A stretch of 64,000 nt of DNA from Amoebophrya sp. A120 (lineage: Eukaryota; Protista; Dinoflagellata): NCBI GenBank assembly GCA_905178155.1, contig CAJINV010000016.1:62001-126000 (forward strand). Direction: 5' to 3'. Position numbers and translations under genes: made by a program. Below the pieces are notes generated by a model that searched no databases, was not told the DNA's origin, and saw only the letters and a list, made by a program, of their open reading frames with translations. This document shows, piece by piece, positions 1-64,000 of the stretch. Each line of letters begins with the position of its first letter. Positions within the stretch are counted from its first letter, which is position 1.

Positions 1-437
1 TTAGAGGGCTTTTAGAAGTGGAAACCGCCCGGGCGTTTTCCGCATGATTGCCCTGAGAGCCCGCGAAGCTTTATCTTGGTGCGAGTTGGCGCTTACGCGC
101 TCCCCCCGGGTATCGTTTCTGGCCCATGACACAAAATCGGCGCACCTGGAAAAAAGGGCACGCCGAGAATAAAAAATACACAAAGAACGGCTGGGAGCCC
201 GGGCGAGAAAACATCGCGCAGGTCTACCCAATGGACCAATGTTGCCAGGGCGAGGGACGTAGCGCCCTGCTGCCAATTTTCGAGACGCAAAATTCCACGA
301 AATTCCGCTTTTAGTTATCTCATCGGAACGCGTCGCANNNNNNNNNNNNNNNNNNNNNNNNNNNNNNNNNNNNNNNNNNNNNNNNNNNNNNNNNNNNNNN
401 NNNNNNNNNNNNNNNNNNNNNNNNNNNNNNNNNNNNN

Positions 438-902
438 GGAGGTAGGCCCAGGACGCTTTACCCAGCCCCAACGGCGCGGTCCAACGGGCCGCTCGGGTTT
501 AGGGATACCACATGGAAGGAACGAAACGAAAGACATATCTACCTCGGTAGATCCTTTTCGTGTAGTAACTGGGATTTGGGGTCCCCCGTTCGCACTATAT
601 CGGCTGGCAGATCCGTAGAAGCTATTGCACGTTTGCGATCTCCTCCCCTAGAGTGGGGAGGAGCGATGTAGAGTCATCGATATGTGCGTCTGGGGGACGT
701 AGGTTTAGGTGAATTCTTGCCCCACCCCCCCACCCGAGTGGCCGTATACGTCGTGCCGGTTCGTCCGGACAGACGTTTGGTGGTGAGGCGTGCTGGGCCT
801 CGGTTTTGGGAGGTAGGCCCAGGACGCTTTACCCAGCCCCAACGGCGCGGTCCAACGGGCCGCTCGGGTTTAGGGATACCACATGGAAGGAACGAAACGA
901 AA
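438..902. repeat. 94-bp direct repeat (438-531 and 809-902) next to assembly gap
   Basis: GGAGGTAGGCCCAGG...GGGTTTAGGGATACC...GAAACGAAA occurs twice, offset 371 bp; N-gap at 338-437. Confidence 0.9.
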
Positions 903-2639
903 TGATTCTTCGATATTCATCTCTGTGGATCATGATCATGGATTTCTCTATTCACATCTGATTCTTGGATATCTTGATATAATATATCAATCATATTCGA
1001 ATATATTCCAGATATGTGCTCTGTTTGTTTGTTTATGTTCATGTGTCAATGTGGGAATGTGTTTATTCACCTTTTTCTCTAGTGTTATTTCAATAAAAAT
1101 CCATTGTTGTTCTCGATTTCCAATGTTGATTTTCCAATGATTTTCAGAATTCGAGAAGATGAAAAATTCCATCAAAATAACAAAATAAAAAATCAAGAAA
1201 ATTCATAATCCTGATGAGATTCTGACACCATGAAAATTTTTCAAGAAAAATTGAAAAATCGGTTGCTTCTTCATTCCATTACATAAAAAAAAAAAAAGGA
1301 AAAATGGAAAAATTTGCGTCACATTTTTGAAAATGATCAATATTCATTCTAATCGGATATCTTCCAAAGAACATCCCGACTATTATCCACAAAAAAATCC
1401 AAACTGATCTAACCTCAACATTTTTTCATGAAAAATCATCGATCCAAAGAACTGAATTTTTCTTTTATAGAAATATTCATCATCTTTCTTTCTTTCTTTC
1501 CATGTCCGGGCATGGCTTCAAATGTTCAAGGCCCTAATTCATCATCTCCATCATCTTGATAACATAGAGAGGGATCATTAGGGGTTATTATGATTTATTT
1601 CAATTAACGATGATCATGATGATATTCAATTTATGATGAAGATGGTTCTATGAGATGAGAAAGAATCGAATCCATATCATCCATCATGGATTGTCATCAT
1701 AGAATTTTGCGAATGATTTTTCTTGGATATGTATTATACAACTTCATATTGAAATAGAATAGAGAAGCGAGATCGATGAATATTTTCAATCGTTTTTCTT
1801 GAGAGGCAGGACATATCACGCAGCGTATTGATCATGTATGCAATCAACTCAATTGCAATGGTATTTCATCGGTTGAGATTGTCTGTCTTTGACTTTGATT
1901 GTCGTAGAACACACAGCAGTAAATTGTGCTTGTCCAGCGCCAGCCCAAAAATCAGATGAGCATGTAATTGTAGGCGGTTCTCAATCTCCCATATAAAAAA
2001 GACCGGTGGTCGGTAATGGTACTATGAATGAGCACGACATGATCGTGTTTCTGTTTGTATCGCAGCGATGTCTCGATGTTGCATCGTATCGGGCCAGTTT
2101 ATGCAACTTTCGATTCGATTTTTTGTGTATCAATGACAGCCACCAAGAGAGGGTGTTCGACTTTGCGTTCTCTTTTCACAGTGTCCTTGCTTTGAAAAAA
2201 ATTGCTGTGTCTTCTTCTTGGGCTTGGCGCTTGGAATTTGACTAATAGAGACTACGTGATTGTTCCTTTTTATGTGAATCGCCCGTGAGTTGTGATTTTG
2301 GTTTCCAGAGTGAACAATGGCGTAGAGGTGTTGCTTTGTTCCTAGATTTTCAACAAAAAATTTCAAAAATGAAAAGATAGCCTTCGCTTTCTTGTTGTTG
2401 ACATCAGCCCTGTGATTGCTACCGATTGATAGCGATGATGAAGAATCGAAATTCCTCCACCTCCTAGTCATCAGAATCTTCATCGTCATCGTCGTCTGAG
2501 TCGCCCTCCTGCTCCTCGAGTCGTTTTTTGAATTCTGCCAGCAGATATGCAAAACAAAACTCCCATCATCGATCGCGATCGCTGCAAAATAAACCTGTCT
2601 CACGCGGCTATTCCTACTTTTTTTGAAGCTGGTGCATGA

Positions 2640-5600
2640 TCACGCAACCTCCTGCGCCAGACGTCTACTTTTTAAAAAAATAGTCGCCGTTATGCATGAC
2701 TTACGCTCCATCACCAACCCTATCGCGTTTTGATGCATCATGGACATGGTTCGTCTTCGTGCGCGTTCGATGATTGCTGTAGTTCTCTCTTTTCTGCGTA
2801 ACGGATCCTCGCGGCACTGTAGGGCGATAACCGTGATGAGAACGAACACCAAGACGGTACTCCCACCGTACGTCAGAATCTCCGGCAGTAAGTCAAGCTC
2901 GGCTTCTTGCGCTGCTTCATCTTGCAGCATGCCCTCCTCTGTTTGGGTTTGGTTGTTGACAGTTTTTTCGCAATATCGTCGCTCGATGTGGTGCATACGA
3001 GAATAAATTGGAAATGTTAAATGACATTTACAAACCGGAACTATATGTTAGTATAATCTTAATCGATCTGCTTCATCTTCACGCATTATCACAGAATGAC
3101 GAGATAAAGTTGTAGAAGAAACAGAAACCAACAGCAAGCTGAGCTTGCTACGTATATAAAATCGTAGAAGTCGGTGCTAAAGTACCCATGCAGCAAGTGT
3201 TATTGTCCGGGTAGTCAACGCACATACTGTTAAGGCAAAACCGCATTACAAATTCAATTCATAATACTAAGCAATGCAATTACTATGCATTATATCCATG
3301 CGAAAAAAGAGGTAGACAGAGGGCCCCAGAGAGGTGGCCGAGAGATAAAAAAGAGGTCGACAGAGGTAGAAAAGAGGTCGACAGAGGTGGAGAGGTGGCG
3401 CGGGACCCCGTTCGAGAGGGTCCGCGAGAGGGTGCGCGAATAAGGCCCGCAGTAAGCGCCCACCCTTAGGCGCCGCCTAAGTGGCACAGAGGGTGCAGAG
3501 AGGTCAAAAAGAGGGGGCGCGAGAGGTCGACAGAGGTGGGGAGAGGTGTTGCGAATAAGGGGCGACCTCTCGCGGACCCTCTTGGCCACCTCTCGGCCAC
3601 CTCTGTCGACCTCTGCCCGCGAGTATAGCCGGATTATTAGCGGGGACCCCCCAAAAGAGGCCAAAAAGAGGTCTGCGAGAGGTCTGCGAGAGGGTGAAAG
3701 CACAAAGAAGCGGGCGCGAATCCGCATGGCACTACCCATATTTGGCACCGCAGGCCATTCGCGGAGCTGTTTTGTTCGGCGCCTTTCCGTGCCACCCTCT
3801 CGCGCCACCCTCTCGCGCCACCCTCTCGCGCCACCCTCTCGCGCACCCTCTCGCGCCACCCTCCCGCGCCACCCTCTCCCGCCATGCGGCTTCTGTTCGC
3901 CCCCGGTGTTCTTTGCAACTGCTCCCTGCGCAGAGCGCCCACAGGCGCGGGAAGCGCGCAAGTGGTCCTGCGGCTTGGCGCGGCGCAAATCGGCGGCAGG
4001 AATCCAGTATGTTTCGTTGTGCCTAGGCCCGTGGGGTTGTGGTCCGAGCGGCAAACAGCCTTGCCCCGGCCCAACAGCCTTGCGCTCCGGCGGCAGCCGG
4101 AGCATGGCTGGTTTGACTAGTACGATACTTTTGCAGTTCATATGCTAGTAGTACCCATGCAGCAAGTGTTATTGTCCGGGTAGTCGACGCACATCCCGCC
4201 CGCAGCGTTGCACTGCACGGTCTCGTCCGTTATGGGCACCATGTTCGGTCCAGAAGTATCGTAGCACCGCAAGACCGTAAAAAAATCCACACACTGTGTC
4301 GTCGCGCGGCAACAGGTGTCCTTGTGCTGCTCCTTGCAGACGTTTCCGTAATACGCCAACGGATCCGCGTCGCACAGGACCGACGAGCTGTTTGCCGCTG
4401 GCACCCACCCGCGCTCGAACAGCGTTTCGCAATACTCCAAGTCGAACAACATGTCGCAGAACTTTTTCGGTACACAGCACGCATCGTAGAAGTTTCCAAC
4501 CGTGGCCGGGTCGCGGGCAGAAAAGTAGACGCCGTCGGTGGTGCTTGTTATGCATTTTCGCACAAATCATGCCTGGATCTGGATTGGTGTGTGATGCGAG
4601 ATGAGTGGAAGTAGGACAACAAGATCTGTGATGCCTGATTTTGATTACGAATGACAGAGAAGTTTTTTGGTCGTGTTGGAAGCCAGTTTGTCACGAGTTT
4701 TGCGAATAATTCTCCAAAATCGACTTGCAAAATTTCTGATGCTCGTATGCCGTACAAGTGGCCACTCTGCGATGCGAGTATGAGGACCACAACGAAGTAG
4801 ACGAGTTTCCAGACCTAGACACATTTGCGATGCGTACTGGTGCTGGCCATGCATTTCTCATCCGATTTGACAGCATACATGGCGGTTTTCTCGGTTTGGC
4901 GGATCGCTTTCGCGTCTGCGTACACTTGTGGCTGGAAGGGAAGGAAGGAATCCGCGTAGCTGCCGCAGGCTGGTTTTTAATGAATTATCATTTGTGAAAG
5001 TGATTACAGTTGAGTGATTACAGTTGTGGTAGCTATTGCAAAATTAGCATGATCACACTTATAAATACGCCTCATGAGAAAACGAATTATGGCGTTCCGC
5101 GGATATTGGTTTTATGGGGTTACGAAGATCTTTTCTGTTAACTCAAAGTTAAGGAATGATTTTCTTGACTTTCCGGATTGATATGCGAAAGCCGAATTTT
5201 TCGGGTGATTGTAATGGAGCGAAAAAAAGAAGAAACGGCTCCAAAAATGCACGGGCTGCTCAGCAAGGCTGTACGGAGCCGCCCCATATCTTCAGCGCGG
5301 AAACATGGCGACGCGACGCGGGTTTGTTGGTTTACAACGCCAGCCCAAGGGCCCAAAGTGGTGACCCATGTTGCCGTGGCGCCGATCGGGGCCGCGGTAG
5401 AAGCGCGTGCCCGCGTCGCACCCGGCCACGAATGCAAACGGGCGAGCCGCCAGTTTACATCCCCGGGCGGAACGCGTCCGCGTGCGGCGCATCTGTGCGC
5501 GCACATAAAAACAAGTGCCCCCATATAAATATGCCACCACGGCAGACTGCGCAATTCCGTGGCAGCCCCGGCGAAGTAAGTGGCCCCACGCTCGGTCGTC

Positions 5601-8600
5601 GGTGTGCACTCAGTTCGTTGCGCGCGCGCCGGGCATTAGACAAGCAAAACGACCCATATTTACCTGCGCGCCGGCGCAAAGGGCGGGGCGACCGATCCGG
5701 CGCTCCAGAGCAAACAAAAGAGCAGGGGGGCCAGCGCTCTGGCAGGTCCCTCTGCCGCCCGCCTGGCAACGGGCGGCGCCCCCACGCCTCCGTCGCCTGC
5801 GGGCCACGGCCGATGGGGCTCAACAATATCAATATTGGGCCCAAGCCCGGGCGCCGGGCCCCTTCCGCCGGCTTTTTGGGCGGGCCCTTCTGAACGAAGG
5901 CCGCCCGCGACTTTTCTGCCGGATGGGCCAGGCAACCACTTTGAAGGAGGACTGCCGCGCCGGCGCACCAACCGCCACGCAACCTGCCGCCCACGATATC
6001 TACCACCAACGCAATGTATGCTTGCAAAGAGAAAGAGCGGCCCCGGGGAGGGGCCTGGGATTGCCCGGGCGAACGTCGTGCCCATGTTATGTTGAGGCAC
6101 CGGCCCACGCCAGAGCCCTCGCTGCCGCTGCCCCGCCCGCCTCCGTCGCTTGCGCGGGCGCGCCGGCCAATTCTATTTTTGAATCGATAGCCTTCCCTCG
6201 GTAGCCTTCCCTTATTTTATTCATGCAGCGAAAGAGGAGGGGGCGGCGTGCCGCCGGTGCGGGCGGACGGTTGGGGGGGCGAAGGCGTTGGTGCCAAGAA
6301 AACGAATTATGGCGTTCCGCGGATGTTGGTTTACTTTTACATGAGAAACTACAAAAAAATAAAAAATCCACTGGTACAAGCGCCAGTGTTTCAAAATAGT
6401 ACTTCCCATGCAGATTCTCCACTGATCCGAGGACTTCTATCCACTCCAAACATGTCTGGATCTGGACAAATGTGAACTTGTGACCACGCGTGGTCCCGTG
6501 GACTCCCCCAAATTTTTAGCATCACTAGTCCCATAAGGTCTTGCCTGCTTATGAATCTGTGGTCGAGTCGCGAGCAGGACGTGTAGTTTATTCATGCCGG
6601 ATAGCAAAACCTCCAAAAGGCATTCGCATTTCATTTCATACGATGCATAGACCTTGTAGAAAAATCAGTGATGCTAGAAAGTCCTGCATGGCAGATCTCA
6701 TGATGAGGCTGCACGGAAAAAATGCATGACAGACTTTTCTATTTCTTCCAGACCCAGACATATGATTTGCACTTCATAACTTCTCTGCCACATCGATTGT
6801 GTCCTCGAAAACTGGACTGCTCCATCTCTCGTTGTATCGCGCCAAAAAGTGTTAGCGTAATAACGGAACTTGGCATGCAGGAATGCACGATGAATGATGC
6901 CCAAATTTGTATTGCATGGCATGCATGATAGCGAAAACTTGTCATGCATGACTGCCATGGCTCAAAAGCCGTTAACTTTAACACTTTTTTGGTTGATACG
7001 TTGAAATGAAACTTCAGAGTATCGTCCGCCGCATCGAGCAGAAGCCCGCAGTCCTGAACGAATTTCCTCTTGTCCGCTTCCGGAACTTCCTGCCACGTCA
7101 TAGCCCCGCCGGTGTGGATTCCCTCGATCAACCCGGTGTCCTTGCGATTCGCATTGGAAAAGAGTTTCGTCAGCGATTCGCACTCCGCGAGATTCGGGGT
7201 GTTGAAGTGCACTGGGCACCCGGAGAAGCCCCGCTCGAGGTTGTAGTAGGGAACGTGGGCGACCCGAAGGTCTGGGCCGTTTCTGGTTCCCGCGATGCCA
7301 GTATAGTCCCACGACTCAAAAGAAGCCGAAGCACGTTGGATATAATCCACGTCCTTTTTCACGTCAAAGCCGCACGCCGTGTCGGGTGTGTCGTCCACGG
7401 TGAGGTCAATGTTCTCGTGGAGGGGAAGGTTCGCGAACCAGAACATTCTTTTCTCTACATTAACGTCGAGATCTATGGATGTGTCAGGATCGAAATCGAC
7501 AAAGTTGAAATGATTTGCCATCCAAGTGGCGCATGACAAGTTTTGGTGATGGCTAAATCCAGTTTGTCATGCTGTTTAGGCCAAGAAAACTGATTTTCTC
7601 ATGCTACTTTAGCAGCCCGAGCTCTAACCCCAAACAGGGTTACAGTCGGCCTCTCTTGCCTGCTCTGCAACGCACGTATTTCGCGTCGTGCGTTTTAGCA
7701 TTACAAGTTATATCAACTTTGTCGATTTCAATTCTGACACCCCCATAAGATCCGGCGGGGCCCCTTTTGATCCCGGGACGGGGTGAATCTGGCAAAGCGC
7801 GTATCAAAAGCAAAAATCCCCCCTCCCCATATCGAAAAGGTATGTTTCCGAAAATTTGCGTTGCTGATTTGAGGCCGCAAATCACATTTGTATTGCAAGA
7901 AGACAAGGGCAGAAACTTCCGCCCCACTATGGATTCGATTTGTCATGCTGTTGGGCCTAAGTAAAGGGGAGCCGCTTGCCATGCTGAACAACTAGACGCA
8001 TACGCCCCTACCTAGCCTGGGGATCTGACTGCAATGCTTTCCTGCAATACAAACCTGATTTGTGTACTCAAATCCAGCATCAGAAATTTCGTTTTGATGT
8101 GGGGGGGCGGGATTTTTCCTTACGATAGCGCGGTGTAGTCTGAAGAGTCGGCAGCTCCCCTGCGATAATTGTTTGACGCTGTAAAAAAAAGTTAGTAAGG
8201 TGTTGGTCGTGCTGTTGCTGACAATTGGTTTTGCTTAACATCAAAAAGAGAAACGCTAAATGGTAAATGCTGTGAAAACGTCAGAAGTCATGCATATCAT
8301 TCGCATTCCACCACTCAACATTTTAGCCTACTAGAAACAACTAAAGAAACGTCGCAGTGCAGCAAACACGAATAAAGAATACTTTCGGGTGATTATGTAG
8401 CTGCAACCCTGCCAGGGCCGTCGGTTGAGGTTGGGCGCGTAGGGAAACTTGGACCAAAGGCATGCACTTCAAAAGTTGTATCGTGCTCGTAGTAATTGCA
8501 GTCATGCATAATTACAAATTTTTTTCTTACGGTAAACTCCCAATCTCAATCTCTTTATAAATTCAATTTCTCATGCCGAGCAAAGAATTTGTGATGCGAC

Positions 8601-11600
8601 TACTACTAGTACGGTTGTACTTTTGCGATGCATAAAAGCAATGAACTGCAAAAGTATCGTACTCGTATAAATGCATTACAAATTTCCTTTAGCATGAGAA
8701 AGAAAATTTGTAATGCGGATTTACCTTAAGAGCAAGATTTGTAATGCATGATTACAATACGAGTACGATACTTTTGCGATGCATAAAAGCTCCTTGCAGG
8801 CGATTTCGCAGTCGTGTCTTTCCTGGTTGAAGAAATGCAGCCGTGTCTATCTATCCTGTGCAAAAGTATCGTACTCGTACTAATCGCAGTCATGCATTAC
8901 AAATTCTGTTCTCAATGTAAATCCGCATTACAAATCTTATTTCTCATGCTGAGGGAATTTGTCATGCATTTATACGAGTACGATGCTTTTGCATTCCATA
9001 CTATCCAGGAAAAAACAATCACCCCCATGCATTTTTGCATGGCAAACACAGGACTTCATGCATGTTTTGTAATGACAAATTGGATGCTGGGGATCGTTTT
9101 TTTTTTCTCGATAGGGTCCACTTTCGTTCGAAGAGGGTATGGGTAGTGTCGCCGTTATCGACTGCTGACAAAATAACGACAACCAGAATTTTCTCGACAG
9201 GGGTTCGATGATTGTTGATTCTTTGTCTTGCAGCTTCGATTGTTCCACAATTTGATGAAGTCGAATTTTTCGCATGATCTTCGAAGAAGCGAGCCTTCTC
9301 AGCAGGTGGCTCCCGCATCATGCTTTGTATCATGTAAGTTGAAGTTCAGAATTTCTTTTTGCGCATGTTGCTTGTGCCTGCACATGCAATTTCCCGTTGT
9401 TGTGCCTGAAAATGCAATTCTGTCGCACTTCCTGTTGAATTAGTTTCCTCTACTACCGCCCCCCGTTTGCTTCAAGACTGGAATGTAGTTGTCAACAGCT
9501 GCTTTTCATACGGCTCAGCTAATCCCACTATCCGACAGAAAAGCACCACACCCATAACATACCATCCTGTTCCGCATGAGATAGTCACAGTCTCCATTAC
9601 ATGACAGGTTTTTAGAACATGATCGCAAAGTTTTTTTGTGCCAGAAAAGGAAAACAGCACCGTAAACAAAATGCATTTTGTTTCATCTGGTATGATGACC
9701 GTGCTTTTCATCTCTGGGATACCCACAGCTAGGAAGGCTTTATCTGACATCCAGTTCAACGCACACCCGCCGGATCCCGGACCGTCAAAAGCAAACGCTG
9801 CGGCTATAGCGGGGAAGTGAGTTGTGATGTGTGACTTTCGGCGGGGCCGCTAGCCCTAAGAAGAGTCGCAAGAACCTGGCATGCGAGTACTAATTCACAG
9901 CGTCCTGGGGGTGTTCTTGTGCTTTGGCATGCAAATAAAGAGAAAGAGAACACCTCGCTCAACTCCACTTACGTGCAGTCTGGAGTCGTGATCTTTGGGA
10001 AGTGTGTCGCATCAACACTAGGAAGGCTGCGTATCGAACTCCGCCCAATGTAGTTGACTTGGAATTTTTCTTGCCACTAGCAGGAGTTCTTGCCCGAAAG
10101 ATGAAGATCAGCCTCTTCTTCCCCTGCATAACGGTGGGAGGTGTTTTTGACGCTACGGTTTGGTCGGGAAAGTAGTCCAGATATGTTTTACATTCGTCCG
10201 GGTCCGTGAACTTTGCAAACCGAATTTATGCCCTGCTCAACTGGAAGAATAGCAAGTGGAGCAGTGATGTAAAACCGAAAGTAAAGCCAGCAAAAGTTGT
10301 CTTGCACAAAGAGCAAAAGTACAGACTGTGTGTTCCTGCTCTACATGGAAAATCTTGTGCAGATAATTTCAATGCAGATTGGCGTCTCGTCAGAGACTTT
10401 TTCCCATGGAGCTGCACGCAATGGTAATATTGATAGCTAGAGTCCCATCTGAGGTGGCCATAGAATGATACCGTCGTCTTTCCCTTGCGGGGTGCCGACC
10501 TGGAGGTGTTCGAATTAAAATTAAAAGAGGATTCCTGTGGTTCTTCATGTTCGTCTATTTCTTGGGGGTCGTTGCGTAATTTTGGCTTATGGGGTGGTCC
10601 TGAGTGACATCGTCCACACTACATCTTGTCAAGATGTAGTAGATCAAGACTTGATCTACCACCTCAACAACGAGTAGTAGCATCTCCTCTATGGAAAGTC
10701 CCATCATAACGATCAAGCAGAGTAATTTGTTCTCTACCGTCAGCCGACACTCGTCCACGTTGAGCCCGGAAAGAATTTTCTCATTATCCGCTCCGACTGC
10801 TTGGCCTGATATCGGATCAACGGCGCTATTATCAACTGTAAAAATGTCTGGGTCTGGGAGAATCCAACTTGTCATGCTGATTTTGGATTCTAAAAAAATC
10901 TGTATTGCATGAGCAGCAAAGAGAGTCCAAGTTGTGCTACACGGAAAGAGCATTTGTCATGCGGTATAGGCATCAGGAAGCCCTCACAAAATCTGTGATG
11001 CTAGGGCATGCATCACAGACATCAGGAGTCACGCAAAATGTGCATGACAAGCCTGGCAATCTTCCAGACCCAGACATTTTTACATTTGATAGCTATGTCC
11101 GATCTTCGTGTTCCCAGTGCTGTCGATCGGGTGGTTTAGATTCCCTATGGGAGTGTCAGAATCGAAATCGACAAAATCGAAAAACTTGTAATGCATAAAA
11201 TGCAGGGCACGCGCGGCCTGTGTTGGGGAGCAGGCAAATGAGACCGATTGCAAGCCTGTTTAGAGGAGGACGATGCGCTCCCAGAGTAGCATGACAGGGT
11301 CAGTCTTCTTTGCCCAAACAGCATGACACACTGAATCTTGGTGCTCCCGAAATTTGTCATGCGCCACCTGAAAGCTGAGGCTTCAACTGGCATCGATTTT
11401 GCGCATCACAAATTTTTCGATTTTGTCGATTTCGATTCTGACACTCCCATATTCCCGCTTTTTGGCGTATGAGAGGGCACAACTAGTTGTACTCCCCCTT
11501 ATTTAATATGGCTACTACAACAGCACTAGAAACTAGACTACACCAACCGCGCAGTGCTGGACATGGAGCTTGCAGTGGCTGTGCATGGCAAGTCCTCTCT

Positions 11601-14600
11601 GCGGAAATCGCAGCACTGTTTTTGGGGTAAATCTAATTCCCGCTTCTGGGATTTGTTATACAAACATCGCCACAGGAGGGAACGAAAGGACAGTGTAGTC
11701 AGGCTTTTGCATTTATTTGCATGACAAGTAAGGTGGAAGTAGAGTCATGCACTTGGTACGGCGTTTGGTATTCCTTGAAGTCGGTGAGAGCCACGACGGA
11801 AGCTGGATTTTGAGAAGTTTTTGGTCAAAGTCTTGTAGCTCCGCCGAAGCATCTTCACAAGTTCAAAAGAAATAAGCCTAGAATGCTAATTCAGAAGAAA
11901 ACATACATATGATAACGCAGCTCAACATCCAGAGGATATCAAATCAACTTGCAACAGAGGGGTAAAAATTGCTTACGTGCCGTTTGCCTCGACTTGGTTC
12001 TGCAAACGGCGACGTTATGGGTTCTTTGGGGAGTTTATCCTATGCAAAGTTTTCTTTACCTCTTTCAGCATCTGCTTCTACTATGATCTTGCACGACAAC
12101 TTCATTGATTTGTGCTGCTGGTTGTAATAGTACTATCTACCATCAGGTATGCAGGCTGTGCGTGCTTATCAACATCAGGTAGAGGATGATGACAAAGCAG
12201 CCGGGTTTTTTATCCTGTATAAAAAAGTCCCCACCCAACAGCTGAGATAAAAATTTTGCTAGTAGTAGTACACAAATCAATTTGCTTCGTCTGTTGCGCA
12301 TGACAAAAAAAGGGTCGCAATGTAAACGTGTTGAGGTACTAGCGCAGCTGCATCACAAATCGATCGCGTTGCGCTAGAAGCATGACAAAACACTACTTCA
12401 TCGAAAATGCTTCTCATGGCCATGAGGAGGCGAAAGCGAATGAAAGCCCTCTGATATTTCGTATTAGGGATCATGCAGAATCACATGAGAAATGTGGGGC
12501 GAGGACGTGTTTACACTGGATATTTTTCTGTGTGTTAGAACCAGGTCCGGAGTAGCGCTACCCACTTTCTTATCCACAGAAGAAAACCTATCCTATCCCC
12601 ATCCATTTTTCGCACGACAGGTTTTGTTGATGCATCATGTTTTGAATTTACAAATTGAATGAGGACGAGGAGCCTTTTTTTGTGGATATTTCTTAGTCGG
12701 TGTCCAGAAAACCGCGACGCGCTCGTCTCCGCTGTTATGCAATGCAAAAGTGTCGGCCATCCTCTCGTGCCTACAACTCAAATTTTGTTCATGATTCTAT
12801 TCGCCGAATTCGAAATGCGGTTTGTGCAGCTAGCCCGATGAGCACACAATAAAGACGGATCTTCTGTCTGACGACCACGAGTGATGTGATGCGTATTTCA
12901 CTTTTACAGTGGATAGCTGCTTTTCGGATGCAGTACTCCACAGCCCTCCGGGTAGAGTTGCTGGTTATTGTTGTTGTGGCAAATACTCCCGTTTTTCACA
13001 CACTTGGTTTCATGCTTCACCTCCGTGAAAGGGGTGTCGTCGGCGGCCACGTAGCAGGCGTCGCTCACTCCCAATTTACACAGGTACGCGATAGCGAGTA
13101 GACACTCGTGCTTGTTGCTGATTGCGTCCTCGGGCGTGCACTTGGCAGCACCCTTCCAGCTATTAGCTACCGCAGCGACTTTCTTCACCTCGTATCCGGA
13201 AGCGAAACAGTAGGGATTCTCGGTCGTCTGACAGAGGTCCCAGGCGGCGGTCTTCGTTTTGGAGGTTTTTTGAAGTGTAGAAGCTGATGTCACGGCCGCG
13301 CCGCGAGCAGTGGATACAGCCGAAGCTGCGTCACTAGATGAAGAGGAGATCATCACTTCGGTTTTTCGGGAAGTGGCTAGTGCTCCTGCTTCATCTTCTT
13401 GCTGGAGAAAGGCGCTGGTTTCCGTTTCGTGCCGTTCGGTGTGCAAGTGGGGAATGTAGTCTAGGTTGACGTCTTGGTCTTCTTTCAGGTTCTTCAAATC
13501 AGAAGTTGTATCAGACTGTTGTCTATCGGAGTCTTGTTTTGATGTACTTTCTTTCTCAGGATCCAACTCCACGTCTTGCTCATCAGCATGACCTGGAGGG
13601 TCTTCTACTTGCGTAGCTGCTTCTTCTCCACTACTGGCACCTGCCGTTCTTGTGTCTACCTCCTGTTCTCCTGCTGACTGCGAAGATGATGTTGCGCTGG
13701 AGGAGTCAGCTTCTATCTTCTCGTTTTTAGCACCACTGCCGCTCGTATTTTGATTTTGGTCCTCCGAAGACTCAGACTCTACTGTCTTTGTGTTTTTAAC
13801 TGTCGACGTTGACTTCGACTTGTCTGTCGCCCTATTGCTCGTATCCTCGCTCTCTTTGGAGAAGGTTCCGGTAGAGCTGCTACTGCCACCAGCTTCTGAC
13901 GTCGACGATGCGGTCGTGCTGCTATCAGGTGGCGCATCAGTTGCTGGAGTTTCTATCTCACCAGGCTCTGGTGCCCTTCCACTTTCGCTTTCCTGGCTCT
14001 TGTCGTTCTTTTGGTCGTTTTGTTCCTCGGTTTGCTTGCTGTTGGTGCCATCTGTTTCCTCAGTTGCTGTTGCACCGCCTACAGGAACAGCACCTGCTTC
14101 TTCTACTGGCCGCGCAGCCGCAGCTTCCTTCTCCGCATTTTCTACATCTTCCTTGTCGCTGGCACGGCCTGCGTGGTCCAATTCGACTGCGGTGTCGGGT
14201 ATTTCATCAGTGCCTGTTGTCGTCCCTTCATCTGGATCTGTCGTGCTCGTGCTGTCCGGTGGAGTTGAACTCGGGCTAACGGGCTCCTCTGCAGAAGTCG
14301 GGGGCTCTATTGTTGTCGTAGTCGCATCTGGTTCGTCATCTCCATCAGGTGTGGTTGTTGCACCTAGACCACTGTGGTTGTCAACATCATCTACCGGAGT
14401 GCGATTTTCACCAGTAGCAGTAGCTGCACCATCTACAGCTGCACTGTGCTCGTCCCCGTCAACAGCCTCATTTTCTTCCAGTTCCGCTCGCAATAACCGA
14501 CTGCCGAAGGTGGAGTCGGCTCTCCCGGCGGCTTCGGCGCTGCCAGATTCAGCATCGAGATCGACCTCGAGCCGAGTCTGGCTTGCGGTTGCCGTTGCCG

Positions 14601-14742
14601 CGTCGTGTTGCCGCTCATGATTTGTTCGCACTCCATCACGACGTTCGAGGCCGTGCTGCTGCAGCGAAGCAACTTGTGGTGGTCCTCTTGCGGCCAAGTG
14701 CCAAAGAACAACACACCGCCTCATCAGAACACACCGCCTCAT
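2640..14742 (-). CDS. Large multi-exon Cys-rich secreted/surface protein: acidic Ser/Thr-rich N-terminus, Cys-rich modules, probable C-terminal TM helix
   Basis: 632-aa ORF 12904-14802. Hand-spliced in-frame segments: 11467-10741 (KSGNLNHPIDSTG...DECRLT), 9180-8390 (KWTRLHFFNQERHDCEIACKELWSK) and 8150-4146 (DYTALCQIHP...FHFNERWSSP...CMGTCGSYAD...STTDGVYF...NNTCCMGT), which includes GT-AG intron 4970-6402. TM-like ORF at 2640-2996 (VLVFVLITVIAL). Links between these segments are not all resolved, so this could be more than one gene. Confidence 0.6.
3181..4194. other. GC-rich island flanked by a 45-bp direct duplication of exon sequence
   Basis: 3181-3225 = 4150-4194 (1 mismatch), both encoding MCVDYPDNNTCCMGT; interior has AGAGGT(C/G) and 13-bp repeats and a family-B TIR half at ~4115-4141. 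Confidence 0.8.
3790..3883. repeat. 13-bp tandem repeat, ~7 copies
   Basis: (CGCCACCCTCTCG)n with small variants. Confidence 0.9.
4549..4836. mobile_element. TIR introner, diverged family A
   Basis: TATG...CGTA, TSD CTTGT/CTGGT; removal gives ASTSTTDGVYF. Confidence 0.75.
5077..6332. other. GC-rich island flanked by a 36-bp direct duplication, inside GT-AG intron 4970-6402
   Basis: 5077-5112 = 6297-6332 (AGAAAACGAATTATGGCGTTCCGCGGATRTTGGTTT). Confidence 0.8.
6438..6778. mobile_element. TIR introner, family A (diverged)
   Basis: TATC...CATA with GTCTGGATCTGG/CCAGACCCAGAC, TSD ACTTC. Confidence 0.85.
6835..6998. mobile_element. TIR introner, family K
   Basis: TATC..CCAAAAAGTGTTA / TAACACTTTTTTGG..GATA, TSD CGTTG; frame restored. 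Confidence 0.9.
7474..7747. mobile_element. TIR introner, family C (reverse orientation)
   Basis: TATGG..GTCAG / CTGAC..CCATA, TSD AGATC. Confidence 0.9.
7802..8127. mobile_element. TIR introner, family I
   Basis: TATC..AAAAATCCC / GGGATTTTT..GATA, TSD GCGCG; frame restored. Confidence 0.88.
8461..8785. mobile_element. Two tandem family-B introners (8461-8634 and 8640-8785)
   Basis: Three TSD copies, AAAGG/AAAGC/AAAGC, around two elements with AAAAG(TTG)TATCGT TIRs. Confidence 0.85.
8848..9113. mobile_element. Family-J introner with a family-B introner (8852-9000) nested in its terminus
   Basis: Outer TSD GTGTC/GGGTC; inner TSD CTATC. Confidence 0.82.
10830..11091. mobile_element. TIR introner, family A (reverse orientation)
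   Basis: TATCAACTG..GTCTGGGTCTGG TIR, TSD GCTAT. Confidence 0.92.
11146..11451. mobile_element. TIR introner, family C
   Basis: ~38-bp near-perfect TIR, TSD TTCCC. Confidence 0.92.
11468..11758. mobile_element. Probable decayed family-F introner
   Basis: Left end TATGAGAGGGCACAACT; right end degenerate; TSD TGGCG/CGGCG. Confidence 0.45.
12211..12522. mobile_element. TIR introner, family D-like
   Basis: TATCCTGT..GTCCCCAC / GTGGGG..ACACTGGATA, TSD TTTTT. Confidence 0.75.
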
Positions 14743-15229
14743 CAGGCGGCATGCTGGGTTTGCGAAATGGCACGGGGCTATGATCGGGCAGCTAGTTAAC
14801 ATTGAGTAAGAATCCGAGCCACATTTTGTTTTAGGTAAATAGACATCAACTCATGCGCCACCCTTTTATCTCTCACTCAGGAGTCGTTTCCTGGGCGATA
14901 TTACGCCTTCAGGACCTCCCCGTCTCCCATCGCTCATCGTCAAAACCGGATCCAAGTTCTCTCTTATCCGCGTCCCCCTCAAGATTAGACTGCCAGAGAG
15001 GTTGCAACACCCCTCAACATCATGTCTCAGTTTGGAGTCGCAACAAATCATGGGCCGACGCAATTCGTCGCCGCGTTCTATGACGTGAACAACACCACAG
15101 AGAACTGCGCTGCGCGAGCCTGCAGAGGACGCAACCAACGAACAGTCAACCCACGGACGTAAAGGCGCGCGCATCCATGCTGGACATAGATGGAAAGCAG
15201 AGATCTTCGCCGAGGCAGAAGGGGAATTA

Positions 15230-16450
15230 ATCGCCGTAGTTGGGGGGCAACACCACCACCACAAAGAAAGATAGGGAACAGGGCGCCCGGCGGCCGGCAA
15301 CCAAACTAAAACGGCGCCACAGAGGCGGCGCGGGATAGGAAAGAAACCCGCCCCATCCCGGGGCCACTCCCGGGCTTGGCGCGCGCAACGCGCGCGCCAG
15401 GCCCAAGAGAACATCAAAACGCCCGGGCCCTATGTTTTCCAGGAAGGTGCCGCCTTCTTCGGCAGCCATCCTGATGGACCCATGCGAAACGAGGCGGCGC
15501 CCGGGGGCAGGCTTGGGCGGGTAGCAATCTCCGGGGCGCCCCAAATGCCAGCGCGGCGGAGCAGGTAGGGGCCCGGGGGGGCGGGCCAACTAACACAAGG
15601 AAACAAAGGCGCAGCCCGCCAGGCGCCACGGCGCCCGCGCGAACAAACAGAGGCCAGCCAGGGGCGACGAATCCGGCGGGGCCCGCGCAGGCTCGCTGAG
15701 TATCATCCTCCTTCCACCTCGTCCCAGATCGGGCGCGGAGCCCGGGGCCATCGCGCATTCGCTTCGGAAACACAAACACAGGGCGGCCGCCCGGCGCACC
15801 CGGGGGGGGCCACAAATACAGACGGCGGCCGCCGCACAAGCGGCACGCAGCGGGGGCCCTGCGGCTTTGTCCCCCGCCCCAAGGGGCCGCGCGGCGCGAA
15901 GCGTTTGCGCCTGGCGAAGGGGAGGGCTCCACAGCCCTAAGGCTTCCGGCAAGTTTCGGGCCCATGCAAGCACCGGGCCCCCATACAGCCGCGCTGAAAT
16001 CGCAGCCCTCCGCCCAATAACACCAACCACCAAAACAGCCGCCCGGCCTGGTGCCGGTGGCAGCGGGAACAAACAAAGCCGCGGGGGAAATGGTGGAGAC
16101 AACCCCGAAACCCGAGGGGCCCGCTCGTTGGGTTATTGGGCGGATTCTTGGCGGGCGTGGCTGCGGGATTTCGCAAATTGGTTCCAGCCCATCCGGCGCA
16201 AGGCCCACCGGGCGCCGGCAATGGCCCAGGTGCTAACGATTCGGCCTCCAGCCCTCTGGCTTGCCGGCGGTCTGGGAAGTGGCCGCGGTACTTGCCATGC
16301 CCAGAGAGGGCAAGGCGGAACCTTGGCAACCATGGCAAGCCGTTCACGCCTGGCCATTGGCGCGCAGTGATTTCCGTGGCTGTGGGCACGCCGGAGGGCT
16401 TGGCGGTTCCCGGCCACCACGTAGATCGCGCAGCGCGCCCCCCTACATGG
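15230..16450. other. Intergenic GC-rich non-coding island
   Basis: Abrupt shift to G/C-run-rich, T-poor sequence; overlapping ORFs in all frames with no recognisable domain; boundaries approximate. Confidence 0.6.
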
Positions 16451-16898
16451 GTTTTGGTTCTGTGTTCCACATTGTCACCCAGGAGCAATAACAATGAGGC
16501 GTCGCAGCCTTGTATTCGTATTCCTATGAGTCGACGAACAAAGCGCAGCTTCAGCCGTAGCAGTCCAGTCTCGTCATGGGAAGAAACGAGTGGCGAGGCC
16601 GTAGGCCAAAGTCCAGGCGAAGACAACTACTTCGCTGGCTCATATTTATTCGATTCTGTTTTAGGAGGTGAAACAGATTTCAGTGAAGAAACGTTTTGTT
16701 TTGTACAAAGGAAGAGCGAGGGCATATGCTGCAAGCATTGGCTGCTCAAAGTCATCAACAAAAAAGTGCACTTCGGCTGCAGGAAATAACACCCCCCTGC
16801 AGCTACAGCATGCGGTTCATTTTGTACATGATATAGCGATATACAACTTCAAGTAAAGAACCGCAAAGAACACTCCACATCACCTTCTTCCTCACCAC

Positions 16899-19800
16899 CT
16901 ATCTATTCGTCCACGCCTCTTTCACCACCCGCTGGTGCACCCCTCCAGCTCTCCTATTCGGCGACATCAACCCTCCGCCACCCGGCCCGCTTATCACCTC
17001 CTTCAAGTCCTTCCCGCCCCCGTTCGCCGTGAATTCGCTCGCCTTGCTCGCGTCCCACCCTAGTCTCGGGAGGTTTTTCTGCTCATTCTCGAAAAACTGC
17101 TGGAGGAACTCTTTTTTCAGCAGCTTCGCCTGGTCCGAGGCTTTTTTCACGACGTTCTTCCGGCTGTACGGCTTCTCGAAGGGAAAGGGTTTATCGTCTT
17201 CGTCCTCCTTCGTGTACTGAAAGTGACTGGGCACTTCCACGATGTCAAACGCGCCCCAGGCGGAGTCTTGGGAGGATTTTCTTCTCCGTTCCTTCTCCCG
17301 CCGCTCCTCCTCGACGAACTCCTGGTGGTCTAGTTGCCTCAGTATGCAATACAAATTTCCCGTACATGTACAAAATGCATCACAAATGTCACCAATTTGG
17401 AATGTAAAAACACCTGTCATGCTAAACTAGGACCGGAGCCAAGTCTTGTTGTAATGCAGAGACCACATCATCATTTGTACGTGTATGGGAAATTTCCTGT
17501 AGATATTCAGCTCCGCTCGCTCCCTTTCCTCCGCCGTCCAGGGAATCATCTCGTGCCGGTTGCCGCGAGAGGAGAAGGGGGAAGTTAGGGTTTTTACACT
17601 GGCAAGCTGTTCTTGCTGATTTTGATGTTGCTTGATGTTTCGTGTCGAAATCTGCAATCCGGTTGGTGACATTTGGTTGTTGCTGGTTTGATTCATCAGC
17701 ACCGGTGAAATAGACCGAGAACGAGGATCGCCATGTTGATCCCTTACCGGGGATATACATTGCAAGTATGTAATCTGGGTCTGGAAACAGAAACTTGTAA
17801 TGCTAAAAGTGAATGAGAGTAGTTCCACTGCAAAAATACGGAGCCAAGCATGACAAATTTTTGGGCTCGTCCTATGTGTTGCGTGTCCCGCATGGCAAAC
17901 TGCGTTTATTCCAGACCCAGACATATCTGCAATGCATAGGGGAGCAAGCGATCTTTTTCCTCTCCTCCTGCAGCACCATTTTCTTCGCGCAGTATGCAAT
18001 ACAAATTTCCCGTACATGTACAAGATGCATCACAAATTTCACCAATTTGAAGCGTAAAACTTGTCATGCTAGACTAGGATCGAAGCCCATTTTTGTCATG
18101 CAGAGACCGCATACGTACGTGTACGGGAAATTTACTGTGCCTGTGGATACGCAGTCGATACAGCGAATACCCACGTCTTTCGGCACTACTGGGTACAGGG
18201 GCTGGATTTTTTGTATCAATTTGTTCCTGAGTGACAGCGACTGTCTTTTTTTTGTGTAGCACAGATACGCATCACAAAAAATCCAACATGCCTACTTACG
18301 CATTTACATTTTCGCATGACAAAAGAGGCCAAACAGGCATTGGCATGAACATGATCATACCTTCTTCCCATGCGCTTCGTCCACGCCGTCGTTAGCCAGC
18401 CGTTCCAAATTGACGTTTCGCTGTTGCAAGTAGTAGCACTCCTCATACACTTCCTTCACATCCTCCTTCCACGCCTTGCGCATTCTCGCCTCCAGAAACC
18501 GCAGGCGTTCCCGCCACTTCTCCCGTTCGATCACGAGCCTGACGTTCCGGTGGGTCAAGAACTCCTCGTGCGCCATCCTTCGGGTCTCCGATAACTGCAG
18601 GCACAATTCCGTGTTTTCGTGTTGGAGCTCGGAAAACTGCTCCATGTATGCAATACAAATTTCCCGTACATGTACAAGATGCATCACAAAGTTCAACGAT
18701 TTGGAGCGTAACACTTGTCATGGTAAACTAGGATCGAAGCCCAATTTTGTGATGCAGAGAGTGCATTTGTATGTCGTGTACGGGAAATTTACTGTGGATA
18801 CCATGTACACGTTCCACATTTGCGGGTTCAAGTCGTTATCCTGTGCAAAAGTACCGTAGTCGTATTGCAGTCATGCATTACAAATCTTTTTCTCAAGGTA
18901 AATCAGCATTTCATTTCTCATGTTTAGGAAATTTGTAATGCATTTATACGAGCACGATTCTTTTGCAATTCATAGTCGTCCCGGAACGCCTCTAATTCTC
19001 CGACGTAGAGTTTCAAAAACTTGTTCTCCTGCTGCGCCTCCTGGGTGATTCGTAAATCCCGTATTCTCCCGTTGGTCCGCAGCGCCTCAATCGCCCAGTG
19101 GCGGAAGCACACCTTGTGCAGGTCCGGCCGGGAGCTCGGGTTGATCAGCACGCGGAGCTATCAAATGCAAAAGTGTCTGGGTCTGGGAGATTGCAAGACT
19201 TGTCATGCATATTTTGCATGATCCATAATGCCTGTAATGCATGGCCTACCCCTACTAGCATCACAGATTTTTAGAGGGCTTCCTCATGCCTCTTCCGCAT
19301 GACAAATGCCATCTCCGCGCCGGAGCACAAAGTCTACTCCGCTTACTGGTCACGCACTACAAATTTTTTTCGAATCCAGAGACAGCATCACAAGTTTAGA
19401 ATCTTCCTGACCCAGACATTTTTGCATTTGATAAGAGCCGGTAGAGCGCTTTCTCGCCGAGGGACCGCATCCGCTTCCGCCGTGCGTTTATCGTCTGCAA
19501 AAGTATCGCACACGCACGCGTTTTGCAGTCATGCATTACAAATCTTTTTGTTAAGTCAGATCCGCGTTACAAATTTTATTTCTCACGCTGAGGAAATTTG
19601 TAATGCATTTATACGAGTACGACCACGATACTTTTACACTGCATAGCGTTCGTCACGTTTTTCTCGTCCTGGAGTTGCGAGCGGTATCAAATGTAGAAAT
19701 GTCTGGGTCTGGAAGATTCTGACACTTGTCATGCACGTTTTGCATGAGCCATGATGTCTGTGATGCATACCCTAGCAATACAAATTTTTTGAGGGCTTCT

Positions 19801-21141
19801 TGAACTTGATGCCTATCCCGCATGACAAATGCCTTCTCAGCGTAGCAAAAATAGCATTCTGTTTGCTACTCATGCAATACAGATTTTTTTGGAATCCAAA
19901 TACAGCATCACAAGCTGCATTCTTCCAGACCCAGACATTTTTGCACTTCATAAGCGGACGTCGGCAACCACCTTCATCCAGTGCTCGCGCTCTACCACCA
20001 GTCGTTTTTCACTGTCATCCAGCGCGTCGACGATTTTCGTGATCCGCACGTCGGTCTCCCAGGCGGTGAGCAGTTGTTGTCGCTGAATTTTCTTGATCTC
20101 CCGCTGCATCCACTTCGAGAGATTAACGATTAGACCTGCAGTAGTGGTTTATTTTAGAGGATGGAATAAAAGACAAAGAGAAAGACTGGCAACAAGAAAA
20201 ATGCAGATGGATATTTTGAGCAGTGAGACGAGCAGCTTGACCTTGGCGTCATGCATACACGCAGGAAACAAGAATTCGTCGTAAACGCAGTGCAAGTGAC
20301 TGTGACAAATGAAGAAGTATCGAAAACGGACGAAAACAGTAAATTAATACGGTCATGGTGTTTCTTTAATTTTTCGTATCGGTTCCGCCACTTCACCGCG
20401 GAGTCCTGCAGCCACTGTGCTTTTTGCTCCATCCGCCGACACTGCCCTTCCAAGTTGTTTGCCCGCTCGAAGTACTCCTCGTTCATTTTCGCCTGCATGT
20501 AGTACACGTTCGTCATCTTGTACTGGGACTCCATCACTTTCTGGAAGTACTGCTTCTCCTCGATCAGTTGCTTGATCCGGTTCTCTATGCTGTGCAAAAG
20601 CATCACACTTCACTCGTAGTAATTGCAGATATGCATTACAAATCTTCCTCCTAAGGTACAACAGCATCAGAAATCCCACTTTTATTCTTCTTGCCAAAAT
20701 TTGTAATGCAATTTATACTAGTTCTAGTACGTTACTTTTGCAATGCATATTCTCCAGCCCCTGGACGTACTTCTCCCGGTCTAATTTATCTTGGATCATC
20801 TTCTTGTGCTTCGCAGATAACCGATCTCCCAACTCCGACACGTCGCCCGTCAAAACTTGGTGAAAGTCGTCAAACTGGGACATCAGATCCGTGAACCCGC
20901 CGTGAACCTCGTCCCACAGCGCTTGTCTTCGTTCCTCCTGGATCCGCAGGTACTCTGGTTGCTCATCGACGTCCAGTTTGGACGGTAGTTTTCTCGCGTC
21001 CGGGTGGTCTTTGTGGACGTCGCTGATGTTGGCTGCGGCAGAAGTCGCGAAGACGCGCTTCATCTCTTCGGGAGAATACGGCTGGTGCTGCTCGTGGGCC
21101 GGCAGTTGCACCGCCGACCCAGGGATCAATTTGCGGGGCAT
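16899..21141 (-). CDS. Coiled-coil protein of unknown function, at least 9 introner introns plus conventional introns
   Basis: E/R/K/Q-rich exons (ENRIKQLIEEKQYFQKVME, EREKWRERLRFLEARMRK, EEERREKERRRK) joined across TSD-flanked elements; stop at 16899; start uncertain. Confidence 0.75.
17343..17505. mobile_element. TIR introner, family E
   Basis: TATGCAATACAAATTTCCC / GGGAAATTT..GATA, TSD CTCAG/TTCAG. Confidence 0.88.
17754..17938. mobile_element. TIR introner, short family A-like
   Basis: TCTGGGTCTGG TIR core, TSD GGGGA. Confidence 0.88.
17993..18149. mobile_element. TIR introner, family E
   Basis: TSD CGCAG. Confidence 0.9.
18647..18800. mobile_element. TIR introner, family E
   Basis: TSD CCATG. 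Confidence 0.9.
18837..18974. mobile_element. TIR introner, family B
   Basis: TSD GTCGT. Confidence 0.88.
19159..19433. mobile_element. TIR introner, family A
   Basis: TATCAAATGCAAAA TIR, TSD GGAGC/AGAGC. Confidence 0.92.
19489..19645. mobile_element. TIR introner, family B
   Basis: TSD GCGTT. Confidence 0.88.
19685..19952. mobile_element. TIR introner, family A
   Basis: TSD AGCGG. Confidence 0.92.
20586..20749. mobile_element. TIR introner, family B
   Basis: TSD TTCTC. Confidence 0.88.
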
Positions 21142-22139
21142 GGTGGACGTGTGGTCGATGTGTGGGAAAGTTGTCCTGATGGTGATAAAGTACGAGGGGC
21201 GGCGGTTGGGAAGGTTCAGTAACTTCTGGGCTTATTCACGCGACGAATGGAACGCGTGATGGTGGTGGTGGTACGTAGTGGTTTCTCGTCTGGTGCTCAC
21301 GTGAAAAATTATACATAAACAAAAGCAGAAGAAGCAGGCCAAATAATTTACCTTTACGTGGTCAGAAAAACTTGCTTCAATTATTTCGCAATGTATGTTT
21401 TGCGTCGTGTTTTCAGAAACATTGTCATTGAATTGTACATTGAGAAACCCGGCGGTCCACTTCTACGCAAAAATCATGCTGCCCAATGCGGGCCCAGACG
21501 CTGTCTAGAAAAGAGCCAATCTCATGATATGCAATGCATTTGTTCCGTTCGAAGTAGTATCAGAATACTAGACGGTCCTCCTGTCGGACCACGAACAAAA
21601 AACAGGACGCCATCAGCTACATCTTCTCGCTTTCCATTTGCATTTCATTTTCAATTTCGCTAGTGATTCTTTTAGATAAAAAATTGCCTTTCGTCCAACG
21701 CTGATTATAGTTGCAAGCTACAAATACAATGATAAGTCCTCCATGCCTGCTACTTAGCTGTACACTCGCGCTTGTCTTTGCTATATCTACGGCCGTCAGC
21801 GATACCTTCGCATCAGTAGCACGAAGTCGCAGGTCAAACTCCGCAGGGACTGGACCCGGCGCCACGAGACAGTCGAAGATCGCGACAACAATCAAGCAAC
21901 ACGACACAACGAACAAAGGGGAAAGTCAACAGATGTGTTGTTGAATATGAATACGATCACTCGACGCAGTAACATACTTAACCAACGCGACTCATCACCT
22001 CCTATGCACCCTCTGACACGCTCCTGTAGGCCCACTGACGTTGGTTGTGGTCCAGGCACACTGAAGTGGCTGGACAAGCGAACGAACACGGTGAACAAAG
22101 GAAAAATAGTACGAAGGAGCTACTTGCGACTTACTACGC

Positions 22140-23528
22140 TATCCCTGGGGCGCCTCGGCTGCGATGACATGCAACGACCCGCCCCATTGGGTTCCTTGGC
22201 CACCAAACGATCTCTAAGGCGCACAGGGCTCGTAGTAATGATGTCGCCGGACTGTCAGTGGGCGGCGCTGCAGGAACAGGCGTGCGTGTCTCTGCGTGTT
22301 CCCACCCACGCATGGCGGCCGGGCGGCGGAGTGCTGGTAGGCTTGACGCAGGGGCCAACACAAATGCGACACGACTGCCACGCGCCCACCAGTCAGTCAG
22401 AGCGACGACAGGCACCTGGCGCGATCGGTCGCAAAGGGAGACACACAGGGCGGGGACGGATGGGCGCCCCACCCTGCTGCCCCACTAACAGGGGGCCGGG
22501 CGGGGCGCGCACCGAATGGGGGGCCGGGGCGCCCGGCCTAAATCGAAACAAAGAGGGGGCGTCACGACGATGGAGGGAGCCCCCTGTCGGGGGGCGCCGC
22601 GTGCACAGCTTGTGGCCCGTTGGCCTGCCGCACACCGTTCCAGTTGGGGCCGCTGGCGCAGCCCCAGCAAAAGGCCGCGCGGCAGGTCTGAAGCAACGAA
22701 CGACATGCATCCCGGAAGGATATGGGGCGGCACAAAAAAAAATGTTAGGCCTTGTGCTGATTGCGGCCCGCTTTGAGGGCAGGCAGGGGCGGCCGCGTCG
22801 GCATAGCAGATGAAATCCCTGTCGGGCCCGGGGCCAATCGCCTCACCGGATGGCCCCGGTGCGGTTTTTCCGATCCATCTGGCCGCGCCCGCGGTTGGGG
22901 TGGGGATCCCAAAGGGGGCCACCCGCTTCGCCCTCCAGCAAGAGGCGCCCTCCCTCCACGAGCGAACTCGCGCCCAAGGACAAAGGCGGGGCGCCTTGCT
23001 GCCTGACTGTTTTCCCCCCCGGCGGCGCCCCGCCGCAGCGCTGCAAGCTCGTCGGCATGCCTCCCAAGACCCTCCCACGCTGTGGGCTTTGCCCGGCAGC
23101 TGTTGCAGCCGCTGCACGAGTGCCCTCCAATGGCATCCAGTGGCTGGCACTGGCCAGGTGCACTGTTTGGCGCCCACTCAAGTCGGACGCGGGCGCTCTT
23201 CTTGCTACATGGGCCGCCACCACACAAAACACACCCGGGCCCGCCGTCGCGCGCCACCGCCCGTCCTACAAAACGCGGCAGGGCTTTCCGTGGACCGAAG
23301 GCGCTCGGCTTGCTTCGGGGCAACGGGGGCGACCCGGATACCCCCCGGGCCCGCCTCCTTCTGCCCGTCCTCCGATACCTCGAACCCTACTCGGCCCGCG
23401 GAACACAGGGGGCCTCGCGCAGCTCCCCTGGAGGCCAAAGCGAGCAACAAGATACCGCGCCCCCGCTTTGAGTCTTTGCCTGGTACTTCAAACCGGCCGC
23501 AGCAAGGCACTGCGAGGGTTTAGGGTTC
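22140..23528. other. Intergenic GC-rich non-coding island ending in AGGGTTTAGGGTT
   Basis: Same compositional shift as the other islands; no recognisable domain; boundaries approximate. Confidence 0.6.
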
Positions 23529-24385
23529 ACCAAAGGAGAAAGCAGCTCTATGCATACGAGAGGCCCCGCCCTCTCATCCTTCTGAAATTCACCTTCGCGC
23601 ACAATCAGCGCAAAAGTTCTCCTTCAAACAGGTTATCGAGAGATGTTTCTGCGCTTTCGCGTCGCAATTCAATGTGTTCATGCGAAGTGCTGTCATGTCT
23701 TCTCATTTGTTTGTAAATGTCAGAAACGTCCACGTCGCGTCGTTGAAATATTGGAATTCTGTCGTTTGGTGTCGCTGTCCTCTGCCGGGTGAGTGTTTCC
23801 ACGACAGGGCGCTTCTGTTTGCATTGTTATTCATCGCTGTGATAGAGTTCACTTTTAATACGAAACGTCGCTGGTGTTGAAAATTGATATAAATGAGACT
23901 TCTGAGATGAAGTCTGACCCTTGTGCTCCTCATAGTAGGAGAAAGCAAAAAGCTCGGATGTAGCCCTCATTCAAGTGCGCTACAGATGGAAAGTCAGCTC
24001 TGCGTAGGTTGGAAAATTTAGCTCGAAGTGGGCATGAACAAAATCAGAAGAAAGTTTCGAGGAACAACTTCTCAGTTGGAAAGGGAAGATGCGACTGGTA
24101 AAAAATCAAAAGAAAGCTCAACTTTTACCTCTACGCACATTTCTTCGATTGGGATTAGCTCAAGTAGACCGACAAACGAGGTTGGGAGATAAAGGGACTT
24201 CTACTGCTCTGGATGGCACATGCATAGGCTTCTCCACAGCTGCTGGCTATTGCACACAAGGACAAGGAATATCAGCCGAGCGTGAGCCACACACTAATCA
24301 TTAAATAGTACCTACATGAGGACCACGACGACGAGAACTGATATAAAAATAGTAGTTGAAACCAGCCTAGTACTCGTCGACATCT

Positions 24386-27300
24386 TCACATCACCAACTG
24401 TGTATCGCCTGTCGCAACGCCAAAACCCGACGTCGTGTAAAAATTATTCATCCCGCCCCCTGGCGGCCCTCCATTCGGATTATTATTGTTGTTGTAGCCA
24501 CCTCCATTGTTCTCATCATTCCCGCCACCCCCTTCGCCGGTCGCCACTTTCGACGCCTCCCTTGACCTATCAAATGCAAAAGCGTCTGGGTCTGGAAGAT
24601 TGCCAGACTTGTCATGCATATTTTGAATGGCCCATGATGTCTGTGATGCATGCCCTAGCATCACAGATATTTAGAGGACTTTGATGCGATGCCTCTGCCG
24701 CATGAGAAATAATGCCCTCTCCGCGTAGCACAAACTGGAGTTCTCTTGCTGGTCATGCAATGCGAATTTTTTCAGAATCCAGGGACAGCATTATAAGTTT
24801 AGAACCTTCCAGACCCAGACATTTTTGCATTTGATACGACCCGGCCAATTTTCCTACTCGTTTCTTCATCACGTCGCGGAGCCAGTTTGCTTATGCATTG
24901 CAAAAGTATCATACTCGAATAAATGCATTACAAATTTTCCCAGCATGACAAATAAAATTTGTAATGCGTATTCACCTTTAAGAAGAATATTTGTAATGCA
25001 AGACTTGCATTTATTATACGAGTGCGATGCCTTTGCACAGGATATTGCTTCGATGAAGCCAATGTCGCCCTTTTCCATCTTGTGCTCCATGAGTTCGGGC
25101 ACGGTTATCTTTTTTCCCCTTAAGGAGTCGAGGTTTCGGTGCAGAGATGAAGTTGTAATGCTATAATTTCCAATTCCAGTTGTAGTTGTACCACTGCTAG
25201 AAGATGAACTCGACGACGTAGCTCCGCTTGCACCACCACCGCCTGTAGTTCTACCACTGTTCGGGAGATCGTCACCAAGTTCCAGCAATTCCTTTTCCCT
25301 CGTGACGTCAATCCCTTCCGTGAAAAACACCTTGTGTTCCAGCTGGTAGGACAACTCCTGAAACATTTTCACGATGTTCTGCTCCTTCTCGTGGTCGTTG
25401 TTCGTATTCTCCACGTTGAAAGCCAATAAACACAAATACAGGCAGTGCAAGCTGCTGTTCGTGCGGTCTTCGTGTACCGCCTGGAAAATGTCCGCGGGGA
25501 TCACTTTCTTCAACTCCTGGTAGAAATCCAGTCGCCCCCGGACCACGATCTCCTGAAACAGTGTCCGCCCCGATTTCGGGTCTCGGGTCAACAGGTGCGA
25601 CAGGCGGACGAACCCGGCGTCAATGTAGGTTTTCAACTTCGCTTGGAACAGGTTCTTCCTCGTCTCCTCCTTGTCGAACGAGTTGGAAGTCACCGCTTTT
25701 TTCATCCCCTTCATGCAGCTGTCGATCTTCATCCGTTGGAGCTTATTCGGCTCGTTTTGCGGTGGTATTTTGGTCCTGGGGTCGATGTTTCCGTCGGGGA
25801 AAATCGGGCCACCGGGATCATCGAGTATGTTGATGTCTGGTGCGGAGGATGCTGTGGTGTTTTGGGGGTTCTTGTTGGTCACGGAAGTTGTAGTGGCTTC
25901 AACAAGTTTCGCGAACCCCCCACTGGGGAAGTTGCTGCTGCTTGCCGCGGTACTATTGTTGAACGCCGAGCCAAAGCCGGCGGTGGAGAATGTATTGGTG
26001 GCTGCAAAGTTGTTGGCGTTCGCCGTTGTACCTGAAATCAAAATTTGGAGAAATACGGAATGTATGGTGACTGTAAGGAAGCATCGTCGAGGACGAAAAC
26101 TAAGCTCCAGAGATTCAATTTGTTATTCGATTCTACAATGTGCCACTTCTACTACTAGCATCAGCGTGAAAACTAAACGCTTCAAAGTAAAAAAATCCCA
26201 AATCGTACCTCCGCCAAAACCTGCTGGCTGCGCTCCATGCGGTCCCATTTGATTTTGCGATGCAATTGCGCTGTTGGGCGAGGGTAGCGGTGGGGGTGGC
26301 ATGGCAGGCTGCTGCTGCAGCTGTTGCTGCATCGTCATGAAGTTCGTCGTCCCCATTGGCTGCTGCATTTGCTGACTTTGTTGCGGAGGTTGCATCTGCA
26401 ACTGGTCATACGGGTTGGGATTTATCATGGTCCGTGGTCCGCCGCCAATGTTACCGGTCAACACACCTCGCGATTGCGGAGGCATCGCCTGACTAGACTG
26501 CGGCTGTAGTTGTGACATCGGAAATGGTTGCGAATTGACCATCGCCGCAAACGACCCCTGTGGCAGTTGTTGGGAAGGAGCAGGGGGCATGATTTGTGAG
26601 GAAGGAAACCCCGCAGCAAAATTCATATTCATCCCGCTGTTGTTGCTGAGACTTCCAAATCCGCCGATGGTTGAGCCAAATTGCTGTTGTGCTTGGGACT
26701 GACTGGGCATCGGCTGAAAATTTTGCTGAAAATCGTTGCTCTGCATTTGCGGGGCGGACTGGGAGGGGTTGAAAGGGGTGGTGGCGCCACCATAATTGCT
26801 GAAGCCTGCTGGCACCGCACTTTGTGAAGCCGGCGGCGCAGCTGCGAACTGTGACTGACTGTTTGGAGGTGGCATTGGAAGGCTCGAACCCATGTGCTGC
26901 GACGGCTGTAGCTGCAGAGGTTGTACTTGTTCTACTTGCGAAGCACCAAATGCAGACTGACTCGCAGGAGCTCCAAAAGCTGGCGCAGCACCGAATCCAG
27001 AACCGAATTGGCTACTTGTGCTTGTTCCAAACGCAGTTGCCCCAAACGCGGGCTGCCCGAATGCGGTTTGCGACGCAAACGCAGCGCCGGTGGCGAAAGC
27101 AGGGACTCCCGGGGCACCAGCAGCGAAATCAAACTGCGAGCTTGCGCTGGATCCTTGCGCGTTATTTCCGGATGTGTTCAGCATGCCAGACAGGAAAGCT
27201 TGCGGACCCGGACCCGGACCCTGACTGACAGGCGGTTGCATGGGCGGCTGAGGCTTTTGCTGCTGATGTTCCTGTTGTGGTTCCGGCGCTGCTCCTGCGT

Positions 27301-30300
27301 CATCCTGATCATCGTTTGCCACCAACAGTTTCCGCTCTGGTTCCGCTGCTGGTGCAGCCGCAGCCGCAGCCCCACGCACAGTGTCACCATGATGATCTTT
27401 TTCTCCTTCCGAAGGGGAAAACCCCGACAGCGTCCGTTGCAACACCCGCTTCCCTGTGGACAAAAGCTTCGCCCCCATGCTGGTAATGAACGTCGCTGGT
27501 TTGTACGACCTCTTCTGTGTAGGAGCAGCGGGCTCTACTGGTGCAACTGCTGGCGTGGTTGTACTCCCCTCGGTTGTTATTTTGGTTTTCCCAGCTGCAG
27601 CACCAGCAGCTGCACTCCCAATCGCGTTGTCTGCCGCTGGTTGTATGATGCGCACACTGGACGACGATGATTTGTCACCAGCCACCAGCGCGTCGAGCTT
27701 TTTCCTGTTTGCCTGCAGGTTCTTTTCCGCCAGCAAATGCGAGGAGAAGGAACTCGTCTGAGCAGGCAGGGGCTGTTCTCCCCCAACTTCGCGCGCAGCG
27801 CTTGAGGTCGCTCCTGCCCCCGATTTATTCGGGTTTTTCTTGTCTTTGTGTTTCGTGCTTGTTGCAGTTTTGTCAAGTAGGCTGACGTTGACGTCTTCTG
27901 GTTTTGGAATGTTCAGTGGTGGAGGGTCGATTGTCTTCTCCAGTACCGGTTGTCTTGCGTCGCCCTCACCGACACCAGCCTGTGGCTCAGCTTCCTCTGC
28001 AACTACAGGGACGTCCAGCAGTTCTTGAGCCTCCTTGTCATCCTCTTCCTCCTCACCCAGCTCCGCTTCCGCATCCGCCGCATACGGATTTATTTGAATC
28101 TCCGCCGCATCTCCCGTCCCCCCGACACTATCAACACTCTCCACCTCTTCCTCCCCGTCTACTTCCGGCTCCAAATACGACGGGAACAAACTCGTTTCCA
28201 AGAACGAGATGACGTCATTCGTGTCGGCGATGACGGCTTCCGTCACCATCGAGTCTAAGTCACTGTCTGGAGGAGGTGATAGTTGTTCTTGTAGTTTTTC
28301 CTTGTGCATCATTTCGTTTTGCCTCCGCCTTGCTATCTTCCTCAAAACTTCCCTCTCAAACCGCTTCCGGTATATTTTTGTTGCTGATTTCGTACTGGTA
28401 GTAGATTTGGCCTTCATGTTGTCTTGCGTGATGGAGATCATGTTCTCTTCTGGCGCACCGCTCTTGTCTGCGCTAACGTGGTCCTCGTTTTTTGAATTGG
28501 TTTGATCTTCTTGATGTTTCCCAACATCTTTCCCTATCTTGTGAATCTCCTTTCCCAAGCCGTTCAAATTCGTGGTTGACTGCATTCTTTGCAGCCGTAG
28601 GCGCTTCGCCCTCGCCTGCTCGTCGGCAGAGAGAGGCGCCGGCGGCGGAGGTTGGGTGACGGACGTAGGGCCGAAGAGATTGCTCGTCTTCAGTTTTGGA
28701 ATAGAACTAGAAGACGAAGGGCCAACTATTGAGGAACCGCCGAAAATGCTACCGGTGGAGAGAAAGTTCGTTCTTCTAGCATTCGCGTGTTTTGTCAAAG
28801 TCGACGCTGAGGAAGAAGAAAATGCGCTTGGCTGGTGAGCTAGGCCAGCTGTAGTTGCTGCTGTGTTCGACGCGTTTGCAGTACTAGAAGAGGAGGATGC
28901 GCTGGAAGATGAGGATGATGAACCGCCGGTGGCTCCTCCTTTTTGCTTTTGTTGATTCGCCGTGGCGGAGGCCGCACTTGCGGATAGAAACACCCTGGCA
29001 TCATCGTCAAAGTCAAAAATGTCGTCTTCAACATCATCGAGCAGATCGTTTTTCTCACCAGGATCATCCTGTTTCACCGGCATCATGCTGTCACTCGTGC
29101 TGCTCCCGGATTCAGATTCATCCGAGGAAATATCATTCTCTGCAGCCGCTGCAGCAGCAGGATGCTTGTTTACTGCGGCCGTCGCTTGCTCCTTGCTGTT
29201 ATTCGACTGCGCGGACTTGAAGCTCGAGGACTTCGAATTTCTGATCTCTGCCACCGTAGTACTCGAGAGAAGACCGAGAGCAGGACGACCGCCAACGACC
29301 GTGCTAGAGTTGCACTTCTTGCCCTCGTTAATAGCGTTGAGATCGTTAGGATTTTTCGCTGAAGACGAAGATGAAGAGGATGCTGCACCGCCTGCTCCTG
29401 CTCCTCCGGTGCCTCCGTTCAGCCTCGACGGCGCATCGCTGGCTTGCGGTTGCGGTTCAAACAGCGAGTTCGCAGGTTGTAGTGCGGATGAAGATGCTAA
29501 AGTAGGAACAAGAGCAGCTGCACTAGCAGCCGTAGCAACACCGCCTCCAGTTTCGTCCCCGAAGAGCCTCGCCATCTCTTCTGTTGTAAATTCCCTCCCC
29601 TCTGCGAAAATTCGCTCAATTTCTTCCGTCTTCGCTGCCTCCGACATCGCTTCCCGGACTTGCTGGCTTTCACTGTCGAGGTTCGGCGGGTGGAGTAGAT
29701 TGGGCGCTGCTGCTGCTTCACCTCCTGAGCGAAGAAAATCGGGGGCCGCCCCTGCACCGGCAGCTGCCGAAATAACACCGCTGCTGCTGCTGCTGCTGTT
29801 GTTGTTAAAGGTAGTAGTTGTGCCAACATCGTTATCTCTCCTATCCAGCACCCCCTCCCGAGCCCCCGCTTCCTCCAGCTCTTGCATCAAATTGTCCGGT
29901 AAATCCCTCCCTTGTCGCAACAAGAGATCTATATCCTTCTCGATCTCCGACATTTTCCTTTTTCTCTTCACAAACCCTCCCCGTCCGGAAATAATATCAT
30001 CTTTCACAGAGCAGTGCGGCTCTGGCTCTTGAATGATATCGTCGTTATTTATCGGCTTCAGGTCCGCTGTCAGCCACCGGTCGTTGCTCGCAAACTTGTT
30101 CCCCAGCGCAGATCCCGCACTCTCGACCCCGGTAGATTTTTGGTGCAGCTGTTGTGGTCCTCCTTGTCCGTGAATCTTCTCCTCGACCACTCGTTTGATC
30201 TCATCTTCCGCCACGCCCAGCGCCTTGAGTTTGAGCTTCAAGAAGTGCTCTGCTGTCGTGTCCGGGTAGCCCTTGTACTGATTCCTGACGCTGTGGGCGA

Positions 30301-33300
30301 CTTCGGCGATGATTTCCTCTTTTTCGTCCGAGGTGAGTGGTGGTGGAGGTTCGTAAGTGCCTGGGGCTGGTGGAGCTGGAGCTTGGTGACCAAATCGATC
30401 TTCACCGGTTTGTTCGACTTGATTCTTGACTCACCGGTTTGCGCGCGGCCTTGGGCCAGGCGCGGGGCCCGAGGTTCCGCCAGGCGCGGCGCCGGAGGTG
30501 GCGCAGGGGCAAGAGGCTGCGCGATAGCGCAGGCAGGAGTGAGGCTGGGCTGTCGGGGGCTCGACTAGAGGTTGGACCAAGGTGGCGGAGAACACACCGG
30601 AGGAGGCGAAGTATCCACAAGCGGGAAATGGAGCCCAAATACCCACGAGCGGGAAGATACTTATGCAGCCAGCACGCAGGAGGCTATTGCGTGCGGGCTG
30701 CAGACGGTAGCATTTCCTCGCCCACGGCAGATCGATCCGCGCCCAAATTCCATCTCGGTCGCCAACGCGAAGAGTGAGCGGGCGAAGAAGCTGGTAGGAG
30801 TGTTGCTTTCTCACAAGCTTCCCTACCAGCTTCTACACCAGCTTCTCCACCACAAATTGTGGTCTAGCCCCCACGCAAAGTCGCATTTTTTCATAATAAA
30901 AATTGTTTTTTCCCCGTGAAAACCAAGGCACTTCCAAACACCTTCTTTCGCTGAAGGTGCTTGTTGGTGCCGCGCTGAGATGAAAACGACCCAAGGCCAT
31001 GGGCGAGGAGCGAAGCAGCTGGCAAGGCATGACGAATACGCACGCTGCTGCGCACTCAGAAAGGGCCATGGTATAATGGCGAATGTGTTTGCAGTGGCGA
31101 ATCTTTCCAGGCAGCACGCAGCAGTTTGCTGCGTGCAGGCTGCAAAGATTCAAAATTGTGGCCCGTGCGGGCATCAAGTTGTTCTTGTTGCACCGACCCA
31201 GACATACAAATCATCTTGGGCGGCCGCCATCTATCGGCCCAAGTCCTTGCCCAAGCCCTTGGCCAAAGCGGGGTGCTTGGGCCCCAGACTGCGCCACAAC
31301 TTTCCCGGCTTCTCGTCTGGGAAAAAAGCTGCGCACGAACAGGCCGGCACGTAGGCCACAATGCGCGGCGCGATTGGGATTTCGGCCTGTGCCGCAACAT
31401 CTTCATCGCGCAACACAAAAAAAAACCGGATAGCGCGCGCACAGAAAGGGGGCACAGAAGCCGCGGCGCAATAAATGCATACGGGCTGCGCAAAGGGGTC
31501 CAAAGCTGTGCAATTTTTTTGCACCAATTATGCCAAAAATGCGAAAGAAGCTGTATTTTTATCCGCCCAAAAGATTTGGGCCTGCCCTACCCCCTAGGCA
31601 CATTTGCACGCGATACTGGTGTTTGGTGACCAAATTGATCTTCCCCGGTTTGTTCGACTTGATTCTTGACTAGCTCCTTTGGTGGAGGCTCTACTTTCTT
31701 CTCGACGTAGAAGTTCTGGTCTTGCGGCACGACCTCGACCTGGACCTGCTCCACCGCCGGCTCCCCGGCTTGTTTCGTTGTGCTAGCAGCGACATTGACA
31801 TTCTCCTTGCTCTTCGCTTTGTTGAACGTCCCGAGTTGGTTCGCGATGCTTTCGCCGTCTTTCTCCCCCAGGATCAGCAAATCGTCACTGTCTTCGTCTT
31901 CCAAAATCATGACGCTCGGGTCCTGACTCTCGACGGCCGTGTCTTGCTTCAGTTGCTGTTGTTGGTTGAGGAAGCTGTTTGTGTTTTTGTTCATCTGCAG
32001 GAACGAGGAAGAGGAACTACTGCTGTTCTTCTGCGCAACGAGGTGGCTCAAGGGATTATTTGCGGTGCTGTTCAATGATCCCGCAGAAAACACCTGGTTC
32101 ACATTTTCGTCGAATCTTTTCACCACAAACGCGACGACCCCGTGCGTTATCGCCTTCGACTCGAAATTCGGGAACGAATGGTAAATCTTGATCCCTTCTG
32201 ACAAAGAGGAACACCCAGGGAGGCACTTCTGCAGCCCCATGGAGGTCAAATAGGATGCGAAGCTGGGGAATTCTTGTCTCTCAATGACCTCCACGTCATA
32301 GAGTTCCTGGCCGCACTCGAACCGGAGAGTAGATCCCTTTTTGACGAATTTCACCCGGTAGTCTTTAATTCTCCCCTCAACCGTTTTTTTCCCCTTCTTG
32401 ATCAAGTCCAGGTAGTTCTTCTGAATCCGCAATGTCGCGGCTGGGTCTGGGCGCTTTGGCTGGAGGTTTGGTCGCTGGAGAAACGACGAGGCGAACTGGG
32501 ACTGGTTGTTCATGTTGTTCAGCTGTTGTTGCGGAAAAGCGAACTGATTTGCGCCGGAAGTTGTAGTCGTGTCGCCTGCTGTGCCCGCTCCAGGGACGAT
32601 TGGATTCGGTGCAACTTGAGCTTGTCTCCTCCGACTCGGAAACTGCACTTTGTCGTACTGCAAGACGTTGCTCTGGCTATCCGTGTATGAACCGCAAAAG
32701 CATCGTACTATGTAGTAATTGCAATACAAGTTCGCTCAGCATGACAAATGGAATTTCTCATGCTGATTTGCGTTGGGAGCGAGATTTGTAATGCATGGCT
32801 GCGATTACTACGAGTACGATACTTTTGCACAGGATACCGTGTTCCCGATCGTCAGATCTTTCATCACTTTCGGCTCCTCGACGTTGTATTGAGAGTCCAC
32901 AGCAGCTGAACCGAAGACAGGATCCTCATCATCGGGCACCAGATCGTTTTGATGTTGTCCATTATTTCTAGCGGGATTGAAGCTCAGCTTGTTGTTTACC
33001 CTGGATCCAGACGAGGAAGTACCAGACGCAGCAGCTCCAGAGTGTCCGGCCGCCGAAGACGATGAAGACGCTGCGGCGCCTGAGCTAGAAGAACTTGCTC
33101 CGCCAGCCTGTGGATTTCCTGGTCCTCGTTTGTTTGCAGCCACCGCTGCACCAGCACCGCCTTGACTCCTACTCGCGTTGGTACCACTACCACCAGCTGG
33201 CCTCTTTTTATTCGCCGCATTTATTCGTGCCTTCTCCTCTTCCGAGTCATAACCTTCTTCAGAGGAACTTTCATCATCATCCTCGGCTGGTAACCCGGCT

Positions 33301-36300
33301 GGCAACCCAGTCGAGTTGATCACTCGGTTCTCCCTGGCCAACCGCTGCGTCCGCTCGTACTGCTGCAATAGATGTAGTATGAACTGCAAAAGTATCGTAC
33401 TCGTAGTACTGCAACACAAATTGGCTCAGCATGACATCAAACGGAATTTGTCATGCTGATTTAACTTGAAAACGAAATTTGTCTTGCATGACTGCAATTA
33501 CTACAAGTACGATACTTTTGCAGTTCATATGTAGTTCGCACTGCATCCCGACGCAGCGACCGTGTATGATCAGTTTCGTAATCGCGCCAGATTTCATCAA
33601 ATCATCCAACGTCTTCTTCAACAAAGCCAATCCCGTCGGGGAATGGACGTAGGGGAACTTTTGGCCGATGTCCCTGTGCGCCTCCAGCCAGTGCGTCCAC
33701 TCGACATCAGACTCTTTGTGCTCGTCGTACAGGGTTTCGAAATATTTCACAAACGCATTCAACACGTTCTCCTCCGTCGCTTTTTCGATTTTCCGCTTCT
33801 TCAGAGGCGGCTCCAGGTTCTCGTTGGACTTGGATTTGTTATCCTTCCCGTTTCTACTTGGGCTGGGAACGTTTTCGATAATCTCCACACTGTCGTCCGA
33901 ATCCTCGTCGTCGTTTTTCTTGTTCTGCAACATTAACTTCCCAATCTCCTGCTGGTTTTCGCCGTTCAAGTTTTGCAATTTCAAGGCTTCCTTCTTCCCC
34001 TTCCCGCCCATCGCCTCCAACACGTAGGAAAGATCCTTGACCGCTTTCGACTCGACCTGGACACCCACTAAAGACGAAACGTCTTCCCAGTCTATTTCGT
34101 CGGAAATTTGGCACCGGACTAATTTCATCTTCTGGACGCCACCTTTGTCCCCATAGCCACTTGTCGTGCCCCCGGAGAAGACGAATTTCAAAGGGTCGTC
34201 ACTGCTATTCTTATCGGCCAAAACCCCGGAAATCACCGACCAGCACTCGAGGAACGCGCCGTGGAGCATGTATGGAAGCGTCAGGATCGAAATTGACGAA
34301 GATGAAGTAGTTTGTAATGCATGAAATGCATGGCGCGAAATACGTGTGTTGCAAAGCAGGCAAGTGAGGCCGACTGTAAGCCTCTTTGGGGTTAGAGCTC
34401 GAGCTGCTAAAGTAGCACGAGAGAGTCAGTCTTCTTTGCCTAAACAGCATTACAAACTGGATTCAGGCACCACCAGCATTTGTCATGCGCCACATGGAAA
34501 CTGGGTGCGAATTGGAATCCATTTTATGCATGACAAATCATAAATTTATTCAACTTTGTCGACTTCGATCCTGACAGTTCCATAGCATGGAGATGTTCCG
34601 CAACCGCGCGCCTTCGGAACAAGCACCGTTGTTGCACTTCAACCCGCGTTGCAAGTGCGTACACTTAAAAAGTGCCTCCTCGTAGTGATTCATCCAGGCT
34701 TTCCGCACGTCTTCCTTCGTCATTTTGTGCGGCCCCCGGTTCGTGCCGAGGACGCGGCCCATCAAGCCTCTACTCCTCTGCTGCTCTCTTTGCAAATCTT
34801 CATCAGTCATGAACTGGATTTTGTACCAATTATTCCTTTCATTCAGCACGCCGTCTTATCAAATGTAAAAGTGTCTGGGTCTGGAAGAATGCAACCTGTC
34901 ATGCTAAATCTGAAGCGTGCAAAAATCTGTATTGCGTGATTGCCAAAAGTCGTCCAGTTTTGACCAAGTCGGGAGCGAGTTTCTCATGCAGAATAGGCAT
35001 GAGAGAGATCGCGCAAAACCTGTCATGCTAGGTCCTGCATTCCAGACCTCATGGGTCATGGAAAAGCTGCATGACAAATCGCGCACTCTTCCAGACCCAG
35101 ACATTTTTGCATTTGATACGTCTCTTCCAATTTGGATCTTCGAAAACGTGTTCCAACTCCCAACCGCTCCTCTATGACAATGCACAACTCCCCCTCCCCC
35201 TCATTTGTCATGCAAAATACCAAGTCCGCCCTTTTCTCTTTGGCACATCTTGCATGACAGATTTCGGAAGCCGAAACAAATTTGTCACGCAAAAGCTGCT
35301 TTTATGCCAGCACTTGTGTTGCTGTTTACGCCATTCAAATGAGGGGGAGGAGGAGTTGCGTACTTCTTTCATACCCTCTATGCGGCAGCCACAACTCGTA
35401 GCTCAACGTCCGCACGTTGAACCTCGCCAACGCCATCTCTATGGAAGCGTCAGGTTTGAAATCGTCAGAGTTGAAATAGTTTGTCATGCATAAAATGCAG
35501 CCCTCAAAGTGCCTGTCTTGCAGAGTAGGCAAGTGAGGCAGATTGTAAGCCTGTTCAGGGGTAGAAGCTGAGCTGCTAAAGTAGCATGACAAAAGGCGTC
35601 TTTCTTACCCAAACAGCATGACAGACTGGATTTCGTCTCTACCCAAATTTGTCGTGCGCCACTTGGAAACTGGGCTCCAACCGGCATCCGTTTTATGCAT
35701 CACAAACTATTTCAACTTTGACGATTTCAATCCTGACACTACCATAATCTCGCGCCGTTTTTTGTCCTGACACATCGTCGGCCGGAAGTACCTATGCTCT
35801 GCAAAAGTATCGTACTCGATCGTACTAATTGCAGTCATGCATTACAAATTTTTTTCCCAAGGTAGATCCGCATGACAAGTTTTTATTTCTCATGCTGAGG
35901 AAATTTGTAATGCATTTATAGTATAAATATACGAGTACGATACTTTTGCAATGCATAGTACCAAAACCCCTCGTTCGCGAAGTAGTTGTGCTTGCGGCGC
36001 AGACGGTTGAGCTTCTGTTGCCGGTTGAACAACTCCACTCTGTTCGTGATGTCCGTCGCGTTCTGCAATTTGTCCCGTTCGTAATCATCCGCGTCCTTTT
36101 TCAAGCGCTCCATCCTGGGTAGCATCTCCTTCTCGTATTTTTGCCACACTGTGTCCCAGGGAATACCCCGGTCCAACCGAATGTGGGTGATGTTGCACTT
36201 CGCGCCGTTGTAATTCCGGTCGGAGTAGAGTGACTTCGAGGATGTTGCGAAAGCCCGTTCTAAAGGTGCGCGGTTTAGTTGTACAATCTTCCCCTGGTTG

Positions 36301-39300
36301 TAGTTATCATTATCCTTGTCCACCTGCACAAGATGGTCATAGATTGCTTCGAACAACTTAAAAACCGAGTCCTGCATGTCCAAGTTCAGCATCAGCAGCC
36401 GGTTCAAGAATCGGTTCAGGTTGTTCGACTCTTCCAATTCTTCAGAGTGTAGGTGCGCCATGAGTTTGCTATCCCCCGTCGCGCTTCTGAACAAATCGCA
36501 CAACTCTAAATTCAAAAACGCGTCTTTCTTGAAATCTTCGTTGTAAAAATCCATCAAGTCGTAGATTTTCTCCTTCCGATATGACAGTAAGCAACTCCCC
36601 CTCCCCCTCCTTTGTCATGCAAAATCCCAAACGCAGTGGGTGCCTTAACGGTGCCTTGTGGCACGGTTTGCATGACAAATTCCGGAAGCTGAAACTACAG
36701 CACTACGCTAGGCAAAGGCACTTGTCATGCACTGGCTCCACGTGTGCTGGTGTTTGTATTGCCATTCGTGTCATGCAAATGAGGGGCAGGGGGAGTTGTG
36801 TACTCTCATATCCGATCGTCCGGCGGGTGTCCGCGGAGATCGTCCAACAAACAGGAGAGCGCTTTTTTCCCATACGCGTTGTTGATGTCAAAACCATCAA
36901 GACACTCATCCACGCCGCCCATGGTACTGTGTCTGTCCCCTTTCGTCACTGCCCCCATCAGCTTCATGCGGCGAGAAATCGAGGAAACGAACCGGATTTC
37001 CCCCTGCACCGGGGTGATGACAATTTGGAACCGCGGTTGGTGCACTTGATTCGAGCGGTGGATCCGGCCGAATTGCTGTATGAAAGCCTCAGAATGGAAA
37101 TCCTCAACGTGGAAATAATTTGTGATGCATGAAATGCGACACAAAAAAGACTGTATTGCATAGGATGCAATGGAAGCCGACTATTGTCGTGCAACGGGTT
37201 AAGAATTGGAGTGCTGATTCGCACGAGAGAAGTGCACCCCTTTGCCTAACTAGCATGACAGACACGTTTTGAGTGCCCGGGAAATTTGTCATGCGCTGAC
37301 TACAAATGGCGACTCAACTGGAGTCGTTTTTTTGCATTACAAACTATTTCCACTTTGAGGATTTCCAACCTGAGGCTTTCATATGCTGAATCGCCTTGTC
37401 CGCCCCCCAGGGTAATTCTATTGTAATCATCCGTCGTTTCCGGAATTGGAACACTTTCGGATCGGCATCCTGCGGGGGCCGCTTCTCGCAGTGAAGGGAA
37501 ATTCCGGTGGAACCCGCCTCGGTGATCAACGCGATTTTCTTGCGGCCGGACTGAAAGTGGTGCTGCTCCGCGATGTTCAATGCTGCGGACCCGGTAGCGG
37601 CGCGGTTGCAGGAATTGGCAGCCTGGATCACGGCTAGGTCGTTATTTGTATTTCCTAGGGGTAGTCCGGCCCGCTGGTTCATCAAATCCCGTTCTAATTC
37701 TTGGAGCAAGAAATTGTCGTCGTTATTGTTATTTCCTCTGCGATTATTATTTTGGCGGGATTTCGGCTGCGCCTTCGCTTTTTTCTTCGCACGAGACACT
37801 TTCGCGTTGTACTCCTCTTTGGTAAATTGGACAGACCCGAAAGCAGCTACGGGCTGCTGTAGTGGAGCGCCGCCAAAAACAGGAGCTCTACTACTGCTAC
37901 TTGCACCCGCTCCTGCGCCACTACTGCTACTGGATGAAGATGACGATCCTCCAGAACTTATAGCCAGCGCTGTGGAGGAACTCGACGCAGATGCCGACGA
38001 TGTCGAGCTCTGCCCAGCAACACCTCCGTACTTCTCCATATTCGCCGAGATCTGCGCCGCCCCGATTCCATTCAGCGGAACGACGAAATTGCTCTCCGCG
38101 GTTCGCTGCTCGTATTTGATCTGTAAAGTCCGCGTGTCGCGGACCATCCGTTTCGATCTTCCCGAAATCTCCGCGACCGCTTTGTGCCCGCCACACCGTT
38201 CTATCAAATAATCCAATGCGTTGGGCGGTAAATCATCTTGAAAGGATTTCAGCTTCTCCTCCAGTGCGTTCTTCTTCAGAAACGACTCGGGGCACTGCTC
38301 GGAGGTTTTGAAAAACTGATCCAAGGCGTGCTGCAAAGCGAGTAAAGGGCCAGAAAGGAGTTGTTCGGGCTCATTCGGGTCGTTGTTATTTCTGACTCCG
38401 ATCTCGTCCTCATCTCTGTTGTTCAAGTGCTCGACAATCCTGCTTTCCCCCGTGGACCAAAGACTCACTACCACCTGCTCGCTATATCCAACGAAAAAAC
38501 TGTTTCACTGTGGTGATTTTGCAAGATCTGCAACACAAGTTTGTCAGTTACGCATGACAAAGAAAACTTGGCATGCGTGCTTCCTAAGGGAAAACACAGC
38601 TAGAAATCCAATGTGTTGCATGTATAGCAAGACAAACACACTTGCGTTCCGTTCTATGCATCACAAGTTCACAGTGAAACAGTTTTTTCTTGCGATACGT
38701 TATTCTCCGGCTTTAACGCTTCTTGAATCAGTTCCACCGTCTTGTCGATCTTGAAACACACGAGCAGATGTTTGTAAAACCGCTGCTGAAACGACCAGAA
38801 TTCCCGCCACAAATCCCGTTTGGACTTCACCCGGCCTTCCAAAACGATTTCGTTTTTATTGCTTTTGCTTCCGGGTCCTTGTTTCGCCTTTGCTTTTGGT
38901 TTATTTTTCCTCCGCCTACTATTCTCGTTCACCAGCTCCTCCTCGTAATCACTGTCGAACATCCTCTCGTCGTTCAAATCTATCCTGATTGAAAACGTAC
39001 CCACACCAGAGTCAAGATGGGAAATCTGCTAGACAAATAAGCCAGCCTTGGTTGTCTGCCATGACAAGTTTGTCCTCGTAGTGTAGTCCTGTTTAGCTAG
39101 TTCAGACGCATCACAGATCTAGCATAGCATGCTGATTCTAGCATCACAAATTCCAAAGCACGAATAGAAAACGCTTCTCATAGGTCTCCGCATGAGAAAC
39201 TTTTTTGGCATGCAGAATTGCATGACAACTCTGGGGTGGGGACGTTTTTACTGCGGATAAAATCGTCAGCATCGTTATCTTCGTCCGAAGATAAAGACTT

Positions 39301-42300
39301 ATTGTTCTTCTTATCCCCACCTTTCGCTTGTTTCATCTGGGATTTGTACAACTGGCCCAATACCGGGTGGTCGATAAAATATGCGAATTCTTCCTTCATT
39401 TCCCTGACTAACCCGCAGCAATTATCGTACGTCCTCTGCATCTTTTCCGTTAACTCCATCGGGATCTGGGAGAACTCGCAGCCACAGTAGGACAGACTCC
39501 GGCAGCTCATGACCCCATACGCTTTCAAATTGATCGCGACCACCTCCATCGCGGTGACGCCGCCGGAGGAGATGGACTTGGAGAAGTCCTGGAACGTTTT
39601 GTAAACCTTCTCCGGGCCCCACAGCCCTAAACGACTCATGTAGCCCATGTTGTTCACTTCTGTCGCTGCTGTTGCGGACGCGTAGACGACTTTGGAATTC
39701 CTGCAATACAGCTCCTGCCAATCACAAACCGCTAGCCCGATCTTGGAACTCTGCGACTTATCAACCGTGCCGTCTTTTTTCGTCCTGATTTGCAGGTTTT
39801 TCGCCTTGTGCGCCTCGTCGAAGGCGAGAATGCCTAACGTTCGGTTTCCGTTGGGCTGGTTGTTGAGCTGTTGCTGTTTCAGTTGCCTTTCCTGGTCGCG
39901 TTTCTCTTGTTCTAACTCTTTTTTCGTTTTATTTTTTCCTTTAGAAGAAGTTGTCACTCCTGCTGTTGACAGGTTCGCCGTATCCAGCAATAATTCCTGC
40001 AGTGCCGCATCCTCCCTCGCCGCGTCCCGACTTCTCGGCGACAGGTGCGCCCACTGTCGTTCCTGTTCTTCCTTCTGTTTCTTATTCCTCGCGATCTTCT
40101 CCGCCCGGTAGTTCGAACCAGATCCGCTGGATAATTCCTCCAAATGTCGCTTTCGCTTGTTGGAATTGAAAGCGTTGTTGCTCATCTCCACGCTCGCTAG
40201 AGCTTCCGCAAAGGCGTTCTTCATGTATCCGCCGTCCCCCATGTCTTCGTCCACAACTTTCCTCTCGGAATGCAACCGCGCCTCCCCGTGCGTGAACCAC
40301 TGCATATCAACTGTAAAAATGTCTGGATCTGGAAAAATTCATGTTTGTCATGCTTGTCTGGCATGACTCTTAAATCTGTCATGCACGTTACCCAAGAGCT
40401 CCGCTTTTCTGTGATGCAGAAGCGCAGTTTGTCATGCAGAATAGGTAACACGTAGGAGCTCAGAAACTTGTCATGCTGAGCCAGCATTCGTAGCCTCATC
40501 ATGAGACGCCACCCAGCATCACAAGTTTCCAGACCCAGACATTTTTACATTTGATACTGCAGCACCGGCATCAGTTCGTTTTTCACGTCCCGGGCGAGCT
40601 TGTTGTAGTATCCACTGCAAAAATATCGTACTCGTAGTAATTGTAATTGCAATCATGCATTACAAATTTCTTTCTCAAGGCAAATCAGCATTACAAATTT
40701 GATTTGTAATGCTGGGCTAATTTGTCATGCATTTCTACGAGTACGATGCTTTTGCAATGCATATGTAGGTGAAAAAAACAATCCCCTCGATCCCGTCGAA
40801 GTTCAATTCCTCGAGAAATTTGATCCTCTTCCCGTCCCGCAGATCGTCTCTTGCCTTCTTGTCCGTCCCCAGCTTCGACCGGAGCTTCGCGGGCAAATTG
40901 GATATCATGGGGTTGTTTTGCTGGATATGCATTGCAAAAGTATCGTGCTAAGTATAAATTGCATGACAAGTTTTCTCAAGCAGAAAACTTAAATTTCTCA
41001 TGCAGATTCAGGTAAGAGTGCAGATTTCTTGTCATGCATGGCTGCAATCTATACGAGTGCGATAGTACTTTTGCACAGGATACTGCAGTCGATCGATGAA
41101 GTCGGAGACAGACATGACGGGTATGTGTGTGGCGGATAAGTCCCGGAGGTCGCGGCGGGCGTCCTCTAGCAGTTGCGCGGTGGCGGAAACCCAGATGTGT
41201 CTGATAGTTATTTCCGTTTCTTGATGTGTGAGTTTGTTATGTTGCGACACCAGAAAGAATGAACAGCCAAAGGTCCTCTTGTCACGCGGATAATGCAAGC
41301 AACAGCAAAAAGTAAAAATACTTCACCAAAGAAATTCATAGTACCTCCTAATCCCCAGATTCCAGTTGTGAATGATGAGCGCGCTAATGACCCGCCCCTT
41401 TCCGCATCCGGTCCCGTCCCCCAATAAATATGCGTTCATCCGTGCACACCCCGCCGCGGTTTTGTTCGCGGCCCTCCTATCGTCTAATCGCATCGCAGCG
41501 TAGGTGATCGTTTCGAGTTGCTGGGAGGATAGTGCTCCCTTTTCGAACAATTGGTAGGGTATCCGCAGTTCGAAACTCGGCTTTACGCGTGGGAGATATC
41601 AAATGTAAAAATGTCTGGGTCTGGAAGAATGCAGATTTTTGTCATGCTGTTTTTGCATGACACAGAATGTCTGTCATGGAAGCCCTAGCGTCACAGATTT
41701 CGAGAAGCTTCCGCATTGCTTAATCCGCATGACAAATTCCCCATTTTGGTGACAGGAAGTGGGCGCCTTTTGCTGCCTATGCATGAGAGATTTGTCTGTG
41801 TTGTGAAATGCGCATCACAAGTTCGCACTCTTCGAGACCCAGACTTAGTTGCAGTTCATAGGAGATCCACGTTCGCGATAGAAAGTGGCTCGGAAACGGG
41901 GGATGGGTGGGGGAGCGCTTTTAGTTGGAGTTTACGGCTGTACTGGACAAACTGCATGGAGGAGTTCTTCCCGACCTGAAACTGCTCCGCGGGGTTGATG
42001 GTTGTGATGGAACCACCTTTATTCTGTTGGTCTTTCCAGCTGTTCTTGTTCTCCGGATCATCCTCCTCAGCAGGTAAATCGTCCTCATTCATCCCAGGAA
42101 AATGCGGGCTGGAAGCACCAGCACCTGCACCTCCAAGCTGCTCCTGAATGCTCGCGTCAATGCTGGATGTCCTTTGTCTCTTGTTTGATGCTGTTCCCGC
42201 GACCGCAAGAAGACCATCTCCTGCGCTACTTGATGTTCCCTTCTTGTTCTGACTGTCCTCCTGCAACATCAGGTCATCATTGTTTTCAACCGAGTCCTTC

Positions 42301-43130
42301 CGCTTCCCTCCGTGCTTCAATGCTTCTTTCACGTCAAACGGGTTGCGATCCTCCTTCAAATTTTTCGCCCGCATCGCTTCCAAAAAGTGCCGGATGTTCA
42401 AATTCGCGACGCGCCCTGGCAACCCAGGGTAGACCCAATTTGACCCGGGTTTCTGCGGGAGGGTGGGGAGATGCTGGATTTTCAGAAATTCAAACGTATC
42501 GTCGACGTCTTCGAAATTCAGCATGATAGGTTCTGCTTTTTTGTCGTTTTCTGGTTGCGTTGTGTTCGTCGTTGCGAGCGTGGTGGAAGTGGTCGACGAC
42601 GACGCCTTCAGCCTCGCAATCAAATTCGCCGTGCTGCTTGGATCTGCTTCGGTTTTAGCGAGGGTTCGTCTGATCACTTTGTTGAAATCTTGCACGAAGG
42701 TTGGCAGATTCTTGTCCTTCTGCGGAGTCCGAGTACGAGTAGTTCCACCTGGGCTTTTTCTGTCTTGTTCGAAGATTTCGCTGTCAACTTCCATGGCGTC
42801 TGGATCACGATCTGCATCCTCATCTTCGTCCTGTTCCTCCGCCGCCCCAAAAACGGACAGCTCCTTCGTCTGTGGGTCTAAAGTCAACGCCAAGTTGTTC
42901 TCGAGCATGGCCGTTCGAAATCTGGATCGGAGAGTCGACAAAGCGGTTGCGACGACCTTGTTCACCTCGGCGAGGGCTTGTTGGCTCAGGTTATTTGTGG
43001 GAGCAGCATTTGAGCTGCTGGAAGATGAGCTGCTGGCTGCACCACCGCCGGCATGTTGCTTCTCTTCCCGTTTCCGCAAAAGCTCGACGCTGAGCTCCAG
43101 CGCAGCTAGGAGCACGTCGTGGACCGGCAT
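24386..43130 (-). CDS. SBNO1: Strawberry notch (SBNO) family SF2 helicase-like protein fused to an ASCH domain and a long low-complexity FG/Q-rich tail, ~4,420 aa, 21 exons
   Basis: SBNO motifs in order: [159 protein letters not shown]. All 17 TIR introns, 2 GT-AG introns (41201-41344, 26032-26208) and the 1240-bp insert, removed by hand, give one open frame. Confidence 0.9.
24568..24836. mobile_element. TIR introner, family A
   Basis: TSD TGACC/CGACC. Confidence 0.92.
24892..25044. mobile_element. TIR introner, family B
   Basis: TSD TTGCT. Confidence 0.9.
30383..31671. other. GC-rich 1.19-kb insert flanked by a 49-bp duplication of coding sequence, interrupting the SBNO ORF
   Basis: 30383-30431 = 31623-31671 (2 mismatches), both encoding VKNQVEQTGED(Q/R)FGHQ. 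Confidence 0.85.
32110..32436 (-). other. ASCH (PUA-like) domain within the SBNO gene
   Basis: LRIQKNYLDLIKKGKKTVEGR (GxKxxExR signature)...VEVIERQEFPSFASYL...LPGCSSLSEGIKIYHSF...HGVVAF. Confidence 0.9.
32686..32836. mobile_element. TIR introner, family B
   Basis: TSD CCGTG; joins IGNT/DSQSN. Confidence 0.92.
33378..33529. mobile_element. TIR introner, family B
   Basis: TATGAACTGCAAAAGTATCGTACT perfect TIR, TSD TGTAG. Confidence 0.93.
34271..34584. mobile_element. TIR introner, family C
   Basis: TSD GCATG. Confidence 0.93.
34857..35118. mobile_element. TIR introner, family A (reverse orientation)
   Basis: TSD CGTCT. Confidence 0.93.
35173..35373. mobile_element. TIR introner, family F
   Basis: TATGA..CAACTCC / GGAGTTG..TCATA, TSD TCCTC/CCCTC. 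Confidence 0.88.
35440..35746. mobile_element. TIR introner, family C
   Basis: TSD ATCTC. Confidence 0.93.
35793..35957. mobile_element. TIR introner, family B
   Basis: TSD GTACC. Confidence 0.92.
36580..36810. mobile_element. TIR introner, family F
   Basis: TSD TCCGA. Confidence 0.92.
37079..37383. mobile_element. TIR introner, family C variant
   Basis: TATGAAAGCCTCAG TIR, TSD TGCTG; splits the conserved AIQQFGR. Confidence 0.93.
38485..38697. mobile_element. TIR introner, family G
   Basis: GAAAAAACTGTTTCACTGTG inverted, TSD CGCTA/CGTTA. Confidence 0.9.
38981..39259. mobile_element. TIR introner, family D
   Basis: AAAACGTACCCACACCAGAG / CTCTGGGGTGGGGACGTTTT, TSD AAATC. Confidence 0.92.
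40305..40556. mobile_element. TIR introner, family A
   Basis: TSD CTGCA. Confidence 0.92.
40609..40763. mobile_element. TIR introner, family B
   Basis: TSD TGTAG. Confidence 0.9.
40926..41082. mobile_element. TIR introner, family B
   Basis: TSD CTGGA/CTGCA. Confidence 0.9.
41597..41860. mobile_element. TIR introner, family A
   Basis: TSD GGAGA. Confidence 0.9.
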
Positions 43131-44156
43131 AGTGTGTATTTCTGTTTTGGCAAGAAGGCCTGGGTGGTGACACTAGCCGGCGTACGGATAATCAAAAGAA
43201 GTTACGTGAGTGTCATTGTCAACATGGTCGCTGTCCTCGTCTGCTGGTGCCTACTGCCTAAAAAAATTGTTTGGTTTCTTCTATAACGGCGACAATCTAT
43301 CCCAAAAACATACGACGAGAATCTGTAGCGGCTGCGGCTTAAGTACATCAAGATCAACACACAAACCTGTTTCTGACAAGACAATCGAAACAGAGTCGGA
43401 ACGTTCGTTCTGTGAGACATAGCGGTTGACAGAATTGAGGAGCCGTCAGCCGCACTTTTAACATGAAACGCATAGGGAATTCATCACAATCATCTTCATG
43501 ATCAATACATAGAATGATTAGCAGCACATCTACTTCTTTCCTTCGAGTGGCGAATTTGATAGGTACATCCGTTTGCGTTTGCAACATTTGTACGTTTCTG
43601 ATTTGAATTTTGAAGCGAAATTTGACGACAACCGGGATCGAAATCGATATCGACGACACTTGTTACATTTCAGCATTTAGTTCCTCTTCCTCCGACGTTC
43701 ACAAGAGCGCCAACATCTCCGAGCATTCTTGTTCTTCCACATCAACTACTCCGACAAAGATTTTACTCGATGATTTGAAAAAAGCCACTTCGATCGACAA
43801 CAAATATACACAAAAAAACGTGCGAAGAACTGGATTTTATCTGGCTCGCGGCACTAGCAGAGCCTTCAGCTTCACGTTGCAAGCGAACCACACCAGGACA
43901 CAAATTCTCGGACCAAAAAACATTGAAGATCTGCTCGTCCTCCCACCCTGCGTTGACAGCACAAAACACGGCGTCATCCAAAAGAACCTCGCACCTTTCA
44001 TTTGAAGGGTTTTGTAGTGTGCAAGCGCAAGGCACCTCCACCACGGTCACCATTATCATTGAATGGGCGGCTTCAAGAACCATGTGAGATACGAGCACAT
44101 CAAATTGACACGTTGCTCGTCGTCCACAACTATGGTTTTTTTCAGTGAAAGAACTC

Positions 44157-47100
44157 CTATTCACAAGCCGGATACTCCATCTTTTCCAAGTACACGTAGC
44201 ATCTGTACATCAACCACGCTGCGCTCCTTGCGTTTTTGTTGTAGGGATTCGCGGCGAACAAGGTTTTTCGCTTTTCCAGATTCTCCACCGACGCGTCAAA
44301 TCTCGGCCACATGTAGGTGAAGACCGTGGTACAGTGGTCGAGAAACGCTTTTTCGTACTGGTTCTGGAAGTAGGACATTGGTGGTATTATCTGCGCGATG
44401 TTTTCCGTCTCGGAGTGATGGGGTGATGAAGTAGTTGTCACTGTACCGGTTTGGGGTGATGAAGTAGTTGTCACTGTACCGGTTTTCTTCTTGTTCATCA
44501 AGTCTTTTGCGATTTGCTTCTTCAGTTCTTCGTAGTAAATGAGCAATAGTTCCTTTTCTTGCGTTCCAGCCAAATCCAGCAACTCCGGTCCGGCGCAGGC
44601 CGCCAGCATGTACGCCAAATCAACCATCGGCAAGCCCCAGCCGGTCCACTGAAAATCGATGAAAGCGAATTCAATTTCTTCCTCTCCAGGGTCGATGTTG
44701 CCACCAGTTGTTCCCGTTCCAACCTCATCCTGGGCCGCCGCTGGTGCAGCTCGTCGAAAAAACATATTTGCGGCTTTCGGGTCACCGTGAAGGAGGGTGA
44801 TGAAATGTTCTTCGGCTTTATCTGCTGGTCTGCTGTCCTCCGTTCTCCATTCTTCGTGCATCTCAAACGCCAACCTTTTCGTGTGCTTCTGCAAGTTCGC
44901 GCCGATAGACTGAAGTGCGTCTTCTGGAAGGAGTTCGAGCCCGTCGCGATCATCAGCTCGCGCGTTTTTATTTTTCGCTGTCGTTTCTTCCGCCAGTCTC
45001 TCTTTCACCAGAGCACAAAACCGGTCTGCGAACTTCTTTTCCTTCCAAACTTTTTCCACATTTTCGTACATGGATGCCGACTGCCGGTTCGAGGCCCAGA
45101 AGGTTCCGTTTTCCCAAACGATGTTTTTGCTTTTCAACTCTTTCGTGATCTTTTTTTCTAGATCAAGCTTCTGTAACCTGCTCTGTGCGAAGAACGCGTG
45201 CCACCTCGCTAGCGCCTTCACCGCGGTGACCAACTCTTCCTTCTCCACGACCATGATTCTTTGTTCCCAGGATTCCATCGGGGAGAAATCGGATAACAGG
45301 ATCAGAAACGAGCTGTCAATGGGGGATTCCGGGTAAACTTTTTTCTCGCAATATTTACAAGCAGGGATCTGGAGCCTCGCCTGTTTTCGGAGAAGGTCGT
45401 TGGGGGCGGAGCGGGTGCTTCGGGGTGGTGATGTTCTTGCTGTTGAGTGATCTGCTTCGGCTTCCTCGGCACTGTCACCGAGATAATTCCTGTCCGCCAT
45501 GGCCTCCAGAAACCCAAACTCGACCTCGTACGACCGAACATCTCTCGCTAGCTTCTCTGGTTGGGTCTTTGCCTTCAGCTGACAATGGGGCAACTCCCGC
45601 ATGGCAGAGCGCTTGAGGAACAAGCTCTGCGTCTGCACGTTGCTGGAAGTTGTTCCTTGTTCCCCATGATCTTTCTTCTCCGAGTTGTAGGAGTTGTAGC
45701 TCAAGAAAACCCGGCACGCTTCTGACATCAGGTAGCGGATGGCGCTCGGTTCCGGGGCAGCGACACGCTGTATAGAGACCTTTTGGAAGATCATTTGTGG
45801 TTCTTGATCAGTGGTCTTGAGCGTGTTTTTCGTCAACATCTTTTCGAAAAAGTTCTTTGACAGAAACTCTCCATTCAGATCCCGGAGAATGTCCGTCGCC
45901 TGCTGTGGGTGGCACTGGTGATGCTCTAAACTTTCAAGGAGAGCAGAACCGTTCTCGCTCGGAAACGCCTGGATTCCAAACTGCTCTACCAGGAGCGACT
46001 GCATCGTCTGCTCCTCCGGTTGTTGTAGTTGTCCCCCTGTAGTGCTGGAAGAAGAGGCTTCTGTTTTATCATCCCTCATTTCAATCGCCCGCAATTTCGC
46101 GCCCCAGGTTGGATACGCTGGGTGCTTCACTTGTTTCCCACCACTGGTGTCACGGACCTCCTTCAACAGTTCCTCCGTTCTTTTCGTGTAGGCAAACACC
46201 CCGTAACTGTTCGTGTAGTAGTCCTCGATTGTCAGAGTTTTCTTCTCTATTTCTTTTAGAATTTCCTTCGGAGCCCTTATGTGCATGATCGGCGCGCCGA
46301 ACAGATCCATCATTCTCCCCCCAACAACCGCCAAGAGCGCCCCCGGCGCGCAACTGTCCCACCTACTCGTTTTCAAATTGAACAGCGCGGAATCCGCTTT
46401 GCCGAGCAAAATCTGGAGGATTTTGTTTCCGGCGCCCGCGTATCAAATGCAAATATGTCTGGGTCTGGAAGATGAGTGCAAGGTTTGTCATGCATGCTTT
46501 GCATGACCCATGATGCCTGTAATGCATGGCCTAGCATCACAGATTTTTTGAAGGCTTCCTGATACCTATTCCGCATGACAAATGCCCTCCCCGCGTAGCA
46601 CGAACTGGACTCCTCTTGCTGGTCATGCAATACAAATCTTTTTAGAATCCAAACGCAGCATCAGAAGTTGCAACCTTCCAGACCCAGACACTTTTGCAAT
46701 GCATACCGCGACGTGCTGGAAGTGGAAGTTGGATTCTTCCAGCGTTTTTTTGATTCTTTTCAACGGCCCGGCGGAGTCGTTCGAGGTGGCGAGGACCATT
46801 ATATTTTCTTCGTTGCCCGCAAGTTCAAGTTGTGGCTCAACATCTTTATTCCCGTTTTGTCTCGCCTCAAGCCGCTTCTCGTCAAGCGTCCCAACACCGG
46901 CGAGTTTTTCAATCCCGACGATACCGCAGACAAGCTGGATGTCGTCTTCCGGCGCGGGGATGTTGCTTGAGTCAGCGTAGAAAACTGTCGGGTCGGCAGA
47001 AGTTGTAGAGGAAGCTGGACCACCTAACGGCATCTCGTGCAGTGGCGTTAAGACTGTTTCTTCCCCTTCTACCCCCGCTGCTTCCTGGCACGTCGACCCA

Positions 47101-47963
47101 TTCGCCGCAACGGCATGGCCTCTAGTCACGACTCCGCTCTCTTTCGCGAAATCAGCATCGGAAGTGCTGGCTTTACTTGAAGAAGAGGACTTAGTACTGT
47201 GCTTCACTTTCTGCAGTCCCCAAAACGGCAATCCAATCACCCCGGCAATCGGCGCACCATACGCGGAAATTCCGATCAAGGTCTGCGTGTTCTGCAGCCG
47301 GTTTTTGACAAATTCCCGGGTCCCGTCCAACGGGTCGACGAACAGGGTGATGTGCTCGACGGGGATGGTTTGTTCCAGTTTCTTCTTCAAAGCATCGCTG
47401 TCCTTTTGGGTGTGGAGTTGCTTCAACAGGAGTTCGCAGTAGGGGTGGAGGGATTTGCTTTCGGCGGTGGCTGGGTCTTCATTTTCTACGGCTGCGACAG
47501 GAGCACCAGGCTCAGTTCCTGCCGTCTGCGCATCGTTTTCAGTTTCCTTCGTCAGCTGCAACCCCTCATCCTCTTCTCCGACGATATCAAGCCCAAATCT
47601 TAACGGATTCTTCTCGTTTGGCACCTTCGCAATCCCTTCCAACGTTTCCCACTGCCGCAAGTAGTTCAAGATCGCGGTTTGCGCGGCGTAATCCGCCTTG
47701 GTGACGCAGGATTTGTCATCCCCGTCGACTTTCTCTTGGAGAACGGCAACGGTGGAGCCCTGTTTTTTCTTCTCTTTGCGAATCGCTTTGATCCCTTTCT
47801 CAGCGGCGTAACAACAGGCGGAGACGAGGCGGAGCAGGTTGATGGTCGGTTTTGGGTTCTGGTTCTGGTTTGGAGAAGAAACGGCCGGTGAGGTGGCCGC
47901 TCCGGGCCCGGCGGCGGTGGGTTCCTTGCCGGGAAGAGCCTCCATTCTTCGCTTCTTGGACAT
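44157..47963 (-). CDS. 3'(2'),5'-bisphosphate nucleotidase/IMPase-family phosphatase fused to an ecdysteroid/choline-kinase-like (APH-fold) domain, ~1,180 aa, 2 exons
   Basis: VTKADYAAQ, IVGEED, FVDPLDGTREF, AGAGNKILQILLGKA (rebuilt across the intron), RWDSCAPGALL..GG..DLFG; then TLLHGDPKAANMFF and IDFQWTGWG..DLAY in the same exon. Confidence 0.9.
44420..44485. repeat. 33-bp in-frame tandem duplication
   Basis: TGTVTTTSSP occurs twice. Confidence 0.9.
46441..46705. mobile_element. TIR introner, family A
   Basis: TSD CCGCG. Confidence 0.93.
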
Positions 47964-47991
47964 GGGGCACTACTAACTATAACTTCATTCA

Positions 47992-48677
47992 GAGCGCGGT
48001 AACAACTAAACCAACTAACTCGCCTCTCCGAGTTAGTCGTCCGGCCGGCCGAATCCGGGCGGCCGGACGACTAACTCGGCATTGTAAGTGCGAAAGTTAT
48101 TGCATATAGCAACTCCGGAGCCGGCGACCCCGGGCAGAGGTGTGTTTTGAAAAAACTCGTGGTAGGCGGCTAGGTATTAACTCGGGGCGACCACCAGCTA
48201 GCAGGCAGCTCGTGCGCGGAGGGGCTAACGATCGCGCAGTCGGCGACAGCCGGAATTCCTTATGCAGATTCGTGCTTTTGCGTATGCTATTTTTGCCATT
48301 GGGATCTTTTTTGAAAATCGTCGGGGCGACGTTTTCGCTTTCTTTGCAACGCAGGCAGAGGCCGCTCTGTCACTGTTGCGACGCAAATGATTTGTCGCGC
48401 GACTAATATCTACGGGGCGCAACACTTTTACACGCTTTCCGACTGAAGTGAGTTTTGTACCGAAAGCACAAAAACCATGCACAAAACCACACGAATTGCA
48501 TATGCTGCCGGGGCGTTTCCAAAACACACCTCCGACCGGAGTCGCCGGCTCCGGACTCGCTAAATAGGAAAGATGTCGCACTTACAGTGCCGAGTTAGTC
48601 GTCCGGCCGCCCGGATTCGGCCGGCCGGACGACTAACTCGGAGATGCGAGTTAGTTGGTTTAGTTGTTACCGCGCTC
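47992..48677. mobile_element. MITE-like element with ~160-bp TIRs, each containing a 20-bp hairpin
   Basis: 47992-~48150 inverted against ~48517-48677; flanking duplication TCATTCA (or CATTC if the TIR is read one base longer). Confidence 0.9.
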
Positions 48678-49763
48678 TCATTCATTTGTGCATGGGGACG
48701 CGCGGGCTCCGCGTGCTCCTTTACGTTTCGCAGTTGAGTGCTCAAAAGAGGAAAAGATAAAATAGAAGCTGAAAATGGGTAAAAAGTTTTGGGTCGGGTA
48801 GAGATTGGCTATTTAGCTTGCTGCTTTATTTTATACTTATAAAAAGACTAGATCTACTAGGTGGGAAGGGGGGACAATGATACTAGCGACGTTTCTTTCG
48901 AAGCGAAAAGGCGCTGAAATGGCGCAAAAATCGCAATGCCATCCCGGTCGGAATTCTTTTGTACACCGAAACACAATTATGAATATTCAGAATGAGGTGG
49001 AGGGAACAAAAGTTCTGTTTTGTTCGACCAAAACCAAAGCAAATCTTAGTAGAATCAGCGTTCACACGAACTGTTTGCACTACCCCGGTTGATCTTGATC
49101 TCGGCGTAGATCATCCAGCATGGAAACTAGGAGAGTTACACAATCTATCACTAGATCTAGTTGAACTTTCAACATAAATATTTGATCTTGATGACGAGTG
49201 GAAGAGGTGCTGTTGTGATGAACATGCAGGATCTTCCTGTGGTGAACATGCAAGTTGAACCTTGTAGATGACCCATCAAGTACAAAAAGCCATCGAGGAC
49301 GTAGGAGCGTGCGAAAAACGTGATAGGCGAGGCCGATTATTACCACACTCCTCAACAAAGAACCGTGCACTTCACAGAAGTGAAAGAACTGAAAGAAGGT
49401 CTTTGCTCGTCAGTCAAATGGCTTACTGTGCGATAGTTTTGCTTTCTTCTCACTCACACCGTTAGCGCTACTTCAAGAAAAACACGAGCTAGCGAAGCCA
49501 CCTTGCTTTGTTGGCTTACTCGAAAAGAAAAATAAAAAAGAACTATGAAACTGTCACATCAACCTAGGTGATGTAGGTCAAAAGTTATAATAAACTGAAA
49601 AAGCTTTGGATTGTCAAAGTTGTTCAAAGAACTGAGTTCGATCAAAGTTTCTACAAGCTAGAATTTTTTTTTTGACGAGCATGCGCTGAAGATCCATCTA
49701 TGTATACTTCGGTATTACTTATTTTCAAAAAGGCAGTCGTGTTGCTGATTTCGTGTCGCTTGC

Positions 49764-52700
49764 TCATCCCAACTCCATCGCCTCATCCCATGCGTCCGCT
49801 ACCAGATCTTTCATCGTCCCCTCGAAGCAGCTATCCAGCTTCCGCAGCATCAAGTCCGCCTTGACGCTATTGCTCAAGAGCTCCTGGAGCTCGGGGGAGA
49901 TTTTCAACGCGTTTTCTTTAGTGTCCAGCTTATTCGCCCCTCTATTGCTCCCGCCAGTGCCAGATCCCGTGGCAAACCCGCCTCCACTCGTCCCCGACGA
50001 GGTTGTACTAGATGATGTCGTAGGTAGTACAATACCGCTATACACTCGCTGCACTTCCCGCTGCTCCGATTCCGTCACTGTCCGCAAGTTGAACTTCTGC
50101 AGCGTGGGGAGCATGTGCAGAATTTGCATGCGCAACACCGATGCGGACATCGTTTCGTTGATCGGATTGTGAAAAATGGACAAGGACCTATGAACTGCAA
50201 AAGCATCGTACTTGTATAAATGCATCACAAATTTTCTCAGCATGAGAGAGAAAATTTGTCATGCGGATTTACCTTAAGAAAGACAAAGAGATTTGTAAAT
50301 GCAAGACTTGCATTTATTTTTATACGAGTACGATACTTTTGCACAGGATAGGACCGCAAATTCAACGACTTCAGCGGGCGGAGCTGGTCTAGGGACAAAA
50401 TTTGGTTCCTCGAGAAGGACAGCGCGTCCAATTGCCCGAATCTTGTCCGGAGCTTGTCCATACATTTTAAGACCGAGTTGATACTGAGAAAGAGAAATTG
50501 GATACTGGAAACCACCGCCTGGTACTCGTGTTTGTCCATCGCATCCAACCCTCTGCCGTAAATGAACAACTCAAACGCTTCTTCGCGTTTCACGTACCCA
50601 TACCTGGTTTGGGGGTTCTTGCCCTCCCGGGTATGACAGTGCACAACTAGTCCCCGTCTTCCTCATTTGTCTTGCAAAATCCCAAGTCCAGGCGCTGCCT
50701 TCTGGCCCGGTTTGCATGACAAATTCCGGGAGCTCAAACAGTACTACATCAGGCACATAAATATGTCGTGCATATGCTCCACGTGTGCTGATGTTTGTAT
50801 TGCTGTTCATCCCGTACAAATGAGGGGGAACGGGAGTTATGCACTCTCATACCGGGTGGCGTCCAGCCACTGTTGCCGGATGTCGTTCAGCACGTCGTGT
50901 CGGTATGCAAGACAAATTTCCCGCACATCTACAAAATGCATCACAAATTTGTTCACCAGCAACTTGGAGAGTGACATTTCTTGTCATGCTAAACTAGTAT
51001 CGAAGCCCAGTTTTGTCATGCAGCGATCGCATTTGTACGTCGTGGTCGTGTACGAGAAACTTTGCGGTGGGTAATCGCGAGGGGGCTTGTTTTTTGCCCC
51101 GTTTCGTCGTAGAGGTGCCTCCAGTTGCGGGCGTGGAGGGATGTTGATGTGTCGACGTTGCAGGAGTTGTTGCTGACGGTGGGTTCTCGAGAGGAAGCCC
51201 ACCACCACCGACTGTCACAGAACTTGTCGGCACGGCGATTTTATTTTTCGGTAGCTGGTCACTGGACTCCCGGGCGGGGGGTCGGGCGATGTTTTTGGAG
51301 ACTATGTTCGAGGTGGAAACGCCTTCTTTCGTCAACACTTGCCGAGGCCCAGGTTGCGGTGGTGCTGGTGCTGCTCCAGCACTAGAAGAACTTGCTGCAG
51401 CACCCCCTGCAGAAGAAGCAGGAGGACCAGATCCAGGCACACTTCCCGGCGTAGCTTCCGCAGGTTTCTGGTGTTTCTGGATGTGCTTGGATAAGATTTG
51501 ATCCACCATGGTGCCCGGGGTGATGAATTGGCTCTGGTCTGCAGTTGCTCCGACGTGCTGGTCAGCATTCTGAGTTGCTGTAGTGCCCCCGACTACTTGC
51601 ACCCCGGACAGGACCACGGTCGACGGTGGTTTCTGCAGCTGCAAAGCATTCTCCTCCTGCGTTTCAGTCCCTTGGTCACTGCTGGTCCCGCCCGTTTCGT
51701 CGGTCTCTTCCGCCTGGACAGAGGAGGAGTCAACCTCTTCAGCAAGTTGCTGCACTTCAGGCTCGGATAGGTCTATAACCTTGCTGGGCGGTTTTGTCAG
51801 TTTTCCCGATGAATCGACTTCGGGCATCACCGGCTGCACTTTGACCGACGGTGGTTTCATCGCTAACTGCGCAGGAGCAGCGAAAGGTTTATTTGCGGAT
51901 GAAATCGCTGGCTCTATCTCCTGATCGGTCACCGTCGCACTTGCATTCCGTCCCTGTTCCTGGTCGGTGGTAAGAGCTTCTTCAGTGGTTTGCTCTCCGG
52001 CGGTCGCGACGGGCTCTATGGTAGATTTCGACGTGTTCTTCACTTCGTCAAAGACTGATGGTGCTTTCGCTTGTTCATCCGCCCCTGTAAGTGGCGGTGT
52101 GAGAAGGAGATTGGATTGGTCTTTGAGCTTGCTGGACCCAGTTGAGGTTGTGAATAGTGGCTGTTGAAGATTCGTCCCCGCACCACCACCCAGATCACTG
52201 CTGGCCTGCTCTCCTTCTCGCTCTCGTCTACCAGCGCCGCCGCCCTCAGGACTAGTAACACTAGTAGCTGCTTGCTCGGAAACAGTGTTTGTCGCTGCAG
52301 TCGCGAAATCCACTCTTGCGAGAATGTCGCGTGGGTCGATGGTGGAACGCGGGACTTGGTTAGAACTGGACCGGCTAGAGCTGGACGAGGCTGCTGCGCT
52401 GGAGCTGGCTTGCGGGTGGTCGGGAGCAGCGCCGGGGTCGAAAGGTTTCTTTGTTTGATGCTGTTCGGATGGTGCCTGTTGTAAGGGAGCAGTACTAGTA
52501 CAGTTGACAACATGGATACTTGCACAATTGCGTGCCAAGTACAACTTCGCAAACAGACGTTCGAACTTTGAGAAGGTTCTTTCAAATTATTTGAAATCAT
52601 CTGCAAAGTCCTCGTCGCGTCGTGCAAAATCTTCTCTTGTACCTGTTGCTCCCCGGCCACCGCCCCCGTACCACTTCCCAACAAATTTCCGCTGCCGCTT

Positions 52701-54859
52701 CGACTCCTATCCATCTTGGTCGGGGACATGAGATCCTGCAGCAGCAAATCGCTTTCCGTTTGCGCAGCGTTGGTGAGAGAACCGCTTTTCCCTGACACCG
52801 GCCTCCTGCGACGACCAGCACTGGACCAGTACGTTTGATCCAGATCCTGTTTTCGTAGTTCGATTTAGTTGAGTGTGTGGTCGTATGCTCCTGCTGCAAT
52901 GCATCAATGTTCTCAAAGTCAAGGTAAAAGGAGAGTCGGTCTGTCATGCGATCCCGCCTTGCAAATAAAAACGCGCTACATTTACCTTCCTCCTCTGCTC
53001 GATATCCAGCGCCGCTGATTCGTACTTCTCCCCCATCCAGGATCCCTGCGGCGCTGCTTTTGCGGTGGCTTCCTGCGTTTTGTGTGTCGAAAATTTGTCA
53101 TGCAAAACCAGCCAAGAAAAAAATGATTTGCCATGCGCACCAACATGTCGAAAAGCAGATGAAGAAACCTAGACCACTTGATGTGTTTTACCTTCATCTT
53201 CTTTTCCTCCTCACTAACCAATTTCTCGTCCAACGTTTTCAAGGTTTCGCTGCACTTCAACACAATCTCCCTCCGGATTTCCTCCCTGTTTTTCTCATCC
53301 ACTAGCGGGTTGTTGTCCACACTGAGATCCACCAATTTCGTCATCTTGGCCACACACGCGATGCTGTTCAAGCTTTTCAGCTGATTGTGGGAAACGTACA
53401 GTCGCTGCAAGTTAAAACAGGTGATGTCTAGTCTTCCGAGGTGTTCGATCTTGTTCCTTCTCAGGTTCAGCTCGATCAAGTTCTCCAACAAATGCGGTAA
53501 ATTGAACTGCTGTTCAAACAGATTACTCGCTAAATTCAAAACCCGCAAGGGTGCCGGCTCGGCGAACGGCATTTCTTTCAGGCTGTTCGCGTGGAGATCA
53601 ACGACATCCAGTTTCGGTAGTAACGCCAAGTGTTCGACGCCCTTCTTGATCTTGTTCTTCCCGAGCATTAAAACCTTCAACGTCGGGACGGTTTGGAGGT
53701 TCTCGATGGTCTCGATCTGGTTGCCGTACAAATCGAGGAAAATCAAGTTTGGTAACGACACCAGATTCTCGATCTTCTGGATGCTGTTTTTCTGGTAGTT
53801 CAACAACCGGAGTTTCTCCTCCCCTTCGAGTAAGGGGCAGACCTGGAGTTTCCTGCGATCCAAATTGAACCGCTCCGGCGAATATTCCCGTTCCGCGGGG
53901 CTGCGGTAGACAATTAGTGGTAAATTAGGTAATTCCGCGAAAATAATCCGGTCCTGGCCCTCGACCGCTCGTACTACTCCGTGGTGGAGGAGAAAATGAA
54001 ACCGTTCGTCCTCCAAGCCCGATTTCGGAAATGTGTTGTTGCTGTTTTGGATCGCGTGTGCATTATTATTGTTTTGGTGTGCGGAAGAGGAAGATGAGGA
54101 TTTTTTGCTTGGATTGCCCGACGAGGAACTGTGGATCGGAAACCCACTAGACCCGTGGTTCAGACTGGACGCAGAACTGGCACTGCCGGAGGAAGAGCTG
54201 CTCGGTCGTTGCAGCAGAGACATCGTGGGCACTTGTTCGTTGATTGAAGAACCATTGGCGTTGGCAAAGCCGGCGGATTCTGATATCAGTTCCAGTTGTT
54301 GGGGTTGTGTTTTAGAAGATAGAAGGTGGCTTGATGTCAAAATGTCTTTGCGGTTTCGTTCGACGTTGTTCACCTTTCATGTGCACTACACGAGGACACC
54401 AACAATGCCTCATACAAAAAAAAAAAAAACGACACTCATCTTCTAAACAGGAGCAATACTATCCTTCTGCGCCAACTTCCCCGTCCCGCTTCTCTTCCAA
54501 TTTGACCCGCTTGTGGTCCCCGCAACTCCAATGGTCGATGAGCTCGAGCTGCTACTCCCAGCAAAGCCCCCAGTCGTGCCAAGCAAGCCTTCGACCCCGG
54601 AGACGCCGGTTGTTGTTCCATGATGCGATCCGCCATGTAGTAATCCCCCATGTCCCGCCGCACTAGACCCGGGTCTACTACTACTGGCACCTCCCGTCGC
54701 TCCTCCCTGCCCGGCGGGGGAGGTGATATGGCGGCCATGCAATCGGAACGTCGGACTGATCGCGTTTTTCAGAGGGCTGTTGGACTTGTTTTCCCGGGTT
54801 TGCGGCCGCAGGTGGGAGGACGTCGGCGTCGTAGCAGAGGGGTTATTTCCGCCATCCAT
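49764..54859 (-). CDS. LRRC49: Leucine-rich repeat protein 49-like (SDS22-type LRRs; tubulin polyglutamylase complex/centriolar satellite)
   Basis: PERFNLDRRKLQVCPLLEGEEKLRLLNYQKNSIQKIENL..LDLYGNQIE..LMLGKNKIKK..DLHAN; C-terminal ELFIYGRG..NPI..LPTLQKFN region; start and some conventional intron borders approximate. Confidence 0.85.
50189..50350. mobile_element. TIR introner, family B
   Basis: TSD GGACC. Confidence 0.92.
50632..50851. mobile_element. TIR introner, family F
   Basis: TSD CCGGG. Confidence 0.92.
50904..51073. mobile_element. TIR introner, family E (degenerate right end)
   Basis: Homologous to 17993-18149; TSD GTCGG/ATCGC. Confidence 0.75.
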
Positions 54860-56270
54860 TGTTCTTGCGATGACAGCTGCTGCGAGACCAGCACTAGCCT
54901 GCAATTAATACTCGCTGCAAGAAAGGACTTTCGTCCTTGTCCGGGCGAGTTATAACCATCGCAACATTTTTTCATATGGATTTTTCCACGAAATAAACTG
55001 CGTTCTTTACATATCGCAGCACCGAAAAGGAAAGGTCATAGGCATAGATGTATCTCGATGAAAAATGAAATAGCGTTGTGTAAAACTTGAATAGATGGCG
55101 ATGCGTTGTGATACGTTAAGTACGATGTTCAACACAAGCGCGAGCTGCAGGGAAAAAATACCACTATCTCTGTACTGTGCCTGGCACACGTCCGGATGGA
55201 AACATGTACTATGTAAGCAGGTTCCTATGGGCCACATCGTCCAAAACGCACTGGCCGCGTTACTTAGAAGCGCTTTTGGTCACCAGCAACAGAAGAAAAA
55301 CAACAAGATGAACTTGACGACAAGACTGGACATGTTGACGGCGGTGAACCGAGGCGGATGAAGACGAGATACCTGCCGAGCCAACTTCTGTCTTGGTGCA
55401 GGACGAAGACACATCTAACTGGCGAAATGAAAAAACAAAAGCGATCAAAATTAGCGTCCAGCGAAAAAGAAACTCGGGAGGACGTCGCTGGTATGATTCG
55501 CGATCACGCAGGGTCGAGTGACCCACGACAGCACCTACTACAGCAGGAGCGAAATAAAAAAACCATTGGTGTCTTAGTATGAACAGTGCAGGAAGTTGAC
55601 GTTGCTGTGAGGTGGACCCGCCAGCCGCGTTTCGTTGACACAATATATATCGCATGCGCATTCCGTCCATAGTACAACTCGTCCTTATTTACCGACACGT
55701 TGGACGCTAAGGCTGCTACAGGTCGTGCTACACTTATCCATCCGTTTGAAGTAGACGCCGGAAGCGGAACTTCCTTTCATTCAAACGTGTTCCCATGCCT
55801 CCTGCTACCACCTCGAGAGCCGGCATGTTGACCTGCGCTGAAAACGAACTAGAGTGTTAAGATGTAAAGATTTTTGAAGATGTACATGCATGTTTCAACA
55901 GAAATACAAGAAATTGGATATACTGAAATGTCAAAGTGAAAGTGTTGTGACTGTAAATTCAAAAGGTTTTCGATAGACAACTGTAATGGTTGCCATCAGC
56001 TGTTCGCGAATTGTGAACTCAATACTGGAAAACAAACTGAAATGCACTTCTACATGGTAATAAAGTAGCTGTAAGCAAACGTAGTAAATAACTCAATAAA
56101 GCGAAAGCAAAAAGTTGTAAAACATGAACAAACACTAGCACATTAGCGACGCCAACCGAGACGACCACAGAGTGATAAACTCCTCTCCACCAATGAAGGA
56201 GACAAAAACAAAGTTGATTCGCCTGCACCACCCCGCGGACCGAATTCGTATATCAAAAATCAGTCACTTC

Positions 56271-58656
56271 TTACGAAAAGGTCCACAGGGCGTCCGGATT
56301 TACCCCGCCGTTCCCACCCCCTTCGCTCCGGATGTCGATTGTTTTCCCGCCCGGACTGACGACCACTTCGCCGAATTGCGCCGACTGGATGTTGTCGCTG
56401 TTCGCGACGATGGAGCCCTTCAGCACGTTTTGGTACGACGAGCTCGCTATGCACTGCAAATGTATCGCACGACTCGTAGTAGTGCAATACAAATTAGCTC
56501 AGCATGACAAATGGAATTTGTCATGCTGATTTAGCTTGAAAAAGAAATTTGTAATGCATAAATGCAATTCGTACTACAATACTTTTGCAGTTCATACTCG
56601 CTACGGAGTCCCGGACGATCACGTCGTCGGCGTTCGGATTGATTTCGAAGTTATCAAATGTAAAAATGTCTAGGTCTGGAAGATTCTGAGACTTGTCATG
56701 CATGTTTTGCATGACCCAGGACGTCTGTAATGCACGCCCTAGCATAACAGATTTTGAGAGGGCTTCCTGATGCCTACTCCGCATGACAAACGCCCCCCCG
56801 CGTAGCACAAACTAGAGCCCTGTTGCTGGTCATGCAATACAGTGTTTTTTAGAGTGCGAAGTTAGCATCACAAGTTCCAACCTTCCAGACCCAGACATTT
56901 TTGCATTTGATAAAAGTCGGGGATGCGCGAAATGGACTTCTTGATGAGCGCCGCTTTGGCGGCGTAATTTGTGTTGTGCACCTTCTGCCGTTGCTCCTGC
57001 ATTTGCGTACGAAGCATAGCGGCCTCGAAGGGTTTATGGAGCTGTGCAAATGGTAGTTCTACTTCTACAGGATGGAGGTCGGGAAGAGGAAGGCAAAGAC
57101 TCGATAGATTTGTCATGGTCGGCTAGCATGACTCTCAAGAACTCGTCCGTCACGTATTGGTATTCTGCCGAAAGTAAAGCAATGTCATATTTTGATTTTT
57201 ATGCAGCACCATCATGTGAACTTTTCCGACCAGCGACCACCCCTAGACGAAGATCTATCATGTTTCCACTCGATAGGCCTCAGTGTGACCGCTTGCCCCG
57301 CCAACGTCCTCTTCGGTGTTGTGAGTCACGTACGCGACTTTGGTCACGCGAACGTTCGACGGGACTGATGAATTTGCAGTCGTGGCGTTGCTCTTGCTCG
57401 TAGATTGGTTCTTGCTCGCCCCAGCATTATTCGACGCTGCGTTCTTCTTTCCATTTCTGCTCCGCTGCGTAAAAACCGACACACCAGAAGCATTCTGCTG
57501 CGCCGTGGCGCGCGGATCGTTCCCGTCGAGTGGGGGGATGGAGGGGCGGGACGAGGTGTTTGAGTTCACGGTCGCCGCAGAAGCTCCAGCCAACGACCCC
57601 AGCGCTGCTTTCGCCTCCGCGACCAGTGTGTTCGAAACGTCGGAAACCGGCATGTTGGTGTGGCGCGCGATCGTGGGTTGTCTTGTGTCGAAAGGAGATA
57701 AGAAGTCGGTGTTTCGTTCGCCTTTCTCCTTTCCCGCGATCAGATCTTGTTCGTATTTCGCGTACCCGTCCGTGCGGAGTTGGGTTGTGTTGTTGCCGGT
57801 TTGAGAGGGGTCGGTGTCGAACGAGTGGCCGGTGATCCACTGGGTTGAATACCCGCCGAAGCGGACGGTGGACTGCTTGGCCGGCGGAACGGTCATTTGC
57901 GACTGGTTGTAGAGTGCGTTGATTGTGGAATCATTCCCAAGACCACTCTGTCCGACGAAATCAGGGTTTTGCGATAGCAGTTTGTTGCTCATCAACGCCC
58001 GTTTCGGCTCTAACTTGGAAAGGGCCCAGCAGAAGAACACCATCAGGCCGAAGAAGAGCAGATATCAAATGTAAAAGTGTCTGGGTCTGGAAGAGTCATG
58101 CTGTTTTTGCATGACACAGAAGGTCTGGCATGGAAGCTCTAGCGTCACAGATTTCGAGAAGCTTCCGCAATGCCGAATCCGCATGACAAGTCCCCTACTT
58201 TGCTGACAGAACGTGGGGAGCTTTTGCTACATATGCATGAGAGACTTTTCTGTGTTCTGAAATACGCATTACAAGTTGCATTCTTCCAGACCCAGACACT
58301 TTTGCATTTGATAGCAGGACGCAGAACGCGATCGTGAGCCAGACGTCCAAGCTCCACACGCAGGGCCAGGATTTTTCCGATAGTGCCACATAATTTTCGA
58401 GCGTGCCGGCCGCGGCTTGCTGTTCTTGAGATGTTGTTTCGGTGGTAGAAGTGTGTACTTTGTTCGCGATCTGGAGGAAATTGGTGGAGGACGAGGCCGT
58501 CGAGCGGGACAGGTTTTTCGTGACAAAGTCAAGAAATTCGGTCGCGGCGTTTACGGCGGTGTTGTCGAGGAAAGAGTGGCTGATCGACTGGGCTGCCGGA
58601 AGTGTGGTGCCACCATGGTCGTCCACCTCGACGATGTTGATTGCTTCAATGGACAT
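56271..58656 (-). CDS. Single-pass membrane protein of unknown function
   Basis: Splicing of 58063-58313 builds the hydrophobic stretch VWLTIAFCVLLFFGLMVFFCWAL; further exons 58057-~57290, ~57045-56913, 56651-56597, 56447-56271. Confidence 0.7.
56448..56596. mobile_element. TIR introner, family B
   Basis: TSD CTCGC. Confidence 0.9.
56652..56912. mobile_element. TIR introner, family A
   Basis: TSD GAAGT/AAAGT. Confidence 0.92.
58063..58313. mobile_element. TIR introner, family A
   Basis: TSD GCAGA/GCAGG. Confidence 0.92.
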
Positions 58657-59835
58657 GGTTGCTTTTTACTCGGCGAGGGTTTGAATTTCAGGTTTGTTTT
58701 AATGCGGAAAAAGTTCTCGTTGCAACAAATGTAAAGAACGCTTGTTGATGATGAACCATCAATGACATAGTCCTAGTCTTAGAGGGTCGGAGCAGGTCAG
58801 AGAGGTCACCACTGCACTGCTGGAGAGAAAACGGAGCCTCTTTTTCCATTTATTTTCAAATCAACGTACAGTAATGTTGGCGTTGCGAATATTACGAGAA
58901 ACCGAAGACAGAGAAGCATCATGACAATAGGACCGAGCTGTAACTGAAGTGAAGCGAAACTAATCCAAGGCAAACCGATCAACGTTTTGGTGTTTTCCAA
59001 CCGACACAGGCAAGCTGCGTTTCAGAATCAAACCGAACGATGCAACATTTCAGTGAGGCTGATACAACTCCAGCCCTAGCAAGCGGGAGGACGACGATGA
59101 AAATCAATATGAAACTACTTCTTTCTTACAACTCGAGAGGAGCAAGCTGCAGGAAGAGGGAGGCGCGAGCAAAGAGACCTGAGCGGGCTCTGCAGCTGCC
59201 ATCCTGATGGGTGCCATCCGATATGATTGTGCAACCTTTTGTTAATTACTTGTCATGGAGAATGTTGGCACTTCATTTGTCCTGTTCTTTTTGATGCTAA
59301 TGTAAGTAAAATGATCCCATTCCTATTCATAAGGCGACGCGGAAGGATGGGATAGTAGAAAAACCGCTAGTACACAAGAAATTGCGAGGTCCATGTTAAT
59401 TGTAAACTGATTTTTTCTGTGTGCAAACTTGGAATGGCTTCTATTTCGGTACTTTTCACCATGTTAACGACTGTTGTAACGATTGCTTTGCATCAAAACG
59501 ATCTAGTAGGTATGAACATGCGACAAGAATTTACTGCAAGATGTCATTCAATAATTTTCAAAAAGTGCTGACTGGAAGCTGCTGTCAAAATAAAACGAAA
59601 TATGTACTGAAAACTAACGAGAAACAGAATGTTATGCTGTTGCGATAAAATTGTAAAGATAAAGTAAGACGTAAGAGACCATTCGAAAAGTTTGTGAAAA
59701 TTCAAGCAAAATTTCAGTGGAAATCAAATATGTGATGTATACAAGTTGAAAAGTCTAATCTCGGATCTCGTCAATAAATCTCCAAAATCCTAAACCCCCA
59801 AACCCTCCTTCTTCATCTTCCCGCCACTACATTCC

Positions 59836-62800
59836 CTACTGCCAATTCCCGCGGTACTTGGCCTTGTTTTCCGCAAAGTACGCCACCATTTTTCCCAGAT
59901 CTTGCTCCGAGTCCAGCGTGTGGCTCTGCATCATCGGCAGCAAAAACGAATCCGTCGACTTCTTGTACTTTTCGTAGTAATTTTCGTCGGCAAACAGGGC
60001 CCGGCACTCCGCCGCGAGCACCCCCTCCGCGTTGTTGCGGCGTTCCATCTGCAGCGTATGGAAGCGTCAGGTTTGAACTCGACAAAGTTGAAATAGTTTG
60101 TCATGCATAAAATGCGAGGCATGAAGTGCCTGTCTTGCCGGGATGGCAAGTGAGGCCGACTGTCAGCCCGTTTAGGGTTTGAAATAGAGCTGCTAAAGTA
60201 GCATGACAAAAGAAGTCGCCTGCGCCCAAACAGCATGGTAAATTGGATTCCGGTGCTCGGAAAATTTGTCATGCACCGCATGGAAATTGGGCTTCTAACT
60301 GGCATCGATTTTATGCATTGCAAGTTATTTCAATCATGACGATTTCAATCCTGACACTTCCATACGGTGTGCAGTTAGCGTAGAAATTCGCCAGCACGTC
60401 CTTGTCGGCGCGGGACTGCTTCTGGTAGGTGCTGATCCGTTTCGCCCCGTACACCAGCATGACCACCCGGTCGTTCTCCTTGCTGCCCGTCATGGTGATG
60501 GAGTTGAACACCGTCTGCAGGGCCGGCGGCGCGGCCGAGCCCGCGGGGAAGTCAATCATGTCGTGCTGCATCATCCAGGCGGTGAGCTGCGACAGGTCCC
60601 GCCCGAGCGTCGAAGCCTCCAGCGTTTTGCAATTCGGAAATTGGTCCGCGAAGAGCAACGGCAAACACAAGATCGGGATGCCCCGCGACGTCGCCTCCGT
60701 GACGCCCCCGACCCCGCAGTGGGCGAGAAAGGCCATTTTCAGCTTCCGGTTGTTGTGCTGCAGGGTGTAGTCGGCAAACGCGTCGAAAATGTCCTTTTGC
60801 GGCGCGAAGGGCATCAATTTCACGTTTTCGGGGACCGCAAACCGCGGGTTGCGCTGGAACAGTTGCTCGTAGGTCATGTTGTTCTTCAACTGCGGCTTCA
60901 CGAAGTAAACAAAGACCTTCTTCCGGTTCCCGAAACCGTCGTTCTGGCTCAGATTTTCCCCCAGTTCGCGCAGCAAATACAAGATTCCCTCTTGGGAAAA
61001 TTCAAACCCTTGGGACCCGAAGGAAACGTAGACGAAGTGCGTGTAGCGGTTATCCTGAGTAAAAACGTACCCACACCAGAGTCAAGCTGGGAAATCTGCT
61101 AGACAAATCCGTCAGCTTTTGCTGTTGCGCATGACAAGTTTGGCCTCGCAGTGTAATCCTGTTTAGCTTGTTCAGAAGCATCACAGTTCTAGCATATCAT
61201 GCTGATTCTAGCATCACAAATCCCACAACACGACTAGAGACTGCTTCTCATGGGTCTCCGCATGAGAAACATTTTCAGCATGCAGATTTGCATTACAACT
61301 CTGGGGTGGGGACGTTTTTACAAATGATAGCGGTTCTGCTCAAGTTCTTGTTTGATCATCGAAATTTCCGGCAGTTCCGTCTTCTTCTCGAACCCCGGCC
61401 CCACCTTCGGAAAGTGCGCTAAGTGGCCCATGACCACCGCTATGGGCGCGAGCTCTCTTCCGGTGAAATTGTTCGTCACTTTGAAGGCGTTGAGGGGTTC
61501 GTTTTGAAAAATCACGTCCTTCTTCACGCAGTAATACCCGCTCTTCTCCTCGGTCGGCGCGAAATAGTGGAGTAACGGGATGACGTTCTGCACAATCAGC
61601 GGGATTTTCGAGAAGTTGTAGCCTATCAAACGTAAAAGTGTCTGGGTCTGGAAGATTCTGAGACTTGTCATGCATGTTTTGCATTGGCCATGACGTCTGT
61701 GATGCATGCCCTAGCATCACAGATTTTTTGAGGGCTTCGCGATGCCTATTCCTAATGACAAATGCCCTCTCCGTGTAGCAAAAATTGCATTCCCTTTGCT
61801 GCTCATGCAATCCAGATTTTTTTGGGATCCAAATTCAGCATGACAAGTTGCATTCTTTCAGGCCCAGACATTTTTACATTTGATATAGCCGCATTTTTTC
61901 CAATTCTCGACAACATCCGTCCGTCCCTCCGGGTGGATTTTTGCCGAAGACAGATTCCCCGCGTACATCACCATGGCCGAGTCTTCGAAGCTGGCGTGCG
62001 TCAGCAGGCGCCGGAAGTCAAACAGCCCCTCGCAGTAGAGCGAGTCGGCGACGATCAAGTCGCAGTCCTGGCCCTGGAAAAGAAACTCCGCGATCCAGTG
62101 GCCGAAGGCCTCCTCCCCGTAAATGTTGTCGAAACTCAGCCGCCGCTCCGCCAGCTTTTCCAGGATGTCTTGTTTCGCCTCGTGGCCCACGGGAATTGCT
62201 TCGGAGTTGATGAACCGCTTCGGCGCAAGCCGCACGCCCGCCTGGTACAGCTTCTTCAGCACGCTCTTCGGCGGCGTGAAGTCCAGGGCCCGGTAGTCGA
62301 GTTGCTCGTCGAGTATGGAGTTCTCAAATGTTACATTCTCAACTGTTGCATGAATTTGCAATGCATGAACGGCAAAAGCGAAAGGGGGACAATTGCGCCT
62401 CTAGCATTACAAAATCCGCACAGATTTAAACGCTGTTTAGCCCTCCAGGAATTTGTCATGCGAAGTCGCTTCACCCGACCCTGTGGATGTTGATGTTGAT
62501 TTTGCATGACAAATCGTGTGAGCAGTTGAGAATGTAACAGTTGAGAACGCCATATCGAACGCCAGGTCCTTGTGCCCCAGCGGGACCTGCAGCTTGGAGC
62601 AGAAGGGGCTAGTTGCGTTCAAGGTGGAAAATTTCATGCGGTCGTTGAAGGTCAATGCGTCCACGTCTTCGGCAACGTAGAGGTTCTTGCCGCCAGTGTG
62701 GTCCTCCCGAAGCACGAGTGTGCAGTAGTTGAAAGCGAAGGTTTATCCTGTGCAAAAGCAACATCTTCGCGGAGGTCGTAGTACAAATAAATTGCAATGA

Positions 62801-63459
62801 TCCTGCAACAAGACAGATGTCTCTCGTATTAAAGGGAAATCAGTATCGTAGACGCCAGCGCCACTTTTCAGATTAGGAATAACAATAAAAACATTTTTCT
62901 GTATGCAGTCGTTTCTATGTACTTACTACGAAGATAGCTGCGATGCTTCAACTTTTGCAATGCGTAAAACCACCTCGTACAGCAGGTACCCGTCCCGGTT
63001 CTTCTGGTTGGCCAGGTAAATCATCGCGTCGTATCAAATGCAAAAGTGTCTGGGTCTGGAATATTGCCGGGTTTGTCATGCATATTTTGCATGACCCAGG
63101 ATGTCTGCAATGCACGACCCAGCATCACAGATTTTTAGAGGGCCTTCTGCTGCCTACTCCGCATGACAAATGCCCTCCCCGCGTAGCACAAAATGACCTC
63201 CTCTTGCTGGTCATGCAATGCAGATTTTTCTAGAGTCTAAAGTTAGCGTCACAAGTTGCAACCTTCCAGACCCAGACATTTTTGTAGTTGATACGTCGTA
63301 AGCCTGAGACATCTCCGTCTTGGACGTGCTGAGAAACAGAATCCGGGTCGGTTCGATTTTTCGACTGTCCTTCCGGTCCGCCACATGAAAGGGCAGGGCG
63401 GCAAGGTCGTAGAAATCTGCGTCGGTGACGGTGGTCGGAGAATCGATGTGAGGGCCGTG
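59836..63459 (-). CDS. UDP-glycosyltransferase (GT1 family); 5' exon(s) unresolved, possibly up to ~63870
   Basis: TRILFLS..YEV(T/V)FAF, CDLIVADS, FVYVSFGS, NVKLMPFAPQKDIF..AFLAHCGVGGVTEATSRGIPILCLPLLFADQFPN (UGT signature). Confidence 0.88.
60057..60364. mobile_element. TIR introner, family C
   Basis: TSD CAGCG/CGGTG. Confidence 0.9.
61051..61329. mobile_element. TIR introner, family D
   Basis: Homologous to 38981-39259, same 279-bp length; TSD GCGGT. Confidence 0.93.
61624..61885. mobile_element. TIR introner, family A
   Basis: TSD TAGCC. Confidence 0.92.
62314..62554. mobile_element. TIR introner, family H
   Basis: TATGGAGTTCTCAAATGTTACATTCTCAACTG inverted, TSD TCGAG/TCGAA. Confidence 0.9.
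62744..62966. mobile_element. Decayed family-B introner, TSD lost
   Basis: TATCCTGTGCAAAAG / CTTTTGCAATGCGTA; removal of the element plus 5 nt still restores the frame. Confidence 0.7.
63032..63293. mobile_element. TIR introner, family A
   Basis: TSD CGTCG. Confidence 0.93.
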
Positions 63460-64000
63460 CTATAAGCGTGCACAACCACTCCTGATCTTGTTGTTTCCCC
63501 ACAACGATTTTTTTCTCATTTCTCATGCAAAACAACAAAGAATTGGGCTGTCAGCATCTGCGTACTTATTTCTATTGGTGGAGGCATCGTCCAGTTCTAC
63601 GCGACGCATGAAGCTGCTATGTAAGCGATACACGACTTCTGCGTTTGCCGCTGTTGCTGCTCATAGGTTTTTGAAATGAGAAAAAAGGAAAAATAAGTAT
63701 TGAAAAAGGTGGTAGTTGTGCCGTCTCATACTCCCGGGACCTTCTTGGGCTTTTGCTTTTTCTTGGCTTTGCTCAGCCTGTACTCGAAGGAATAATATGA
63801 GTGTGAAAAAGACTACTGAAGACTCTTTTACCGGATAATTTGGTGATGTAGTCAATGTCGTGCCTGACAAAATGCATCAAGATCTCGTCTGTGACAAGTT
63901 GTTTCAAGGGTTTGCTAGATGAACTTACTGGGCGGAAAAGGAAAACTGCACACCTTCATACTTCTTGCTCGCGCACGACCACATCACAAATCAGTCGGAG

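Follow-up and report, generated by a model that had tools for sequence, protein, structure and literature searches.

How does Amoebophrya sp. A120 remove from its genes dozens of short introns whose ends are, for the most part, not GT and AG? We analysed a stretch of 64,000 nucleotides of contig CAJINV010000016.1 (hereafter the window), for which an earlier note had proposed that about 50 elements between 4549 and 63293 follow one rule: TAT...ATA ends and a 5-bp target site duplication (TSD). A relaxed scan of the window, in which TAT, ATA and the 5-bp duplication together may depart from the rule at most once and a terminal inverted repeat (TIR) score is added, returned 41 elements and none in each of five order-3 Markov shuffles. 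A strict scan (TIR match of at least 13/20) returned 35, and none in each of 20 shuffles. The final census combines these scans with degenerate copies added by hand and BLAST; a first unbiased TIR scan, cluttered by an N run, was excluded from the counts. The census holds 55 elements of 118-341 nt spanning 4549 to 63730, in agreement with the proposed number and rule. Both TAT and ATA ends are present in 50 of the 55, the fourth base is C or G at 108 of 110 ends, and the duplication is perfect in 38 elements, with one mismatch in 12, two in three, three in one and four in one. The rule extends beyond the window: a TSD-blind check of 146 outside loci, among which there were no orthologues of window genes, found an exact abutting 5-bp repeat in 200 of 250 TAT..ATA TIR elements, a 4-bp repeat in one and a 6-bp repeat in none. 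An Rfam search of the window gave no matches, and neither did a search of viral contigs with the exact TIR pattern. An apparent avoidance of mismatches in the middle of the duplication, as a variable register with both copies constrained might produce, faded on the counts at positions 1-5 in oriented outside elements (7, 6, 2, 5 and 4).

The elements are the published A120 introners (Farhat 2021, PMC7789003; Gozashti et al. 2025, PMC12130899), and the system is already known. The earlier note was right that introners and non-canonical introns had been reported, but it understated the prior art: the available text of PMC7789003 already describes inverted repeats that start with TAT and continue through a less conserved stretch to at least three conserved As, together with direct repeats of 3-5 nt at the exon-intron border (5 bp in the legend of Fig. 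S19). A hairpin, RNA-seq support and 29,850 copies are also reported (PMC7789003; PMC12130899). The window elements are alike in their TAT-led inverted repeat followed by As, direct repeat, families, removal from transcripts and mostly non-GT-AG junctions. In the available parts of these papers, however, repeat lengths are variable, automated TSD calls run from 2 to 6 nt and 'no clear splicing signature' is described, whereas here the duplication is a uniform 5 bp and one register fits all informative sites.

Clustering of 54 elements at 65% identity produced six multi-copy families and 14 singletons. The view that about 11 dissimilar families are involved therefore holds as to there being several families and fails as to their dissimilarity, since end and internal motifs are common to them. 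The pooled end consensus is TAT[CG]NNN-T-G-Y-AAAA, where the share of A at positions 11-14 among the 108 ends is 72-87%, and the internal motif GCAT[GCT]ACAR occurs in 48 of the 54 elements. It was set aside as a branch site, as it lies at mirror positions in both orientations; it seems more like transposase-binding repeats. The elements are short, non-coding and multi-copy (118-341 nt) with a TIR and a TSD, as is characteristic of MITEs, which supports the TIR-type transposon origin proposed earlier.

Removal was followed in assembled contigs that come from two samples of a single study and are only presumed to be RNA. In these RNA-like contigs the element plus 5 nt was missing at all 26 resolvable sites, so that retention of elements in transcripts, the outcome that the earlier note had named as contrary to its claim, was seen at none of them. 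Eleven of these sites, all on the minus strand, have explicit RNA joints, each equal to the element length plus 5. They comprise, in the ~262-nt family, 46441..46705 (joint 46435-46706 in four runs), 56652..56912 (joint 56647-56914), 58063..58313, 61624..61885 and 63032..63293; in the ~150-nt family, 56448..56596; in the ~306-nt family, 60057..60364 (joint 60051-60365); in the 279-nt family, 61051..61329; the singletons 57035..57275 (joint 57028-57275) and 62314..62554; and the decayed element 62744..62966 (joint 62737-62966), whose transcript 5' end is TAC. The other 15 removals rest on length arithmetic because the joint table was swamped by repeat contigs of run X5. These elements, likewise on the minus strand, are 32686..32836 (in the SBNO-containing transcript), 33378..33529, 35793..35957, 40609..40763 and 40926..41082 (one TSD mismatch) of the ~150-nt family; 34857..35118 (in the opposite orientation to 46441), 40305..40556 and 41597..41860 of the ~262-nt family; 34271..34584, 35440..35746 and 37079..37383 of the ~306-nt family; 35173..35373 (one TSD mismatch) and 36580..36810 of the ~220-nt family; 38981..39259 of the 279-nt family; and the singleton 38485..38697, read from a contig piece ending at 38479. 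In run X1, contig 1 (14,252 nt) skips exactly the summed element+5 lengths in four intervals, and a fifth interval matches once one 144-nt GT-AG intron is added. As had been predicted, taking out the element with one copy rebuilds exon motifs: SBNO 'KAI/QQFGRIHR' is restored across 37079, which splits KAIQQFGR, and BPNT 'VAGAGNK' across 46441, which splits AGAGNK. Among RNA-confirmed members, the 262-nt family has two elements one way and six the other, and the 150-nt family two and four.

Annotated proteins, which may derive from data related to the RNA contigs, established intron status for 13 more elements, bringing the total to 39 of 55; the window proteins P0001, P0002 and P0004 are 100% identical to A120 entries. 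All 13 are on the minus strand. P0002 accounts for 17343..17505, 17993..18149 and 18647..18800 (~157-nt family), 18837..18974, 19489..19645 and 20586..20749 (~150-nt family), 19159..19433 (~262-nt family, with the same residue in the relative P0003), 19685..19952 (~262-nt family) and the singleton 17754..17938, where the intron equals the element length plus 5. P0004 accounts for 50189..50350 (~150-nt family), 50632..50851 (~220-nt family) and 50904..51073, which is related to the ~157-nt family and has the transcript 5' end TAC. P0001 accounts for 63461..63730, with three of five TSD positions mismatched. Nine of the remaining 16 elements fail to restore a 150-nt open frame on both sides. Four of the 16 are placed on the minus strand, namely the singletons 6438..6778 (strict scan, frame restored) and 6835..6998, 24568..24836 (~262-nt family, one TSD mismatch) and 24892..25044 (~150-nt family), the last three from the relaxed scan; at the latter two no RNA joint was seen. 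Twelve carry no strand assignment. The relaxed scan gave 7474..7747 and 11146..11451 (~306-nt family), 8640..8785 (left end AAT) and 8852..9000 (~150-nt family), 10830..11091 (~262-nt family) and the singletons 7802..8127, 12211..12522 and 12571..12688; the strict scan gave the singleton 9529..9721; and the census added the singletons 4549..4836 (plus-strand right end GTA) and 12736..12915, each with one TSD mismatch, and 8461..8634 (~150-nt family, left end CAT), in tandem with 8640..8785.

In the DNA-like run X5, exons and intergenic bins are covered ~27-36x, and six of eight listed contigs pass from exon into TAT elements. Since the elements are kept in this run and missing in the RNA-like runs, removal takes place at the RNA level. 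The RNA-like contigs without elements also lack ordinary GT-AG introns. In two raw-read RNA runs, X8 and X9, exons were uncovered and only element-like partial reads occurred, so these runs are uninformative on splicing here. No back-joints indicative of circles were present among the joints listed, which come from contigs that drop rare forms.

Where an element's two duplicates are unequal, the RNA joint or the annotated protein sets limits on k, the number of bases of the upstream duplicate that are kept. All 11 such sites are compatible with k=4, for which the intron reads N+TAT(C/G)…(C/G)ATA+NNNN. RNA-derived limits are k<=4 at 56652, k>=4 at 60057 and 62744, k>=3 at 57035 and 38485, and k>=1 at 58063 and 62314; those from annotated proteins are k<=4 at 17343, 19159 and 50904, and k of 3-5 at 63461. 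Thus k>=4 is forced at only two sites and k<=4 at one RNA site, and k=1 is also allowed at six of the 11 and ruled out at five. Removal is exact despite decay of the duplication at 62744 (four of five positions mismatched) and at 57035 and 60057 (two of five each); therefore the duplication is not the signal, and we rejected it as a guide to removal. This also tells against recognition of end geometry rather than sequence, as first proposed, since the duplication is dispensable and the ends share motifs and a fixed, polar register. Our literature search found no publication on Amoebophrya that gives the register or names a branch point, and a single register for sites with unequal duplicates was not found in print.

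The GT (GC) ... AG ends of U2-type introns are not a feature of these elements. Any GT-AG register exists in three of 55 (24568, 35793 and 50189), in each case at k=1 and never at k=4, which is about chance level (a rough estimate is two). The earlier claim, made for the junctions then examined, that no register yields GT..AG thus has three exceptions among the 55, and that of removal with one copy at mostly non-GT-AG junctions is supported. At k=4, 85 oriented outside elements have G+1 in 28, an AG end in 9 and both GT and AG in 2, with no pull to GT/AG. Ordinary introns appear to share signals with the elements. All eight GT-AG introns of the window that were examined start GTA (+2T/+3A), with T, C and A at +4 in three, three and two, and position -7 is an A in seven of the eight (post hoc p=0.004, taking A=0.35), the exception being the intron at 41201; judged by sequence, an N-TAT(C/G) donor-like start and the -7 A may be common to both groups. 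Intermediate forms are the GT..AC intron at 63461 (at k=4) and the GT-AG intron 54280..54459 (minus strand; RNA joint in run X4 and P0004), which has the same end geometry, G+TAT ... ATA+TCAG. A 720-nt non-TAT skip has +2T as well and a terminus of ATA+4 nt, and a T-to-C change at +2, giving GC, was seen once. Among firmly oriented end variants, +4 was altered five times and the mirror -7 never (two-sided p=0.06, a small count); orientation calls conflict for three further +4/-7 variants, and one of these would alter -7. The ends of intron 18202-18360 resemble TAT/TGATA, yet the AG used lies 11 nt past ATA. For the GT-AG intron 52478-52644 the register comes from the annotated-protein comparison.

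We conclude, with a probability of about 0.6, that these non-autonomous TIR transposons, the known A120 introners, are removed from RNA as element+5, in what is likely a fixed register, and that the machinery is likely a relaxed U2-type spliceosome. A fuller version, to which we give even odds, is that a spliceosome needing neither G+1 nor AG would read only a (N)UAY donor together with a branch A placed exactly 7 nt ahead of the 3' end, and that one transposon class with TAT(C/G) TIRs and a 5-bp TSD would supply both signals in either orientation, such that ~30,000 insertions would be erased scarlessly whatever the sequence around them. The TIR's TAT(C/G) would supply the donor from +2 to +5 and leave +1 free; the branch point, at -7, would be the A that opens the terminal ATA; and the 3' cut would be set by distance from this A, making AG unnecessary. 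The inner TIR stem may bring the ends together, perhaps replacing U1 snRNA, which was not found in A120 according to the available text of PMC7789003. Because both TIRs begin TAT, donor and branch A would be available in either orientation, and because the 1+4 cut takes out exactly one duplicate, any insertion would be silent. According to Tables S4 and S6 of PMC7789003, every one of the nine commonest non-canonical classes of A120 starts N-T, those of A25 are TT-NN, and snRNP27 went undetected; the N-T classes of Table S4 depend on aligner choice. Loss of SNRNP27K is reported to accompany +4U (PMC10581693). Several observations count against this reading. Folding predicts closed terminal TAT/ATA pairs (at least two of three pairs above 0.8 in 24/26), so that the donor and branch A assumed here would be buried; the proposed branch distance of -7 is closer than Giardia's -8; a pull to G+1 or AG is missing at k=4, the intron at 41201 has no A at -7 and intron 18202-18360 uses a more distant AG; and k=1, allowed at six sites and the register of all three GT-AG-compatible elements, would also fit a mixture of registers.

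The elements themselves are published, and the point of interest is the register rule. Were the 1+4 register true genome-wide, one consensus would replace the apparently signal-free splice sites of ~65% of A120 introns, and under a relaxed spliceosome the reported 'no signature' diversity would collapse to a single rule. The rule would point to -7 as the base to examine for a lariat, permit correct annotation of these genes, and imply that host splicing and transposon end are matched, so that an insertion does no harm in whatever coding sequence it falls. Existing RNA-seq could then serve for a direct test of how these introns are removed in Amoebophrya.

The strongest competitor, though in our view an unlikely one, is spliceosome-independent RNA removal, a model put forward for euglenid introns (PMC11282704); here a nuclease and ligase would recognise the TIR hairpin and its overhangs, 1 nt long on the 5' side and 4 nt on the 3' side. 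The strong folds (z below -3 in 24/26), the terminal pairs predicted closed, removal independent of element orientation, free +1, -1 and -2 positions, the euglenid precedent and the U1 snRNA not found in A120 all fit this mechanism. However, 57035 and 62744 are removed exactly although their folds (z 0.9 and -1.0) are no stronger than those of shuffled sequences. Moreover, the +2T/+3A and mostly the -7 A recur in ordinary GT-AG introns, the forms at 63461 and 54280 are intermediate, end variants lean polar, and 83 of 89 spliceosomal proteins are reported for A120 (PMC7789003). A less probable variant keeps the spliceosome but has different introns cut at different points of the duplication: some, say, at k=1, where the end would be AG or AC, and others at k=4. 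The sites that also allow k=1 and the three elements that are GT-AG only there are consistent with this, as are the ~26% AG and ~20% AC 3' ends of annotated A120 families in the portion of the PMC12130899 dataset available (32 of 58 A120 rows). Those shares, however, lie near k=1 base-composition values (28 and 26 of 85) and may reflect aligner choice; no informative site contradicts k=4, and five exclude k=1. Precise DNA excision, programmed or transposase-driven, restoring genes before transcription, which had been put forward as an equal option, would suit the transposon anatomy, and rare empty sites could escape contigs that drop rare variants, but it is very improbable given the exon-element junctions kept in X5, exact removal even where the duplicates are no longer homologous, the lack of any reported A120 transposase and the loss of ordinary GT-AG introns from the same contigs.

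The elements and their proposed removal have partial parallels elsewhere, in so far as the available texts describe them. MITE-derived introns of Fritillaria borealis (PMC11282704; PMC13326754) likewise have a TIR and TSD and are mostly non-GT-AG, and they are removed by the U2-type spliceosome, as is likely here; there, AG-AC and AG-AT ends are preferred, U1 is kept and U2AF is duplicated, whereas here +1, -2 and -1 look free. Euglenid nonconventional introns (PMC11282704) similarly have a TIR hairpin joining the ends, TSD-like repeats and non-canonical junctions, but their stems start at +4..6/-8..-6 (CAG/CTG) and they are released as circles, whereas here the stem starts from +2/-5. Introns of Giardia and Trichomonas, in which the branch point is fused to the 3' site (PMC6679479), have the donor VTATGTT with relaxed +1 and an invariant branch-to-3' distance; they differ in being few, not transposon-derived, and in keeping CAG and a CTRAC branch motif.

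As to the mobilising enzyme, the uniform 5-bp duplication across families suggests a single transposase class, as had been proposed, but the transposase itself was not found in 320 kb of loci, where neither it nor an autonomous element was present among unpaired or long-paired ends (ORFs of 456-971-nt pairs lay outside this search). IS3EU/GingerRoot and IS481EU, of the integrase-like DDE class, have short TIRs and TA..TA or TNT..AYA termini (PMC10045372), and the window elements are TA..TA too. However, their TSD is usually 6 bp in IS3EU/GingerRoot and ~4, 15 or 25 bp in IS481EU, against 5 bp here, and none of the 250 outside elements has 6 bp. An integrase-like DDE transposase from the IS3EU/GingerRoot neighbourhood is a lead only. 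Duplicates mismatch at 4.1% per site, compared with a median nearest-neighbour identity of 87%.

Three coding exons of the window were 100% identical to database proteins named Amoebophrya sp. A120. Farhat et al. (2021, PMC7789003) reported that non-canonical introns, supported by RNA-seq, exceed 60%. For A120 their introner count is 29,850, divided among 1,954 families; the inverted repeats open on TAT, with conserved As after it, and the direct repeats measure 3-5 nt. No clear splicing signature emerged, and U1 snRNA, snRNP27 and a transposase are all given there as not found in A120. In 32 of the 58 A120 dataset rows of Gozashti et al. (2025, PMC12130899), most families are classed as TIR DNA elements of unassigned superfamily, and their TSDs were called automatically at 2-6 nt. 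The observation is real, and since RNA-supported A120 introners with TAT-led and direct repeats are on record in these papers, the element system is already known. What we add is a uniform 5-bp duplication and a single register of removal, neither of which was found stated in the literature searched (the text of PMC7789003, figures aside; Roy et al. 2023 lay outside this coverage).

A scan tolerating one deviation recovered 41 elements in the window and none in five shuffles; inclusion of degenerate copies raised the number to 55 (118-341 nt). The end rule proposed in the earlier note was borne out, as TAT and ATA were both present in 50 of the 55, and the 5-bp duplication was perfect in 38 and carried one mismatch in 12. 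Of 48 junctions, 36 were left with at least 150 nt of open frame on each side once an element plus 5 nt was taken out, against 15-19 when a different length was removed. In 146 loci of another, metagenome-collection assembly, which are biased to one family because they were picked by that family's TIR, a scan blind to the TSD yielded 250 elements: 200 of them have an exact 5-bp repeat, one has a 4-bp repeat and none a 6-bp repeat. This assembly contains the same element families as the window, with about 420 stretches estimated for one TIR pattern; in these loci some pairs of ends are separated by 456-971 nt and carry exact 5-bp duplicates. At 65% identity the window elements formed six multi-copy families and 14 singletons. 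These families had been called dissimilar, a description that did not hold: their ends follow a common TAT[CG]NNN-T-G-Y-AAAA, and an internal GCAT[GCT]ACAR motif is present in 48 of 54 elements within the window and in 122 of the 126 outside ones that were oriented. At 8461-8785, a tandem pair of elements of the 150-nt family has a common middle duplicate and altered left ends (CAT, AAT).

The uniform duplication, common termini and common subterminal motifs suggest that a single class of transposase was at work, as the earlier note had inferred. Neither the window nor the outside loci yielded a recognisable autonomous copy. The TA..TA termini of IS3EU/GingerRoot recall these elements; however, because the TSD is usually 6 bp in that group and about 4, 15 or 25 bp in IS481EU (PMC10045372), the elements were assigned to neither.

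Removal was followed in four runs (X1-X4) whose labelling as RNA is a guess but whose contigs behave as RNA, since genes are covered, most intergenic bins are nearly empty and ordinary introns are absent. All 26 resolvable elements of the 55 were gone from these contigs, all 11 explicit joints corresponded to the element plus one 5-bp copy, as had been claimed, and 13 further elements were removed in annotated proteins. One X1 contig of 14,252 nt (about 24000-43402), which passes through the SBNO-like region and on leftward and suggests a very long transcript, carries skips of 313, 1274, 546, 502 and 992 nt. Summed element-plus-5 lengths account for the first four of these exactly, and the fifth comprises four elements and one 144-nt GT-AG intron. 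Both orientations were removed within one family (2 and 6 members) and within another (2 and 4). At 37079-37160, raw RNA reads of two runs without exon coverage (X8, 220 reads, and X9), from another strain or locus, join the left part of the element family to a different flank, and are read as a transcript from elsewhere that keeps an element of this family.

How many bases of the upstream duplicate stay in the transcript (k) is readable only where the two copies differ. All genes carrying the tested elements lie on the minus strand. RNA gave k≤4 at the element starting at 56652, k=4-5 at 60057, k≥4 at 62744, k≥3 at 57035, k≥1 at 58063 and 62314 and, from the end of a contig piece, k≥3 at 38485; annotated proteins gave k≤4 at 17343, 19159 and 50904 and k=3-5 at 63461. 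Only k=4 fits all 11 informative sites, and a single register, with cuts one base before TAT and four after ATA (1+4), is the simplest reading across introns rather than a proof for each. The intron thus becomes N+TAT(C/G) ... (C/G)ATA+NNNN. Because elements with a largely decayed duplicate are still removed exactly, the duplication is left over from insertion and does not act as the signal for removal. The earlier note saw no GT..AG register at the junctions it examined; three of the 55 elements do have one, at k=1 in each case.

We favour, at a probability of roughly 0.6, a relaxed U2-type spliceosome that would read (N)UAY, with the TIR supplying donor positions +2 to +5 at k=4, and a branch A at -7, the first A of the terminal ATA; it would cut by distance from that A, and the inner TIR stem would bridge the intron ends. 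Eight GT-AG introns were delimited (two by RNA, five by annotated protein alone, one by ORF only). All eight start with GTA and seven have A at -7 (p=0.004, post hoc), where the elements carry the leading A of their ATA. Judged by sequence, the GT-AG intron 54280-54459 (G+TAT ... ATA+TCAG) and the 63461 intron (G+TAT ... ATA+GCAC) would link the two intron classes. Among firmly oriented end variants, changes lean polar (five at +4, none at -7; p=0.06); three more are ambiguous in orientation. The nine commonest A120 classes all have N-T starts and those of A25 include TT, counts that aligner choice affects (PMC7789003 Table S4). Precedents favouring a relaxed U2-type spliceosome come from Giardia, whose donor is VTATGTT and whose branch and acceptor lie at an invariant distance (PMC6679479), from SNRNP27K, whose loss accompanies +4U (PMC10581693), and from Fritillaria, whose U2 spliceosome handles mostly non-GT-AG introns (PMC13326754). 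The 1+4 rule singles out one definite candidate for the branch base and gives a genome-wide test of how these introns are removed. The GT-AG intron 18202-18360, with a GTATG start and TTGATA 11 nt before AG, is possibly a decayed introner turned to a canonical acceptor.

Counting against the spliceosomal reading, folding predicted closed terminal pairs in 24 of 26 elements, no pull towards G+1 or AG was seen at k=4, and the contigs showed no splicing intermediate. A spliceosome-independent hairpin pathway, by analogy with euglenids (reviewed in PMC11282704), might act instead but seems unlikely, as two elements without excess structure are nevertheless exactly removed. It is less likely still that the register varies between introns; k=1 is also permitted at six of the 11 sites that k=4 fits throughout. 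Precise DNA excision, an option in the earlier note, is highly improbable: coverage by a DNA-like run (X5) is even across exons and intergenic DNA, and six of its eight listed contigs continue from exon into TAT elements, whereas the X1-X4 contigs lack them, so removal occurs at the RNA level, although contigs cannot reveal rare DNA excision.

Other inserts were also present. Three inserts rich in GC, each 0.9-1.2 kb long and lying between direct repeats of 36-49 nt (3181-3225/4150-4194, 5077-5112/6297-6332 and 30383-30431/31623-31671), represent another class of element, in which the duplications are unusually long. GC-rich intergenic stretches at 14900-16500 and 22000-23600 resemble them in composition; BLAST gave no match between the inserts, or among inserts and stretches. 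The insert at 30383-31671 (1191 nt, loose CACC..GGTG ends) lies within a coding region and equals in length A120 family fam103, which has a 16-nt TIR (PMC12130899). Directly upstream of the BPNT-like gene, a 686-nt element (47992-48677) that has GAG..CTC ends, TIRs of 163 nt and a duplication of 7 nt may belong to the 730-nt family fam26 of PMC12130899; over it, X1 skips 47974-48693 (AT..TA, ending ATA+4 nt), and in X3 and X4 the skip is shorter, at 677.
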